From: a virus
Strand: one strand, 5' to 3'
DNA: 64,000 nucleotides
Virus record (IMG/VR): IMGVR_UViG_3300023106_000001
Span: 1,485 to 65,484 of that record
In this document: in pieces, positions 1 to 64,000 of the stretch
How positions within the stretch are numbered: the first letter of the stretch is position 1
Layout of the letters: each line of letters starts with the position of its first letter
Program-made: the position numbers and the translations under genes
Notes under the pieces: model-generated
Seen by the model: only the letters and a program-made list of their open reading frames with translations
Databases searched by the model: none
What the model was told of the DNA's origin: nothing

Positions 1-211
1 AAATTAATCCTTTTTTAAGTGTTTCAGAAGTAAAAAAGTTTTCAGGCGGATGTATATCAAAACTTTCATATTTACTTATTCTGGGCGGTTCAAGCCTCTC
101 AAGTTCGTCAAAATATCTAAGAACATCTTTTGGCTCATAGAAATCTTTCAAACTTGCTAACCACATTCTATTTTTTAATACTTTAGCTGCGTCAATATCA
201 ATTTGCTCCAT
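1..211 (-). CDS. hypothetical protein, partial (runs off window start)
   Basis: ATG at 211 (MEQIDIDAAK...) with an open frame to the window edge; promoter-like TAAGTTTA just upstream. Confidence 0.6.
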   Translation of the reverse strand, partial: MEQIDIDAAKVLKNRMWLASLKDFYEPKDVLRYFDELERLEPPRISKYESFDIHPPENFFTSETLKKGLI

Positions 212-240
212 TTCTATTTATTTTTTGTAAACTTACGTAT

Positions 241-1595
241 TTATTCTGAGACTAACAAACTTTTTAGTTCTTTTTTCACGGCGCGTAAAGCAGTTAGTTT
301 AAAACTTGTCTTCATAGAACCACCCGATAACCCTTTTATTTCTGCTGTTATCTCATCAATACGTTTCTGAATCAATTCATTTTTAGCTTCGTATCCAGCT
401 TTGAATAAGTCTTTATTACGTATACAAGTATTATCATAATTAGAAATTACATAGTCTTCTTGGTTAAATCCGTGTGTTAGGAAATAGATATCTAGTGCTT
501 TCATCTTATAAGTAGTTTAACTGTTATCGCACCTGATATTAATGTTAAAATCATATACTTTAAAACTTTTTTATTATTTGTTTCTGTGTAAACTACGAAT
601 ACCGCACTTAAATACTTTAACCAAAGTAAGATTGTACAACATACAAAGAAAGGAATTATGAAAAACATTATTGGATTAAAATTATTCCCACTCATTTGGA
701 TCTCCTTTTAAAAACTTATTAATTTCAGCTATATTCTTTTTTATGGCGGGCAGAACAGAAAGGTTAGAGCACAAACCTACAGTTATACCATTAATAGTCA
801 CTTCACAAGCTAAGTCATTATCTTTCAACAACTCTTTTACTGCGTTTAACATTATAAGTTCATTTTGGGCTTCTCTTGTATCCTCAATTTTATTATCGTA
901 ATTTATATTATTTTCGTATTTCATATCTATTTGGTTGTATTTGTCCGTGTATTGAATAAAATTTTTTAGCGGATGTAATGAAGGTTTTAATCATATCTAA
1001 AGCATCCTCATTAAAGTTTGATTTTTCATAGAAATCCCAGTTGGTATTTGCTAATTGTAAAGCTGGATCAAAAGCCCAATAGTGCTGACCAAAATAAATT
1101 CCAAACATAGCAAAAAATTCTTGTTTTTCCATAATTTACATATCAAATGAATCATTTCTTTTATATACTCCGTCCTTATTTGGCGCATTAAATCGAGGTT
1201 GTTCGGATTTCGCGGAAAAAAGATTTAAAAAACAGTCATACATGTCCTCATCACTATATCCAAACCATTCTTCAGCTCTTTCCTGAGTATCTACTTCTCT
1301 TAACCACAATGCAAATTTAATTGCTGTTTCTTTAGTTGTCATTGTTTTCAAGTTCAGTTTTTACTTCATACCAAAATTCAGTTATTTCTTTTACTTGCGG
1401 AATTGTCAAATAAGACTTCACTCTGTATCCATTATACTCCGATAAGATTTCTTCAACAGTTCTTATAGACGACTGATTAGCTTTCCATTCTGCAACTTTG
1501 TCACTACTTACTCCAAAGAAATCTAAATGGTTTTTCTGTAGTTCTTTTGCTTTCTCTTTTGGTGTCATTTTATAATTCTTTAAATCGTTTCTCAA
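241..1595 (-). other. cluster of six small overlapping hypothetical phage ORFs (64-87 aa)
   Basis: co-oriented ORFs with overlapping stop/start codons; no recognisable motifs. Confidence 0.65.
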
Positions 1596-2385
1596 TTTTA
1601 TCTAAATGCTCTTTTGCAATAGGTTTTCCAGAAGTGTTTAATTTCAAGAAATAGTTTAAAACTGCTTTCTCACTCATATTTTCTTTTCTAGTAACAGCTA
1701 CAGAAACCGCCGTATTTTCAAACACATATTTAAATTCCCAAGGAAGTTCCGAATAATAATAACCTTTATAAGTAAACTGATCAGTGAAAAATCTGTATAG
1801 GGCAGTTAAGCGTTGTTTTCCATCGAGGATCTCATACATTATAGGTAAACTGTATCCTAAGTGAATAAATACAAACTTCCCAATATCCACTCTATTAAAA
1901 ATAGATTCAATAAGTTTCTCATTATTTTCATTATTCCATACTAACTCTCTTTGATAATCAGGATTAAAATCAACTCCAAAACTAATTATATAAGATTCTA
2001 CTAAAGAACTCACACTTTGTTGCATGAATTGAAGTCTTAAATCTTCACCCAAATCTAAATCACACTCTCTATTACTTAATTTAAAAACATCATACCATCC
2101 TAAAATTCGTTTTCTAGCGTCAATGTATTCATCCGAAGAATAAGACTTAGTAGTTTTATAAGTTATAAATACTTCATAAATATCTGTATCTATTATATCA
2201 ACTACTTTGGCCGAAATAAAACCTCCGTTATGTACATAAACATCCTCTCCTATCGTAAATTTCTTTCTGTCATTTGGAGCATATCCAATTCTAGTGAAAT
2301 CTTCTTTGATATCTTTTATTGTACTTGCTTTATTCTGTTCGTAGATTTGCTCTTGAGTTAGTTCTACTTTTACTTTTTTGGCCAT
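1570..2385 (-). CDS. DUF262 (GmrSD N-terminal / ParB-like fold) domain protein with an extra N-terminal domain
   Basis: motifs FNPDYQRELVW, EILDGKQRLTAL and FLKLNTSGKPI typical of DUF262. Confidence 0.8.
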   Translation of the reverse strand: MAKKVKVELTQEQIYEQNKASTIKDIKEDFTRIGYAPNDRKKFTIGEDVYVHNGGFISAKVVDIIDTDIYEVFITYKTTKSYSSDEYIDARKRILGWYDVFKLSNRECDLDLGEDLRLQFMQQSVSSLVESYIISFGVDFNPDYQRELVWNNENNEKLIESIFNRVDIGKFVFIHLGYSLPIMYEILDGKQRLTALYRFFTDQFTYKGYYYSELPWEFKYVFENTAVSVAVTRKENMSEKAVLNYFLKLNTSGKPIAKEHLDKIEKRFKEL

Positions 2386-2522
2386 TATTTTATAATTTTA
2401 GGTGTTTTTCGCAATTCTTTTAAGCCATTTGGCGCGCAAAAAGAGTGAAAAACAGTTAATTTTAATGCAAATATAAATGATATTAATTTACTGTGCAAGT
2501 AAACACACGGATATTTCAAATT

Positions 2523-4505
2523 TTAATGTACGTCTCCATAAGATTTTGCAAACTCTGGGGAAGATTCAAATTGAATTGGTTGATTAAATGCCCTATTAAC
2601 TTTATCCATACTTTCTTGAATAATCTTTCTAGTTTTCTCCTCCTCTCCCTCATTAATATACCAGGAGGCCTCGTCATGTACCGTCATTATTGGCTTCACA
2701 CCTGCTTGGATTAAATACCATAAAAAAGTATCAAACACACAAGACCCGAAATTCTGATTACATGCTGAAAATTTAATATGATCCGCAGTTAGTAGTAGCC
2801 ATAACTTTGTGAAAGGGTTGTAGATCCAATTCTTACCTTCTACAGTTTTAACAGTTAAATTATCAGTATACTTTTTAACACTCCAGTTAAGATCCCAATA
2901 AGTTTTATGTAAAGCTTGCCCAACTTTTAAAGCTACCCCTGCTGTTTCTGCAATTTTCTTAGGAGATGCTGAATATGTGGCACTGTAGTTAGTGGTCTTA
3001 CATGTGTGGCGAACTTTAGATAATCTATTAAACTGTTCATATAGTTCTGTAATATTGTAAATTTTAAAACTTTCTGGAATTTCTTTATATAATTCTTCTG
3101 TATTTTTTTCCTCTTTTTTTGACCACTTACTATAGATTTTATAAAAGTCTATCTCATCTTCTGACATAAAATTTCCTAAAAGTGCAATTTTCAAATGGGC
3201 ATCATATCCAGGAGTATTTAGTGTTTCAACATACTCTTTATCATAAGGATAAATGGAACATTGCTTAGTCTTATCTTCAAGGCTTGATAAATCTGCGTTT
3301 ACTAATAATTTCTTTTCTGGAGCAATTAGACACTTTCTAACTAACTCTCCATATTGTGAATTATTTGAAGGTAAGTTAACAATTGGTTTTATATGTTTTA
3401 CGCGCCATGTTTTTGCCATTCCAGACCAAGATGCTGTAACATAACCATCTTCTGTCATAGTGCTTAAAAATGCCTTTAAATAGCCTGCTCTATGTTGTGC
3501 AACGCTTAATCCATCAAGTGATTGTAATTCAGGATTTTTTTCTATTAGTTTTTGTATACTTTTACACAAATTTTTCTCATCATCTCTTAATTGAGGAACT
3601 TTTCCATTTGCTCCATCTTTAAATAATTTTGGCTCCCATCCAAGTGATAGTAAGTAATCTTTCATTTGTTTAGTGCTCTGACAATTAGGTTCAGTGTATC
3701 CTGTAGTAACATTTATTTGACCATCATAATCTTCTGGTAAATTGCAAGCTTTAACCATTTCAAACCACTTCTTTCCACTTTCACTTAAATCTCCTGTTTT
3801 TTTATAGAGTACTTTTGGTCTATTTCTTGTTGATACTATAGGAATCTTTGGTAAGATAGAGTTGAGTTCAGTCTCTTTTTCAGATATAATTTTTTCAAGA
3901 TAAGCTAAGTTTTTTTTACATAGCTCTACATCTAGTTTTATCTTATTATTTTCTTGAATATGTTGTAATTCTATTTTAAAATTAGCTCTTGATATTGGAG
4001 AATGAATTTCATCATCAGTTTCGTATAATTGTCTTAATAAATCCAACTGTTTATCCCATAATAAGGCGTTTATTAAACAATCTCGTTCACAACGTTCAAC
4101 AGCTTTATCATAAGATAGATTTGCCCACTCTTCTGGAGATATTTTTACTTTTTCATACCCCATCTCGATACCCCATTCTTCAAGACCGTGTTTTAATCTA
4201 TCATTGTATAGGTAATGACTTAACGATAGAGAATCAATTATTTTAGCTTGGAAATTAATTTCTGGAAACATAATCTTAAGAGCTGGCAAATCATATCCCA
4301 GAAAAAAATGTCCTACAATAGTATTATCAGGATTTTCAAACAGTTTTTTTATATCTTCCTCTTTATTTGTTGATTTTATTTTCCATTCTTCCTCAACTTT
4401 CCAAGCTACAGATAATACGTGAAGATCCTCCTTAGATTTAATTACATCTAAAAGTCCAGTAGTTTCTATATCGGTTACGTATACATTATCTAGGTTATAT
4501 TTCAT
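2523..4505 (-). CDS. polA: family A (T7-like) DNA polymerase with 3'-5' exonuclease domain
   Basis: ExoI DIETTG, ExoII GHFFLGYDLP, motif A DLSSLE, motif B RHTCKTTNYSATY, motif C VHDE. Confidence 0.93.
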   Translation of the reverse strand: MKYNLDNVYVTDIETTGLLDVIKSKEDLHVLSVAWKVEEEWKIKSTNKEEDIKKLFENPDNTIVGHFFLGYDLPALKIMFPEINFQAKIIDSLSLSHYLYNDRLKHGLEEWGIEMGYEKVKISPEEWANLSYDKAVERCERDCLINALLWDKQLDLLRQLYETDDEIHSPISRANFKIELQHIQENNKIKLDVELCKKNLAYLEKIISEKETELNSILPKIPIVSTRNRPKVLYKKTGDLSESGKKWFEMVKACNLPEDYDGQINVTTGYTEPNCQSTKQMKDYLLSLGWEPKLFKDGANGKVPQLRDDEKNLCKSIQKLIEKNPELQSLDGLSVAQHRAGYLKAFLSTMTEDGYVTASWSGMAKTWRVKHIKPIVNLPSNNSQYGELVRKCLIAPEKKLLVNADLSSLEDKTKQCSIYPYDKEYVETLNTPGYDAHLKIALLGNFMSEDEIDFYKIYSKWSKKEEKNTEELYKEIPESFKIYNITELYEQFNRLSKVRHTCKTTNYSATYSASPKKIAETAGVALKVGQALHKTYWDLNWSVKKYTDNLTVKTVEGKNWIYNPFTKLWLLLTADHIKFSACNQNFGSCVFDTFLWYLIQAGVKPIMTVHDEASWYINEGEEEKTRKIIQESMDKVNRAFNQPIQFESSPEFAKSYGDVH

Positions 4506-5245
4506 AATTTATATTCTTCAATTATTTCCTCTATAGACATTCCTTTTCGTATTCTGTATCTAAATGCATTTGCATCAACCTTAATTAGATCAGCTAATTC
4601 TTTTCCATTGTATACATTTCCCTTATATTCAAGTTCAAATTTACCTACACCCTCTTTACCATACACCATTTCTTCTACAGAATATCCACTATTTCTTCTT
4701 TGTTGTATAGTAGTTCTACTCACTCCCGTTTTTCTTGCTAATTGTGCCTCAGTATAATACTCTCCCTCAAATAGTAGTTCTAATGAATCTCTTTTATTAT
4801 TCGCTTGCTCTTCTGTATTTGCCCATCTGCAATTTTCAAAACAATAGTTACCATTAACATTTTCTCTATCTAATGACAATCCTTCTTGAAATGAATTATA
4901 CATGTCTTCTACAAATAAATCAAAATTTTCCCATCTTTCGCAGACTCTAATACCTCTTCCTCCATAACTACTATAACAGGCTCTATTAGGATTACTGCAT
5001 CTAGATTTCATATTTTTCCAAATAGAATATAGTCGGTGATCTTCTTTTTTAGGCCTAGATTTTCTTAAAGTTAAACTACAATCTCTGCAACTTTTAGATT
5101 TGTTAGTGGTTAAATTATCTTGGGTGATATTTTTAATCTTCCCACATTCACACAAACATTTCCATACTCTCTTGTTATGTTTATCCCTTTCAACTTCTTC
5201 TAAAACTAACCAACTATTAAAATATTTACCCTTTAAATCTAACAT
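4502..5245 (-). CDS. HNH homing endonuclease
   Basis: WKCLCECG, WKNMKSRC, YGGRGIRVCERW, LDRENVNGNYCFENCRWA; C-terminal HTH-like repeats. Confidence 0.88.
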   Translation of the reverse strand: MLDLKGKYFNSWLVLEEVERDKHNKRVWKCLCECGKIKNITQDNLTTNKSKSCRDCSLTLRKSRPKKEDHRLYSIWKNMKSRCSNPNRACYSSYGGRGIRVCERWENFDLFVEDMYNSFQEGLSLDRENVNGNYCFENCRWANTEEQANNKRDSLELLFEGEYYTEAQLARKTGVSRTTIQQRRNSGYSVEEMVYGKEGVGKFELEYKGNVYNGKELADLIKVDANAFRYRIRKGMSIEEIIEEYKL

Positions 5246-5978
5246 TATTATTCCTCCAATTTAAATTTTTCAAAAAACTCCTGCTTTGATCTACAATATT
5301 TCTTAGTATAGCCAAACTCTCTGTAAATTACTGCCTCTACCCATACATCATCTTCTTGTATTTCACAGTAGTCTAGTATTACGTAGGAATTGTTATTTAT
5401 ATAGTGTATGTATAATTCCATTTTTTCTGTCTTTTTATTCTTTTCCCGCGAAATTATTTAACTAATAAATCTCCACACTTCAAACACTTCTTAGTTTTTA
5501 CTTGACCTTTAGTTAATATTGTTATGTCAGAAGTAAATTCATAATAAATATGATCACAACCTTTTTCCTTTCTATTATACCAAGCGTTTAATACAGATTC
5601 TATGCTCATAAATTTCTATTTTTATCAAATTTATAAGCTGTTGGTATTCCTAGGATCATTGAATTTACAAAATCTTGATCTAATTCTTTTTTCGCGGCCG
5701 ATTGCCTTAGTTCTTCGCTTGCCCACTCTTCATGTATTTTCTTAAAGTATTTCATAACTTATCCTCCAATTCAATTACAACAAATCTTTTAACTGTTTCT
5801 TCCCAATTATATGGTGCATCTTCTATATAAAAAGGCTCACTATTAGATTTATATTTGACTTCCTCTAAACTTTCTTCCCACTTATCAACTTTGTCTTCAT
5901 ACCAATATTTATGACTGTCAGCATTAAAGCTTTCAATTAATCTTGTTATATCTTCTTCTGTTATTATGTATGTTTTCA

Positions 5979-6503
5979 TTAAACTGTTGTTTTAGTTTTT
6001 TCTTCCGCGGATTTTACCATTCCTAACGCTCGCTGTAAACCAAACTCCAACGCCTCTTCATATGTTTTATACCACGTCATTAACTCCATAGAGAAACTTG
6101 ACAGTCGTTCATAAAAATCCCACGTATCCTTTTTTCTCCCTTTACCCTCAGGAATATCATAAACTATATTCCATACATAAGCAGTCTCTGAGTCATCTAT
6201 AGTTTCAAAGTCTATCAACAGTCTAATATTATGTATTTCTCTTAAATACTGTTGCAAAAAAGCTTGTGTATAAGCGGGAGCTATATGAGGCTGACCTTTT
6301 CTGTTTTTAACTATCTGAAACATATTGTCGTTGTAGTCTTCAGGCATTAAGTTTTTATTCAATTGCCCATCAGCTTTAAAATTCATGAATGGATAAACAT
6401 AATAGTGAGTATGAGGTAAATCTAAACTTTTTTCTTTTGCTAATTTAGCAGTTTCAAATGATATGTATTGTTCCATTATATCAAATATGTTTTTGGTGAT
6501 CAA
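5979..6503 (-). CDS. hypothetical protein, paralog family A
   Basis: ETAKLAKEK...TQAFLQQYLREIHNI...YKTYEEALEFG shared with 6669..7097 and 8794..9237. Confidence 0.7.
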   Translation of the reverse strand: MITKNIFDIMEQYISFETAKLAKEKSLDLPHTHYYVYPFMNFKADGQLNKNLMPEDYNDNMFQIVKNRKGQPHIAPAYTQAFLQQYLREIHNIRLLIDFETIDDSETAYVWNIVYDIPEGKGRKKDTWDFYERLSSFSMELMTWYKTYEEALEFGLQRALGMVKSAEEKTKTTV

Positions 6504-6668
6504 TCCAAGTGTTCAAATATTTCCACTCGTCTTGCGCAATTAATGAATAATCTATTGTTTTATTAAAATTGACTTTATAGAAGTGACGCATAGCAGGTAT
6601 TATAACTAACCAGAAGAATTCCTCATCTCTTCCTTTTTCTGTAAATTTTTCAAATAGATCTAAGAAGT

Positions 6669-7097
6669 TTAACATAATTTCAACGCATTAAATAATCCCT
6701 TCTCAAAAGCCTCCTCATAAGATTTAAAATCTATTCCGTACCAATCAGCAGGACTGTTTATGTGAGCTATAGGAGTTTTAATTACTTTTATATGATTCCA
6801 GTTTGAAACATGTACTATCCATCTAGTTTCATCTTTATAATGTACTTCTGTATCTCTTGAAACATCTACATCTATATTATGTTCTTCTCTTAACCAGTTT
6901 TTAAGTACAGACTGAGTTGGTCTCCAATACTTTACAAATTCTTTAGCATATTCTAGCTTTTCTTCAAAATTATCGCCTATATAATCCATAACAGAAGATT
7001 CCTCATCAGCTATATCAATAAAGTCCCAACAGGGAATATTATACTCTTTACTTTCTGCTAGAATTGCTGTTTCTATGTCTATTATCTTTTCTTTCAT
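6669..7097 (-). CDS. hypothetical protein, paralog family A
   Basis: ETAILAESK...PTQSVLKNWLREEHNI...FKSYEEAFEKG. Confidence 0.7.
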   Translation of the reverse strand: MKEKIIDIETAILAESKEYNIPCWDFIDIADEESSVMDYIGDNFEEKLEYAKEFVKYWRPTQSVLKNWLREEHNIDVDVSRDTEVHYKDETRWIVHVSNWNHIKVIKTPIAHINSPADWYGIDFKSYEEAFEKGLFNALKLC

Positions 7098-7776
7098 CTT
7101 TTGTTATTTATTTTTGTCCCGCCGAAAATTAACAAGCTCTTTCAATAAACTGTAGTCAAACCCATCCACTGAATTTACATAGTCTAAAACAGCTTTCTTT
7201 CCTGCATCCGTTTTTATATAATTTCCTATAGCTACAGATATATTAGGGATAGTTGTATATTTTCTAGAATCTAAAGCTTCTTGGCCTTTTGGAGTTAATT
7301 CTTCTATTTTTATACAGTTGTAATACTTGGATAATCTTTCCACATCTTCATAAAACTTCTTATCATTACTCATTTGATTACACTCCATTACACAACCTTC
7401 ATCACTCATAATACAATAAGCTTTTACATTCTCATCTTCTAAGGTTGAAATATAGTATTTATTTTCCATGTTTGCTAAAATTAAATCCTTTCCTAATTAT
7501 ATACAATTGAGCGATTCTTTGTTCTGCTGTACCAAACATACTACTGTAAAGCTTGCATAAATATGGGTCTTCTTTATTTACTGTTTGCCACCATTCTTTC
7601 ATTATAATTTCTTTATTATTTTTATTTCCGCGCCATTTGATACTAATATATGATTTTTAGTAAATGAATCTGCCCAAGCATCATGAAATCTAAGTTCAAA
7701 ACTTTCCATTTTAGGATATAATCTCATCCATCTAAGTACTTTCTTCCAAATGGGTGTTTTTAGTTCTGTTGTTACT

Positions 7777-8340
7777 TTATACCTCGCCATTTTCTCTAAT
7801 CATTTTACAGATCCAATCAAAAGCATCAAAACAAATGTCTAATTGAATATTTTGTTGTTTACAATAAGGAATCATTTCATATTCTAAATCTATGTCTCCT
7901 CTAAAAGCGTGATACTGATAGGCTATTTTATCGTCAACATAATGTAATAAATCGGTTAACTGTCTTTTTAACTTTTTTAAATCCTCTCCTTCATAGCCAT
8001 ATTCTTGGAGTCCTGTATCAATTAACTCTTGTATTTCTTTTTCCGTGGCCTCTGAATCATATTCATCATAAGTTAAAGAATTGTCTCTTCTCATTTTTTC
8101 CAGCCAATATCCGTCACTTACTAGACCATCTTTTGAAGGATGAAATTCGCGACAAAAACTAAAACGGCCATAATCGCCATCAATTGTCAAAACTCCACAA
8201 GAATTAATAAAAATAACTCTATACCACATTGTATTTGGTACTTTTAATTCCCACACATCTAGATTATGTCCTGTAATAGGATTAGTATAATGTGTTTCAT
8301 ATAAAATATGTTTGCTGAAATCTATATCTGTTCTTTTCAT
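7777..8340 (-). CDS. hypothetical phage protein (187 aa)
   Basis: long ORF in operon context; no function recognised. Confidence 0.65.
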   Translation of the reverse strand: MKRTDIDFSKHILYETHYTNPITGHNLDVWELKVPNTMWYRVIFINSCGVLTIDGDYGRFSFCREFHPSKDGLVSDGYWLEKMRRDNSLTYDEYDSEATEKEIQELIDTGLQEYGYEGEDLKKLKRQLTDLLHYVDDKIAYQYHAFRGDIDLEYEMIPYCKQQNIQLDICFDAFDWICKMIRENGEV

Positions 8341-8793
8341 ATCTAATATAAGCCTAAATCACGTTTAAATCTATTTACCCCATTCTGGGCATCATTACAT
8401 TGATCTCCTATAAATTGTTCATGATAATCAAGTATTTCCGCAAGTTGTATTATATCTTCACAATTCTCTATATTATTAGAATTTATTAAAGAGCTACCAA
8501 AATAATCTCTATACTCCAACATTTTTAGCTTAATTTCTTCTATGCTCATAACTATATCTCTTTAAACCAAAGTGGCTCGTTTTCTACTATTTTCGCGGCG
8601 ATTCTAAAATTATCATAAATATCGGAATAATAACTAAATCCAAAAATAGGAGAATACCTAATTAAAACTGTTCCTTTTTTGAAATAATCTGGACATCCTG
8701 GATATCTATCTTGTAGTTCGTATTTCATTGCAATAAATATTTTTGTTTATATTAAAGTTATCTTCGTGTTCTTTGGAGTCTTGGAGCCACGTA

Positions 8794-9237
8794 TTATTTT
8801 GTGTCATTTTCTAATGTTTGTTTTATTGCGGATTCTAGGCATTTTTCATATGTATCATAAACACCATCTTTTAAATCAGATATCTTTACATAAGATTCAT
8901 CAACAATATCAGTTCCACTCCAACAATATCCTAATGCACCAATAAATACAGCAATATCTATTTTCAATTCCTCCCTAATCCACTTCTGAATCTCACAAAG
9001 TAAAAGATAATCACAAGTATCATTTATTAATAAGTTCTTTCCTTCTCCTAAATGGTATTTTAGTGTTACGGAAGTAGAAACTGTTTTTGCTTTAAATCCT
9101 TTTTCGCGCGCTAATTTACAAATTTCTTTCATATTATCAAATTTTTCCATTTCTATCTCAATTTCTTTAAGCCTCTTATCTGAAATAGAGGATATCAAAT
9201 CGTCTATTATTTTACTTGTATATAATTTGGCTCGCAT
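8794..9237 (-). CDS. hypothetical protein, paralog family A
   Basis: CKLAREKGF...IQKWIREELKI...YDTYEKCLE. Confidence 0.65.
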   Translation of the reverse strand: MRAKLYTSKIIDDLISSISDKRLKEIEIEMEKFDNMKEICKLAREKGFKAKTVSTSVTLKYHLGEGKNLLINDTCDYLLLCEIQKWIREELKIDIAVFIGALGYCWSGTDIVDESYVKISDLKDGVYDTYEKCLESAIKQTLENDTK

Positions 9238-9239
9238 AT

Positions 9240-9482
9240 CTATGGTGCTTTATAAAAAAGTATTCTTCTTTCTATGGTGTTGTTAATAAATCTATCATTA
9301 ACATATGTAATAGTCAGGCTTTTTGTAAAGTTAGTTTCCTTATCTACAGTCTCTTTAACTATGTTTCCGTTAGGTTCGTATAACACACTGTCCAGAACAA
9401 GAAATTCTTCACAAGGGCAATTATTGATATAATAGCAATTTTCTGTATCTTCTTGTATACCTATGTAAAAAGTTGTCTTCAT
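9240..9482 (-). CDS. hypothetical protein, paralog of 16709..16945
   Basis: shared MKTTFY...LYEPNGNIVK...KSLTIT.VND.F...IERRI. Confidence 0.7.
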   Translation of the reverse strand: MKTTFYIGIQEDTENCYYINNCPCEEFLVLDSVLYEPNGNIVKETVDKETNFTKSLTITYVNDRFINNTIERRILFYKAP

Positions 9483-9484
9483 AT

Positions 9485-11128
9485 CTATATTATTTTATTT
9501 GGCCAAATTAATTGATCGTCAGGTTGTAATAGATTACTGTTTTTAAATGCTGTTAGAGGTGCGGGTTTATTAGATAAATATCCACAAGTCACACACCAAG
9601 TAATACCGAAATTGTTGTCTTTTAATTTATGTTTTCCTTTTTCACAGTTTTTTCGGCGCTCCCAGTAAATTCTGAGTTGTTCTTCTTTTTCCATTACTTA
9701 TCTTTCAAACAGTTTAAAATTGATCCTTTGTCTACACTGTACCATTGATAGTCTAATTCAAAGTATTCTAGTATTTCGGCCTTTTCTGCCGCAACAGAAA
9801 GAACTAAATCACCATACTCCTCCAAAAGTAGCTCTACCTTAGCAGCTTGTAATGGTTGTACTAAATTTGTAATTCCTTTACTCTCTAAAAATTCTAGTGG
9901 TGTCATGATTTAAAAACTAAATTATAATATTCTTCTCCTCTTTCTTGCATTGTTTCTTTTCCGTGCATCCCAAATTCTATAGCTGTGTCAATTATGTTTT
10001 GTTTTTCTAAATGTAATAGATTCTGTCTATTTTCGTCCAGCCATTTTATAAATTTATTTGCGTCGAAATTCTTATCTCTGTTATCTAATATTTGTTTGAC
10101 TACTGTCTTCATAATTAATAAGGTATTTCCATCCATTTAATAACTTCTTGACCTAAATCATAATTGTCATTATCATACCACTCTTCAAATATTTGTCCGT
10201 CTAAGATACCATCATTGAATTTAGCTATGTGATATTTATAATCTTTACATTGAACTAACATGTAATCACTTTCTTTTCCGTCAAAATCACCTGTTATATA
10301 CGTATTAGGTAACTTATCTTTTGTGTATTTCCAACTCATATTAAATATACTTTTCTACATTAATTCTATCTAAAGTAATTAAAAACTGCCAATTACCGCC
10401 TAATATGTCTCCACACGATTGTAATCCTTTTTCTTTTAGAATCTTTTTATACCCCGCCACACCTTCTCTAAGGTCTTCTTCATGCCAATCCTTAGACGAA
10501 TTAATTTTTATATTTTCTAGAAAATCAATTATATGTTCTACCACATCAGTTTCATTTTGGTAAAAGTCAACTTCCATAGTATAACCACCTTCGAATTTTT
10601 TAATGATGTATTCTAGTGCTTTGTTTGGAGTATTAAAATCTAAACTAAAATCATTATCTGTTTCTACTTCTATATTTAATCTTATCATAATTTTTTTGTT
10701 TAGTTTATTAATTTTTCTAGCTGTTTTGAAATCTTATCGTATTTATTCATATATGATTTATGTTCTAATTCACATATGACTTCCATTGCTCTCAAATCTT
10801 TTTCTGAAAACTTTTCATTTACTAATGAACGATAGTTTACATCTCGGCGAGAAAAAGAAAGTTTAGTGCCAACTACCGTATAAATTAAGCTCCATTGATC
10901 AGTTCTCTCTTTATGTGTCAATTCTTCAATATAATATATCTCTAGAGTTTTTCCATAAAGAGGGCATTTATAAAATCTCTTCAAACAAATATTTTTAAAT
11001 TCATTTTTAAGAATAGTGAATATTTCTTCCTCCTTATTTTTAACAGCTTCTTCTTTGTGCTTTATAACTTGTTTGAATTCAGCTAAAGTTAAATTCTCAT
11101 CGTATTTTTCTAAATCTTTTATCCACAT
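9485..11128 (-). other. cluster of six small hypothetical ORFs (10115..10339 is DUF551-like)
   Basis: tightly packed co-oriented ORFs; W...D.LP...VIKWMEIP pattern in 10115..10339. Confidence 0.6.
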
Positions 11129-11439
11129 AATGTTTTGCTTTTTTATTTCTACAAATCTAAGTATTACTTTTGATTCCTACAAGCTTTTTGTTGATTATTT
11201 TTAAACTGGGTATAATTAGGGCTTCTAACAGTGACTTTATATTAACTTCCGTTTCTTTTTCAACTGTTCTTTACTCTTTTACGCGCGAAGATTGGCAAAA
11301 CTGTTAAATAAATATGTGCTATTGATTATAACGGCGGAAACTCTGTAGACAAAGAGTGTCAAAAACAGTTATTTTAATTATTCCGCCAAGAAAAATAAAG
11401 CACAAGAAGCAAAGAATAATACAATTAATAAAGTAATTT

Positions 11440-11795
11440 TCGAGCATAAGAATCCCCTTTAAGAACTTTTACGTTCTCTGACCCCCATTTCTTTCCACAA
11501 TTTAACCAAATATATTTGATTTTGTTTATTTTTTATTGAGGGCGATTTTAACTTATGACTTTTAGCTGAGTGCCGTTCGTTGAGGGTGTATTACTTCCTC
11601 GTTCACCTACGTACTGCAAGATTTACCCATTTCATCGTATCTTGTCTAAATGTACCCACTAACCTATGTATAAGCTCTTTTTTCGGCTATCGGGGACAAC
11701 TCGTTCTCTATTTGAGAATTACAACCCGACTTCTGATCCTATACTAACTTTCGCTCTCTAGGATGTGATACACTTCTGTACCGCCTATTTAAAAA
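11440..11795 (-). ncRNA. candidate structured non-coding RNA
   Basis: ORF-free and GC-elevated; minus-strand stems ATCCTA/TAGGAT, TCGGG/CCCGA enclosing TTCTC/GAGAA, CAAGAT/ATCTTG, GAGG/CCTC, AGAAC/GTTCT; downstream of a promoter-like site near 11940. Confidence 0.45.
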
Positions 11796-11796
11796 T

Positions 11797-11908
11797 ACAA
11801 AAACCTCCTAACGCAAAAAACTAACAGTTAGAGCCATCACGCATCCTTCTATTAGTCCTTTTTGGTAAGAGGTTATCTTATTTATTTTGACGATTTTAGA
11901 GGTGATGG
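11797..11908 (-). promoter_or_regulatory. leader RNA: long terminator-like hairpin whose loop (GTGATGG) is complementary to an upstream CCATCAC
   Basis: hairpin AACCTC...GAGGTT followed by T-run; 11834-11840 complementary to 11902-11908. Confidence 0.55.
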
Positions 11909-12115
11909 ATAAAATCTTTGTATTTCGTATTTTAAAGCTGTAAATATACAAAAATAATATCCATTCACCAAACAACTTAATTTTAGAGTAAGCCTTAATT
12001 TCGGCGCGGAAAAAGAATAAAACAGTAGAAAATAAAAAACAGGACAAAGATTTCTCCTCATTCTGTCTTAATCAAAAAAGTGTAATAATCAATTTAATTC
12101 CCGAAAAGTGGAATA

Positions 12116-13231
12116 CTAGAACGGATCTTCAGATTTCTTAGTATCAGGAACATCAAAAGCAGAAGCTAAATCAAAATTAGGAGCTACTTGCAACGGCTTC
12201 TCTACAGTGAAATCAACAGTATTGAATGATGGTAATGTATTTGTAGAAAAGCTTGGTTTATTTACTTCTTTTTTCGCCGAATTTTGACCTTCCTTAGTAA
12301 ACATTTGTTCAATAAATAAATCCTTTATATTCTTATCATCTTTAACCGATCTAGTTTTAAGATAAAAATAAAATGCTCGGCCATATGGGTCAAAACTAGC
12401 TGTATTTCCAGAACCAAATATTTTATGCTCATCTAGCCAATCATAAGAATCTTTTCCAAATACCATGAACTTCTCACGAATACCTAACTTCCAAGGAATA
12501 AGTTTAACATATAACACATCGCACAGCTTAAAGAGTTGGTCTGTTCCATAAATATCACTATCAATAGGCCTATGATGTTTAGGATTATCCATCCTCAAAA
12601 TGTAATTTTGGTTCATCTGATTCAACACAATGAAGCAAATATAAGGATGTAAGTTTTTTAAACGGTTAACTTGGTATAAAAGCGCATCCATAGAATCCTT
12701 TTGCGATCCTTTAGAAACTAAAATATTCTCCAAGTTGTCAATAGCTACAACAATTTTTTTGTCTTTGTGTTTTTCAATTTGCTCTTCTATGTCTGACGAA
12801 AATACATCAGGCGTGACTGGCTCGTTTTGGTATAAAACATTTTCTGTTCTATTATCATCACAAATCTCTTTTAATTTAGCATGACGCTCTTTGTCAGGTT
12901 TCTCAAATAATATGGTTCCAATATGTTCACCAGTTCTTTGAGAGATATCACGCAATAATAATTTAAAATGACTTAGCTCCCAATTACAGTTGATATATAA
13001 AACATCTTTTTGCGTTTTAAGAATGTGGCGTTGAATTCGCTCCATATCCCAGCTTTTTCCGTGACCACTTCGCCCGATTAATCCTAAAACAATTCCAGGA
13101 GTAAGTCCTGAAAGCAGAGATTCGTCCAAATGTTCTATACCTGTAGAAATAGGCTGTAGTTCCCCAGACTGGAATTTTCGAATTGTAGCTACTGTTTCTT
13201 CTGTTAACTCTTTTCCCGTCTTCAACGCCAT
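12116..13231 (-). CDS. dnaB: DnaB-like (SF4) replicative helicase
   Basis: ISTGIEHLD, Walker A GRSGHGKS, VAIDNL Walker B, IVLNQMN, acidic C-terminal tail. Confidence 0.8.
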   Translation of the reverse strand: MALKTGKELTEETVATIRKFQSGELQPISTGIEHLDESLLSGLTPGIVLGLIGRSGHGKSWDMERIQRHILKTQKDVLYINCNWELSHFKLLLRDISQRTGEHIGTILFEKPDKERHAKLKEICDDNRTENVLYQNEPVTPDVFSSDIEEQIEKHKDKKIVVAIDNLENILVSKGSQKDSMDALLYQVNRLKNLHPYICFIVLNQMNQNYILRMDNPKHHRPIDSDIYGTDQLFKLCDVLYVKLIPWKLGIREKFMVFGKDSYDWLDEHKIFGSGNTASFDPYGRAFYFYLKTRSVKDDKNIKDLFIEQMFTKEGQNSAKKEVNKPSFSTNTLPSFNTVDFTVEKPLQVAPNFDLASAFDVPDTKKSEDPF

Positions 13232-13234
13232 AAT

Positions 13235-13837
13235 TTATTCTTTTAATTTTAATTTCCAATAATACTCGACTTCGTTTTTTCTTAAATCGTAGAATTGGAA
13301 TAAAGGTGATTCTTCAATATTATTTTTAAACTCTTTATAACGGTTTTTATTCTTATCGAAGAAAATATTCTCAAGTTTTTTGGTAAATTTATGATGTTCT
13401 AAAAATAATTCACATAAATAATAAAACTCATGTAAGTTTAAATTAAGATGCTTTGTCATTATACTAATATAAACACCAATTAGTTTTTTATTTCCAATAA
13501 CTCTCTCTTCATCTTCATGATCTAAATACATGGTTATAAGGTAATCTCTCATCTTTAAATCACCTTCCGTTACCTCAGGAGTGCCAACATCATCCAAAAT
13601 ATCATTTCCTAATTTTGTTGTGCGGAGTTTCTGGTATAATGATTGATCTTTTTTACCTTTAATTACTTCAATATAGCCTATTTCAGACCACTTTTCTATA
13701 ATTTGAGAGTCTGATACCGAAAACTCAATTTCTGTGCTTAAATCTTCTATTCTGTTTTGCTTGATAAGTTGTAATACTCCTAGTTCATAGAGAGATAAAT
13801 ACTTTGAAGTCATTACTTCGTAATTTATATAACTCAT
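13235..13837 (-). CDS. hypothetical protein, possibly replication-associated
   Basis: 200-aa ORF immediately upstream of the helicase; role inferred from position only. Confidence 0.55.
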   Translation of the reverse strand: MSYINYEVMTSKYLSLYELGVLQLIKQNRIEDLSTEIEFSVSDSQIIEKWSEIGYIEVIKGKKDQSLYQKLRTTKLGNDILDDVGTPEVTEGDLKMRDYLITMYLDHEDEERVIGNKKLIGVYISIMTKHLNLNLHEFYYLCELFLEHHKFTKKLENIFFDKNKNRYKEFKNNIEESPLFQFYDLRKNEVEYYWKLKLKE

Positions 13838-15199
13838 ATTTACCTACATTTTATCCATTTAACTTGTTTATTCATTATCAACTGATATAAATTAATCCAA
13901 ACAGATGGCGCACTGTCCATTCCATCACTATTATCTGGCTCAGGAATATGAACACAAATATCATATATTTCAGTGTCACTTGTAGGTAAAGAAAAGAAAT
14001 AACCTTCATCTGTGAACTCTCTTCCTTTCCATTTTATTTCTAGCTCTCCGCCAGGAATTGGATCACCATCTAATTTATCCCAATCTGAATCTGGAATATC
14101 TGTGTCTAAGAATGCTTCGTGTGCTTCTACTAATTTTTGTAATTCGTAATTCATGATAAAATAACATTTATATATGGAAATTCTCTTTGACAAAGTTCTC
14201 TAATTTCCTCTGTCGTCTCGTAATGGGCACTATAAACTAAAGTTTCACCGCAAAAAACTTCTAAAAAAGGCTGGTACCAAACAACATTATCAATAATACT
14301 AAGATATTTCCAATTTTCAACATCAAGCCAATGCCCCCATTTAGAATAATACCCTTCTGGTATGCTTTTATCTCGTCCAAACAAGCCTCTTTTCTCTACT
14401 TTATCTCGCCACTCAAAACCACTATTAACAGCTGGTGTAATCTTAATATGTGTTACGTACTCTGAATTTACTCTTGTCTCTTTCATATTTATACAATAAC
14501 AAGTTCTTCTCTTAAACTTTGAAACTCTTTCTTAGTTATTTCTATTAAGTTTTCATCTTTAGGTTCGTGGCCGTCTCCCAGAAAGATAATAATTAAATCG
14601 TCAACAATTTCTACAAAAGGAAAAGTAAATCTTCTTAAATGCTCTAAATCTAAAATATCAATAACTCTATTATAATTACTTCCTTGCAATCCATTATTTA
14701 AAAACTCTTGCATTTCTCGGCCAAGCTTAGTTCTTGTATTTGGAACATAAAGTTCTGCGTGCTCTTTATGTTGTTTCCAAATCTTAGTATCAATCTTCTC
14801 CGTTTCTTTAAACTCAAATCCTTGATAAGAAGAAACTCGTCTAAAAGTTTGTTGGCCATGATTACCAAAACTATTTTCCCAAGTCATTCCTGTTTTTTCC
14901 TCAATAGCTTTGATGTTATCTTCCTCGATTTTTAATTCTTTAGTTCTTAAAGCGTGTAATTCTTTATACACTTTTGAGTCTTTATTCGTTATTTTGTAGT
15001 ACATATCAGTTTATTTCTTTTTCTTCATATATTGTTAGTGAAACTTCTAAAAAATCATTAAAGTCAATTTTTATATCTTTTGGTGAGAATGCTGCATTAA
15101 TATTAGCACCCTTCATTTTTCTTACAAACACATCATAAAATGCTTCGTTTATTTCATCGCCTAGCAAAGTGAATTTAGCTGTTACTTCTTTTTTCATAA

Positions 15200-15853
15200 T
15201 TAAAACTTTTTACCGCCATCTTTAATCCTATTCTCTAGCTTATGATCTTTACGATTTTTATTGTACAAAACCTTAGCTACCAACGCACCACCAATATCAT
15301 ATCCCCATCTTCCGGCATAATCCATAATACGAATAACAGCATCTGCTAATTCAACTTCAGCCATTGGTCTATCAGGTAAATGATCATCCATCAATCCTTT
15401 TCTTTCACCTTCCATAGCTTCTGAAATTTCACTGTGAATTAAACATAACATCTCAGCCTTGTTTCTTTCTAATAATTCTCCTGTTTCTAAGTTTGTGTGC
15501 CATCCTGCGTCGAAAGAGGCCTTATAACATAAATCTCTTAAATTATTTACATTTTCACTAGTAGATGTTTCAGACTTAATAAAGCCATACTCTTCTAATT
15601 TTTTATAAATTTTAACTGGTAAATTTTCAAATTCATTTACATTTTTAGGTATTCTGATTATTGTGTTTTGTTGTGGTGAAATTATTGCATAAGAATCATT
15701 GCTTCCCCATATACCACAATCTGTAAAATCGTATTGATATAGTGATTTATCTTCTAATAATCCTAATTCAATAGCTATTTGAAGAAGTATTGTTTTATCT
15801 CTACTTATTTCTTGTCCTAATTCACTTAATTCTCTTGTATTATTCTTCATCAT
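15200..15853 (-). CDS. MazG-like nucleotide pyrophosphohydrolase (C-terminal domain)
   Basis: LIHSEISEAMEGERK...EVELADAVIRIMD all-alpha NTP-PPase motif. Confidence 0.8.
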   Translation of the reverse strand: MMKNNTRELSELGQEISRDKTILLQIAIELGLLEDKSLYQYDFTDCGIWGSNDSYAIISPQQNTIIRIPKNVNEFENLPVKIYKKLEEYGFIKSETSTSENVNNLRDLCYKASFDAGWHTNLETGELLERNKAEMLCLIHSEISEAMEGERKGLMDDHLPDRPMAEVELADAVIRIMDYAGRWGYDIGGALVAKVLYNKNRKDHKLENRIKDGGKKF

Positions 15854-16708
15854 TTATATCTTTAAGTGATTCACTATACCATTCCCAATTATCAACTCCA
15901 CCAATTTCCAAAGCAGAGAGTATTTCATCCCGTTTTAGTAATTTTTCATACTCTGAATATTCAATTTTAACCTCGGAATCAACAACAATTAATTTCTTTT
16001 TAGACTCTAATTCTTTGATGTCTGATTTTAATTTATCGTAATCCTTAATTGCCATTTCAGTTAAAAATTTTCTGTTCTCAACAACAGCATCCATCTTATA
16101 AATTTCTGATTTGTTGTCAGACAATTGTTTTTCTTGTTGCTTAATCAAGCTCTTATTTTCGGCAACAATATCAATCAGTCCGTTAAGAACATCTTTATTT
16201 CCTTTAATTTTATCAACAAGACCTTTGTTTTCTCTCCACTCGAAAGGAACATCTTTTAAATCTTTAGCTGGAACATAAAATAATTGCTGATCTTTTATTT
16301 TATAATCCTCGATAATTCGCTCTACAACATCATAGGCTTTTGCAACTGATTCATCACAGTAACATGTTGATTTGTGACCAACCATACAAGCATCACAACC
16401 CCTGAAAGATTCTGCGATATGATCTAAATCAATATCTTGTATTTCAATATCTACGAGTATTTGATAAAAATCAGCTACTTCATGTTTTTGTAAAACTAAT
16501 ACAGGGCGATTGTTGTAATATTTAATTGTTTTTAATATATCCATAATTACTTAATTTAATTTTATTATCGTCTTTTAATTCTTCTAAAGCTATTCTTACA
16601 CTATATACAGAACAGTTTAATTGTTTTGCTATGTAATTTCTGTTTATTACTTGTTTTTCGCGCGAAAATAAATTTAAAACAGATTCTTTATTTATTTTAT
16701 TGTATTTT

Positions 16709-16945
16709 TTACTCACTTTTGTATAATACTATTCTTCGTTCTATTGATTTTTCGGTAAATTTGTCATTAACGGTGGTTATCGTTAGAGATTTTATAAAAT
16801 TAGTCTTTAGGTCTACGATGTGTTTAACTATGTTACCATTTGGCTCATATAAAAATCCATCTAGTGTAAATAGTTCAGTACATCGTTTGTCATTGACCCA
16901 GTAATCCCCGTTATCCCTATCAAATAAATAAAATGTTGTTTTCAT
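16709..16945 (-). CDS. hypothetical protein, paralog of 9240..9482
   Basis: shared blocks listed for 9240..9482. Confidence 0.7.
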   Translation of the reverse strand: MKTTFYLFDRDNGDYWVNDKRCTELFTLDGFLYEPNGNIVKHIVDLKTNFIKSLTITTVNDKFTEKSIERRIVLYKSE

Positions 16946-17521
16946 AGTTAAGTAGATTCTTTCGTTATTTTACTGTATTTATGCGCCAAATGATAATTCC
17001 TAATATGATTAATGTTACAAAAACTGTTTTAATGAAAGTGATATTTGCTTTTCGTTGTTCTTGATCTGTCATGATTTAAATGTTTCTTTATAATAAGATT
17101 CTTTTTCATATTCTCCTTGATAATGATCATCATAACCTTTATGATAGGAGGTTTCTAATTGCTCTTCTTCGGTTTCTAGAAAAGAATTGCACAGTATTAA
17201 AACATCACTAGAGCTGTTTAATTGATTTTCTAAAAATGCATTTTCCATACATTCTATTAATTGTCGAATCGCTGTCTTCATACTTAATCTTTTGTTTGTT
17301 TACAATGACCATCTAATAAAAACCATACATTTGTAATGTCTGTCCATTTTCCTATCTCTTCTAAAATAGCTGAAGGTTCACATTTCAAATATTGTAAACT
17401 GACTATGTGGCCATTTTGATAAATGATCGTATATTTTTTCATATCTATTATTTTTGTTATTGCAAACTTACAACTAATTTATTTATCTTGCAAGCTTTTT
17501 TGTAAAAACTTTATATAAAAT

Positions 17522-17550
17522 AAAAAATCCCCCGTTTTATTGGAGGATTT
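17522..17550 (-). terminator. intrinsic terminator after nrdA
   Basis: minus strand AAATCCTCC-loop-GGGGGATTT followed by T-run. Confidence 0.7.
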
Positions 17551-17558
17551 GATTGGTT

Positions 17559-19217
17559 TTAACCAGCACAACTATCGCATTCTAGTATTGATTTTCGAGT
17601 GAATGTTTGAGCAGCATTCTGATTAAGTTGGTAATATAAAGTTTTAATTCCTAACTCATGTGCTTTTAAGTAATAATCACTCACTTCTTTTGCCGAAGTA
17701 CCAAATGGAATCATTGTATTAAATGAAATACCTTGATCAATATGCTTTGTTCTTGTAGAATTTTGAATTAACAGCTCCATAGGACTTATTTCTGGAAAAG
17801 TTTTAAATACAGATTTTTCTAAAGCACTTAAAAAATCTAAATGTTGTACAGAACCGTTGTTGTTTTTGATTGTTTCCCAAACATCTTCTGTGTTTTTATC
17901 TTTTTCTGTTAATAGCTGTTCTAAAAAGAAGTTCTTTTGTGCATGTTTAGACTTAGCCAAAGCTTTAATGAAATAATTACTATAAACTGGCTCTATACTT
18001 TGCGACCATTGGCCAACAATTTCACTGCTTGAGGTATTAGGAGCAATAGCATTTAAAGTAACATGTCGTCTAGTGTATTTATTATCTTTTAATAAAGGTG
18101 CTTTACCATACTCCGAAGCCATTTTTTCAGAAGCCTTGTAAGACAGCTCTTTTAATTTACTAAATATTTCAGTATTTTTAAACTTAGCTTCCATACTTTC
18201 TAATGGAATCATATTCATTTGTAAATAAGAATGATAGCCACTTGCTCCAATTCCTACGGCCATTTGATCTTTTGCAAAATTAACAGCTCTGTGCATTAAA
18301 ACGTTACTTTCATTCTTATCTATGAAATCCAATAAAAAAGTGTCTAGTAAGTTTAATAAGACTTCTACAGCATCTGTATCTTTCCACTCATCAAAATGCA
18401 CTAAATTCATTGCCCCTATACAGCAAACAAATGTGTTTTTGTGATCATTAGATAATAGAATTTCGGAACATAAGTTGCTATTATTTACATACTTACCTAA
18501 TTCCTTATAAATATCTGGCCTTACATTGTTTACATTATCTTTGAACATTATATAAGGGAATCCTGTTTCAAACTTCTTTTTAATTATTTTTGCCCAAATC
18601 TCCCTCTTTTCCACATCTCCTTCTTTTAGCTGTTTAATCCACTCATCCCCTATTTTAACAGCAAAAGGTACTTCATGTATATCCGAAGTTTTGTCTTTAA
18701 TGGTCAAGAATTTTAAAATATCTGGGTGCTCAACATCTAGATAGGCTGCAAATTTACCTCTTCTACTTCTTTGGCTAATCCAACTTGTAGTGTCTTGAAT
18801 TCTTTTTACATATCTCATGACACCATCTGCGAAACCTCCGCCTGTTATCGGAGCACCCTCTTTTCTAATTGCCGATAAATCTCCAGAAGTTCCACCACCT
18901 ATCTTAGATAACATGCCTACTTCTGCATCAGTTAGCAGTAAACCTTCAACAGAGTCTTCCACGTAAGAGCCGAAACAGCTAATTGCACTTTCCTTTTCAT
19001 CTAAGAAATTTGTAATTCCAGGTGTTGGTAATAAAAACCATCCTCTAGATAAATAATCTAAGAATTTTTCAGAGTAACCTTCTTTATTAAGAATTTTTTC
19101 GGCTTTATCCCCTATTTTTTTGAAATGTTCTTTTTCATCTCCTTTTATATATCCGTTTTGTAAAAATAATTTACTTTGGTCGTTTAACCAATACCATTTG
19201 TCAAATTGTTTTGTCAT
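17559..19217 (-). CDS. nrdA: class I ribonucleotide reductase alpha subunit (short form, no ATP cone)
   Basis: ISCF, GGGT, SNLCSEI, VCCIG, AIAPNTSSS, KTLYY, C-terminal CDSC. Confidence 0.95.
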   Translation of the reverse strand: MTKQFDKWYWLNDQSKLFLQNGYIKGDEKEHFKKIGDKAEKILNKEGYSEKFLDYLSRGWFLLPTPGITNFLDEKESAISCFGSYVEDSVEGLLLTDAEVGMLSKIGGGTSGDLSAIRKEGAPITGGGFADGVMRYVKRIQDTTSWISQRSRRGKFAAYLDVEHPDILKFLTIKDKTSDIHEVPFAVKIGDEWIKQLKEGDVEKREIWAKIIKKKFETGFPYIMFKDNVNNVRPDIYKELGKYVNNSNLCSEILLSNDHKNTFVCCIGAMNLVHFDEWKDTDAVEVLLNLLDTFLLDFIDKNESNVLMHRAVNFAKDQMAVGIGASGYHSYLQMNMIPLESMEAKFKNTEIFSKLKELSYKASEKMASEYGKAPLLKDNKYTRRHVTLNAIAPNTSSSEIVGQWSQSIEPVYSNYFIKALAKSKHAQKNFFLEQLLTEKDKNTEDVWETIKNNNGSVQHLDFLSALEKSVFKTFPEISPMELLIQNSTRTKHIDQGISFNTMIPFGTSAKEVSDYYLKAHELGIKTLYYQLNQNAAQTFTRKSILECDSCAG

Positions 19218-19226
19218 TCTATAGTT

Positions 19227-20210
19227 TTAAAATAATGATTCTGGGGAAATGTCTTGTTGGCCAATAGTATAGTTTGGAGATTGAATATCAAAAAAATCTA
19301 CTCTTACATCTAAAACTCTTTCTTCTTCAAACCATTTTAATGAGTCTCCTAATTTAGTTGTATCTATGTCAAACATTTTTTCAATACCTATTTCTTTCAA
19401 TGCTTTATTAAATCTATCTTGAATAAATAATTCAACCTCTTCTTTTTTGAGAAAACTTAAATCTTCACCATTAAATATCCAATCTATAATCTTTAATTCT
19501 GCTTCATACGCTTTTTTACAAGCCCTTCTTATCTTATTATAAAAATCCTCATTAAACCATTCAGGATATTCCCGCTTAATTATGTTAATTAAAGCAACAC
19601 CGAACTGAAAATGAACATCTTCTTCTTTAGCGGTGGCCATAATAATATTATCAACTGTTTTTAGTTTCTGTTTCTTTTGGCAAAATGATTTAACAATATA
19701 AAATTGACTAAATAGAGAGCATGACTCAATGAAAGCACTAAATAAAAGTAAATTTAAAGCATAGTTCTCCTGTTTATTTTCAGACGCTCCTTTGATATAC
19801 TTAGTGAGGTATTCTACTCTACCTTCTATAACAGGATCTTTCAATGCTTTTGCAAACTCACTTTCTAAGCCTAGTCTGGTAAGCAGTTCGGAGTACGCTT
19901 CTTGATGTATAACTTCATTCATTGCGAAAGTATACCCAACCATATAAATTTCAGGTTTTGGTAAATTATCCCCCACTTTACCCCAGAAAGTTTTAACTGA
20001 AACTTCTATTTGAGAGATAGCTAATAGTGCTCTTTTAATAACACCTCTTTCTTTCTTAGTTAAAACATTATGATAATCACTAATATCTCTATCTAATCTT
20101 TCTTTAAACTCATCTATAAACCACATTGTGCCTCGTATGGCATTCATGTAGGATAAGAGCTCTGGATATTCGTAGGGTTTCACGGCAATCCGTTTGTCAA
20201 AAATACTCAT
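19227..20210 (-). CDS. nrdB: class I ribonucleotide reductase beta subunit
   Basis: KPYEYP, EVIHQEAYS, FIES..LFSQF, EEDVH, DFF tail; adjacent to nrdA. Confidence 0.95.
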   Translation of the reverse strand: MSIFDKRIAVKPYEYPELLSYMNAIRGTMWFIDEFKERLDRDISDYHNVLTKKERGVIKRALLAISQIEVSVKTFWGKVGDNLPKPEIYMVGYTFAMNEVIHQEAYSELLTRLGLESEFAKALKDPVIEGRVEYLTKYIKGASENKQENYALNLLLFSAFIESCSLFSQFYIVKSFCQKKQKLKTVDNIIMATAKEEDVHFQFGVALINIIKREYPEWFNEDFYNKIRRACKKAYEAELKIIDWIFNGEDLSFLKKEEVELFIQDRFNKALKEIGIEKMFDIDTTKLGDSLKWFEEERVLDVRVDFFDIQSPNYTIGQQDISPESLF

Positions 20211-21705
20211 TTATTTATAATTTTTAAATTTCGGCGAATAAAAAAGACAGCAGAAAACTATCCACTGTCTTGAATGCAAATATAAGAATATAATACTACT
20301 TATACAAACTACTTAATTTTAATCAAACTGTTTAAATTCTCTGTCTAAACGCTCTAAAAGTTTAGTATTATAATCTACTTTTGCGATTAACTCTTCTAAT
20401 GTTTTTGATTCATTTTGAGTTTTATCTACGAAATAGGTTAATGCCTGACAAATTCTCGTAAAATAAAGTTTTCCTTCATATAAATACTCTTCTGTCTTAC
20501 CTGACTTTACTTTTTTACCGTTCTTTGTTTCTAATTTTTCTCGCTCTCTTATTTCATGGAAAGTTAAAATTATTCCATTATCTCCGTCACTTGTCAAATG
20601 ATGACTTGAATCTAAACTAATCGTACTTTGTTTTTCAAATGTTTTATTCATCTTTCTTTTTCTCTAAATTAATACCTTGAATTTCATCATCTCCCCAATC
20701 TTCTGAATGTTGACCGAAATAGTAAGATAACTCATACCCGTCCCTTTCCCATTCTACCTCAAAATAAAAAATTGTGAATTTTGATCCTTCTCTAAAATAG
20801 CCATCTTCTTCTCTTGAAATTTCTTTCCAACCGTCTTCGTCCTCATTTTCTAAGCTAAAACAGTATTTTTCTAATTCAGAGGATGATAATTTAATAATGT
20901 CTTCTATTTTCATTTTATTTGTTTTTAAGTTTATAAATATCCGAACGCAATTGCGCAATCTTCCCCAATATCACATAAATTACCTTCCTCTTCATCATAT
21001 TCCCAATCATCCTCATATTCATGATCTGGTTGTTCATAATACTTGGCTACTTTTTCTTCTAAAGCGTACCACTTATCATTTACTTTTTGAAGTTTATTTA
21101 ACAAATCTACTATTTCAACTGTAGATAATACAACTCCGTCTTTTAAAATTAATCCACCATCTCTCGTGTACATATCTTATTGTTTTAAAATTTCTAATCT
21201 TTTTTCGGCCAATTCTCTATCAAAGAAAGGCATTTGTCCCATGTATCCATGATCATCATCTATTTCATATGCGCCTATTGTGCAGGAAGAAACAGTAAAA
21301 CCGAAAATTTTAATTTCTTTCTTAATCCAATAAGAAGTAGGACAGCCCTTATCATAAGGAGGTTTTTCTATTAATGTATACATTGTCATAACTTTTCTGT
21401 ATAAGATGATACTGATTTAAAAAATGAATTCTCATTTAAACCTTTTTGATAAGTTAACCCATCCAATGTAACTTTAAATCCCATATCAAATAAACTCATA
21501 GTTTTTATAACCCCCTTTAATTTATCTGCATTATCACTAACTGCTACTGAATTCATAGCTGATTGAATTGCTTTTGCAATATTTTTGACTATTTCGTCAA
21601 CTCCATTACATCTAGGGTCAATGAAAGGACTGACACTTAAAGCAGTTTGATATTCTGTTTCTGAAACATCTTTAAAATCCATATTTGTTATCTTTAGTTA
21701 AAATT

Positions 21706-21810
21706 AAGGAGTTGCGACCTCCTTTAAGCCCTTTAGATTATCCTACAGTAAATATGGCTGTCCATTACTGCTTCGCTTCAGGTGTCTAACCGAGACATCG
21801 GCTCTAAAGC
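21706..21810 (-). ncRNA. candidate structured RNA (multi-stem junction plus hairpin)
   Basis: CTTTAGA/TCTAAAG closing stem containing TGTCT/AGACA and CAGTAA/TTACTG; separate AAGGAG/CTCCTT hairpin. Confidence 0.45.
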
Positions 21811-21816
21811 TATTCG

Positions 21817-21899
21817 TGGAGGATTGGGGAGTCGAACCCGTTGTAAGTACCCGCTAAGGCTTTTCTCCAAATATTTACCATTACAATACGCAATCCCCC
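21817..21899 (-). ncRNA. tRNA-like RNA with 9-bp acceptor / 3-bp T stem, G3:U70 and A73; no convincing anticodon arm
   Basis: 5' GGGGGATTG pairs with 3' CAATCCTCC-A; T arm GGG-TTCGACT-CCC; D-loop-like TGGTA; own promoter at 21948. Confidence 0.6.
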
Positions 21900-21947
21900 C
21901 TTACCATTAATTTCGCGGAAAAAGAATTAAAAACAGCTTTTCCTCTG

Positions 21948-21955
21948 CAAACTTA
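21948..21955 (-). promoter_or_regulatory. Bacteroidota-type -7 promoter element (TAAGTTTG)
   Basis: matches TAnnTTTG upstream of the tRNA-like element. Confidence 0.65.
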
Positions 21956-21970
21956 CAACTATTATTTTAA

Positions 21971-22681
21971 TTAACCAAAATATTTCAAATAAACTTTATA
22001 ATCCTCCGAAATTTGTCCAGCTACTTTTCTGATATTTTCTAAAACCTTTTCTGCCCTCTCTTTAGAATATGGTGTTGGTATATAAATAACTTCCCCTGAT
22101 AATCTGATTCTATAGTTACCAGTACCTTCAAAAGACAGACCTTTTCTACCCAAACCACAAACAGAAGAATTTAAAATGTTATGTCCAGATTGTTCTCTGT
22201 CATAACAGTATAAAGTTGTCTGACCATATTCTTCAGAAGCATAAAAATCTTTCTTTTTCTCGATATTTAAAGTTTTATAATCTAATATTTCTACTCCATC
22301 TTCTCTATACCAAGATCTATCTATATACCCCTCACATACGAAATCTCCAAAATCCACACATATCTCATCTTCATAAACACAATTATCAGGATAATCTATT
22401 TTGTCCCTTAGAATGGCTAAATCACTATCTAAAAGAGGTGTTTCGTATTCTTTTCCTAAAGCATTATGTTCAATCTTAGTTCCGCAGTATCCCCCAAAAT
22501 CACTGAAAACATTTCCTCCTAAATTAACACCTGAAAAATATTGCACATAATAGTCATTTTGATACTCTGGATCTTTATAAGATGTATATTGACTATAAGA
22601 TATTTTGTACTTTCCTTTATGTTGAGGATACTTATTATTTCTGTCTTCGTATTTTTTAGGTAAAATTATTTCTTTACTCAT
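21971..22681 (-). CDS. PD-(D/E)XK nuclease (RecB/Cas4-like phage exonuclease)
   Basis: ISYSQY, GYIDR, ILDYKT, Q...Y motifs. Confidence 0.8.
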   Translation of the reverse strand: MSKEIILPKKYEDRNNKYPQHKGKYKISYSQYTSYKDPEYQNDYYVQYFSGVNLGGNVFSDFGGYCGTKIEHNALGKEYETPLLDSDLAILRDKIDYPDNCVYEDEICVDFGDFVCEGYIDRSWYREDGVEILDYKTLNIEKKKDFYASEEYGQTTLYCYDREQSGHNILNSSVCGLGRKGLSFEGTGNYRIRLSGEVIYIPTPYSKERAEKVLENIRKVAGQISEDYKVYLKYFG

Positions 22682-23646
22682 TATAGCGTTTTAAAGAATT
22701 CGTTAACTTGATTTGTTCGTGATTTATTTATTTCTTGCAGTTCTTTTTTATTTTGAGCTGTAACCTCTACTTTTTCTAAATAGTGAGCCAGAACTAATTT
22801 TTTAACTGTTTCTTTATCTTTTTTCAAAATTTTAAGATTCTTCAAATATGTTTTAACCTCTTGACCAAACTGTTTTGTTTGATAAAGTTTTTCTAATATC
22901 GGTAATTGTTGTATTAAAGGTTCTGTTTGCGTTGTATTATTTTTGTCTACAAAACTTTCAAATGGTTGCTCGAAACGCATTTTTTTAAAGATATTAATAC
23001 ACGAAAATACATCTTCTTTAACGTATTTACTTATTTTTTCTATACCATTATTCCAGTATTCATCTGAAACTTGACTACCATCTAAATCTGTTTTTGGGCT
23101 AGGTAGATCAAAATGATAACACATTTCATCTAAAGAACTGGCATAGTAATGAGTGCCTTTAAATACTTCTTGAATATCGATCAATCTGTCTAAATTCCAC
23201 TGTTTTTTTCCACTTGTCACAAATCTGTCTGGTAATATTTCACAGACATCAAAATATCTGTATCCATTATTAATCACCATTGGTAAGTCAAAAGCAATAC
23301 CATTAGAAAAGCACATGTAATCAAAAGATTGAGCTATTGTACAAAACTGTTTTATAACCTCCTCCTCCGTCCCTTCTAAAGATTTAATGTGTACTTGACT
23401 TTCTTTAATAAATCCTACACCAATACACACTATCTTAGTGTAGCACATTTTTAAAGCCGCTTTTTTCTGGTACTCTAAAATAACTTCATCGTTAGGTAAA
23501 AATTCATCCGTATCTCTGTTACGAGTTTTTTTACGAAATAATTCAAATTCTTTTGAGTTTATATCTAGTTCTTTTGTTCTTCTTACATCCTCTATATCCA
23601 TGAAAAGGATTTTTTCTTGGTCTACTCTCTTTATTGTCTGATTCAT
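22681..23646 (-). CDS. stand-alone 3'-5' exonuclease (DnaQ/PolB-exo-like)
   Basis: DIE, NGIAFDLP, SLDEMC...PSPK..LDGSQV, YVKEDV. Confidence 0.85.
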   Translation of the reverse strand: MNQTIKRVDQEKILFMDIEDVRRTKELDINSKEFELFRKKTRNRDTDEFLPNDEVILEYQKKAALKMCYTKIVCIGVGFIKESQVHIKSLEGTEEEVIKQFCTIAQSFDYMCFSNGIAFDLPMVINNGYRYFDVCEILPDRFVTSGKKQWNLDRLIDIQEVFKGTHYYASSLDEMCYHFDLPSPKTDLDGSQVSDEYWNNGIEKISKYVKEDVFSCINIFKKMRFEQPFESFVDKNNTTQTEPLIQQLPILEKLYQTKQFGQEVKTYLKNLKILKKDKETVKKLVLAHYLEKVEVTAQNKKELQEINKSRTNQVNEFFKTL

Positions 23647-23648
23647 TT

Positions 23649-24386
23649 TTATTTATTATTAAACCAATAGTAATATTCATCTATTGGGTTTGTTGTTAAA
23701 CATTCTGTATAGCCCTGAAATTTTATTTTTGGCTCATATTTATAGTTTTTAAACTCTTTCAAAAATCTTTGCTCTAAGTTATAGGCAGATACCATATCTA
23801 ATTCTTCTGTGTATTTTACAAAAACTTTGTAGTATTTACGTAACTGGTTTAACCTATACTCGAACCTATGTTTACTGACTATACCTACTTTGTAAAATGA
23901 TTCACCAGTATTTGAAAGTATCAGGACGTAGATAAACCCTTCTATGTTTTCTATAAAATCTTTATGTGAAATAATAGTCGTATCGTTATACATTATAACT
24001 TGTCTCATACAATATGGGCATCCTTGTGTGTTAGCCATATGATGAGAGGGTCTTTGTTTATATTTATAATCATGTATTTTACACCTTAAAGAGATATTAT
24101 CTTTATTATTAATGTAAATAGCTTGGGAATAATCTATAAAATCAGCATCTTCTCTAAATTTTCTACTCCTTTTAACCCAAAAATCTGTTTTGTTTATCGC
24201 TGATTTTATACTCAACTCTTTCCATTCTAATAGAGAATCTGCACACACTTCTAATTCACCGAATTCTGAATTAACCCTTACTTTAGTATTATCATAATAT
24301 TTTAAATTGATAACTTGGTTATAAATTTTAGGATTTTTATCTTTAAGTTTCTTTGAAAACTCTTCACTTGTTAACTTTTTACACAT
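23649..24386 (-). CDS. putative homing endonuclease (zinc ribbon plus GIY-YIG-like domain)
   Basis: CKIH...GCPYC; FIYVL..YKVGI...R...LEQ...FQGYTEC. Confidence 0.7.
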   Translation of the reverse strand: MCKKLTSEEFSKKLKDKNPKIYNQVINLKYYDNTKVRVNSEFGELEVCADSLLEWKELSIKSAINKTDFWVKRSRKFREDADFIDYSQAIYINNKDNISLRCKIHDYKYKQRPSHHMANTQGCPYCMRQVIMYNDTTIISHKDFIENIEGFIYVLILSNTGESFYKVGIVSKHRFEYRLNQLRKYYKVFVKYTEELDMVSAYNLEQRFLKEFKNYKYEPKIKFQGYTECLTTNPIDEYYYWFNNK

Positions 24387-24459
24387 ATTTTAAACTACCA
24401 AATATTATTTTATTATATTGTTAATCTTGATTGCTCTATTTCTTTTTTAAATTTCTCAG

Positions 24460-24822
24460 CTATTTCTTTTCCGTACTCTTCTTTTTGAAGCAAAGAGCGG
24501 ACGGGACATTCGAATTCACGCAGATATCGTACACGCTGCTGACACGAAAAGGATCATTATAGTACCAATTATAATATTTACGCTCGTTTTTATCTTTCAT
24601 ATTTGGTTTCCAACCTTTATTATAAAAAGCAACTATCATTACTTCTTTTTGATAATACTTTAAATGTAAGGGAATATTGGAATAGTCTTTTTCAAATTGA
24701 TCCTCTGTTGTGTTATGGTATTTATAAACTTCATCCATTGGAGACTTTTTCTTAGCTTCTTCTAATATCTTACTTAACTGTTCTACAGTATACTCTGATC
24801 CATTAATGTTAATTGTTTTCAT
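24460..24822 (-). CDS. DGR target protein 1 (C-terminal variable repeat; possibly frameshifted just after VR)
   Basis: contains VR1; shares KYY.W.Y..PFR...VPSALCFKK with target 2; start overlaps the end of the RT gene. Confidence 0.88.
   Translation of the reverse strand: MKTININGSEYTVEQLSKILEEAKKKSPMDEVYKYHNTTEDQFEKDYSNIPLHLKYYQKEVMIVAFYNKGWKPNMKDKNERKYYNWYYNDPFRVSSVYDICVNSNVPSALCFKKKSTEKK
24493..24553 (-). repeat. DGR variable repeat VR1
   Basis: 61 bp colinear with TR; 11 mismatches, all at TR adenines. Confidence 0.93.
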
Positions 24823-25741
24823 ATTTGTTTTTTAAATTTACAGAATTGGAATGAATTAACCAACTATTCCAATCTTTTTTGTTTTTACTCTTTTTATAAT
24901 TCTCTTTAATACTTTTTCTTATTAATATATAATTCTTTCGGTGTACATAGCCTACAAAGTCGATACCTCTTTTTTCAACTGGAAATATCTGGTATGTATT
25001 TTTTATTTCAAGTCCCAGCGTCTTTAGATATAATCTTATTTTAAATAAAATATAATGCAATTCCTTTTTATTATTCGATAAAATCACAAGATCATCCATA
25101 TATCTAAAATAGTACTTAACATTTAAATTTTCTTTTATGTAGTGATCTAAGTAACATAAGTAAAAATTTGCAAAATATTGACTAATTAACGATCCTAAAG
25201 GTAACCCAATCTCATTAGAATCTATTATTTCATCAAAGATTGTTAACAATTCTCTATCCTTAAACTTTTTTCTTAAAAGCCGTTTTAATATATTATGATC
25301 TATATTTTCATAGAACTTTTTCACATCCAACTTCAGACAGTATTTATTACATTCTTCGTCTTGCAAGGATTTTCTTAAATCACAAGAGGCTTTATGTACA
25401 CCTCTACCTTTAATACCACTGTACGTATTACTTATAAAACTATTTACAAAAATTTCTTTGGTTTTTAACAGTATTGCCCAGTGCATGATACGATCTGGAT
25501 AATAAGGTAATCTTGCTATTACTCTATGCTTTGGCTCAAATATTTCAAATTTACTATAATTAGATGTTCTGTATTTTCTATGTTGTAGTAATTCATTCAA
25601 CTCTTTTAGATTCTCATCTTCTCTTAATATATGTTTTTGAACACCGTATTGTTTTAATTTACCTAATCTGGCATTTCTATCTGCTAATTTTAGATTATTT
25701 ACTTCAATTATACTCTCATATAAAAATCCTTTTCTCTTCAT
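24809..25741 (-). CDS. DGR-type reverse transcriptase
   Basis: PKHR.I, DRIMH, LKLDVKKFY, GLPLGSLISQ (DGR-typical SQ), YFRYMDD, IDFVGY. Confidence 0.95.
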   Translation of the reverse strand: MKRKGFLYESIIEVNNLKLADRNARLGKLKQYGVQKHILREDENLKELNELLQHRKYRTSNYSKFEIFEPKHRVIARLPYYPDRIMHWAILLKTKEIFVNSFISNTYSGIKGRGVHKASCDLRKSLQDEECNKYCLKLDVKKFYENIDHNILKRLLRKKFKDRELLTIFDEIIDSNEIGLPLGSLISQYFANFYLCYLDHYIKENLNVKYYFRYMDDLVILSNNKKELHYILFKIRLYLKTLGLEIKNTYQIFPVEKRGIDFVGYVHRKNYILIRKSIKENYKKSKNKKDWNSWLIHSNSVNLKNKYENN

Positions 25742-25849
25742 TTATTTTGCTTCAAGAGGCTCCTGTTCAATCTATTTACTAGGGAGCCGAGCGTTAGTTT
25801 TATTTTTTACCTTGTTGGTAGGGATATATTCTACATTATTAAAAAGCAG
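25742..25849 (-). ncRNA. DGR spacer RNA region between TR and RT
   Basis: non-coding; minus-strand hairpins TACC-AACAA-GGTA followed by an A-run, and GGCTCC...GGAGCC. Confidence 0.55.
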
Positions 25850-25910
25850 TAGAGTGGATGGGACATTCGAATTCTCGTAGTTATTGTTCACGTTGTTGAT
25901 ACGAAAAGGA
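25850..25910 (-). repeat. DGR template repeat (TR)
   Basis: intergenic, AAY-rich (CCT TTT CGT ATC AAC AAC GTG AAC AAT AAC TAC GAG AAT TCG AAT GTC CCA TCC ACT CTA); 20 adenines. Confidence 0.93.
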
Positions 25911-25945
25911 GGGGAATGACCAATTGATAAATACATCCTATTTTT

Positions 25946-26509
25946 CTATTTCATATAATTTTCATATAAACTAAAAAACTCTTTGTTTTGGTGGGCATAA
26001 ATTGCAATTTCACGTTTCTTGAAGCAAAGAGCGGACGGGACACTCGAACTCTCGCAGTAATAGTTCACGAAGTCGATACGAAAAGGATTCCTATACCACC
26101 AAATGTAGTATTTATACTCATTAGAGTCTGACCAATCTAACACATGTCTTTCATTAAGAGATTTAACCCAACAAATAAGCATTTGAAATGATAAAGATTT
26201 AGAAGTTATATTAGCTTTTATCAGTTTTTTATACTCAATTACATCTTCGTCTTCTTCTCCTAAATATTTTATTACATCATCGAAACTCTTAATATCCTCC
26301 CAATTATCACGAACATCAAATATCTCTTTAACTACAGGCAATTGAACATCTGTACAAGCCTTAATCATCTCATTAATTTGCTTTTCTGTGAATTTTATTG
26401 TTTCGCTGAATGGATCTTCTTGTGCGTATTTGGCTAACTTTGGCTTCCAAGTATCACAAGAAATTTCCCAAATCTTTTGTAGTTCTGATCTTTTTATTTC
26501 TGTTTTCAT
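25946..26509 (-). CDS. DGR target protein 2
   Basis: contains VR2 near the C-terminus (PFRIDFVNYYCESSSVPSALCFK). Confidence 0.9.
   Translation of the reverse strand: MKTEIKRSELQKIWEISCDTWKPKLAKYAQEDPFSETIKFTEKQINEMIKACTDVQLPVVKEIFDVRDNWEDIKSFDDVIKYLGEEDEDVIEYKKLIKANITSKSLSFQMLICWVKSLNERHVLDWSDSNEYKYYIWWYRNPFRIDFVNYYCESSSVPSALCFKKREIAIYAHQNKEFFSLYENYMK
26027..26087 (-). repeat. DGR variable repeat VR2
   Basis: 61 bp colinear with TR; 11 mismatches, all at TR adenines. Confidence 0.93.
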
Positions 26510-26646
26510 AATGTTTCGTTTATTACAATATATTTAATATTATCTTCTGTTTCTTTTACTTCTCCTTGTGCCAGTATTTGTTGAGCTGTTTCTGGATGTA
26601 TTTCGTGTATTAACGCTAGTGTGATCCCCATGTATATTACTTTCAT
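26506..26646 (-). CDS. 46-aa ORF heading the DGR operon (absent from the ORF track)
   Basis: MKVIYMGITL...INETL*; its TGA overlaps the ATG of target 2. Confidence 0.55.
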   Translation of the reverse strand: MKVIYMGITLALIHEIHPETAQQILAQGEVKETEDNIKYIVINETL

Positions 26647-26669
26647 ACGCTACGCTTTGTATTGTTTTA

Positions 26670-26677
26670 CAAATATA
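26670..26677 (-). promoter_or_regulatory. Bacteroidota-type -7 promoter element (TATATTTG) upstream of the DGR operon
   Basis: TAnnTTTG about 24 nt upstream of the first ATG. Confidence 0.65.
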
Positions 26678-27860
26678 ATGTTTTTATTCTTTTTCCGCGG
26701 AAATTAAAAAATTCTCAGCATACTCATCAAACTCCATTTCATGTTCCTCATTATAATAGTCAACCCACTCACCATCATCAAACATTTGAACTAAGATAAT
26801 ATTTGCATAATCTGGAATAAAGCTATTTTCAAACAAAAATAGGTGTTGATTGGCCAAAGCTTCACTTACTAAATATGCTTGTTCTTCATCTTTTACTTCC
26901 ACTGTAAACGGTTTACATGGTATTTGTGGATAATGTAATACTCTTAGTTTTTTCATAAATTAAATCTTTTTAGCATAAGTGTCCGTATCATAGTCGTAAA
27001 GGCATCCTGTATCACAAAATATAGATTTTAATTGATTTAGGCCATATCTTATCTTACCTTCTACTATTAGTTCTGTAGTTGGTAGATTACCTGTTGCTGA
27101 GAAATATTTGTCCCCTTTTTTAAATTTTTCTCTTGCGGTTTTTAGAGTTGTCATAGTTTGTATATATTTATTGTTCTTAGAAATAACTGTGTTGGTTTGT
27201 CTTGCTTTACTCTGTTTTCTTTTTGCATTCTTAGGTGAGTTTCAAGAAATTCTTTTGTTTTAATCTTTTTTTCCGCCGATTTTGATTTGTAGTCTTCAAT
27301 AGAATCTAAAACTAGTTTTTTATTGTATGTCATACTATTTACAGTGTTTACAACAAGTTTTATTATTCTTCCAATATAGTTCACTACTTTTAACTACTTC
27401 ACCACAATTAGTGCACATTTCAATGTTGTTTTCTGATTCATAATCAGTGTAATCATATTTATAATCGTCTGCAAAATCTCCCATTATCTCATATTTTTTA
27501 AGTTTTCAATTACAGTATTAAAATCAGTTTCAAACTGTTCTTTTGTTCGGTAATCATAATATTTATCTCCCTGAGTATAAGCGTAAAATAGTTCATCGTA
27601 CCATTCTTTTTTATAAAGTCTATTAGGTATAATTGGCCTTGCATCACAGAAAGAAAAATCTCTTCTTCTGATTACATTATTTTCGAATTGAACCTCAATT
27701 AGTTTCATTCTACTCCAGTTATTTTCTTTGTCGTGCTCATAAATACTGTGTTCAAATTCTACAGCATAAACACTTCTTGAACTCCAATAATATCTGTCAA
27801 CCATCTCATAAGTATTAATTACTTCGGTTTTTATTTCTTCTATGTTTACTTCTTTTACTT

Positions 27861-28151
27861 TCATGTTTTTCTTATTATTTCTACAATGTCACTATCTGTG
27901 TTACTAGCCTTCAGTACTCTTCCTTGATGTGTTCTGGTTCCAGTTGCTTTTAAATCTTTTTTCTCCGCGACCTCGTGTTCATAAAAACCATCAGGCAGAG
28001 GTTGAACATAGTAAATCACTCTCCCATCTTTACATACTAATTGATCCCCACGCATACAGCTTCTTAAATCTACACCTGTTTCATCAAACTCTAAATCAAA
28101 CACTTTTCTTGTGTATTCGTCTATGTTGAATTCTTCTTTATTTTCCATCAC
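27861..28151 (-). CDS. hypothetical protein, paralog of 32764..33003
   Basis: DL..C..GD.L..K.G...YV..L...HEV...GTRT..G.V...DI.EII shared. Confidence 0.7.
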   Translation of the reverse strand: MMENKEEFNIDEYTRKVFDLEFDETGVDLRSCMRGDQLVCKDGRVIYYVQPLPDGFYEHEVAEKKDLKATGTRTHQGRVLKASNTDSDIVEIIRKT

Positions 28152-28416
28152 ATATAATTTTAATTATAAAATCTCGATAATTTTTATTTGTTTCTCCTAA
28201 TATTATCCAAAGTTATTCATCAGTTAAAAAATAAAATTAGTCCCACAACTATCCATATTAAAATGACACCTCTATCTGCCTCTTCAGTGTCTGTGTCTTG
28301 TTGATTACCTTTTATTTGATTTATCTTAGCTGTCAAATAAGTATCGGTTTTAATCATTAAAGGCCAAAGTACTGCCCATAATACAAAGTCTATATTTTCC
28401 ATTTTTATATTTTTAG

Positions 28417-28479
28417 CGGCGAGAAAAGGATTTGAACCCAACTTTCCTATTATTTCAGAAATCTTACCGAAGTCCCGCC
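28417..28479 (-). pseudogene. degenerate or miniature tRNA-like element
   Basis: GGCGGGA/TCTCGCC acceptor stem, GG-TTCAAAT-CC T-loop, tiny D arm CTT/AAG, weak TTTCT/AGGAA arm. Confidence 0.4.
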
Positions 28480-28484
28480 TGTTA

Positions 28485-29036
28485 TTATTTACTAAACCCC
28501 ACAGCAAAACTTACTGTCTTTGGGTTAAACTTGCTTGTTATTGTTACAAAACTATTCTTAACTTTTATAAAATACTTTAAACCTGCATCAATTTGCATTG
28601 TTCTATATTCTAAAGCTTTATTTCCGTTGATTACTATAATATGTTGGTAATTTGTTACTCCTGATATTAAATATACTCGTTTTAACCAACACGTTTTACA
28701 AACACTCACTCCAAAATTTAAACTCACTGCTCTTGTTTCTTTCTTTATAGTTTTTTCTCCGCCAAAATCTAAATCCTCAGAGATACAGTTACAATCATTT
28801 GAAACAGTTTCTTTATCTATCCCAATTGTTTTAGTGCCTGACATATAAGCTGAATGCTCAAAGCCTAATAATAAGTCATTTAGATACTCTCTTTTCTGAT
28901 CAGTTTTAATTATGAAATTCACGCCAATCAAATAACCCATACTTTTATCCTCGCTTAATACCGAACCAGTATACAACTCATAATTTTGAGAGTACACTGA
29001 TCCTGTAATAAGAAGAGCTAATAATAGCTTTTTCAT
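28485..29036 (-). CDS. secreted protein, probable small outer-membrane beta-barrel
   Basis: signal peptide MKKLLLALLITGSVYSQ; alternating beta-strand pattern; ends SFAVGFSK. Confidence 0.6.
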   Translation of the reverse strand: MKKLLLALLITGSVYSQNYELYTGSVLSEDKSMGYLIGVNFIIKTDQKREYLNDLLLGFEHSAYMSGTKTIGIDKETVSNDCNCISEDLDFGGEKTIKKETRAVSLNFGVSVCKTCWLKRVYLISGVTNYQHIIVINGNKALEYRTMQIDAGLKYFIKVKNSFVTITSKFNPKTVSFAVGFSK

Positions 29037-29903
29037 TTAGTTTTTACAACTTTGACATTCTTCTTCATTCCATTTCTGAAAAGAAAATACTAGTTTGTTC
29101 TCACTTGTATAAGGACTTGGAGCATTCTCTTTACTAATTGTATAAATACAGGAGATAGAAGTAGAAGCTTTAATAATCTGCTCACAGTAATAAATTGTAT
29201 GTAAATTATTGTTGTTATTAATAGGTGTTACGTCAACTTTGTATACAACTTTTTTACCTTCTAAAGCTTTATCATTTGACCATTCAAAGTAAACAATTCC
29301 GTCTTTTTGTACTTTTGTTGTTCCTGCGCTTGCTTCCCCATCAACTGTAGCTGTGATAGTAGCTTCAAACCCGTTTTTAAATGTGCTGTTATTTTCTAAT
29401 TGAAATACTGAGATGATTCTACCATGTTTTGTAGTCATGTCAATATTAATTACATTATTTGTAGCAACTACAGTTTGTGTTTTTGTTCCTGTATATAATA
29501 CATAAGGATTGTGCGCTTTTAATTCTGTAATTTTAGCTTCTGCTGTTCCTGACGAAGGCGCTAAAACATATTTTTTGGCTGAATCTGTTGAAGAAACTGC
29601 GGTAAAAACATTAGAACCAATAGCAACATCAGCTAAAATAAAGTTTTTGTCTGCATTAGGATTGTTTACAACTAAGTCATACTGCTCTGATTTAGTATAA
29701 GATCCTGAAACCGCCTGGATTTCAATTTTATTCACCCACGCTGGTATTGCCCCCTTATCAACTTGTTTTCCTGTTGTGTTAGCAGGAGCAGCAACTAAAA
29801 ACTTTACGTCTGTTGTTTGTACATTTGATTCTTGTGTTTCCTCTGTTGAACATGAAACCATTGATGCTAAAATAGCAATTCCTAAAATAATAATTCTTTT
29901 CAT
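29037..29903 (-). CDS. lipoprotein
   Basis: lipobox MKRIIILGIAILASMVS-C followed by acidic STEETQE; beta-rich body. Confidence 0.8.
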   Translation of the reverse strand: MKRIIILGIAILASMVSCSTEETQESNVQTTDVKFLVAAPANTTGKQVDKGAIPAWVNKIEIQAVSGSYTKSEQYDLVVNNPNADKNFILADVAIGSNVFTAVSSTDSAKKYVLAPSSGTAEAKITELKAHNPYVLYTGTKTQTVVATNNVINIDMTTKHGRIISVFQLENNSTFKNGFEATITATVDGEASAGTTKVQKDGIVYFEWSNDKALEGKKVVYKVDVTPINNNNNLHTIYYCEQIIKASTSISCIYTISKENAPSPYTSENKLVFSFQKWNEEECQSCKN

Positions 29904-30918
29904 CTTAATTTGTTTTTGAGTTTATTTTCCCGCTCAAGGGTTTTGTTTTGCAAATATTATACTTTTATTTTTAATTTCCTAATGAATCTTTCTCTAATTT
30001 ATATAAAATGTCTTTGTAAGCACTTCTTTTACCCACAGTTTTATCTGAAAACCACTTAAATTCTTCATTTTCTTGGTGTTCTAACTTGGTAATTTGACTT
30101 TTAATATAGTTGATTAAGAACTTCTCTCTAGTTTGATAAGCTTCAAGTGTTGCATCTGGTTTCATATCTTCACCTCTTTTTGAATAAATCTTATTTCTCC
30201 GTTTTGATAAGTCCTTTTGATTACAATAATATTAACATGGTACTCTCTATAATTTCCAAAGTCATTTTATTTTATTACTTTTCGTGTTGTTTCTGAGTAA
30301 ATTTCGTCTTTGAAGGAGTAATCCCCATTAATATATTTTATCATAAAATAACCAACTGTGATTAATATAACTCCCAGAATTATTATCTGTATAAATGTTG
30401 TCCAATTCATAATTATTTCTCTATTTTAGTTATTTTTTCGCGCAAAAAAAGTTATAAATAATCAAAGGAATGTAACAGAAAGTATACAAAATCAACCTCT
30501 CAAATGCATCTCTTCTCTGTAATTCAGCCTCTTCAAGATAAGCATCCTGACTTGTTGGTTTATGTTCAAAATTTCCTCTACAGAAACCGTTTATTTTACT
30601 TTTCACTAGAAATCTTTGACTATCTAAGCTCTTAGTAAATGGATTTGTGTCTAAATATTCGCCACTCATATAAGAAGGACTTGAATAAATAAAGAATCCA
30701 AATCTGGGGAACATATAAGCTTGTCCTATTTCTATTGTTCTGTTTTTAAACCAATACTTTTGTTTATCTGTTAGTTTCATATATTTATTCTATTTTATAA
30801 AGTTTATAATAAACCGCTTCTATTTCATCATCTGTCATATAAGCTATACTGAGTAGTTGATCCTTTGTCGTTTCAGTTGCGTCTAATATTCTTGTAACGT
30901 AGTACGATCTATCCATAA

Positions 30919-31326
30919 TTATATATTTTTCTTAATAAATTCTCTTAGTTCTTTTATCGCGTTGTTTAAAAGCTTTGGGTTATCATAAACTGATACAAAA
31001 CTCGCTTTAGCTAATTCCATCGGCACAATTTCGAAGTTATTCCCGAAGCACCCATCTTTTAGAAATCTACTTTTAGACTCACAAAGACAATGTTCATTTT
31101 CACTTGATGTTAAAGGTATTACAATTACGTAAGTTTCTTTAACTTTAATGACGACGCTAGGACGATATTTGACTTGACTTTTTAGTATTAAAACATCGCC
31201 TTTTTTCAGATACTCAACTGTTAATTTACTTTCAACTGTGATATCTGTTATCATCTTTCTTACAAAACTACCTAAATAATTTGATGTAGGTACTAAGCTG
31301 TCTATTGTTTCTTGTTTAGTTGGCAT
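30919..31326 (-). CDS. PemK/MazF-like fold protein
   Basis: KKGDV...KYRPSVVIK...VIVIPLTSS. Confidence 0.65.
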   Translation of the reverse strand: MPTKQETIDSLVPTSNYLGSFVRKMITDITVESKLTVEYLKKGDVLILKSQVKYRPSVVIKVKETYVIVIPLTSSENEHCLCESKSRFLKDGCFGNNFEIVPMELAKASFVSVYDNPKLLNNAIKELREFIKKNI

Positions 31327-31618
31327 AATATCAGTTTTTAATTGTTACTTCTTTTATCCCTTGTTCTATTAACATGTAATCAAGAGCCTCATTTAGAGAT
31401 TTAAAATCTTTGTTTTTACTCTCATTTGGCTCTGGAAATAAACACAAAAAGCGTCTCTTACCGTCAAATTCAATAAAATACTTATATTCAGATAGGTAAA
31501 TCTTTTCAATGTCTTCATTAAGTAAAATATCTGTTCCGTAGTATTCAAAACTCAACTCTTCTCGTTTATGTTTGTTGAGTTTATTAAACCAATTTAATGC
31601 TTTCTCGTTTTTCATGAT

Positions 31619-32383
31619 TTAATCTGTTATTTTTATTCTATATTTCATCATTTTATCGTAAACCTCAACTGTTATTTTATTTTTCCATTTGTTTGCTACT
31701 TCTTTAATATATAACTCCTTATGAAATTTATAACATTGAAATGCTTCCTTAGGTGTTTCAAATGTGCCTAAATAAGTATGAATACCATTCTTAAATATTT
31801 TGGCTACAAATCTATTTTTTGACCGAGTTACCCCTAAAGGATATTTACCTCTTTTACTTTTAGTATCCGTAAATAGTAAATTTATCTCACAAGGTACAAA
31901 TGAACATGTTTCAGGGCTGTATTCTTTGTTTCCTTTTACAAGAATGTCTTTATCTAAATTCCAGCTACTGTCCATATGATTTTTGAAATTTTCTTCGTAC
32001 CAATCACCGAAATTTTGAAAACAATGCCATTCTTCTTTAACATAACAATTTACATAAGTTGGGTTTTTAGAGTTTTTATCATAACATCTTCCAAGCATAC
32101 CATGCCATTTCACATAAATATTAGTCTTTATGTTATTTTTAGAAGGTTTATGCCTTCCAACTCCTATATAACCAACCTCATAAATAACAGGAGTATAAGG
32201 ATTTTTTATCTCTCCAACTTTAATACTCCCATATTTGATATTTCTTAATATTTCTCCCCTTTCAATAAATCTAATGGTGCAATCATTAACCCCTTTATAC
32301 TCTATTATTTCAAATTCTTCCCCTGAATTAGTGAAATGTTTTTCTCCTAATCTCTCTGATTTTAATACCCCTTTTTTAGCCAT
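31619..32383 (-). CDS. HNH homing endonuclease with AP2-like C-terminal domain (start revised to ATG 32383)
   Basis: WHGMLGRCY, WHCFQNF..W, LDKDILVKGNKEYSPETC, YLGTFETPKEAF; the track's N-terminal extension overlaps an RNA hairpin. Confidence 0.85.
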   Translation of the reverse strand: MAKKGVLKSERLGEKHFTNSGEEFEIIEYKGVNDCTIRFIERGEILRNIKYGSIKVGEIKNPYTPVIYEVGYIGVGRHKPSKNNIKTNIYVKWHGMLGRCYDKNSKNPTYVNCYVKEEWHCFQNFGDWYEENFKNHMDSSWNLDKDILVKGNKEYSPETCSFVPCEINLLFTDTKSKRGKYPLGVTRSKNRFVAKIFKNGIHTYLGTFETPKEAFQCYKFHKELYIKEVANKWKNKITVEVYDKMMKYRIKITD

Positions 32384-32394
32384 AATTTTTAAAA

Positions 32395-32495
32395 TAAAAA
32401 CGCCCAAAGATACTTTAAATAACGGCTTCGACCTCGTTACTCTCCATATCAATGGGGCTTTCTATTAGTTTTTTAAATCCCTATAAAGTCGAAGC
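32395..32495 (-). promoter_or_regulatory. leader RNA: terminator-like hairpin whose loop (GTCGAAGC) is complementary to an upstream GCTTCGAC
   Basis: 32425-32432 complementary to 32488-32495; outer GCCC/GGGC stem, inner TAACG/CGTTA, T-run. Confidence 0.55.
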
Positions 32496-32763
32496 AGGAA
32501 TAATAGGCGTAAATATATAACATATAATTTAATTATGCAAATTAATTACTTTGAGTTTCAGAGTCTAACGCGCAACGTGCCTACTATTCCTTCTCCTTTA
32601 AGGCAGTAAAACGTTAGCAATCCTTTATATACTTTTGTATATGTTACATTCAGTTTGGCTAATTTTGGTTTAAGTTCGTTACTTCCTGCAAATAACATAA
32701 CTGTTTTTGTTGCTATGATTGCAGGCGAATCTTCTGTTTCAAACACTATATCTTCCATTTTTA

Positions 32764-33003
32764 TTAAGATTTAATTTTGATTATTTCTATAATATCATGA
32801 TCGGTCTCTAACCTTTTATTTTCGTTTCTCATTACAAAGCCGTCATTAGTTCTTGTACCTTTACCTAAAGATTTATCTAGGTATTGCACTTCGTGGTCAT
32901 AATAATCTACTTCGGGATTTAGTTTTTTAACGTATTTTAATTTTAAGCCGTGTTTAGATATTAAAATATCTCCTTCTTCGCAAATATTTAAGTCTATATT
33001 CAT
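32764..33003 (-). CDS. hypothetical protein, paralog of 27861..28151
   Basis: shared blocks listed for 27861..28151. Confidence 0.7.
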   Translation of the reverse strand: MNIDLNICEEGDILISKHGLKLKYVKKLNPEVDYYDHEVQYLDKSLGKGTRTNDGFVMRNENKRLETDHDIIEIIKIKS

Positions 33004-33146
33004 CTTAATTCAAATTTAAAGGGTTAAACAAATTGATTCCATAGACTTTACATAAATCAATTAAAAGTCTTCTTTTAGTGAATGCAAATAAACATATTCC
33101 GTCTATTGGTTGGCATTCGTAGTATGTTATACTGTTGGTTTTTGTT

Positions 33147-36100
33147 TTATAAATCCTCATTATTTCTAATTTTATCCTCTATTGCCGTTATTAAGTGTTC
33201 ATTTCCTATAGCTTCTCTGAATTCAGGTGTAACTAAATGTTTAACGTGCCAGAATGTGTCTTCAATTAATATATTTATTCTATAATGCATTTCTAGTAAA
33301 TCATCTAAGTTACTGTCAGTTATATTTTCAAATGGTCTCATCTTTTATAATTGTTTGTTTTACATCTTCTAGTAATATTTGTAAATCTATAAAATAGCTT
33401 CTATCTAAATATATTCCTACGAACTCCCTGCTATTTTCCAAAGTTTCTAATTCTTTTAGAATTTTATCTAAAGACTTAATAAGTTTTTTATTTTGTTCCA
33501 TTTTTATTTGTTTTTGCCGAAAATTCGTAGAAAGATGTGGGCAGCTTCTACTTGATCTACATTATATCCTGTTCCGATTCTTTCTATAGCTTCGTAATGG
33601 CTTTTTATGTGGTGTTCTATACCTTCTATTACTTCTTTCTTTTTTGTCGCGGAAAAAGCCTTAAAATCAGGAATCGATCTTAATAAATATTGTTTAGTTT
33701 GTGGTGTCATAATTCATCTATTTGTTTTCTTATTTTCTCTGCTTCTTCATAATTTTCTTCTACTAATGCTTTATCGAGACAAGCTTTAAGATACCTTACA
33801 TTTACTATTTCTTTTGAAAATAATTCTTTTGGATCTTGCCAATAGTCCCACCCTTCTGATCAAATATCATAATGAAGGTTCATTTCCTTACTATCTAATA
33901 TCTTAGTCATTACTGATTTATCATCTCTTTCCAGATAAATATTACCGTTTGCTACGCCTATAAAGGTTAGTTTTTCACCTAAATAGCTTCTGTCTCTTGT
34001 TGCTGTGCGATAAGGTTTTGCAGGTTCTAATCTTACTATTTCATCCCCTGTTTTAAATTGGTCTATTGTTTTCATCTTTCTTTTCTATTATTTCTTTTAA
34101 TTCAAATATTTTGTTTTCTAAGTTTGTTTGATTTACTTGTAATTTTGTATATATCATTCCAAATAAAGTAGTAATTATAAGATGTTTATTAAAACTTAAA
34201 TTCAAAGGTAGTATCATTAAAAAAATAAATCCGAAATTACCCATAAGTAGAAGTAAATTCCAAAATGTCTCAAAAGTGAATATTTTTCTCATTACATTTG
34301 TTTTTCTGTTGTTATTACTATTGAATTAAAGTTTTCAGGACACAAAACTGTTCCTTTGTATTTAATTGTTTTCCCGCCGTTTTTCTTCTCTTGTTGCAGA
34401 TACTCTATTAAGGTATCGATGTCTATTTCTTTCATAATTTTTAAATTAAGTTGTATTCTTTAGCTTTAGATTCTTTTATCTCAAATACTTCGCTATCTTT
34501 TATTTCAAAACCGTTATTAATAGCATAATAATCAACACCTGTTAATTCGCATATATCTGACCACTCTAATTTTCGGCGTAAAAAAGAATAAGTAAAAGAT
34601 ACAGTTTCTTCTTTTAAATTCTCAAAATCTCCTCTTAAAAACTCCTCTAATACATTACTACCTTGAAAATTATCTCTTGTATACGGTCTATACGAATCAT
34701 CAATCAATTCTACTAACTTTCTTAAATCATTCTCTGTATATGTTTTCATACTTGTGGTTCGTTAAAGATTAAAACTTCAACCTCTTCTTTTGAGTAGTGT
34801 TCCTGATTTGAATTAATTACTCTTAATTCTATCTCATCTTGTCTATGTTTTTCGCCCGAAATAAAAGCAAAATAACAAAGAGAGCCTATTGCGATAAATA
34901 CTGCTGTAAATAATATAATATTTTGTTTCATGATGTTAACTATTATAAGTTTCTAATTCTATTTTCGTGCAGGTTTTAAACCCGTAATAATCTAAGAAAG
35001 CATTAATATGCGTTGCTGTAGTTGGACTATAGTAACCATTTACAGTCATTTTCTTGTTGTTTGTGTCGTACTCGGCTACAATTGTTTCATAACTTTTTAA
35101 TTGTGCAATTCCGTTCTCTTCTATTACTTGACATTTACCGTAGAATGATTTACGGTTGTTTACTGGATTCAATGTAAATATTTTCATTTTGTTTAGTTTT
35201 CAAAAATGTTATTGTATAAATCGTAGCAATATTCTTCAAAAGATAGCCAACACATAAAAGTATAATGAGGTACACCATGTCTATTTTTAATAGGTTCGCC
35301 GTAATTCTCCTCTAAATCTGTTTTTAACTGTTCCATTTCGTCCAAATGTTCTATGTAAAAATCTTTACAGTCTTTATTATAAACAAAATCTCCAATCATT
35401 CCACTAATACAACCGCCTTGTTGTAAGTCTTCACAGAACGATTTTAATTGTTCTTTCTTTTTGCCATCATAACCGTCTATATTATTTAAGATGATTGAAT
35501 TAAATTGTTCGGCAATGTCTAAATTTGAATATGTGCTTTTTTGTAGCAGTTTCATAATGTTTTAGTTTTAAGTGTGTAAATATAATAAATTTTCGGCGAA
35601 AAAGAATAAAAAACAGAAATAAATTAAAAATCAATTTCATTATTAATCAAACTCTCTTCTATTAATTCTATTCTCTTTAAAAGAAGAAACAATTTGATAT
35701 CAGACCATTTTCTAAAATCTTCTGTTGCGTTCAACATATTTAAGTCTTTGCCTAAAATATATTCTTCTTTTGCTTTGTTTAACTCAGTTATTAAAGCTTC
35801 TCTGTGTTGTGGTTCTAGTGTCATACGCTACGCTTTAGATCATTATTCTTATTGCAAATTTTAAATCGTTCTCTTTCAGTTCTAAAAGTCTGGCTAATTT
35901 TTTAGCTGTTTCTTCTATCTCGAAATCTAAATCTCTTTTTTCAAACTCTTCTCCGCTGTCTTGTAGTAAATGAAATTCGCACAAATCCTCGTGTGTTTCT
36001 TCATAGTTAGCGTGTACAAATTGCTCTACAAATTTTGTAAACGGTTGTTTAAACTCTTGTAGTCTTTGCAGGTCGTTGTTTTCTGTTCTTATTTTATTGA

Positions 36101-39100
36101 AATGTTTCATTATTCTTTTCATAACTTTTAATTTTTATTTTCGCGCAAAAAAGATTAAAAAACAATAATTGTAAGTGAATCACTAAAATAAACCCTATCA
36201 AATAATAAAAAGGCTAAGTCATTTTCATTCATATATAATTTGTTATTGTGGTCATAAGAAGTATAACCTTTACTTATATGAGCAGTTATATCCTCATATA
36301 GATTTGGTTCGTAAAATGCAGTTGTATCTCTTTTAATTAATTCTAAGATACAGGATTTAGGTATTCTAATTGTTTCCATTTTTTAAGTTTATTTAATTGG
36401 TGGATTTGAATTATATAATTTCCAATGCGTTATATCATTCATTTCATAATACTTTAAAAATTGATCTGTTACAATCTCTATTTCTTCTATTGTTTTTTCA
36501 GTTAAATCCCTGAATGATATAATCTTCTGCCCTATTAAGGGTAACTGTTTAGCCATTTTTATCCATCCATTACAGTCAGTTACTTCACTACATTCTAAGC
36601 AAACAAGGTATGTGTAACCCGCTAAAACTGATAGTTTCTTATTACATATTTTACAAATAGGTTCCATTTTTGTGTGATTTTATATATTAAATCGGTTTAT
36701 TTCCGATTATCTGTTGATAATTTCGCGGAAAAAAGAAATTAAAACAAGCTTTTAAAGACAGTTATTACCTCTCTCAAAGAAAAATGATTACCAATACAAT
36801 CAAAACCATTCTCTAATATAATATATCTGTTAGTATTTAAGTCGTGCAGATAGTAATTTACAATCTCGTAATCGCCTATCTTTTTATTTATTGGTTTCAT
36901 AATCTAAATTATTAAGATTGTACAAATCTACCTTGATCTATAAAAATGACAAAAGTTTCTTCGTGATCGGATGTTTTTACATTTAAACCCTTATCTATAA
37001 CAGTACTTATTATTTCCAAAATTTTCTCTTTACTGTATTCAAAAGTTTGACTGTGTTTATACGGCAGTACATTACTAAAATCTTTTTTCCAGTATCTAAT
37101 ATCAATTGTTTTCATAAGTATTAATGTTTAGTTGTTTTGATTGTTGTGCCATTTTACAAACTCCACACAAGCGTTATAAACAGCCTCAATCCCATCACTA
37201 TGCATTGTATTATTTATTACAATATTTTCGTTATTATCTATTATCCAAACATCTGCTTTTATCCTGTTTACCCAATAGCCTAAACTTTCTATTTTTTCAA
37301 CTACTTCCATTAACCAATCCCAATCAGAATTATATGGTATTAAAAAATCTGTCAAACTAAATGGTTTTCCCATAAAATCATGTACACATTTTAAATCTAC
37401 AATGTTTTGTTTCGTCGCATTCATAATAATATGATTTAATGATTAATAATTTCGGGCAAAAAACTAAATAGAAGCTTTTAATACTTGCAATCTCATCTTA
37501 TAAGCAATAGCATCTTTACTATTACTTTGATGTTCAATTTTCCACATAGCACTTTTTGCAATATGTTTAGCCGTACTTTCACACTTACTTTCAGGCGCTA
37601 TCGAATATTCGTAGTACTCTACTGTTATTTCTGTTCTGTTTTCTTCGTGATCGTGCCAAGTTGATAAATTAGCTACGGAATGATTATCTTTTAAACTGTT
37701 TTGTATTTCTTGTAATCTCTTTATTACGTCAATTAAAGGTAATTCGTTTTCTATTTGTATTTCAATTGATTTTCTATTTAAATATGCTGTTCCGTGTTTG
37801 AAAGTAGAGGTTTCTCCCTTATTTAATAAGTCTAAAGTTTCTTGTCTGTATTCTTTTTGTCTTGCTAAATAATAATCGTATAATAATTCGTAGTCTGTTT
37901 TCATTATATTGTGTTTTTAAAGGTTATTTTTCGCGGGAAAAGAAATAAAAGAACAGTTAATTATCCTCCAAACTCCAAACTATATAACCCTGATATTGTG
38001 AAGGTATTAAATAACTCTCTGAGTACTCACCTAATAGGTTATCTAACTTTTCTTCTAAGTTTTCTTCATAGTCTAAAACATAGTCTATACCGTGTACGAT
38101 ACAGAAATTATTAACTTCAGGAGGTATATTATAAGAGTCTTTTAAACTCTTAAAATCTTTGTAAGACTCATCACAAAAAGTAATATTACCTAAGAACCCA
38201 CCATAAGGTGAATTTCTATATTCTAATATTTCGTTTAATGTTGCTGGTATCATAATTTTATAATTAAAGTTTGAATTGCTTCTTTATATCCTCCTTTATA
38301 TTGATGTTGTGCCAAACCTTTATCTACAAAGGCATCAGCTACTTTTGTAAGTACTTTTTTATTTTCAAAGTCTTTATGCGTACCTTTACATATCTGATAT
38401 TCAAAAGCATTGTTTGTATCTCTGAAAAATATACTTCTGTTTTGTTCATCCTTGTAATGCATTAAACTACAAAAGTCTCCATAAGGGTTGCTTTGTTTAA
38501 CAAGTTCTAATTTTATTGTTTTCATGTTGTTTTATTTAAGTGTTAGAATTTCCGCAAAAAAGAATTAAAAAAGGAGAAAAGAACAGTTACAAATTAACCA
38601 TTCTAATTATATCTAACTCACCGTTTTTATTATAATCAATATAAAACTGTCTTTGTTTATACCATATAGGAAACCCTTCTTTTATCTCAGGTGCTAAGTA
38701 TTCAATTGCTCTTATATCAATATTAGATATATACTGTTCTAACTTAATTAAAGCCTCTTCTCTTTTATTATGAAATCCTTTAAACTCTCCACCTAATAGA
38801 CTAAAATCAAATAAAGGGTTATTTATAGCTTGTTTGTATATTATATCTTTGAATTTGTCTAAGTTTGTTTTCATGTTAAAAATTGTTAAGGTTTAAATTT
38901 AAGTATTCTCCTATATAAGTTCGAAGCCTGACCGATGGGTCATATTTTTACTATTTTAGAAGGGATAAATGTTTGTGGGTGGGGTTGTCCTCCCCTTAAG
39001 AGCCTCATATTCACTGACTTACATTGATAATAAGTAAATCTTCTTGAATATCTTTAAGCATTGCAATAGCATCGAAGTTATTATTGTTCTTTATAGCTTC

Positions 39101-41468
39101 TATTACTATGTCTATGTCGTTTATTATTGTTTGGATGTCCATAATTTTACTGTTTTTAATTCTTTTTTGCGCGCCCTTATGTCGTGTTCCTTTACATATA
39201 TGCACTATAATACGACATTTGCCACTTTATAGACTATGTAATCAATAGTTTCATAAGGAATATCTCTGTCTAAGGTTCTAGTTGATACACTTAATAAGGT
39301 TGATACTTGTGTTTTGAACCTGTAAATAGTTATTTCCTTGGTATTTTTGTCTAGTACTGCATATTTTAATGCTCTTTTAAGTACTTTCTTATTGTCTTTA
39401 TGTCGCATTCATTAGCTTATACGGTTAATAATACGACAAATGTAATAATATTATTTGAATTATACTACTAATGTTCTATATTTTTAAATTTTCCTATCTC
39501 TGTTACTGTTTCTAAACTTGTTTTAAGTTGTTCGTCTAATTTTTCATTGTATAGTTTTTCTATTGCTTTGAATAGTTCTATACTTTGTTTAGGTGTTTTA
39601 TCTTGAAGTATTATTTTTACTATTATTGATATTTGTATTTGATTGTCTTTTTTAACTGTTTCTATCTTTTTTTTGCGCAAATAAGCTTGGCATTTTTTAA
39701 TTAGTTTTTCCATTGTTTTAGTTTTTTATTCCCGCAGAATTTTCGTTATACCATTTAATAAAGTCAATACAGGCGTTATAAACAGATTCTATTTTACTTG
39801 TACCGTTTAAATTAATAATTTCATCATAAGGAAAATCTTTAGTATTTATTATTGATACACAAGAACCCGTATAAATAGCAAAATCGAACTCTAAACTCTC
39901 TATCTTTTCTACTACTAACATCAACCAATCCCAACTATTATGAAAATATTTATAGTTATTAATGTCATTCATTAATTCAGGGTTTCTTTCTCCACCCTCA
40001 TATAATTCATTCCAAATGATGTTTAAATCCTCGTTATAATTCCTACTTAGGAACTCGGCTAATAACTTATTGTTTTGTGTTGTATCTTTCATTTTTTACT
40101 TTTTAAATTATTTTTCGCGCCAATGTTAATAAACTTTCTTTAGTTCTCCTATCAAAACTTGATATTGAAATTTAGATTTGTTTCTCACTACACATAAACC
40201 CGAAGTAAAGACAGAGACTATTTTAACTCTCTCGCTGGTTGTATCGCAATAATATAATGATGTTGTTTTCATATCTCTAATTTTTAAATAATTGTTTTAC
40301 CTCTTCTTTCATTGTGTGCAGACCGTCTAGAATAAAGTTTTCGCTTTGTTCTTTGTCTCCTAAAGAAATAGTGTTGTTGTCTTTTGTTCTTTTTATGTAA
40401 TAACTGTTTTTTATTTTTATTAGTTGGTATTCTTTTGTTGATTGTGTTTTTAATACTGTTATTTCTCCTTTATTCATTCTTTTTTCGCGGAAAACCTTCT
40501 TATTAAGTTGTTCCTGTCTTTCTGTTATTTTGCTCATGATAGTTCTCTTTTTAAACAGTTGGTTTTTAAACTGTGGTTTGTTTTGATTTTATATTTTTCG
40601 TAGGCAGTTCGCGAAGTGTTACAAGTTCTAAAAGTATTCAATTCTTTTTGTATTGCCTTGAACGCTTCATGTCTATAGTGATCTCCATAACCATACTGAA
40701 ACGGTAATTTTATTGTTGTTTCATTCTTTTTGCCCGCATTTACAATTACTTCACCACTGAAATAACTGTTACCGTTAACCTTGTCAAACCATTCTTTGCA
40801 GTTAACATCTATTGTTTTTATATCGTTTGCTCTCATGTTAGTGTTATTTAATATAATTAATTTTCTTTAGTTGCTCTATTGTGTATGTATCCCAATCAAA
40901 CCAGCTTTGTACTTCTTTCTTTGACATCGTTTTAAACGTGCCTTTATGAGGGACATATTGTTTAATTTTTACTATTCCATATTTGCCAAACTCAGCAATT
41001 AATTTACCAAGTGTTTCAAGTTCGTTATTAAATATAAAGTGTGAAGATTGACCGTGAAAGTCAACCGACCAAATTGCGTTTGATGTTGATATGTATGACA
41101 TAATGTTATAGTTTAGAAGTTAAATAATTTAATATACACTCTGTTACTGGAATGAATGTAATAATTGCTATGATTGTTATTACTAATAATAAACAACCTT
41201 GTCTCTCTTTTGATAGTTTCATAACTGTTTTCTTTTTAAGTTTTTATTTGCGCGAAAATCAATTAACTGAGTTAACACTATAAGCATTATCTTTTGTTAC
41301 CCACTTACCGTTGATCTTTTCAGATAATATAAATGCATTATAACCAACTCGAAAACCTACTAAATTATAACCGTTTCTTGTTGCATATTGTTTGGCTCCT
41401 CTTTCTGTTTTTGATGTGTCAATTAAACATAGTTCGCTGTTTAATACACCGTAGATAATTTGTGACAT
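33147..41468 (-). other. array of about 25 small hypothetical ORFs, probable early / host-takeover region
   Basis: dense co-oriented 60-146 aa ORFs downstream of promoters at 41812 and 41939; includes paralogs 37128..37424 and 39718..40092 (WDWLM.VVEKIESL). Confidence 0.6.
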
Positions 41469-41811
41469 AATAATAAGTTTTAAATTGTTTTAGTGCCGTT
41501 CCTAATCTCGCTTTAAGATGCTAGTCATTAACTATCAAACGGCTTTTTTCTTTTCCCGCATTTCGCCGACAAAAAAGAAAGAACAGACTTTAAATCAAGT
41601 CTAAATAATATATAAGTCCTAATGAATAGGATAATAATGTAATATGATAAAAGTAAGAACGTGTTTCAAAGATGCGTTTAAATCTTTAATAGCTTTATTA
41701 GATACTATTAAACTATTTACGTTTGCGAAGTGAATGCCTTCCGACCTTAACACTATTCTATAACCTTAGTCGTTATAGATGCTCGAATATTTTACTGCTT
41801 TAATTCTTATA

Positions 41812-41946
41812 CAAATGTAATTAAAACTTTTTAATCTCAATGCGAAAATAAATTAAATTTTACTTGCATAATTAAAAAGAAAGTGTATAAGAACTTAACT
41901 AAGGTTAAACGTTGTAATGTTGTTCCCTTTTGTTATAGCAAAGATA
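41812..41946 (-). promoter_or_regulatory. tandem Bacteroidota-type promoters (TACATTTG at 41812, TATCTTTG at 41939)
   Basis: two TAnnTTTG matches in a long non-coding region. Confidence 0.55.
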
Positions 41947-42441
41947 CATTGAAAGTTTATTAAAATAAAAAATATTTCGCTAGGATATTAAATTTGTTTT
42001 CATTATACTACACGCGTCGCACGTTCCTATACTATGTAATTTCCGCAAAAAACAGTTAAAAACAAAAAACGCAATTAAATTGATTTTCAAAAACACATAT
42101 TATTATATAGAATAAACACAAACAAAGAAAGTAACAAAATAAATATTCTATAGAAACAAGTGTAAATAAGAAATATAAGAATAACTCACAAGCTAAAAAC
42201 ACAAAGAAAAAACTTGAAAAAGTGAAACCGATTTTAAGGCCTTGTAAGGAAATCAAATCGAAATGGTATAGAATGATGGGGGTATAGAGGAACTTTAATC
42301 CTGCGATATATAAGGTAAGCTAAGGTGATTCTTCGGAGGTACGTCCACGATATAATCAGAAATTAAAAATAAAACCTCCCACCAAAAATTGAAAACTTTT
42401 CAAAATCCAGAGGGAGGGGTACATTTTAGAGGCGGGGTTAT

Positions 42442-42756
42442 TTATTCAACCCATATCTCATTATTACGAACACTTCTAACATTACTATCACTGCAACCAA
42501 TTAACCTAGCTATCTCGCAGTTATTAAAATCTTTCCATTCACCTATTCTAATCTTATTTACTAATTCCCAATTCATTACGTTTCTTCTCATGTTTCGATT
42601 GTTTTCTTTCTTTGATACTAGCCTACAATTCGATACACTGTAATTCCCGTCATTATTTTCTCTATCAACTTCTAATTTACAATCAACTGTATATCCATTA
42701 TCTATAGCCCAATCATAAAACTTTTGAAAAGGTTTAAAACTTTCTTCTATTTGCAT
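42442..42756 (-). CDS. short or truncated HNH endonuclease
   Basis: FYDWAIDNGY...VDRENNDGNYSVSNCRLV...N.RN plus HTH-like tail; lacks the N-terminal part present in 4502..5245. Confidence 0.7.
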   Translation of the reverse strand: MQIEESFKPFQKFYDWAIDNGYTVDCKLEVDRENNDGNYSVSNCRLVSKKENNRNMRRNVMNWELVNKIRIGEWKDFNNCEIARLIGCSDSNVRSVRNNEIWVE

Positions 42757-42938
42757 AACTTTCTTTGATCTAAATCAATCATTAATGTTTTTAAGTATTC
42801 TATAATTTGCTCTTTAGAATCCCCTTTCAAAGTTAAATCTACGGCTAGATTACAAAGTATTTTATAAGCTAGTAGATTTCCTCTTTCATCTACATTAATT
42901 TTTTGTAATATGTATTCTACTATTTCCTCCATTTTTAA

Positions 42939-43349
42939 CTAATACTCGTTATATTCAACTCCCCATTTATTACCTATGACAGTAACATAATTTTCTTTTT
43001 TATTGTATTGCGGGTGATTTAAACCCGAAGAAAAAGATCCATATTTATCTCCTTCATCTGAATATCCCATCCAACCCACTGTAGTGTGTCTTAACCAATA
43101 TTTAGTCTCTGATTTTCCTCTAGTAAAAATGTCGCCATCATACACGTAAACTCCTTTTGAATCTTTTTCTCCCGTCCAAAACTCAATAATATATCTTTCT
43201 CCTGGTGTATGCCATTTATCATTTTCAGAATTGTAAATCTTACCTGATCTTGATAACATCCATCTCCAGTCTGGTTCTTCACAATATTCTTTTTCTTCTT
43301 TATCGTATATTCTGTATTTTACCATATGTTTTAATTTTTTATTCCGCAA
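42939..43349 (-). CDS. YopX family protein
   Basis: KYRIYDK...FWTGEKDSKGVYVYDGDI...VIGN. Confidence 0.75.
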   Translation of the reverse strand: MRNKKLKHMVKYRIYDKEEKEYCEEPDWRWMLSRSGKIYNSENDKWHTPGERYIIEFWTGEKDSKGVYVYDGDIFTRGKSETKYWLRHTTVGWMGYSDEGDKYGSFSSGLNHPQYNKKENYVTVIGNKWGVEYNEY

Positions 43350-44858
43350 ATTCTATATCATTTAAATAACTTTTTATTACTTTATAAAAATTATCCCAAG
43401 ATACTGGTTTAAAACTTTTATCTGTTGCGGAATCATATCTGTAATAAATTTTATCTTCGTTCATTTCACTAATTAATATACATAATTTTTTATCTGAATA
43501 AGGTAAAATTCTTAATCCTTTAGGTTTAGATTCTAATAAAGCTTTTTTAACCTCTTCAGAACTAAATATTTGTTTTTTATAAATTGTTTCTGGTATCATT
43601 GTATATAATGTTTTCATATTTACATTTCTTCTATTAAGTCGTTATCTATTAGTAACTGTTCGTAATCTTCTATAGTTTTTATTGCTTCTTTAACTTTTTT
43701 CGCCGAATCTTCATCCAAGAATTTCTCTGGTTTAAAATAAGCCCCTATAAATAAATCATAGTAAAAGTCATCTGTTGTCACTGATTCTAAATTTCCGTCT
43801 TTTAATTTCATTTTACTAATTCATCAAATATTAAATCAAAAACAGTTTGTAATAGTTCTCTGTTCTTGTGATTGTTTCTATGCGCTTTAATTCTTATTTC
43901 AATTCCTAAATCTTCATGTTTGCCTATCACTGTTGAAGGCATAATTCCACATTGTTGTCCTCCTGTATATTTATGAGGTTCTACAGATATTTGAAACTGT
44001 TGCTTAAGTTCTTGTATTCTTTCTTCTAGTGGTTTCATTTTTATTTCTTTTTCGCCGAAATTACATTGTAATATATTCTTCAAAAGATATCAATTTAATA
44101 CCCTCATTTCTTTGATATTCAGAGCTACCCACAGATCCAACCGAAAAGCCTTTTTTCTTATTACCTTTAACTATAACAGCTGTTTCTAGCTCTGACATTT
44201 GTGGAACCCATTCAATATATAGATTCTTTTCCCCTAAATAAATTTTCATACTGTTAAACTCCCTTTCATTTTTAACAATAACTGACACTCCGTTTTTTAA
44301 TTTCATATATTTCTTTTTCTTTTAAAACTAGCTCTTACTAAATTGAAATCATACTTGTAAAACATTTGTTGTTTAAATATGGTACATAGTAAGCAACTTA
44401 TTATTAGGTTTAAATTTTCTATTTTTATCATTTACTTGCTTTTTATTCTTTTTTCGCGCAAAATTAAACAATTGTCGGTGTTTTATAGTATTGATTTTTA
44501 TACTCGTATCCACACGAAGTATCTTTACTCTCTTCTTTAGATACTTCTTCTACTTCAAGAGTGAAAATTGAACCCACCATCATAACTTGTTTTACTTTTA
44601 CAAAAACCTTAGTAGTTGTCTCTTCATACCCTCTAGTATTATCATAATATTTATAATCATCCTGAACTTTTTCAGTGTAGTAAGGATTGGATGAGAAAAC
44701 TGTTTTATAACTTTCACTTTTTACATTTAAAGAAATAAATTTTGTTTCTGCATTTGTTTGAGAAATTACGCCTGAAGCTTCTACATTTGTTTCAGAGTGA
44801 TTATTTACCTCTTGCGTTGTAGTTCTTCTGTCTACTATTGTACTGTTAAACATTATTT

Positions 44859-45032
44859 TTAGTTTTTTAATTCCGCGAAAATAATTCCTTGCATAATCTT
44901 TTTAAGAGACGCTATCCCATTATCTCTACCAGCTTCTGAGCTATAGTCTTCACTGTAAACTACTATTTGGCCATTTTGTGCTTTTACTACAAAATAATAC
45001 ATTCCGTTTTTTCTTTGTTTGCTTTCTATCAT
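44859..45032 (-). CDS. DUF1508 (YegP-like) small protein (absent from the ORF track)
   Basis: KNGMYYFVVKAQNGQIVVYSEDYSSEAGRDNGIASLK. Confidence 0.75.
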   Translation of the reverse strand: MIESKQRKNGMYYFVVKAQNGQIVVYSEDYSSEAGRDNGIASLKKIMQGIIFAELKN

Positions 45033-45852
45033 ACTATTTATTTCGCGCGATTTAATAACTCTTTTATTTTACGACTATCAATTCCAGTAACTATACCCAA
45101 CTCATATTCTTTTAATATAAGTTCAAGAACTTCTAAAGCTTCCTGACCGCAAACAATTAAATTAAAATCTCTGGAAACCTCTTCTTCTCTTTCATCTTGA
45201 TTTTCCTCAGTTGTATCTTCATCATCAATTGATTTTGTACAGATTAGTCTGCCATCTTGATTGTATATTGAAGTGTCTGACCAACTATGTTCTACTATTT
45301 CCCATTTCTCCATATTATTTTTCTTTATTTAATTTTTTTCGGAAAATCCTTTCTTCAATTCTATTTATTATTTTATATAATTCGTATCTGACTTGATCAG
45401 CCTCGGCTCCAAATTGTCCATGTAAGTCATGACTAATTTGTGCTAATTCTTCTTTTATTCTTTCGTATTTCATAATATTCTTTTTAATGCTTCTGCTTTT
45501 TCTTCCTCAAAAAATTCTTTTTCAATCTTTTTGCCCGCGGTACCCAGAATAAACTGCTTAAATTGGTAAGGCGCTTCGTCAGAACTGTCTTCTATAATTG
45601 TAATACCAAACCTATTTGCAAAATTCTGAATCTTAGTTAACTTATAATCTGAATAATTGTCTTGATCTTTCTCTCCAAGTTCCATTTTGTAAACTATTAG
45701 ATCAGTTTCAAAATAATATGTTCCTGGTTCTACTAATATTGCTTCTGTTACTACTTCTGTGGTTTTTGTTATTCTCATTATTTATTTTTTACAAATCTAC
45801 TAATTATTTTTGAATTAACAAAATAAAAATTGATTTATTTTTTGCGCGAAAT

Positions 45853-45878
45853 AAAAAATCCCTCAATTAAGAGGGATT
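45853..45878 (-). terminator. intrinsic terminator
   Basis: perfect AATCCCTC/GAGGGATT stem with T-run on the minus strand. Confidence 0.75.
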
Positions 45879-46236
45879 GTATTTAGTATCTTGAAGTACA
45901 AGGCGAGGCTTGTTCAAGTTCTCTGGGCTGATATACTAGTTCTGAACTTCTTCTTAGATTAGATCTTTGAAAGTGAACTTGATTTTCTATTTTATTTACC
46001 AGAATATTAATATTTGCAAGAATTCCTTCAGATGGAGAAGGTTCTGCCCCAATGCCTTTTGAATCGTCTTTTAATTCTCTGTGAATTGTCTCGTTTATAT
46101 TAAAATGTTCATTATTATTTTCTGAATATTGATTTAATATTTCTTGTAATCTGTACTGAATGTTTTCTAATGTCATTTTTAATTGTTTTAATCGATTATT
46201 ATTTGTTTTTGATAGTTGTGTATACTTTGCTAATTT

Positions 46237-46572
46237 TTAGCCCCTTAAAAAGCTTATTATTTCATCAAACAGCCACCCAACTAAATAAGCCTCATGCTCA
46301 TCGTACTTAGCGCTTAATTTCATAGCACAATCAGAATAAATTAGATTTTTAATATGTATTATTTCATGAGCGATGTTGCTTAGGTGTTCAGTATCTGTAA
46401 AAGCTACATAATAGTGTCGGTATTCTTTCTTATCTTTATCTACCGCCGAACCATAATCTTTTAAAGATCTGGTTTTAAACTTAGTCTCCATGAAAGATAA
46501 ATCTGCATCTAATATCATTGTAAGTTTAGCACAGTATATTGGGATTTCTATTGTATTTTTCTTCATTACCAA
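46237..46572 (-). CDS. putative zinc metallopeptidase-fold protein
   Basis: AHEIIH (HExxH) plus downstream EHEAY. Confidence 0.55.
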   Translation of the reverse strand: MVMKKNTIEIPIYCAKLTMILDADLSFMETKFKTRSLKDYGSAVDKDKKEYRHYYVAFTDTEHLSNIAHEIIHIKNLIYSDCAMKLSAKYDEHEAYLVGWLFDEIISFLRG

Positions 46573-47090
46573 AAACAGTCTTTTTTAATTTTTTGCATTT
46601 TCTTTTCGTATTTTATAAACTTCCAAAGAAATCCGTAGTCATGACAAACAAATTTATTTCCAATCCATCCCCAGTTATCTCTTTTTAAATCTGTAAAAAA
46701 TACTGGAACTTCTCTTGGTCTTTCTAGCTTTTTATTCTTTGGGTATTCAAAAGTTTTCTCCATTACAAGTATTTTACAATTTGGAGACATCCATTTTACA
46801 GGCGCAAACCACTCTTTAACCCACTCTAAATCACCGCATAATCCTCTTATTTCGTCCCACAATAAATACTCACTTATGTTAGAATCTGTTGCATTTGGTT
46901 CAATTTTTATAACATATTTATCATCTAAGTTATAATTATAAACTGATCTATAAACACCTGATCCTAATTTTTGTCCTAATAAAGATAAAATTAAATCAGT
47001 ATTAACATCTTGTAATCTACTTATTGTAGAGACCTCTTCTATTGAGTTTAAATTGTTTTCTAATCTTTTTAGTCTAGTATCTTCTATCAA
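46566..47090 (-). CDS. minimal protein kinase-like protein
   Basis: Gly loop LGSGVYRSVY, VIKIE, DLKRDNWG catalytic loop, HDYG. Confidence 0.75.
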   Translation of the reverse strand: MIEDTRLKRLENNLNSIEEVSTISRLQDVNTDLILSLLGQKLGSGVYRSVYNYNLDDKYVIKIEPNATDSNISEYLLWDEIRGLCGDLEWVKEWFAPVKWMSPNCKILVMEKTFEYPKNKKLERPREVPVFFTDLKRDNWGWIGNKFVCHDYGFLWKFIKYEKKMQKIKKDCFW

Positions 47091-47092
47091 TT

Positions 47093-48307
47093 CTAAAGTA
47101 TTTTATTAATTGCTTCCTCTATTGTATTTGATTTTATAAAAAACTCTTGTAATTGTGCAGCTGAGTGAGATTTATTATAATTTTCTAACTCTTTCTTTTC
47201 GCCAAAAAACAATTCTAACATTCCTTCAACATCTTCTTTTTTAGGATTATTAAAAGTTATTTTTTTATCCATTCTGCCACATCTTGTCAAAGCGCTATCC
47301 AATTGATCGGCATGATTACTGGTAAAGAATGTGCAAATACCTTTCTTAGAATAAGCTCCATCGAGAACATTTAAAACTGTTGAAAAATTTATTTTATCAT
47401 TTATTTTTTCTCTATCATCCACTACACAGTCTATGTCTTCAAGAAGTAAAAAAGTATTTTCTTTTATAGTATTGAACGCCATTCTTAACTGATCCGAATC
47501 TGTAAGAGATGCTATATTTAAAGAGTAAACATCTTTACCTAACTTTTGAGCTATTGATAGTATAGTGGTGGTTTTTCCATTTCCAGGAATTCCATCTGCT
47601 AAATATCCTCTTCTGTAAGGAATACCTCTTTCCAAGTAATATTCTTTAGACTCGAAGAAATCGTTTATATCGTCTAACAGTTCTATTTTTTCTGAGTTAA
47701 AAATCTTGTCAAAAGGTTTTACTTCTATAACTCCTGTTTTATCCCAGCCATTATAATTTCTATAATCATATAAATAGCTCTGTGTTTTCTTTTTCTGCTT
47801 TGAATTATAGTCATTAACCACTTCATTTAAAAGATTTTTCAAAGTATTTCTATTGAAATAAGTGGTAAGTGTATAACTTTCAATATGAGCGTTTTCCAGA
47901 TAACTTGCATTTTCCATTTTCTCCCGCGAAGACTCTAAAAACACAGGAGTTCTATTTTGCCAAAAATAAAAAGCGGATTCAAAATTATTTTCTTTTACAG
48001 AATAAGTTCTTTCCTCATCTCTCGATCCAATGCTATCATGATCATCTCGTTTAACAGATAAAATTACTTTTTTATATTTATCAGAATGATTATCTCTTAA
48101 CCACTCATTAAAAATATTATAAATTTCAGTTTTAGATTCAATTCGCATAGTATAAGAAAACTGTCTTTTAATTCTTCCCCAAATCCACGGGAAAAAAGAT
48201 TTAAGCCAAAAACCTAATGCCGATAAAACAGCTATAGCAGCGCCACCCTTGAAAAATTCATTATTATGCAATTGTTCTACTACAAACTGTTTTACTTGCT
48301 CTATCAT
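47093..48307 (-). CDS. BCS1-like membrane-anchored AAA ATPase
   Basis: N-terminal TM segment; Y.ERGIPYRRGYL.DGIPGNGKT, LLLEDID, LNVLDG, LDSALTRCGRMD. Confidence 0.85.
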   Translation of the reverse strand: MIEQVKQFVVEQLHNNEFFKGGAAIAVLSALGFWLKSFFPWIWGRIKRQFSYTMRIESKTEIYNIFNEWLRDNHSDKYKKVILSVKRDDHDSIGSRDEERTYSVKENNFESAFYFWQNRTPVFLESSREKMENASYLENAHIESYTLTTYFNRNTLKNLLNEVVNDYNSKQKKKTQSYLYDYRNYNGWDKTGVIEVKPFDKIFNSEKIELLDDINDFFESKEYYLERGIPYRRGYLADGIPGNGKTTTILSIAQKLGKDVYSLNIASLTDSDQLRMAFNTIKENTFLLLEDIDCVVDDREKINDKINFSTVLNVLDGAYSKKGICTFFTSNHADQLDSALTRCGRMDKKITFNNPKKEDVEGMLELFFGEKKELENYNKSHSAAQLQEFFIKSNTIEEAINKIL

Positions 48308-49042
48308 TTAATTACCAATTTTTGTTCCTAGCCAAAACCCAACTCCAACACTCACAGGAATTAAAGCTTTTTCTAGCCAACTTTTAGTTTTTAATTTACT
48401 GTTTTCCTTTTCTAACCCGTTATTTAAATTTGTTTGCAGAACATTCAATTCTTTATATGAATCTAAACTTTTCTCCGTAGCTTTTAAACTAATATCTTTA
48501 TCTCTGAGTTGCTGATCTTTTAAGTTTACAACACTGTCTTTAGAAGAAAGCTGTATATCTTTTTCTTTTATGATGTCTTGCGCCGTATTAGCGTCAGCAA
48601 TAGTTTCAAGAATTTGGTAAGTCATTGAAGGCTTAACATCAACAGAATTAGATGTAGCTACCGCATCTTTAGAACCGTAATTCTCATTTAAAGCTTCGGC
48701 CACTTCAACTAAGTTTTTATTTCTAATTAATTCTTTCTGTTTTTTATTTGATTCCTGTAAAGCTATAACTTTTTTCTCACTGTCTTTAGCTTTTTGCTGA
48801 AACTCATTAATTTGTTTTTGTTTTCTTATGTCTTCGGCCTTAATAGAATCTCTTAAAATTTGCAGAGTCTTATCAATAGTTTTTACACCATCTTTTAATT
48901 TCTCTACTTGATCTTTCAAAGCATCATTTTTGCCCGCCTGGAATTTCTGTTGATTATTTACACAACTTTTTACGCCGAAAAAAATCAGAACCAGCACTAT
49001 ACCTAATGCTGGCCATCTATACTTATTTACTATTTCTTTCAC
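48308..49042 (-). CDS. membrane-anchored coiled-coil protein
   Basis: hydrophobic N- and C-terminal segments flanking heptad repeats. Confidence 0.6.
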   Translation of the reverse strand: MKEIVNKYRWPALGIVLVLIFFGVKSCVNNQQKFQAGKNDALKDQVEKLKDGVKTIDKTLQILRDSIKAEDIRKQKQINEFQQKAKDSEKKVIALQESNKKQKELIRNKNLVEVAEALNENYGSKDAVATSNSVDVKPSMTYQILETIADANTAQDIIKEKDIQLSSKDSVVNLKDQQLRDKDISLKATEKSLDSYKELNVLQTNLNNGLEKENSKLKTKSWLEKALIPVSVGVGFWLGTKIGN

Positions 49043-49148
49043 TTTTAATTTTATTAGAATTCTTTTTACTGAATAATCTAGAGCCTTTAGGAAATCTAGC
49101 CTTTAAAATCTGTCTTAATGTAATAATTTCTTTCATGTTTATATGTTT

Positions 49149-49388
49149 TTATAATTCCCACCTTAATATTTGTGATTCTGCTATATATACTTCTCCGTCT
49201 CTTTCCATTAGGCCGCCAACAACTAAAACATCGTCAACTTTTACGGGTGTATCTGTAAGACCTTCTCCAATGGCAATCACCTTAACTCTATTTTTGAAAA
49301 CACCTATTTTATCCATAACTGTTTCTTTATGCATAACTTTCTCAACTAAAATAAGCTCTCCGAAAACTCTATATTTCTTCTTGTCCAT
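49149..49388 (-). CDS. divergent GroES/Cpn10-like co-chaperonin
   Basis: VFGELILVEK...KVIAIGEG...PVKVDDVLV...IAESQIL follows the Cpn10 pattern. Confidence 0.6.
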   Translation of the reverse strand: MDKKKYRVFGELILVEKVMHKETVMDKIGVFKNRVKVIAIGEGLTDTPVKVDDVLVVGGLMERDGEVYIAESQILRWEL

Positions 49389-50227
49389 TTACTTCAACGT
49401 TTTTAATTGTATTTTCATAAAGGTCTCTAAACCATTTGATGTCTTCTGAATAGTTTCCAGTGGCTTCTGGATTCATTTCATAAATGTCACCGTTCTCTAG
49501 AAACATATTATACGTCGATTTCATTTGTGTCATAACTTTTGGTGTTTAGTATTTGAAATAAATCACTGAACTCATTTACTCCAATATCTTCTAATTTGCA
49601 ATTAATCTGTATTCTAACTCTGTCTTTACCCATTTTAGCTTTGAAAAATAGTTTTTCCTTAACCGTTTCAAAAGCTAGAAACTTACATTCTGCTCCTAGC
49701 TTTTTCTTAGTATTAACTATTTCTTGCTTTAAATATTCGGCTTGAAATTGGTTCCTATTCATTCGGTACAACTTGTAATTTTGACTTCTGAGCCTCTTCC
49801 ATTTCAGCAATAAGTGTGTCCATGTGAACTGCTTTACCTGCGTCTATTCCACGATCATGAATAATAAATCTGTTTTCTAGCGCTTTCATTACAATTGCTG
49901 TAGGGTCTCCAACATAAGCTTCAACTAAATTATTGGCCGACATAAAAGCTACAGGATCAAAAACTTTAGTGACTTTTCCAGAATCAATATCTTCTTGTTT
50001 TGGTGATAGTACGATGTCATCTCCTTGCCAGTAGCGATATTTTAAAGGCCTGACCATTTTTACATTTTCATTAAATAGTCTTTCCACTGATGCCGCCATA
50101 ATTGCAAATTCCTCTCCAGTTATTTCTATTTTCTGATCAGATCGGAAGCCTGAGTTGTATTGGTTTAGAGGCTCTGCCGATTGAGTTAATTCTTCTTTTT
50201 CTTCGTTCATTATTTTTAATTTTTATT

Positions 50228-50251
50228 AACCCTCGATATTTCACGAGGGTT
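50228..50251. terminator. intergenic hairpin downstream of the SSB gene
   Basis: perfect AACCCTCG/CGAGGGTT stem; the T-run is on the plus strand. Confidence 0.55.
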
Positions 50252-50284
50252 TTGTTTTATAACTAATTGATTTTCAACTGCTTA

Positions 50285-50995
50285 CTAAAATGGCAAATCG
50301 GAATCATCATATTTAGTTTCTACCGCTGGTGCAAATGCTTCGGCTGTAGTTGCTTTAGGAATTTCAGCTTTTGGTGTTTGTGTTGGAGGAGGTATAGAAG
50401 ATGAATTCTCTTTGAACTTTTCTTGAACTTCTTGTAACTTTGTGTAAAAAAACTCTGTTTGTGGGCTCCAATCCCAAGTTTTATCTCCTGCTACAATTTT
50501 TTCAATAGGTGCTGGAATATCTGTATAAGAAATAAAACCTGTACTTAATCCTTTACCATTTTCTCCAAGTCTGTTAACATAATTAATATAAAGGTTTAAA
50601 TTTTTATATTCTTTATTATTCTTACCTGTAGTAGTTGTAGTTTTAACAGAAAGTGTAACTGGTTCTCCTAAATCTAGATTGTTCAGTGCTGAAATTAAGG
50701 CCTTTGTTTCATCTGTGTAATTCCCTTTAACGTTTTTTAATGGGGCGGAAACTTTATTTTGATTTTCTCCATCAACTAGAGTTAATTCAATAAATTTTAA
50801 AGTTTTACCTTCATGTGTAATTTCTTTTACATCAAAAAAAGTCGGAGTTCCTGTAATACTGTTATGATATTGATGGTATGTTTTCTTTCCATCTGTTCCG
50901 TAAGTTACTTCTTCATAACCTTCTGTTGGTTGTTTTTCTTTAAGGTATAGTTTACCTTTTCCTGCACTAATTGAATAGTTTTTGTAATTTGCCAT
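50285..50995 (-). CDS. putative single-stranded DNA-binding protein
   Basis: beta-rich N-terminus, Pro/Ala linker, acidic tail DDSDLPF. Confidence 0.6.
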   Translation of the reverse strand: MANYKNYSISAGKGKLYLKEKQPTEGYEEVTYGTDGKKTYHQYHNSITGTPTFFDVKEITHEGKTLKFIELTLVDGENQNKVSAPLKNVKGNYTDETKALISALNNLDLGEPVTLSVKTTTTTGKNNKEYKNLNLYINYVNRLGENGKGLSTGFISYTDIPAPIEKIVAGDKTWDWSPQTEFFYTKLQEVQEKFKENSSSIPPPTQTPKAEIPKATTAEAFAPAVETKYDDSDLPF

Positions 50996-51018
50996 TGTTT
51001 TTGTGTGTTTGTGCTTAT

Positions 51019-51789
51019 TTAATTATTAATTGTTATTTTTAATTCTAAATTCGTAAGTGGGTAAATATTACTATTTTTACTACCTCTATTTACTTTTGAG
51101 CAAAGCGGTTGAAAATTTGACCAGTGATTTAATATATAACTTTCTTCTTCTGTTTTTGCATAAGAAATTGGAATTATGTGATCAAGATCCCAAGAACAGT
51201 TGTATTCTAATTTTTTACACTTATTTCCATGATTTTCCCAAGTCATCCAGTTTAGAAATTGGGATTCAATATGTTTTTTAAATTCCTCTAGTGTACATCC
51301 TAGTATTTCTTCTGACTTTCTTGACTTCTTTTCTAAATTTACTGATTTTATACCAGATCTTATAGCTGCTAAAAACCTAACATTTAAGGTATAAAGAGGA
51401 TCATGTTTTAAAACATTCTTATATTTTAACTGCTTATTTAATCTGACTTTATCCAGATTTAATGATCTATATGTACTGTTCCTCTCTAAAATTACCTCAC
51501 TGTTTTTATTGTAATGTGATTTTACGCAAATTTTACATCTATTACAATAACCATCTTTTTGAGATATATTCTTACTAAACTCAGAAGAAGCTTTATCCCT
51601 CTTACATGTGCTGCACTTTTTAAGTATAAATTCTTCATTCGAGTCTCTTACTTTTTTACGGTACTCGCTTTCACATTGCTTGCATTGACTCCTTTTACCA
51701 TCTTTTGACCTAGAACTATTACCAAATTCTTCTTTTGTCCTTAGTTGTTTACAAAGACTGCAATTTTTTCTTTCCATTTTAAAATACAT
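51019..51789 (-). CDS. HNH homing endonuclease with tandem CxxC repeats
   Basis: ILGCTLEEFKKHIESQF..WMTWENHG...WDLDHIIP...NFQPL...N. Confidence 0.8.
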   Translation of the reverse strand: MYFKMERKNCSLCKQLRTKEEFGNSSRSKDGKRSQCKQCESEYRKKVRDSNEEFILKKCSTCKRDKASSEFSKNISQKDGYCNRCKICVKSHYNKNSEVILERNSTYRSLNLDKVRLNKQLKYKNVLKHDPLYTLNVRFLAAIRSGIKSVNLEKKSRKSEEILGCTLEEFKKHIESQFLNWMTWENHGNKCKKLEYNCSWDLDHIIPISYAKTEEESYILNHWSNFQPLCSKVNRGSKNSNIYPLTNLELKITINN

Positions 51790-52359
51790 TTACGATTATT
51801 TAATGTATTCCTTCCTGTTGCATGGTCTGTTACCATCTTTAAATTTATTGTATACAAATATAGTGATTCTATTTGACAAATCCTAATTTTCTTCTATATT
51901 TTCTGCGAAATTTTTTATTTTAATTATTCCTAGTTTTATCTTAATTCGGCGGATAAAATAATTAAAATTAGCTTTTATATGATCAAACTTTGTCATCTCT
52001 AAATAGTCGATATATGAATCAATTTCATCTACCGTTTCTGTAACTGTTATTGTTAAATCGTCATTAAGAAATACAGTTGTTAATCCTCTATCTGTAACGG
52101 CTAATTTAATGTCATCTAGATAAACCATTATTTCAGTATAGATCTCTTCGAAATCTTCATCTTCTACTTCGAAAGCTTTTTCCCTGTCTTTTAACTCCTG
52201 GGGTATCCTATCTTCACCTACATTTAAATCTTCGTAAAACTCTCTAGTATGCCCTGCATCACATCTTGGAACAGCATTTTCTTGATTTTCTAATCTTTTT
52301 TCGGCGGACTCTTTTAGAATTTCTCCAAATCCTGTGAGGAATAGTCTTTTTCTTTTCAT

Positions 52360-53160
52360 CTATTTTCTTTCTATTTGGTCTAATATAATACTCATATTCG
52401 TAGCTACAGCGGCTAAATGATCCTTATAAGTTTCAGTGTCTGCTTCAATAGGTTTAATCATTTTTCTAATATGTCTGAAAGCCGCCCACAAAATTTCATT
52501 CTGATCTATTTCTTTAAGCGTATTTCCTTTAGGATATTTTACTTTATTATCCATAAATCTTTTGGCCATTAAATCTAGAAGATTAAAATTAATTTCTGAA
52601 TAATCTAGTTTTCCTTCTGTCTCTTTTTTGCCCACCGTTACTTCTGAAAATACTTTATTTATTTCTTTTTGATCTTCAATCTCCTTATGTCTTGTACTAT
52701 GTCCTACAATAGCCTTATAAGCTTCGAGTGAGTCTTGAATATTAAAACCAATTGGGGGTATTTCTACAGACTTAATATTTTTTATATCAACAACATAAAA
52801 AGGATCAATATTTTTATTTGGTATAGTTGAATCTTGGACTTTTTCAAAAACTGTTCCTCCTGTGTGTGACGTGTTTTTTAAATGTTCTAGTAGTTCTTTT
52901 TCATCTTCTGCCAACATAATTTTTGTAATGTCTTCTATACTATTGTATGATTTAAAATTCAATATATTATTTCTTAATTTTTCTAAACTTTCTTTCTCTT
53001 CCATTTTTTTAGCGGAACTTTTAAACCAATATGGTATTTCAACTACTTCATCCAAGAAAAATGGCTCATTTAAAACTATAGTTCCATCAATCCCTTTGTA
53101 AACTTTCCTGTCAAATTCTTCTTTTGTAACCTCTTTTCCAAATAATGTGTATTTTGCCAT
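52360..53160 (-). CDS. dATP/dGTP diphosphohydrolase-like (DUF5664) C-terminal domain protein
   Basis: GKK...GKLDYS...KYPKGN...AAFRHI...HLAAVATN. Confidence 0.65.
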   Translation of the reverse strand: MAKYTLFGKEVTKEEFDRKVYKGIDGTIVLNEPFFLDEVVEIPYWFKSSAKKMEEKESLEKLRNNILNFKSYNSIEDITKIMLAEDEKELLEHLKNTSHTGGTVFEKVQDSTIPNKNIDPFYVVDIKNIKSVEIPPIGFNIQDSLEAYKAIVGHSTRHKEIEDQKEINKVFSEVTVGKKETEGKLDYSEINFNLLDLMAKRFMDNKVKYPKGNTLKEIDQNEILWAAFRHIRKMIKPIEADTETYKDHLAAVATNMSIILDQIERK

Positions 53161-53361
53161 TTATTTTTGTTTATTATTTTCACTTCGTATTCGCGCGATA
53201 AAAAAAATTAAAAAGAGAAGAATATATCTCTCGGTAGAACAAGCTTACCTCTCTTATAGCCCAACAATACTATTGAAGGGGATGATACCGATAAAATTGA
53301 CCTAAAAGCAGTTCTTATGGTATGCAAATTAAGTACTGTAAATTTACAATTAATTTTTTAA

Positions 53362-54045
53362 TTACGCAACTTTTTGCTCACCTTTTTCTAAATAATCTAT
53401 AATTTGTGTTAGAATAGGATTTCTATGATTAGATTTTAATGTTTTATAACCTACTAATCCAGAATTTTCTAACTTCATAGCCTCATAAATACAACTGTTT
53501 TTACCTATTTGTTTATCGACCTGTTCTTTAGAACCACAAAAAATCATTTTACTACCATTACCTAAACGCGTCAAAATCGTTCTAAAATCAGCATAAGTCA
53601 TATCTTCATATTCATCCACAATAACCACACTGTCAATAAATGTACAACCTTTTGCCACCTCAATAGGCATGATTTTAACTAATCCCTCTTTCAACATTTT
53701 ATCTGTTGTTTCTTTACCTTGACATACTTCCATATTTTGAGTGATTGGGAATGTGTAAGGTGCCATTTTTTCCTCTAATGTTCCAGGAAGTGCAGCTAGA
53801 GAGTTTTTGATCATGGGACGTGTGATCCAGATATTATTGAATTGTTTCTTTCTGAACGCTGTTAATGCTGTATGAACAGCCGCTAAAGATTTCCCTGAAC
53901 CAAAATCGCCGTGAAGAAAACAAACATCAAACTCATAAAATAATTTTACAAACTCTTTTTGCTCTTCGTTTAAATCTACCTTCAACTTGGGCTCTGTTTT
54001 AAGAACTCTTTTTTCTTTGTTTTCCTTCTTCGGTGAATTTATCAT
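53362..54045 (-). CDS. phoH: PhoH family ATPase
   Basis: GDFGSGKS, ITRP, LPGTLEEKM, IVDE..D, LTRLG.GSKMIFCG...QVD, RNPIL. Confidence 0.92.
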   Translation of the reverse strand: MINSPKKENKEKRVLKTEPKLKVDLNEEQKEFVKLFYEFDVCFLHGDFGSGKSLAAVHTALTAFRKKQFNNIWITRPMIKNSLAALPGTLEEKMAPYTFPITQNMEVCQGKETTDKMLKEGLVKIMPIEVAKGCTFIDSVVIVDEYEDMTYADFRTILTRLGNGSKMIFCGSKEQVDKQIGKNSCIYEAMKLENSGLVGYKTLKSNHRNPILTQIIDYLEKGEQKVA

Positions 54046-54687
54046 ATTTTATTATTTAGTGAAGTAAATGTAGTGATTTAGTTTGAGATAAACAAATATT
54101 TATTCGTCTTTTATTTCATTTTTTGTATAAAATATATTCCAGTAATCATCACCACCAAAATCATTCTCAACTAAAACTGCTGTTAACTCCTCTTTTCGGG
54201 AGATTTGTCTAAATTCTTGTTCATATTCAAAGTTTTCAGGATTTGTTCCAAAATAAATATAATTATCTTCTGCTAACCAATAATCTTCGGCACATTCTTG
54301 AATAACATAATTTTGGAAATTATCTATTTCGAAATATTCAGATAAGGCTTCTAAAGAACTGTTATAATTTTCTATTAATTTATTCATTTACTTCCTCCCA
54401 TTTATAAGTTACTACTTCTTTTTCTCTTACACGAACTAATTCTGAATATTTATCATCCCAACCGTAAGTGTCATCCCAGATTACAGTGTCTGTCTTCCAA
54501 GTTCCTAAGTATTTGTCAAAATCTTCAATTTCTGGATAATATTCTTTATGGCTAGGTAATAACTCTATAATATCATATCTGAAGAAATTACTACCTCTTC
54601 TGTGATCCATTTCATTATCTACAGAAAACTCTGTTAAATCGATGTTATCAAATAATGTTGGTTCTTCTCGGTATGTTACTTTGTTTA

Positions 54688-55149
54688 TCATTCTTTATTA
54701 AAATTAAAAGTTCCTATTTGTTTTAGACTAATGTTATCATTAAAAAACTGTGTTGTTTCCATTGCGCCTTGACAGATGATTTGCTTACATTCTCTGTATT
54801 TAAGTTCCAACTCTGAAAAGCAGTATTCTAATATTTCTTTTTTTAGATTTAATTTATTTTCGCCGTATTGTTTTATTAAAGCTAAAAGTGGTTTATTAGA
54901 TCCAACATAACTTTGCCAAGGCATTTCTGTCTCTACATAATAATATTTCTTAAGTCGTTTATTTGGTAAAGCTTCAATTTCTTTCTTTGTCATATTCTTT
55001 TTTCGTCGAGAAATTAACTTCTTTTGACCAATATAATAAAACTCCTTACCATCTAAACATATTGTAATCTGGTAAACAAAACCGTATGTATCTTTTGGCA
55101 TTTGATCTTTATTTGTCACCTCTTTACCTTCGTATTTCCAATTTACCAT
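54688..55149 (-). CDS. GIY-YIG family endonuclease
   Basis: YGFVY...YYIGQK...WQSYVGS...EIL...E...N.NI. Confidence 0.75.
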   Translation of the reverse strand: MVNWKYEGKEVTNKDQMPKDTYGFVYQITICLDGKEFYYIGQKKLISRRKKNMTKKEIEALPNKRLKKYYYVETEMPWQSYVGSNKPLLALIKQYGENKLNLKKEILEYCFSELELKYRECKQIICQGAMETTQFFNDNISLKQIGTFNFNKE

Positions 55150-56095
55150 TTTTCGTTGTATTGTTCTATATTATAACTCCATCCAAATTTTGGTAAGTGC
55201 CTTTCGTAAATATATATTACTCCTCTACCTAAGTCAAAAATATATCTGTTGTAAAACCATTCTCCTCCTTTAAATTTTCGCCACCATTTAAATCTGTTCA
55301 TATTTACCATATCTTAATTCATACTCTTCTTCTGTGAATATTTTAAATTTCACTTTATTTATTTCATATTCTTTTTCGCCGAAACTTGTAGAATAAATAT
55401 TGGCCACAGAAGAAATAAATTTATAAGTTTCCTCAGACATTGGAATCGTCATAAATTTAGGTAGATCTGACTCTGACTTTATATTAGAGTAACTTGATGT
55501 TGTGTAAAAATCTTCCAAGAATTGTTTATATTCCTCCTCAGAAAGAACTTTTGGCTCTATGTAAATTGGAGTAGGAACTGTTTCTGTTATTGCATAGTAT
55601 TTCATTTACTTTTCATATATTATTTTTTTCAATTTTTCTCTCCATTCGTCATCAATTCTAGTTCTAATTGCCCATTCAGAGATAGATCCTCCAATATCTC
55701 TTTCAACTTTTGAAACACTTTTATAACACAAAGCTGTTTTTTCTATATAATCGATGTATTCTTCTGTTACATCCTCTTCGAAAAGTAATGTTATGCTTCT
55801 TATTCTGTTACTCATAATACTACTTTCTTTAATCTTTCTAACTTTTCTTTTAACTGTTCTAAAACTTCTATGTCATCCTTTTTCGCGGGATTAAAAACTG
55901 AAAGCAAAGAATAAGTTTTATATAAAGTAATTCCAATATTAAACTTATCATCCTCAATATCATTTGTAATATCATCAAATAAATCTAAAACAATATCTGC
56001 ATATGGAATCTCTGATTTATACCAAATTTCTGCTTTTAATTCTCCTATTTCTGCAATTGTGTCTTTCATCTCTTTATAGTATTCTAAGTATTCCA

Positions 56096-56524
56096 TTATT
56101 TCAGCCTGTCTTTAATCTCATTAATATAAGAATTAATATCTTCCCGAGTATCACTTAGATTGGTTAATGACTCTTTATAAAAACCTCTTTGTTCCACAAA
56201 CTCCCTATACTCCTTACTTCCGCTTGCTAACTTCTCAGCATTAGTAATTGTTGGTAATTTTGCCTCTCCGTCTCCTGTTTCATATTCTCCTCTAGTCATA
56301 GCAACTGCAATTCTAAATTTAATCGCCGTCGCTGCTTTGTCGTCTCTTCTAGTCCACTCATGAGTATATTTTACTCTCCAATATTTAAGGTCAGCTTTGA
56401 CATCAATAAATCTACCCTGAAATTCGATAAGACTTTCTTTAGTTAAACTGCCACTTTTTGTAGTGTTTCTAAAAGACTTTCTTAATTCTTCATATTCATT
56501 TAATATCTCTTCAAGTGGTCTCAT
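56096..56524 (-). CDS. helical protein following recA, possible UvsY-like mediator
   Basis: 142 aa, coiled-coil, overlapping the recA stop; function inferred from position. Confidence 0.4.
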   Translation of the reverse strand: MRPLEEILNEYEELRKSFRNTTKSGSLTKESLIEFQGRFIDVKADLKYWRVKYTHEWTRRDDKAATAIKFRIAVAMTRGEYETGDGEAKLPTITNAEKLASGSKEYREFVEQRGFYKESLTNLSDTREDINSYINEIKDRLK

Positions 56525-57492
56525 ATTAATTGCTGTTTTAAAAATTCAAAATCTCTGGGATTAGCTTTTAAGTGATCAATAAATTTATCTACCCCTTGTA
56601 AAGAAATCTCTTCTGCATCTGCACTTGGAAACTTAACCCAAGCCCCGCCTTGTTTCACTATTTCAGTTTCTATAAATACTCTGGCATATTCATCTATTTG
56701 ATTGAAACCGCCCTCATTATAAAAATTAAGTTTGTATATTTCTGTTGGGTCATAAGAACTTCCTTTTGATTTTCTAATTCTTACTTCTAAAGTATGGCCA
56801 ACTACATTATCATCTTCATCTTTTAATATCTTCTTCTTAGTTAGATCTATGAATGTATTCATCATAGTTCCTTGCCACTCACCTCTTGAAAGTACTCGAT
56901 TATCGCCCATCATTACTCCTGGGTCTTTTTTCCAGTGCTGTAAACCTAATAAACAAATATCTCTTGTAACAGCATATCCCTCAATTAAGGTCATTCTAGT
57001 TCCCCAACGATTGGCTTCAATTCCCATTGTATAATCACTTGCTGATTTTTCTTGAATCACAGTAGATTTAAAAATGGGTACAGAATCAAAGACTATGATT
57101 CCCACCTCATCTGCTTGTGAAAATGCTTCGGCCTCATCTAACATTCTTTCTAAGTTTCTGTGACGTATGTGAATAAAATTATCTTTATTAACACCCATTC
57201 TTTTAAAGTAAGAATCATCTAAAGTTCCTTCTCCATCAAAATATACAGCAACCTTACCTCTTGAAATAACGTCTTTACAAGCTAATAAAGATATAGAACT
57301 TTTACCACTACCTCCTTTGGCAACTATACAGTTATATCCCCCATTCATAAACCCGCCTGATAAATAATCAAGATAGGGACTACCTGTAGATGTTCTTGTT
57401 CTGACAACTTCTTTTTCTCCTAATAAAGAGTAATTATCCTGTTCTCTTTTTCCTTTATTTAATTTTTTAAGCGTTTCTGCTAAAGTTGCCAT
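56521..57492 (-). CDS. recA: RecA/UvsX-like recombinase
   Basis: STGSPYLD..SGG, GGSGKS, YFDGE.TLD, IVFDSVP, IVKQGGAW. Confidence 0.9.
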   Translation of the reverse strand: MATLAETLKKLNKGKREQDNYSLLGEKEVVRTRTSTGSPYLDYLSGGFMNGGYNCIVAKGGSGKSSISLLACKDVISRGKVAVYFDGEGTLDDSYFKRMGVNKDNFIHIRHRNLERMLDEAEAFSQADEVGIIVFDSVPIFKSTVIQEKSASDYTMGIEANRWGTRMTLIEGYAVTRDICLLGLQHWKKDPGVMMGDNRVLSRGEWQGTMMNTFIDLTKKKILKDEDDNVVGHTLEVRIRKSKGSSYDPTEIYKLNFYNEGGFNQIDEYARVFIETEIVKQGGAWVKFPSADAEEISLQGVDKFIDHLKANPRDFEFLKQQLI

Positions 57493-57857
57493 CTATCGTA
57501 TGTTTTATAATTTATTTCTTCTGTTACTTTTTCTAATAACTCTTTTATAACTTCTTTTTCCGCCAAAAAAATTGAAAGAGACTGTAATTGTTCATTACTA
57601 CCATCATATAAACTATGACAACCACAATTACTAAATCTTCCTCCTAGATATACAACATTTTGGTCATCACACATTATGGATTTAAAAGTTGATTTTGGAA
57701 GCCTGTGTGCTATCTCACTCACATCTCCTTTTAATTTTTCACCGCAATTTGTACAGTATTTTGATTTTGCAATTTCTATATGTCTTTCAAAAAATTCAGA
57801 TAAACCTGATCTCTCTTCTTTTCTTTTTTCTAAAGCTTTTTTACTGTATCTTTTCAT
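57480..57857 (-). CDS. small HNH/NinG-like zinc nuclease
   Basis: CTNCG...EIAHRLPK...NVVYL...CH..YD. Confidence 0.6.
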   Translation of the reverse strand: MKRYSKKALEKRKEERSGLSEFFERHIEIAKSKYCTNCGEKLKGDVSEIAHRLPKSTFKSIMCDDQNVVYLGGRFSNCGCHSLYDGSNEQLQSLSIFLAEKEVIKELLEKVTEEINYKTYDRWQL

Positions 57858-57907
57858 TATGTAAATCTACAATTTTTATTTGACATATACAACTGTTTTT
57901 AAATCTT

Positions 57908-58291
57908 TTATTTCAGTACACTTATTATTTCTTCTCTTAACTTATCGTCTTTTGTTTCTTTTTTAAGCCAGAGAAGATATTTTCGGTCTAAGTCTTTAAT
58001 TTCTGACAGATTTTTTCCAGAATATTTTCCAAAATTAAGAGTTATATAAACCTTTTCTTCCTTATTTAATACACTTTCTTCACGAGGTTTAAACTGTTTC
58101 TTGTTTCTCTTAATATAGGCCTCAATTGATGTTCTGTACTCAACACTGTCTGATTCTCCACTCGCCCACAACAATTCATTATTTTCATTTAAATAGTAGT
58201 GAGCGAAGTTTACAAACCAATTACTGGAAGAATCTTTAAACTGTTTAATCTGTACTTTATCTTCTTTTTTAGCGGTCAAAATTAAACCCAA
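57908..58291 (-). CDS. hypothetical protein with C-terminal FGKY.G (DUF3820-like) motif
   Basis: LNFGKYSGKNLSEI...YLLWL. Confidence 0.55.
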   Translation of the reverse strand: MGLILTAKKEDKVQIKQFKDSSSNWFVNFAHYYLNENNELLWASGESDSVEYRTSIEAYIKRNKKQFKPREESVLNKEEKVYITLNFGKYSGKNLSEIKDLDRKYLLWLKKETKDDKLREEIISVLK

Positions 58292-59609
58292 GTTCCTCCA
58301 CCACTTTCTGAATTATTTCCATAAACTCCCATCTCAATATCAAATTTAGTATCGAACCATAAATCATGATTTAAACTTCTCTCTGCTTCTGTTAGTCTCT
58401 CATCCATAGAGTTCACATAATATTCATTAGCTTTATTCATTGCTTTTATCCAAGGAGTTTTCCCCTCAAATCGAATTTCGTTTACGTGTTTCATAATTAT
58501 CTCAATAAAGATTTTAATTCATCAATAGTCTCTTGGTCAACTTCGTCTTCATCATATTCTAAATTTTCTTCGGATCTTTCAATAAATCTCTCAATAAAAC
58601 TATGATCATAATCAATTCCATTAGGGTGTTGTCTAAGAAACTCTTTTACTTTTTTCTTATCGTCAATAATTTTAAAATCATTTTCTTCCATTTGACCATA
58701 CACTTCTGAGTGTTTCCCCCAAATTTCACCGAAATCAACTGTTTCTCCTAAAAGGATTTCTTTAACTCTAAGTGCTTTTTCTAAAGGTAAAGATCTTTGT
58801 TCGAATACAGAACCGCCTCTTGAATCCCAAGACATTTGAAGAATAACTAATTTGTCTTCTTTAAGTTTAATTTCATTGCACTTTTCGGTGATATTTACTA
58901 AAGATAAAAACTCACCATTAATTTCAATTCCGTCTTTTTTATATTTTATGCTCATAATTTTATAATAAATCTTTTAAACTCTCTACAAACTGACCTCTTA
59001 ATGTATGTTCACTATCCAAAGCTATTTTTGAGCAGTCTAATTGATTTAAATCCACAGGTGATAGTTTGGTATCATCTATTTGAGATAGCTCTTCTAACAT
59101 GTTTTTTATTTCTTTTTGTGCGAAATCATGTTGTGATATTAATTCTTCTATTTTCTCTTTCATTATTCTTCGTTTTGTATAAAATGTCCTGCATATTCCA
59201 TCTTTTTATTAAAATGTTCTAGATAATAGAAGAAGCCATCTGGTGAAACATACATATTTCTTTTCTTCTTTTTAAGCTTTCTAGTTCTTTTTACAATACC
59301 TTGTTCGACTAATCCTGTGAACATTTCAAAAGTACAATGATCGTAACTTTCTCTCACTTCTTTAACAGATTCTATCTGTTCTGGTGTGTAGTCAAATTTA
59401 ACGAGAATCTTTTCATAAGTTTCCCAATCTTGTTTTGTTCCCATCTATTATTAATTTTAAACAAATTTACAAATTATTTTTTAAATTACCTAATTTTTAA
59501 GTAATTATTTTTAGTTTTTATTTTGCCGCCCTAATATATTTAACTGTTTCTTTTATTTTACTATAGTTTGGCGGCAAAACTAGAGACAAAGCTAATCAAA
59601 AAACAGTTA

Positions 59610-59756
59610 TTACCACGTACCCTACTTCAAACTGTAACTATGCGCAAAGTAATGCCCTGCTCGGGCGGAGGTTAACCAAGGTTCTACGCTTCGCTCCGTA
59701 CCTCGTTTAACTAATGAATTATTTTTTATCTGTTTTTGAAGTAGGGTACGTGGTAA
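59610..59756. repeat. perfect 22-bp inverted repeat with 103-bp spacer
   Basis: TTACCACGTACCCTACTTCAAA (59610-59631) / TTTGAAGTAGGGTACGTGGTAA (59735-59756). Confidence 0.9.
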
Positions 59757-59986
59757 AGAACGCTTACGCGATTTCGGTCGTTCCTCCCTCACCAAGGAAT
59801 TTTTTTTATTTATCCTCACCCCCAAACCCCCTCTCCTTATAAGAGTAAATTTTGGCTGAATAATCAACCTTCAGGCGGAAATAGTGCAAAAAACACCTCC
59901 TTTTCCCTTTAGCTTAAGTCCAGGAAATTAAATCCCTTTTCCGCAACATGAGCGATTATATCGCAGCTCCATGTTATTAAACGCGA

Positions 59987-60084
59987 AAGCCTCTTAAAAC
60001 AAATAGTCCAAGGTGATACTGACTATTTAACGTTTTAAAAGGCTTCCTACTTTTTTATGTTTTTCCTTTATATCAGAGTATCAC
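59987..60084 (-). promoter_or_regulatory. leader RNA: long hairpin whose loop (AGTATCAC) is complementary to an upstream GTGATACT
   Basis: nested stems AAGCC/GGCTT, TTAAAAC/GTTTTAA, AAATAGTC/GACTATTT; 60013-60020 complementary to 60077-60084; promoter at 60119. Confidence 0.6.
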
Positions 60085-60563
60085 AACTAATATAAATCGG
60101 TATTTTTTTATTGAAATGCAAACTTACAAATTATTTTTGACATATGCAAATTAATTCAGTAGAAATTAGTGATGATTTTTAAAGAAGTTCTTTAGGCTTC
60201 AAAACCCCCACTTATAGTACGCCCTCTCACGATCTACTTAATTTTAACGCAAATATACAAAATAAAAATCTAATACACAAATTAATTAATTTCATTAAAA
60301 TCTTTTTCTTCGCCGACATCAAAAACTTCGGGCTTAAAAAGAAATAAATTATAAAAGAACAGTTTAAGACTCTCAGCATAAACAGATTCACTAACATTCT
60401 TACTCTCATACTTTCTAAATAAAGAAAAAGTAAGAGCTTTAATAAATTCTATATTCTGTTCTCTATATTGAAATGAAACGTCACTATAACTAATATAATG
60501 ATTCCATATACGAGAATAAAAGTCTTCGTAACTAAGCATTTTCTTTTGGTTTTAAATGTGAAG

Positions 60564-60706
60564 CAAATATACAAAAACAGAATCAAAATAAAAAATTACT
60601 TACTTTTAGACAAGCTCCCATACAAAATATTTTTTACACTCTCAGTTAAATTTTAGTTAAACATTAGTAATTAATTTGCGAGTGTCAAAACTAATGATTA
60701 TTTTTG
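60564..60706. promoter_or_regulatory. divergent Bacteroidota-type promoters at the strand switch
   Basis: minus TATATTTG at 60564-60571; plus TTTG (60675) N20 TATTTTTG (60699-60706). Confidence 0.65.
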
Positions 60707-60723
60707 TGAGATATTATAAGTAA

Positions 60724-61173
60724 ATGGAGAACCAAGAAGATAAAATTAAGGAACTAGAAGCTAAACTCTTGAAGTTTAAGGAGCCATTAAACGCGCTTAA
60801 TTTGAAAGTAGATTCTAAAAATAAAATAGAAAGACTTGACAAGTTTTTGACAGCTTATTCCGAATTACGAATGACAGAAGAAAATAAGTTATTGCCTTCT
60901 CAAAAGCCTATTTTACTTTATTATTTATTAAAAGGTATTTCAGAAGATGTTATTCAGCTTTTAATTGAAGATAATCCCGAAAGAGCTAAAGTAAAGAAAG
61001 GTAAACAATTGACAAGAAATCATCTTCATGCAATTAATAAGAAATTAAGAGATAGAGGATATTTAGTGCGCGACGAAAAAAACTATCAAAAATTTAAATT
61101 GTCGCCAGATTTAGAAACAATAAGAAAGAAAGTCTTAGATGAAGACTGCAAATTAATTTTAATGACGTTTTGA
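60724..61173 (+). CDS. hypothetical protein, possible winged-helix DNA-binding C-terminus
   Basis: first plus-strand ORF; LHAINKKLRDRGYLVR pattern. Confidence 0.55.
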   Translation: MENQEDKIKELEAKLLKFKEPLNALNLKVDSKNKIERLDKFLTAYSELRMTEENKLLPSQKPILLYYLLKGISEDVIQLLIEDNPERAKVKKGKQLTRNHLHAINKKLRDRGYLVRDEKNYQKFKLSPDLETIRKKVLDEDCKLILMTF

Positions 61174-61634
61174 AACAACTAAGTTATTTAGATGATATAT
61201 TAAAAGAAGTGTTTAGAAAACATAAATTAACTTATGATTACAAACAATGTTTAGATGGAGTTAATTGGATGTTTGAATATATTGTTCAGGAAACAAAAAA
61301 CCCAGAAGTATTTGCAATAAATTTACCTTATTTAGGCCATTTATATAAAAACCAAAATTTCTTAATAAACAGTAAAAAATTCATGGAAGTTGGATCTGAA
61401 CCTTATAAGAAAGTGGAAGATCAAATACAACAGATAAAAAGATTTGGAGACGAGAACGGTTGGGGAACACCTCATTTAAAATTACCATTATTTTTTACTT
61501 TCAACAAGTACATTTGTGAAAGATTTGAAATAACAGAAACAGCCAGAAGAATGCATAAACCAAGTCATCAAATATACGCCGCAACAGAGTACATACAAAA
61601 TAAAGAATACAAAAGATTAACCGAAAATAAATAA
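61170..61634 (+). CDS. hypothetical protein
   Basis: 154-aa ORF overlapping the upstream stop codon. Confidence 0.6.
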   Translation: MKQLSYLDDILKEVFRKHKLTYDYKQCLDGVNWMFEYIVQETKNPEVFAINLPYLGHLYKNQNFLINSKKFMEVGSEPYKKVEDQIQQIKRFGDENGWGTPHLKLPLFFTFNKYICERFEITETARRMHKPSHQIYAATEYIQNKEYKRLTENK

Positions 61635-61637
61635 AAA

Positions 61638-63281
61638 TTGGAGAATAAAGTAGTTTACGGCCAAGAAGCCAGAAAGTTATTAAAAGAAGGAGTAGATTTA
61701 GTTGCAAATGCAGTTAAAGTTACATTAGGAGCAAAAGGAATGAATGTGATGTGCGTAAGAGATTTACTTTTGCCTATCATTACTAAAGATGGTATTTCTG
61801 TAGCTAAAGAGATTGAATCAGAAGATCCTATTATTAACGCAGGATCATCCTTAATAAAACAAGTATCAAATCAAACAAATGAAGTAGCAGGAGATGGATC
61901 TAGTTCTAGTGTTGTATTAGCACAAGCTATTGTACATGAAGCCGATGAAGTCCTAAACACTGGAAAAGTTAATGCAATTTCTCTAAAAAGAGGATTAGAT
62001 TTAGCTTTAGATTTCTCTTTAAAACATTTAGATAAGTTAAAAACAAAATCAAGCAGTTTAAAAACTTTAAAAAATATCGCGAATATTTCTACTAATGGAG
62101 ACAAAGAAATTTCTGATCTAGTTGTAGATGCTATTAAAAAAGTCGGTAAAAACGGCACAATAAAAGTAGAAGAAACAGAAGAATTAAAATCATCTGTAGA
62201 ATTATCTTTAGGATACGAATTAGATGTGCCTTTTTCTTTGGCGGAATTTATTAATGACCGTGAGAAGTTTGAAGCTGTTTTTGAAGACATGAATGTTTTA
62301 ATTTATCAAGGACACCTAAAAGATAAAAGACAGTTGAATAAAGCTATTGAATTATCAACAACTAAAGATGAAAATGGAGAATTAGGAGTATTTGAAGGCC
62401 TTTTAATTATTTGTGATAACATTTCTGGCCACGTTCAAAAAGAGATTTTAGAATTTAGTTATCAAGGTTTTAAAATGATGAATTTAAGATCGCCTTCTTT
62501 CGGCGCAAGAAAGAATGAAACACTTAAAGATATAGCATCTCTAATAGGCGCAAAAGTTTACAGTGAAGACTTAGGTGATGATTTAGATAATGTTACTTTA
62601 GAAGGCCTAGGACACATTGACAAAGTGATTTCAGATGCTAATAAGTCAGTTTTAATCGGTGGAAAAGGAAATCAAGAAGAAATCAAAGAAAGAACAGCAA
62701 TTGTAAAACAGCAAATTAAAAACATCACTGGTGGTAAAAAAGAAACAGAGTATGTAAAAGAAAGATATTCTAAATTAACCAAAGGAGTTGCTGTAATTAA
62801 AGTAGGGGGATATTCCGCGCCAGAAAAAAGAGAAAAGACAGACAGAGTAGAAGATGCTTTATGCGCAGTCAGAGCTTGTTTAGAAGAAGGATATGTAGCT
62901 GGTGGAGGTGTAACCTATTTAAACATATCAAATGCTCTTAAATCGGCTAAAATAGAAACTAGAAATGAAGATGAGCAAAAAGGAGTAGAAGTTTTAGTTA
63001 AAGCTTTAGAAGCACCTTTCAAACAAATTCTTGAAAATGCAGGAATGCAAGACCAAACAGAAAACTATATTCACAATATTCAAAATTCACAATATTATGG
63101 AGATGGAATTGATTTACAAACACAAGAATATGTAGATTTATTTAAAAGAGGAATTATTGATCCAACAAAAGTAGAAAGGTTAGCTCTTCAAAATGCAGTA
63201 TCTATTTCAGGAACATTCTTAACTCTAGGAGCAATCACTTATAACAGTGCATCAATATTTATAGCAAATGGCCAAAAATAA
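61638..63281 (+). CDS. groEL: phage-encoded chaperonin GroEL
   Basis: ANAVKVTLGAKG, ITKDG.SVAKEI, AGDG, GVAVIKVGG, EEG.VAGGG, GIIDPTKV; TTG start. Confidence 0.96.
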   Translation: MENKVVYGQEARKLLKEGVDLVANAVKVTLGAKGMNVMCVRDLLLPIITKDGISVAKEIESEDPIINAGSSLIKQVSNQTNEVAGDGSSSSVVLAQAIVHEADEVLNTGKVNAISLKRGLDLALDFSLKHLDKLKTKSSSLKTLKNIANISTNGDKEISDLVVDAIKKVGKNGTIKVEETEELKSSVELSLGYELDVPFSLAEFINDREKFEAVFEDMNVLIYQGHLKDKRQLNKAIELSTTKDENGELGVFEGLLIICDNISGHVQKEILEFSYQGFKMMNLRSPSFGARKNETLKDIASLIGAKVYSEDLGDDLDNVTLEGLGHIDKVISDANKSVLIGGKGNQEEIKERTAIVKQQIKNITGGKKETEYVKERYSKLTKGVAVIKVGGYSAPEKREKTDRVEDALCAVRACLEEGYVAGGGVTYLNISNALKSAKIETRNEDEQKGVEVLVKALEAPFKQILENAGMQDQTENYIHNIQNSQYYGDGIDLQTQEYVDLFKRGIIDPTKVERLALQNAVSISGTFLTLGAITYNSASIFIANGQK

Positions 63282-63576
63282 ATTTCTAAAATGGTCAACT
63301 TGGAAGATGATCCTTAATTCTAGATTAATTGCTTACAAAAATAGTAAGGAGCCTTGGTGTAAAGAAAGAAGAGAAATCTGTAAAAATTGTGAATACAATA
63401 CTAGAAATAAGAAAGAGTTGACTTTCAGAGAAAAGTTTTTAATGTTTATTCAAATAACTAAGGCAGTTTGCAGTGCTTGCGGTTGCAGTACCAAAGCTAA
63501 GACCAGGCTTAAAATGGCAGTTTGTGGACTAGAAGAAATAGATTTAACTCCAAAATGGCGGGAAAAAGAAAACTAA
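63268..63576 (+). CDS. small Cys-rich zinc-binding phage protein
   Basis: ERREICKNCEYN...CSACGC...K.RL...C....W. Confidence 0.65.
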   Translation: MAKNKFLKWSTWKMILNSRLIAYKNSKEPWCKERREICKNCEYNTRNKKELTFREKFLMFIQITKAVCSACGCSTKAKTRLKMAVCGLEEIDLTPKWREKEN

Positions 63577-63588
63577 AAACAAAGTAAT

Positions 63589-63918
63589 ATGCAAATAATA
63601 GACAAACAAACAAACACAGAAATAGAGAAATCAACAGATAGATATATTATAAATTTTGGCATTCTAAAAAAGAACCAAATCGCAAAAAGAACAGTTCAAA
63701 TAAAAGGAAATAATTTAGAAGGACTCACATCACAATCAGACTGCTCATGCACAGAAAGTAGCCCAGAAGTAATTGACAAAAACACAATTGAAATTGAATT
63801 ACAATACAAAAACACTCATATTACAAAACCATTTGATAAAAAAGTGTATTTAAATTTCCATGAAGACAAACAACCAAAAGTAGCAACAATTAATATTAAA
63901 GGACAAGTTACCTTATAG
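63589..63918 (+). CDS. DUF1573-like Ig-fold protein
   Basis: INFG....SDCSCT...F.KKV...I.IKGQV. Confidence 0.55.
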   Translation: MQIIDKQTNTEIEKSTDRYIINFGILKKNQIAKRTVQIKGNNLEGLTSQSDCSCTESSPEVIDKNTIEIELQYKNTHITKPFDKKVYLNFHEDKQPKVATINIKGQVTL

Positions 63919-64000
63919 CATATGAATTACACACAAGAATCATTAAGAGCATTACAAGCACTAGGACAAAAACATCAAGACATGAACCTGGGAGACTTGT

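Follow-up and report, generated by a model that had tools for sequence, protein, structure and literature searches.

In T4-type phages, short regulatory units known as PeSLs (promoter-early stem-loops) recur among small, variable early genes in hyperplastic regions and form composite terminator/promoter cassettes (PMC2839356, PMC4122927). The two-barrel RNA polymerases of phages use compact, private promoter and terminator motifs, and the signals of P23-45 (gp96/gp64) are likewise lineage-private and confined to the early block (bioRxiv 10.1101/2022.12.01.518664). In phi14:2, a phage of the crAss-like group, the replication arm is early in its entirety, and an injected polymerase transcribes it; no promoter motif has been found, and the early promoters are still undefined (bioRxiv 10.1101/2020.03.07.982082). 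The hairpin promoters of the N4 virion RNA polymerase, also early-gene signals for an injected polymerase and with apparent dyad symmetry, require a stem of 5–7 bp and a 3-nt loop (PMC4496689). Oligo-T termination at hairpin-free non-template T-runs of 5–8 is on record for Pol III and for the archaeal and ASFV RNA polymerases (PMC8716108, PMC10965686). Bacteroidota lack Shine-Dalgarno sequences, and translation initiation relies on A-rich, unstructured leaders (PMC6847099). The Bacteroidota sigma-A promoter consists of −33 TTTG and −7 TAnnTTTG. The class II signal of T7 RNA polymerase is ATCTGTT; the Noc-binding site is ATTTCCCGGGAAAT, and the MogR site is TTTT-N5-AAAA.

The unit described here was found in an uncultured crAss-like phage from leaf litter, in a window of 64,000 nt. 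The entire signal spans about 30 bases and is asymmetric: in the orientation of the coding (minus) strand, a T-rich block about 19 nt long (TAACTGTTTTTWATTCTTTTT; consensus (TAA)CTGTTTTTWATTCTTTTT) is followed by a GC-rich and CpG-rich core of 4–8 nt, of which the composition but not the sequence is kept, and then by AAAW and an A-rich leader; in most cases, the start codon lies 19–29 nt past the core. The first-pass annotation had described the motif as quasi-palindromic, but the palindrome is only apparent, arising from the T-rich block upstream and the A-rich leader downstream; the end bases of the core are complementary in about 55% of the sites versus 50% expected (manual tally of the cores in the relaxed-frame list), that is, without dyad symmetry beyond chance. 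A TTG is present 19–23 nt upstream in about half of the units.

All eleven coordinates cited earlier contain the quoted strings. Under a strict definition (a maximal T≥3/[CG]4–7/A≥3 site), the window harbors 30 sites, about 0.5 per kb and not the previously estimated one per kb; with a relaxed T2/A2 frame, searched over the early arm (the window plus the 1.5 kb preceding it), 51 sites were detected, 49 of them within the window. The configuration T3-S5-8-A3 was observed 24 times versus a mean of 0.57 and a maximum of 4 in 200 dinucleotide shuffles, and a window scan for TTTSSSSSAAA (TTT-[C/G]5-AAA) yielded 16 occurrences versus 0.43 expected, a number reached by none of 100 shuffles. The mirror frames AAA..TTT, TTT..TTT, and AAA..AAA occur only 0–3 times in the window. 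The early arm's coding strand has 25 occurrences of TTT-S5-8-AAA and one or two of each of the other three frames, whereas the equally AT-rich structural arm contains TTT-S5-8-AAA three times. The codon-preserving comparison that had been suggested gave the same picture within genes: called genes contain 29 framed sites versus 12.2 ± 3.5 (maximum 22) in synonymous-codon shuffles. Therefore, the coding copies are about 2.4-fold enriched, and about 40% of them are attributable to protein sequence and codon usage. Given the enrichment over shuffles and the absence of mirror frames, the border signal is real and under selection, as had been surmised for a DNA-level signal lying partly atop coding sequence.

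The motif was present in every relative fetched (backwards control, 0), and the unit is kept in relatives whose protein identity goes down to about 55%; the T-block is conserved among them and the core is variable. The motif is absent from phi14:2, which is likewise crAss-like and has the same base composition. It is far rarer in 41 Bacteroidota genomes, its density in the phage being 3 to 50 times theirs.

The distribution had been described as window-wide, but functionally it tracks the early/replication arm and the sense strand. The density is 354 per Mb in the minus-strand early/replication arm versus 58 per Mb in the structural arm, and of the L-type units scoring 8 bits or more, 20 lie in E, 2 in E2, and 1 in the structural arm. 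The early/replication arm is also rich in variable small genes. Framed cores are found 10–40 nt (mostly 19–29 nt) upstream of start codons: for 20 of the 51, the first ATG of an ORF with 30 or more codons follows 10–40 nt downstream, compared with 4.6 expected, and the positioning is repeated in two relatives (24% versus 10% in G001 and 21% versus 8% in G003). Unframed GC runs showed no such bias. Twenty of the 49 framed sites are intergenic, in an arm of which intergenic DNA makes up 13%. The earlier statement that many sites fall within the last 5–30 nt of genes holds in part: 7 of the 49 are located in the final 30 nt versus about 2.5 expected, but 20 are intergenic and 21 lie deeper in called ORFs. 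The concentration at cistron borders is supported, and the C-terminal peptides noted previously (SAEKE and others) are by-products, because the signals overlap the 3′ end of the preceding gene. The restriction to the early arm, the sense orientation, and the set distance to start codons together point to gene expression, and not to the packaging, partition, or nucleoid-binding role considered at first.

The individual sites, all on the minus strand and given in window coordinates, illustrate this arrangement. At least 12 genes are preceded by this unit only, in gaps of 32–68 nt without space for a canonical promoter, which is hard to reconcile with a pure terminator. The L-type unit at 1207..1237 (T-arm, CCGCG, and AAAT; PWM 14.9 bits) is separated by 22 nt from the ATG of the ORF that follows and is intercistronic in relatives, with the layout TAG-AACTG...CCGCG...ATG. 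The L-type units at 35590..35620 (core CGCCG, L = 16.9) and 36138..36168 (GCGCG, L = 16.2) fill gaps of 68 and 32 nt, 38 and 19 nt before the ATG, and are followed by one at 36720..36750 (CCGCG), 56 nt before the ATG; a short unit, TAG-TTTTTT-GCCCG-AAATT, at 37449..37466 (39-nt gap, 28 nt before the ATG); the L-type unit TAA-CTGTTCTTTTATTTCTTTT-CCCGCG-AAAAA at 37928..37959 (L = 15.6; 52-nt gap, 27 nt); and an L-type unit at 38548..38586 (GCGG, L = 15.0; 61-nt gap, 26 nt). Further L-type copies lie at 33644..33674 (CCGCG, L = 9.2) and 34849..34880 (CGGGCG, L = 9.1), the latter conserved in G001.

R-type units precede an ATG at 5423..5454 (TTT, CGCGGG, and an A-rich arm, R = 13.4; 23 nt, filling a 32-nt gap), 5983..6014 (CCGCGG, R = 10.4; 25 nt), 39147..39180 (GGGCGCGC with AAAAAAGAATTAAAAACAG, R = 15.0; 26 nt), 40094..40125 (GGCGCG, R = 9.4; 23 nt), 41228..41258 (TGA-TTTT-CGCGC-A-rich; 27 nt, layout conserved in L004 and L006), 44031..44061 (CGGCG, R = 12.0; 15 nt), and 44433..44463 (TAA-TTTT-GCGCG-AAAAAAGAATAAAAAG; 23 nt, kept in L005 and L006). 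Other R-type copies are located at 5671..5704 (within an ORF, CGGCCGCG with AAAAAAGAATTA, R = 10.3), 9083..9115 (GCGCGCG with AAAAAGGATTTAAAGCAAAAACAG), 27251..27282 (CGGCGG with AAAAAAAGATTAAAAC, R = 14.0), 39653..39682 (GCGC with A8GATAGAAACAG, R = 12.0), 40710..40741 (GCGGGC, R = 15.3), and, already cited in the first-pass annotation, 55355..55385 (CGGCG with AAAAAGAATATG, R = 8.7). The R-type copy at 12253..12283 (CGGCG with AAAAAAGAAG), within a helicase-like gene, is probably a coding by-product. Gene ends are overlapped at 26673..26722 (…S-A-E-K-E-stop; CCGCGG, 17 nt upstream of a −7 box TATATTTG), by an R-type unit at 33494..33523 (…F-G-K-N-K-stop; CGGC, 14 nt before the next ATG), and by a two-armed unit at 30417..30465 (GCGCG with AAAAAATAA, 29 nt before an uncalled ATG); two-armed units are also found at 16637..16686 (CGCGCG; L = 14.6, R = 12.0) and, within an ORF, at 57538..57586 (GGCGG; L = 12.7, R = 11.3).

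The signal is most likely a phage-specific transcription signal. We tentatively favor, at somewhat less than an even chance, a gene-expression signal private to the phage lineage, namely a start signal that in many cases is joined to the preceding unit's U-tract. Such a signal for transcription initiation would be compact: the T-block, which melts easily, would serve as the upstream element, initiation would occur at or within the GC core, and the A-rich stretch would provide the untranslated leader needed by Bacteroidota-type, Shine-Dalgarno-less translation. If the preceding gene extends into the unit, only 2–4 T of the T-block are left, and the core and A-run serve as the final codons, which gives Ala/Arg/Gly-Glu/Lys C-termini. 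The 3′ half of the T-block (TAWTTCTT) aligns with the sigma-A −7 box if transcription starts at the core, but the invariant TTTG is replaced by TCTT or TTTT, and true canonical promoters exist separately, in both arms. Unlike in the N4 promoters, no stem other than T:A is possible, and pairing between the ends of the core is at chance level. Several observations fit a start signal less well. Host-type promoters (TTTG-N19-TAnnTTTG plus an upstream block) occur throughout the early arm, even before its first gene, a difference from phi14:2, so that another promoter class is not obviously needed there. The symmetric minimal frame is odd for a promoter, as are the inverted early-arm copies, a subset of which shares the same position-specific T-block features (p about 0.001). 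One structural-arm copy, with an ATG just 4 nt past the core, also counts against this reading. A search for a virion polymerase gene revealed virion proteins of 2.1–2.2 kaa without a DxDxD motif.

The most serious alternative, although rather unlikely, is a hairpin-less terminator or strong pause. The polymerase would stop or pause at the T/GC junction, as the rU:dA hybrid formed over the two T-runs is weak and melting farther downstream is hindered by the GC core; the timing of downstream gene expression would then depend on read-through, perhaps with the help of a phage factor. Such a signal would resemble oligo-T termination or the T7 class II signal, and the T-runs, including a recurrent CTGTT followed by a T-run, are shared with these; the phage unit, however, has in addition a GC core and an A-run, and those polymerases may be unrelated to the one that reads it. 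The virion polymerase of P23-45 has a conserved 26-nt hairpin-less terminator motif (10.1101/2022.12.01.518664). The T-block often begins directly at the upstream stop codon (TAA-CTG…), and for 4–6 of nine hairpin terminators in the early arm, but none of four in the structural arm, it forms the U-tract, followed by the GC core and A. Examples are 20228..20272 (hairpin terminator, TCTTTTTTATT, CGCCG, and AAATTT, located in the RNR small-subunit gene's leader at 21 nt from the ATG) and 48969..49012 (11-bp hairpin, CTGATTTTTTT, CGGCG, and TAAAAAG; conserved in L004 and L006). Also in keeping with termination, units are found at the 3′ ends of long non-coding stretches, directly upstream of canonical promoters: 11998..12031 (w12002; L-type, CCGCGCCG, 11 nt upstream of the promoter block, with CGCCG in the L003 orthologue), 11379..11409 (w11383; L-type, GGCGG, L = 11.2, at a non-coding unit's 3′ end within a 987-nt gene-free region), 42039..42068 (w42043; L-type, GCGG, L = 14.1, behind a structured stretch about 90 nt upstream of the promoter, kept in L006), 59566..59612 (w59570; T-rich block, GCCGCC, and AAAC at the end of an 837-nt non-coding region, about 100 nt upstream), and 45840..45880 (w45844; hairpin terminator, TTTTTTATTT, CGCGC, and A6, 35 nt upstream).

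Units 23–30 nt downstream of a canonical −7 box look like promoter-proximal pause sites or attenuators. These include the L-type units at 2427..2459 (GCGCGCC, PWM 15.8 bits; 30 nt downstream of TATATTTG, upstream of the DUF262 gene) and 21910..21940 (CCGCG, L = 15.6; 29 nt downstream of TAAGTTTG, 23 nt in the L057 orthologue); for units of this kind, which are co-conserved with the box, a leader pause or attenuator would fit equally well. In contrast, six or seven tandem units are interspersed among small genes over 4 kb without an intervening promoter, where efficient termination would silence these genes. Copies compressed to 2–4 T still have the core at its usual distance from the ATG, the model assigns no role to the conserved A-run that follows the core, and the convergent junction at the arm end is an ordinary bidirectional hairpin terminator without a GC core. 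Searches of the phage revealed no antiterminator-like gene; nor did they yield a sigma, NusG-like, or Q-like factor, a result that also counts against the start signal.

An mRNA-level leader element is unlikely. The U-rich, GC, and A-rich stretches would act in the transcript, either as a processing site that releases each cistron with an A-rich 5′ leader or as a boundary that holds open the A-rich region for translation initiation in a host that lacks Shine-Dalgarno pairing. The fixed distance to start codons, the sense bias, the occurrence within polycistronic stretches, and the unusually unstructured region (mean z = −0.02 over 22 sites) are consistent with both variants. However, only a minority of early-arm genes carry the unit, GC runs in general are not positioned by start codons, leaders of this kind also precede structural-arm genes but lack the core there, several units are in non-coding regions far from any ORF, and the core is not complementary to the anti-Shine-Dalgarno sequence (by inspection).

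Improbable, too, is the original idea that the motif is bound by a DNA-binding or architectural protein of the phage or host. This protein would recognize the narrow minor grooves that the T- and A-tracts form on either side of a GC center and act in repression, nucleoid organization, partition, or packaging. In its symmetric minimal frame, the motif is similar to T3-GC-A3 sites, for instance those of Noc and MogR, early-arm copies occur in both orientations, and positions beside canonical promoters would suit an operator. Yet the variable core length of 4–8 nt and the absence of dyad symmetry argue against a dimeric ParB/Noc-type reader, core sequences differ even among orthologous sites, non-coding DNA contains about 13 sense T-blocks versus 4 inverted ones (manual tally), and the restriction to a single arm speaks against packaging or partition. 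The ParB-fold DUF262 (GmrSD_N) protein proposed as the reader (gene at 1570–2385) cannot have this role, because the complete relative G001 lacks the gene and carries the motif at the same density. A very improbable by-product of composition, that is, GC-rich codons (Ala, Arg, Gly, Pro) between Phe/Ile/Leu and Lys/Glu/Asn codons in an AT-rich genome, is valid for part of the deep coding copies, in line with the 12 of 29 that synonymous shuffles alone yield and with a 4–5 times sense-strand enrichment of GC runs followed by an A-rich 12-mer in both arms, but is already refuted for the intergenic and L-type copies by the 20 intergenic sites, the missing mirror frames, the conservation in relatives, and the lack of the motif in the structural arm and phi14:2 despite shared composition.

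For the preferred start signal, a close parallel is the PeSL, in which a terminator part is likewise fused to a start part, with the function of the phage unit deduced from sequence. At one site (2427..2459), the promoter and T-arm are invariant across four relatives, homology ends exactly within the core, and the downstream gene differs. Unlike PeSLs, the phage unit has no sigma-70-type promoter hexamers, most copies lack a stem-loop, and homology breakpoints genome-wide are no nearer to the motif than to gene starts generally. The polymerase reading the start signal may be the one that crAss-like phages inject, or a host enzyme in modified form. As the T-block in several places would also be the U-tract of the preceding unit's terminator, we propose that the whole may constitute a terminator/promoter border cassette.

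The early-arm cistrons of the phage are bordered by a real, selected and lineage-private motif. The first-pass annotation had proposed a selected quasi-palindrome spread over the window, and the strings that it quoted were present at every coordinate cited. T3-[CG]5-8-A3 occurs 24 times in the window compared with 0.57 times (maximum 4) in dinucleotide shuffles, and a scan for TTTSSSSSAAA yielded 16 occurrences against 0.43 expected. Read along its coding strand, the early arm has 25 occurrences of the TTT..AAA frame and 1–2 of each of the three other frames, whereas the equally AT-rich structural arm contains the TTT..AAA frame 3 times; in phi14:2, a crAss-like phage of the same base composition, it is absent from both arms. 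The idea of a signal overlaid on coding sequence held in part: the coding copies are enriched, with 29 GC runs in a relaxed T2/A2 frame ("framed" sites) versus 12.2 ± 3.5 in synonymous-codon shuffles, but a sizeable share of these would be expected from the protein sequences in any case.

The same specificity was observed in the relatives of the phage. TTTTSSSSSAAA has 7–28 matches in each of five relatives, and its backwards control has none in all five; the complete relative G001 accounts for 28 matches, none of which lies in its 65-kb structural arm. The motif density in the early arm is 354 per Mb, compared with 3–57 per Mb in 41 Bacteroidota genomes, where the backwards control is similar in size. 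Thus, the equal density in the host chromosome that would have spoken against a selected signal was not seen in any of the 41 genomes, which were sampled from the likely host phylum. In these chromosomes (G006–G046), backwards AAA-S5-TTTT is about as common as TTTT-S5-AAA, and it is virtually absent from the phage clade (0–1 per genome). A scan of IMG/VR with AACTGTT-N8-16-TTTTSSSSSAAA returned, among the matches listed, mostly single occurrences, which are probably due to chance; several matches per contig were found only in the same clade.

The phage record, derived from leaf-litter metagenomes, comprises 140,992 bp with terminal repeats and 30% G+C, and the window corresponds to bases 1485–65484. 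The early arm (E + E2) consists of minus-strand genes at genome 62,207–1 and 131,529–140,992, and encodes DNA polymerase A, ribonucleotide reductase, a DnaB-like helicase, a UvsX-like recombinase and many small ORFs. The structural arm (L) consists of plus-strand genes (genome 62,208–131,528), with GroEL at its start and huge virion proteins. No close cultured relative was found, as megablast gave no match and the top match of the DNA polymerase was about 35% identical, and the window contains no Rfam families or tRNA genes. The early arm is extremely mosaic: only about 25 of its approximately 72 kb (genome 1–62207 and 131529–140992) align as DNA with G001, the conserved proteins of which are about 98% identical to those of the phage, and the small-gene block at 33–40 kb of the window has no counterpart there. 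A 234-aa protein encoded at window 15840–16544 carries a C-terminal T7 gp5.9-like RecBCD-inhibitor domain (PF25708, E = 1e-14).

On the coding strand, the intergenic copies of the unit comprise a T-rich block of about 19 nt with the consensus (TAA)CTGTTTTTWATTCTTTTT, followed by the GC core and AAAW. By weight-matrix scoring, units with the T-block upstream of the core on the sense strand were classified as L-type, and units with its mirror image, an A-rich arm, downstream of the core as R-type. With scores of at least 8 bits, there are 20 L-type units in E, 2 in E2 and 1 in L, and 28 R-type units in E and 9 in L. The L-type units represent the core of the finding because they run against the coding-strand purine bias and are mostly intergenic. 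The R-type copies are in part A-rich leaders and Lys/Glu-rich coding sequence, common to both arms, although position by position those of the early arm resemble the T-block more closely than those of the structural arm. In non-coding DNA, a hand tally gave about 13 T-blocks in the sense orientation versus 4 inverted.

The core is 4–8 nt long, most commonly 5 (CCGCG, CGCCG, GCGCG and their complements), and varies between orthologous sites (CCGCGCCG versus CGCCG; GCGCGCC versus GCGGCG versus GCGCG). In a hand tally of the cores, the end bases were complementary in about 55% of the sites, no more often than by chance, so that a dyad-symmetric core was rejected and the quasi-palindrome resolves into a T-rich block and an A-rich leader around a GC-rich spacer. 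The leaders before the start codons are indeed A-rich and lack a Shine-Dalgarno sequence, as expected for a Bacteroidota host (PMC6847099). An apparent palindrome may thus be a T-rich upstream block meeting such a leader, which calls for caution. Folded as RNA, 22 units were unstructured (mean z-score −0.02), and an RNA hairpin or a long AU stem with a GC loop was rejected on these grounds. The anatomy of the unit, a hairpin-less T-block with a GC core under constraint in composition but not in sequence, is new. Repeated regulatory cassettes of phages are a known kind of element, and the function proposed here for the unit is inferred.

The units are set relative to the next gene. Among the 51 framed cores of the whole early arm, 20 lie 10–40 nt upstream of the first ATG (of ORFs of at least 30 codons), compared with 4.6 expected, with a mode at 20–30 nt. 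Unframed GC runs showed no comparable bias, and the bias recurs in G001 and in the more distant relative G003. The stop codon of the preceding gene is located anywhere from 31 nt before to 11 nt after the core. Of the framed sites, 20 occupy intergenic DNA, 7 fall within the final 30 nt of a gene, and another 21 are located further inside called ORFs, which include doubtful small ones. C-termini such as SAEKE, FGKNK and FAE are therefore dictated by the motif, as had been noticed at the outset, through chance overlap with the end of the previous gene; in a compact genome, the final codons of upstream genes can be imposed by a regulatory signal. The few structural-arm copies are found among small genes at the distal end of that arm (genome 127028, or 125544 in window numbering; positions 89702 and 90464 in G001), and in two structural-arm copies the ATG follows only 4–5 nt after the core.

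Four settings of the unit can be distinguished. In setting (a), it stands alone in 32–68-nt gaps separating small genes, with six or seven consecutive cases at 34.8–38.6 kb. In setting (b), it lies 23–30 nt downstream of a canonical −7 box and is co-conserved with it; aligning four relatives showed an unchanging promoter and T-block and a loss of homology within the core. In setting (c), it occupies the 3′ end of a long non-coding stretch, 10–100 nt upstream of a canonical promoter. In setting (d), it directly follows a true hairpin terminator, the U-tract taking the place of the T-block, which applies to 4–6 of the 9 early-arm hairpin terminators versus none of the 4 in the structural arm. 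At genome 131,495–131,560, where the convergent arms meet, a 20-nt gap holds one bidirectional hairpin terminator (A6-TCCTCAC…GTGAGGA-T-rich), shared by both arms and devoid of the core.

Bacteroidota-type promoters with a third upstream block (ctctaaaattaagtaATTTG-N19-TAnaTTTGca) are present in both arms, also before the first gene of each arm. Strong examples are located at window 2468, 11949, 20277 and 60564 and, in the structural arm, at genome 70175, 79523 and 93434; they presumably represent the 'tripartite' middle/late promoter described for crAss-like phages. At window 20247–20277, in the leader of the gene for the small subunit of ribonucleotide reductase, a hairpin terminator lies within about 10 nt downstream of a canonical promoter, an arrangement that looks like an attenuator. 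Three gene-free stretches of 0.8–1 kb (window 11129–12115, 41469–42441 and 59445–60281) have canonical promoters of their own and GC-rich structured segments; they are reminiscent of the non-coding regions that are highly transcribed in phi14:2.

The unit itself was compared with several known systems. The −7 box of the Bacteroidota sigma-A promoter, TAnnTTTG, is not matched, as the T-block reads TAWTTCTTTTT and nearly every unit lacks the G, whereas bona fide TAnnTTTG boxes occur elsewhere in the genome. With regard to the −33 TTTG of such promoters, which lies about 19 nt upstream of the −7 box, about half of the L-type units have TTG 19–23 nt upstream of TAWTTC, and in several of these the TTG belongs to a canonical promoter, as its −7 box. 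The N4-type hairpin promoter, an inverted repeat with a 5–7 bp stem and a 3-nt loop, does not fit either, because the core is 4–8 nt long and the flanks offer only T:A pairs. Like a PeSL cassette, the unit sits between small, variable early genes, with gaps of 32–68 nt in the small-gene block at 33–46 kb, most genes of which have no homologue even in the 98%-identical relative; unlike a PeSL cassette, it has neither a host-type early promoter nor a stem-loop. Of 70 homology breakpoints, 8 map to within 40 nt of a unit, a share not above that of gene starts in general (13%), so that a role as a genome-wide recombination hot spot is not supported; the one clear case of a putative recombination junction is the site at which homology ends inside the core.

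We tentatively rank first the reading that the unit would be a start signal private to the phage. The T-block would serve as upstream element, RNA would be initiated at the GC core, and the A-rich stretch behind it would become the leader; where a terminator precedes the unit, the T-tract would be common to both, as in the PeSL terminator/promoter cassettes of T4-type phages (PMC2839356, PMC4122927). This reading derives mainly from setting (a), in which the unit is all that lies upstream of a dozen or more genes, and a row of efficient terminators would silence these. It accords with the literature: phi14:2 has its entire replication arm transcribed early and by the injected polymerase, for which no promoter motif was found (10.1101/2020.03.07.982082), and two-barrel polymerases of phages use compact private promoter and terminator motifs (10.1101/2022.12.01.518664). 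Counting against it are the host-type promoters all along the early arm, the symmetry of the minimal frame together with the inverted orientation of some copies, and the failure to find in the phage either a virion polymerase gene (by BLAST with phi14:2 gp65–67, a DxDxD scan, PHROGs and PDB sequence searches) or sigma-70 regions 2 and 4, a NusG-like factor or a Q antiterminator.

The chief rival, which we consider unlikely, is a hairpin-less terminator or pause site, at which a weak rU:dA hybrid would be followed by a GC block. It fits settings (b), (c) and (d) well and setting (a) poorly. T-runs of 5–8 directly 5′ of the core are long enough for the U-tract of an intrinsic terminator (at least 5), but in most units no GC-rich hairpin precedes the tract; a real one precedes only 4–6.

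Somewhat less probable still is that the unit would be a start or combined stop/start signal for the polymerase injected by crAss-like phages, which would enter the easily opened T-block and start RNA at the bounding GC core. At the place of the phi14:2 polymerase module, the phage encodes two virion proteins of 2.1–2.2 kaa (L013 and L014, genome 112528–125509), neither of which contains a DxDxD motif; their sequence comparison with solved structures yielded nothing beyond a marginal match (E = 0.004). A search for a T7-like RNA polymerase (PF00940) gave no match and was uninformative, since the control genomes likewise had none.

An element of the leader acting in the mRNA is improbable. A DNA-binding site, including the roles in packaging, partition or nucleoid binding suggested by the first-pass annotation, is slightly less probable still, as arm restriction, sense bias and the set distance to the start codons argue for gene expression, and a ParB/Noc-type palindrome of fixed length is not matched by a core varying in length and sequence. 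The ParB-fold DUF262/GmrSD_N protein (window 1570–2385), put forward as a speculative reader, has to be dismissed, because PF03235 is found only in the present phage (G000) and is absent from the complete relative G001, which carries the motif at full density (28 matches).

The finding bears on the starts and boundaries of early transcripts in crAss-like phages, for which phi14:2 is the only case studied. The lineage supplies about 40 well-defined, orientation-biased units of simple anatomy that are suited to direct experiment. If the injected polymerase were indeed their reader, they would constitute the first sequence-defined promoter for this class of polymerases, unusually recognizable in this lineage.

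Follow-up and report, generated by a model that had tools for sequence, protein, structure and literature searches.

The DGRs of phages have so far been understood almost wholly as tropism switches that diversify tail proteins with the C-type lectin fold, and uncharacterised VR domains have been assumed to be further CLec variants (Roux 2021; PMC8144416). The locus studied here raises the question of what purpose such an element may serve when it diversifies small soluble proteins, the only targets found near the RT here as well as in dozens of related elements. The cassette is located in a 64,000-nucleotide stretch of viral DNA (hereafter, the window; positions 1,485 to 65,484 of the IMG/VR record IMGVR_UViG_3300023106_000001) that forms part of a viral record of 140,992 bp, which is complete and has direct repeats at its termini. 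Along the minus strand, it comprises in this order a 46-aa ORF, target 2 with VR2, the TR, a 108-nt spacer, the RT, and target 1 with VR1.

A preliminary description of this DNA had reported a compact two-target DGR in which a single TR aligns without gaps to two VRs, each with 11 mismatches confined to TR adenines and each with its own set of substitutions. Our realignment bore out all of these features and placed the three repeats on the minus strand. The TR (25850-25910) is a non-coding sequence of 61 nt that contains 20 adenines and, in the reading frame of the VRs, seven AAY codons. Both VR1 (24493-24553; minus strand) and VR2 (26027-26087; minus strand) deviate from it at 11 positions, all 11 of which are TR adenines while no other base is affected (hypergeometric P = 4e-7 per VR, given 20 A in 61 nt), and the substitutions in VR1 and VR2 differ from each other when both are aligned to the TR. 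A search with the A-to-N pattern of the TR recovered exactly three copies, namely the TR, VR1 and VR2, in the window as well as in the whole genome, with no further TR/VR copy in the complete 140,992 bp and 0 matches in shuffled sequences; the two small targets are the only VR-bearing genes of the whole genome. In the VR frame, the TR encodes a repertoire of ~4e10 peptides in which a stop codon cannot arise. A 54-aa ORF that spans the TR (25772-25936) was taken to be probably spurious.

The last three differences between the TR and the VRs (TR positions 51, 55, and 60) are identical in VR1 and VR2. Because these 3'-most changes look like fixed differences between an IMH and an IMH*, the stretch subject to diversification would be restricted to ~35 nt (TR 25866-25900), which corresponds to ~24509-24543 in VR1 and to ~26043-26077 in VR2. 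The IMH-like 3' ends occupy positions 24493-24508 in VR1 and positions 26027-26042 in VR2, where this segment is GC-rich; a GC-rich end of 14 nt is the same in both VRs and departs from the TR at two positions, as expected for an IMH compared with an IMH*. In the intact form of each target, the end of the VR is 60-80 nt away from the stop codon. Inspection of the DNA 3' of the VRs revealed no convincing conserved hairpin or cruciform.

The RT (24809-25741; minus strand) is a protein of 310 aa that matches RVT_1 (3.6e-17) and phrog_1423 (2e-95), and the SQ and YMDD motifs previously ascribed to it are both present, the former as LGSLISQ (GxxxSQ). Among annotated sequences, it is closest to RTs from the DGRs of crAss-like phages, with which part of the gene shares 63-69% nucleotide identity. 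The TR sits 108 nt upstream of the RT, and the intervening spacer (25742-25849; minus strand) contains a hairpin at 25808-25820, an A-rich tract at 25798-25807 and a second hairpin at 25758-25788. This spacer RNA is kept in six phages, with compensatory changes at 4 of its 15 pairs. We regard it as a relative of the Rfam RT motifs and not as a scored member, because its position and both of its hairpins coincide with theirs while the scores are sub-threshold: the window spacer reaches 29 bits against RT-14 (gathering threshold 48.1), and the spacers of relatives yield sub-threshold matches to RT-17, RT-14, and RT-18 of up to 38.7 bits, the highest being that of contig L092 against RT-17 (cut-off 40.4). 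RT-10, a further member of that group of RT-associated motifs, fills the equivalent spacer in BPP-1 (PMC5737381).

A search of the whole genome for Avd (PF05635) gave no match at E <= 1. The sole small ORFs of the cassette are the likely spurious one across the TR and the 46-aa ORF (26506-26646; minus strand), which overlaps the start of target 2, is not an Avd and has no Pfam match; it is kept upstream of target 2 in the related phage L092 (86% identity). The absence of Avd is usual for crAss-type DGRs (PMC12386605). As to expression, the host-type promoter formerly assigned to the cassette reduces to a TAnnTTTG motif (Bacteroidota -7-like; 26670-26677, minus strand) 24 nt upstream of the 46-aa ORF; this motif match marks a possible cassette promoter, and 3 kb of this strand contain four such matches. 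A sigma-70 promoter scan performed no better than it did on shuffled sequences.

Insight into the activity of the element came from the metagenome contig L098, which is 98.6% identical to the window over 1,709 nt. Twelve of the 25 differences between these two DNA sequences fall into 29 nt of VR2 (26049-26077), and all 12 are at TR-adenine positions. The TRs differ at position 25874, which is G in the window and A in L098; at the equivalent position, both window VRs keep the G and VR2 of L098 has a mutated base. Since the VRs of each genome follow their own TR, information was passed from TR to VR after the window phage and L098 had diverged. The variation at TR-adenine positions anticipated in the preliminary description is hence found in VR2, and the VRs vary between populations, which is the opposite of the invariance that had been equated with an inactive element. 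Judged from these sequence comparisons, the DGR is active in nature. In homologues of the targets at 85-95% identity, most differences are likewise at AAY-coded positions: among five homologues, these columns contain four or five different residues, while the non-A codons of the VR are invariant. The synteny of target 2, TR, RT, and target 1 recurs in four additional viral contigs of 136-143 kb (L012, L092, L093, and L094), each with A-only TR/VR pairs of its own, and L099, whose RT is 53% identical, possesses a separate TR for each of two small targets. When the window is compared with L092 and L093, the flanking genes are 95-98% identical, as against only 30-59% for the block reaching from target 2 as far as the exonuclease gene. 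With A-only TR/VR pairs, a DGR-type RT beside the TR, VRs with an IMH at the 3' end of the targets, and variation between genomes, the cassette is a genuine DGR.

The two proteins diversified by this DGR flank the RT on both sides, as the ORF map confirmed. Target 1 (24460-24822; minus strand) has 120 aa as called and is truncated by a 1-nt frameshift, and target 2 (25946-26509; minus strand) has 187 aa, made up of a ~65-aa N-terminal helical domain and a variable domain of the phrog_11581 type. Both are small and lack a signal peptide, in agreement with the preliminary description; neither a hydrophobic N-terminus nor a TM segment is present. They were recognised by the same family HMM (E-values of 3e-44 for target 1 and 5e-32 for target 2), and both match phrog_11581 (1e-6 for target 2), a family of unknown function. 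The idea that the targets have only their C-terminal domain in common was dropped after a profile comparison of target 1 with target 2 (99.3%, E 3e-20), in which ~85 aa and not 39 aa proved to be shared; on the strength of this comparison, we consider them to be paralogues over that length. The core of the family consists of a long helix ending in NEGW-x-PDW, a YYPWF strand, a second strand, the variable stretch, the motif S-x-V-x-SRLCFK, and two helices. In target 1, columns 94-105 are hypervariable among close homologues, and in target 2 the variation across 20 homologues is concentrated at aa 145-156.

A CLec-like fold had been expected for these proteins and was not found in two high-confidence models (pLDDT 90.7 for the AF2 model of target 2); a comparison of the models with solved structures returned no matching fold. 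Pfam contains no family for either of the targets or their relatives, a sequence-profile search of the PDB with the targets gave nothing below E 0.05, and their matches in the ESM Atlas are restricted to unnamed viral clusters. From 1.8 billion cluster representatives, 118 related clusters were retrieved, mostly of 110-160 aa and with a few tandem two-domain forms. Our search for longer or fused members of the family uncovered only tandem duplicates and one fusion to a lectin-like Lcl_C/DUF1566 domain, and no enzyme fusion that would hint at a function.

The placement of the targets among nuclease and RNR genes was likewise upheld: they are part of a replication arm that encodes a DNA polymerase, RNR, a 3'-5' exonuclease, a PD-(D/E)XK nuclease, and a homing endonuclease, and a P22 gp17-like gene is also found among the neighbours of the cassette. 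The structural module is encoded on the opposite strand, ~36 kb from the replication arm, and starts at ~62 kb. The best matches of TerL are to the Cellulophaga phages phi17:2 and phi4:1 (35%) and to crAssE-Sib (32%), which suggests that the window phage is related to crAss-like lineages. The DGRs of crAss-like phages (LMMB, cr6_1, cr53_1, crAssE-Sib, and the Zeta group) possess the closest annotated RTs and, as in the window, are mostly devoid of Avd, but their targets are tail, tail-collar or RBP proteins with CLec domains that are encoded beside structural genes (PMC7290462, PMC11054128, PMC12386605).

The family to which the targets belong is by no means restricted to the window phage. Its motif is present on at least 395 IMG/VR contigs, among which we examined 80 further loci encoding family members. 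A DGR RT was found within 6 kb at 71 of these 80 loci, and A-only TR/VR pairs at 69; two targets are present at 59 loci, three at seven, and four at one. All target ORFs at the 80 loci encode proteins of 91-217 aa, and the median TR match is 76 nt. At two annotated loci, the neighbouring genes code for repressors, an HNH nuclease, a RecE-like exonuclease, SSB, and a DnaD-like replication initiator, and two such records contained no additional VR when searched whole. Approximately 70 further viral loci have related RTs (37-48% identical) and almost all of them possess targets of 350-780 aa, a lectin-type VR, and a TR of ~115 nt.

A tblastn search with a family member led to LoVEphage and to two cultured phages, PV4-TP1 (gp58) of Phocaeicola and BI-TP1 of Bacteroides. 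The LoVEphage protein AUSP0022_00089 (OY725593.1; 194 aa) belongs to the same family as the window targets (hhalign 98.7%, E 1.6e-16, full length), from which it is distinguished by an insertion of ~27 aa (an LWGG...G-type VR half). Within its gene is a VR that differs from the LoVEphage TR by 12 mismatches, all of them at TR adenines. Like the window targets, it is soluble and encoded away from the structural genes; its neighbours are methyltransferases, a Lar-like protein, and a PAPS reductase, genes of the DNA-modification or anti-restriction type. However, the small LoVEphage protein is the second, remote target of a 113-nt TR, whereas in the window two paralogues flank the RT as the sole targets of a 61-nt TR. 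The same LoVEphage TR also has a VR beside the RT, in a gene reported to encode a tail collar fibre (PMC8525569). A second, non-structural DGR target was described in Quimbyvirus by Benler et al. 2021 (PMC8008677), and its description matches the LoVEphage protein, so that the remote LoVEphage target probably corresponds to 'ORF 80/84' of Quimbyvirus. Since the LoVEphage homologue fits this report, neither the family nor the notion of a non-tail target for a phage DGR is new. Two-target DGRs are also known from the gut phages nd4/nd12 and from Toutatis, where one of the targets is a small single-domain CLec protein of unknown role, 'tgt2' (PMC10743442; bioRxiv 10.1101/2024.10.15.618418). What is new is that small proteins are the sole targets of a phage DGR; a literature search returned no paper describing a class of DGRs with only small early targets. 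This layout is widespread in phages and barely described, which suggests that DGRs have a function within the infected cell, too.

With regard to mechanism, the element resembles the BPP-1 DGR (mtd-avd-TR-brt) in its A-specific transfer from TR to VR, the location of the VR at the 3' end of the target gene, an AAY-rich TR, a GC-rich IMH-like end, and a structured RNA between TR and RT, which is RT-10 in that phage (PMC5737381). It differs in that BPP-1 possesses Avd and diversifies a single target, a tail-fibre protein that adopts a C-type lectin fold, while the window encodes two non-tail targets of 120-190 aa and has no Avd. By analogy with retrohoming in BPP-1, the 310-aa RT would copy an RNA that spans the TR and the structured spacer into cDNA, misincorporating nucleotides opposite adenines, and this cDNA would take the place of the homologous ~45 nt at the 3' ends of the two paralogous genes flanking the RT. 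As a consequence, 11-12 codons, seven of them AAY, would be rewritten, and these codons specify a beta-strand and loop close to the C-terminus. The TR through which this would proceed measures 61 nt, compared with the 134 bp of the BPP-1 TR.

We favour, with moderate confidence, the view that the targets are hypervariable proteins whose putative binding activity would be exerted inside the infected cell, and that they are not receptor-binding parts of the tail. Intracellular binders are favoured because the targets have neither a hydrophobic N-terminus nor a TM segment, because their genes are located in the early/replication arm, and because their relatives reside in early, recombination or anti-restriction neighbourhoods. 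Such proteins might act, for instance, against variable host or competitor factors. The context in the window phage and in its relatives speaks for a role outside the virion, and a putative function in anti-defence or host takeover, as envisaged in the preliminary description, is plausible. If the targets do act inside the cell, DGRs would represent a general engine for the evolution of intracellular binders in the arms race between phages and their hosts, and the family would constitute a compact natural scaffold of ~110 aa that tolerates ~4e10 variants. Cultured LoVEphage-like Bacteroides and Phocaeicola phages bear a homologous target, which makes its role amenable to experimental testing. 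More tentatively, and as a proposal that we would not yet call probable, these elements may form a large and essentially undescribed class of phage DGRs whose sole targets are two to four small cytoplasmic early proteins, built on a scaffold without a solved match that is not detectably a C-type lectin, and serving as programmable intracellular binders. Within such a class, the binders could be, for example, hypervariable inhibitors of variable host-defence or competitor-phage proteins, and the hypermutation brought about by DGRs would have a part in counter-defence in addition to its role in host recognition.

The strongest competing explanation holds that the small targets are associated with the virion, as accessory receptor-binding proteins, decoration proteins or ejected cargo, and that the DGR serves host recognition as it does in BPP-1. 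The position of the genes is compatible with packaging into virions, and crAss-like phages package cargo proteins. The TR of LoVEphage feeds both the reported tail collar fibre gene and the homologous small protein; as the small target and a tail protein there have their VR in common, one and the same variable peptide is able to serve a receptor-binding protein as well. In addition, the clade to which the RT belongs mostly serves CLec tail proteins of 600-740 aa, and the lectin-like Lcl_C/DUF1566 fusion is a member of the same family. Against an attachment to the virion, however, stand the location of the targets in early, replication or recombination blocks and not in tail modules, both in the window and at the annotated loci, the lack of a tail VR in the three genomes that were searched whole, and the properties of the proteins themselves, which have only 120-190 aa and are devoid of trimerisation, fibre or Ig domains. 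We consider a virion-associated role unlikely.

Less probable still is a scenario in which the targets are freed at lysis and bind host surface glycans, mucus or competing phages as decoys or adhesins at the level of the community. Lysis would be the sole exit route for small soluble putative binders without export signals, and lectin-like fusions do exist in the family; nothing specific speaks in support of a release of this kind, however, and the early-module position suggests a function before lysis.

That the element is a decaying relic, with a non-functional RT or target 1 and with VR differences left over from past activity, is highly improbable: the missing Avd and the frameshift in target 1, here and in L094, would be in keeping with decay, but the RT ORF is intact and retains its catalytic motifs, neither VR contains a single non-A mismatch, VR2 is different in the 98.6%-identical genome and follows the point difference in the TR, and the frameshift may be an assembly indel at a hypervariable, homopolymer-flanked site.

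The frameshift itself can be delineated by comparison with the closest relatives of target 1 (85-90% identical), all of which have 136 aa with two helices after the VR. In the window, these two C-terminal helices are encoded in the -1 frame down to position 24413, so that the frameshift and the out-of-frame C-terminal tail together cover positions 24413-24494 (minus strand). Programmed -1 slippage at AAA AAG is not favoured, as the closest relatives have the whole protein in a single reading frame. The lesion is most simply explained by one T missing from the run at 24492-24494, at the 3' edge of VR1; a base missing from a nearby A run is a possible alternative. It may reflect an assembly error at a hypervariable site, a scar of retrohoming or real decay. 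Since L094 also carries an indel, in this case within its own VR1, target 1 is perhaps dispensable in the window phage, or the assembly is wrong at this site.

When positions 20931-27864 of the window were compared with the corresponding regions of two syntenic viral contigs (L092 and L093), the pattern of divergence was that of a mosaic. The proteins encoded by the flanking genes are 95-98% identical, while the block formed by target 2, the RT, target 1 and the 3'-5' exonuclease gene retains only 30-59% identity. This confinement of the divergence between highly conserved flanks suggests that a cassette-sized block has been exchanged or is diverging fast. Between target 1 and the exonuclease gene, the window carries on the minus strand (23649-24386) a gene for a homing endonuclease of the T5orf172/treble-clef (GIY-YIG-like) type; a 31%-identical counterpart is present in L012, another contig of the same synteny, and the locus comparison revealed none in L092 or L093. 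Immediately upstream of the DGR cassette lies a minus-strand gene (26684-26956) for a P22 gp17-like protein (PF17420, 5.5e-15; phrog_1510, 'superinfection exclusion').

A further syntenic relative, L094, possesses a target 1 gene (6673-7099) that is split by an indel within VR1; apart from this lesion, every difference from its TR falls at adenines. Together with the frameshift in target 1 of the window, the L094 indel suggests that these VRs often acquire indels or are often misassembled.

Small-target DGRs are also found in other arrangements. In the phage represented by contig L099 (1833-3988), whose RT shows 53% identity, two small targets are positioned on either side of the RT and each has a TR of its own (71 and 79 nt); the components are the same, but they are connected differently. 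On the viral contig L184 (6318-7752), a single RT is preceded by four tandem VR-bearing small genes belonging to the same family as the window targets. The small-target domain also occurs in a natural fusion: a 399-aa protein (P0184) from a 97,677-bp contig joins an Lcl_C/DUF1566 lectin-like domain (aa 87-181) to a small-target domain (aa 244-396).

The structural arm begins with a plus-strand gene for a GroEL-like chaperonin (window 61638-63281). Two large HNH/homing endonuclease genes adjoin the terminase and major virion protein genes (4222-5409 and 16177-17508 of the genome piece L006). The late arm, outside the window, contains three ORFs of 2,100-2,233 aa (within genome positions 95589-125509; pieces L008 and L009), which bring to mind the giant proteins that crAss-like phages carry in their virions.
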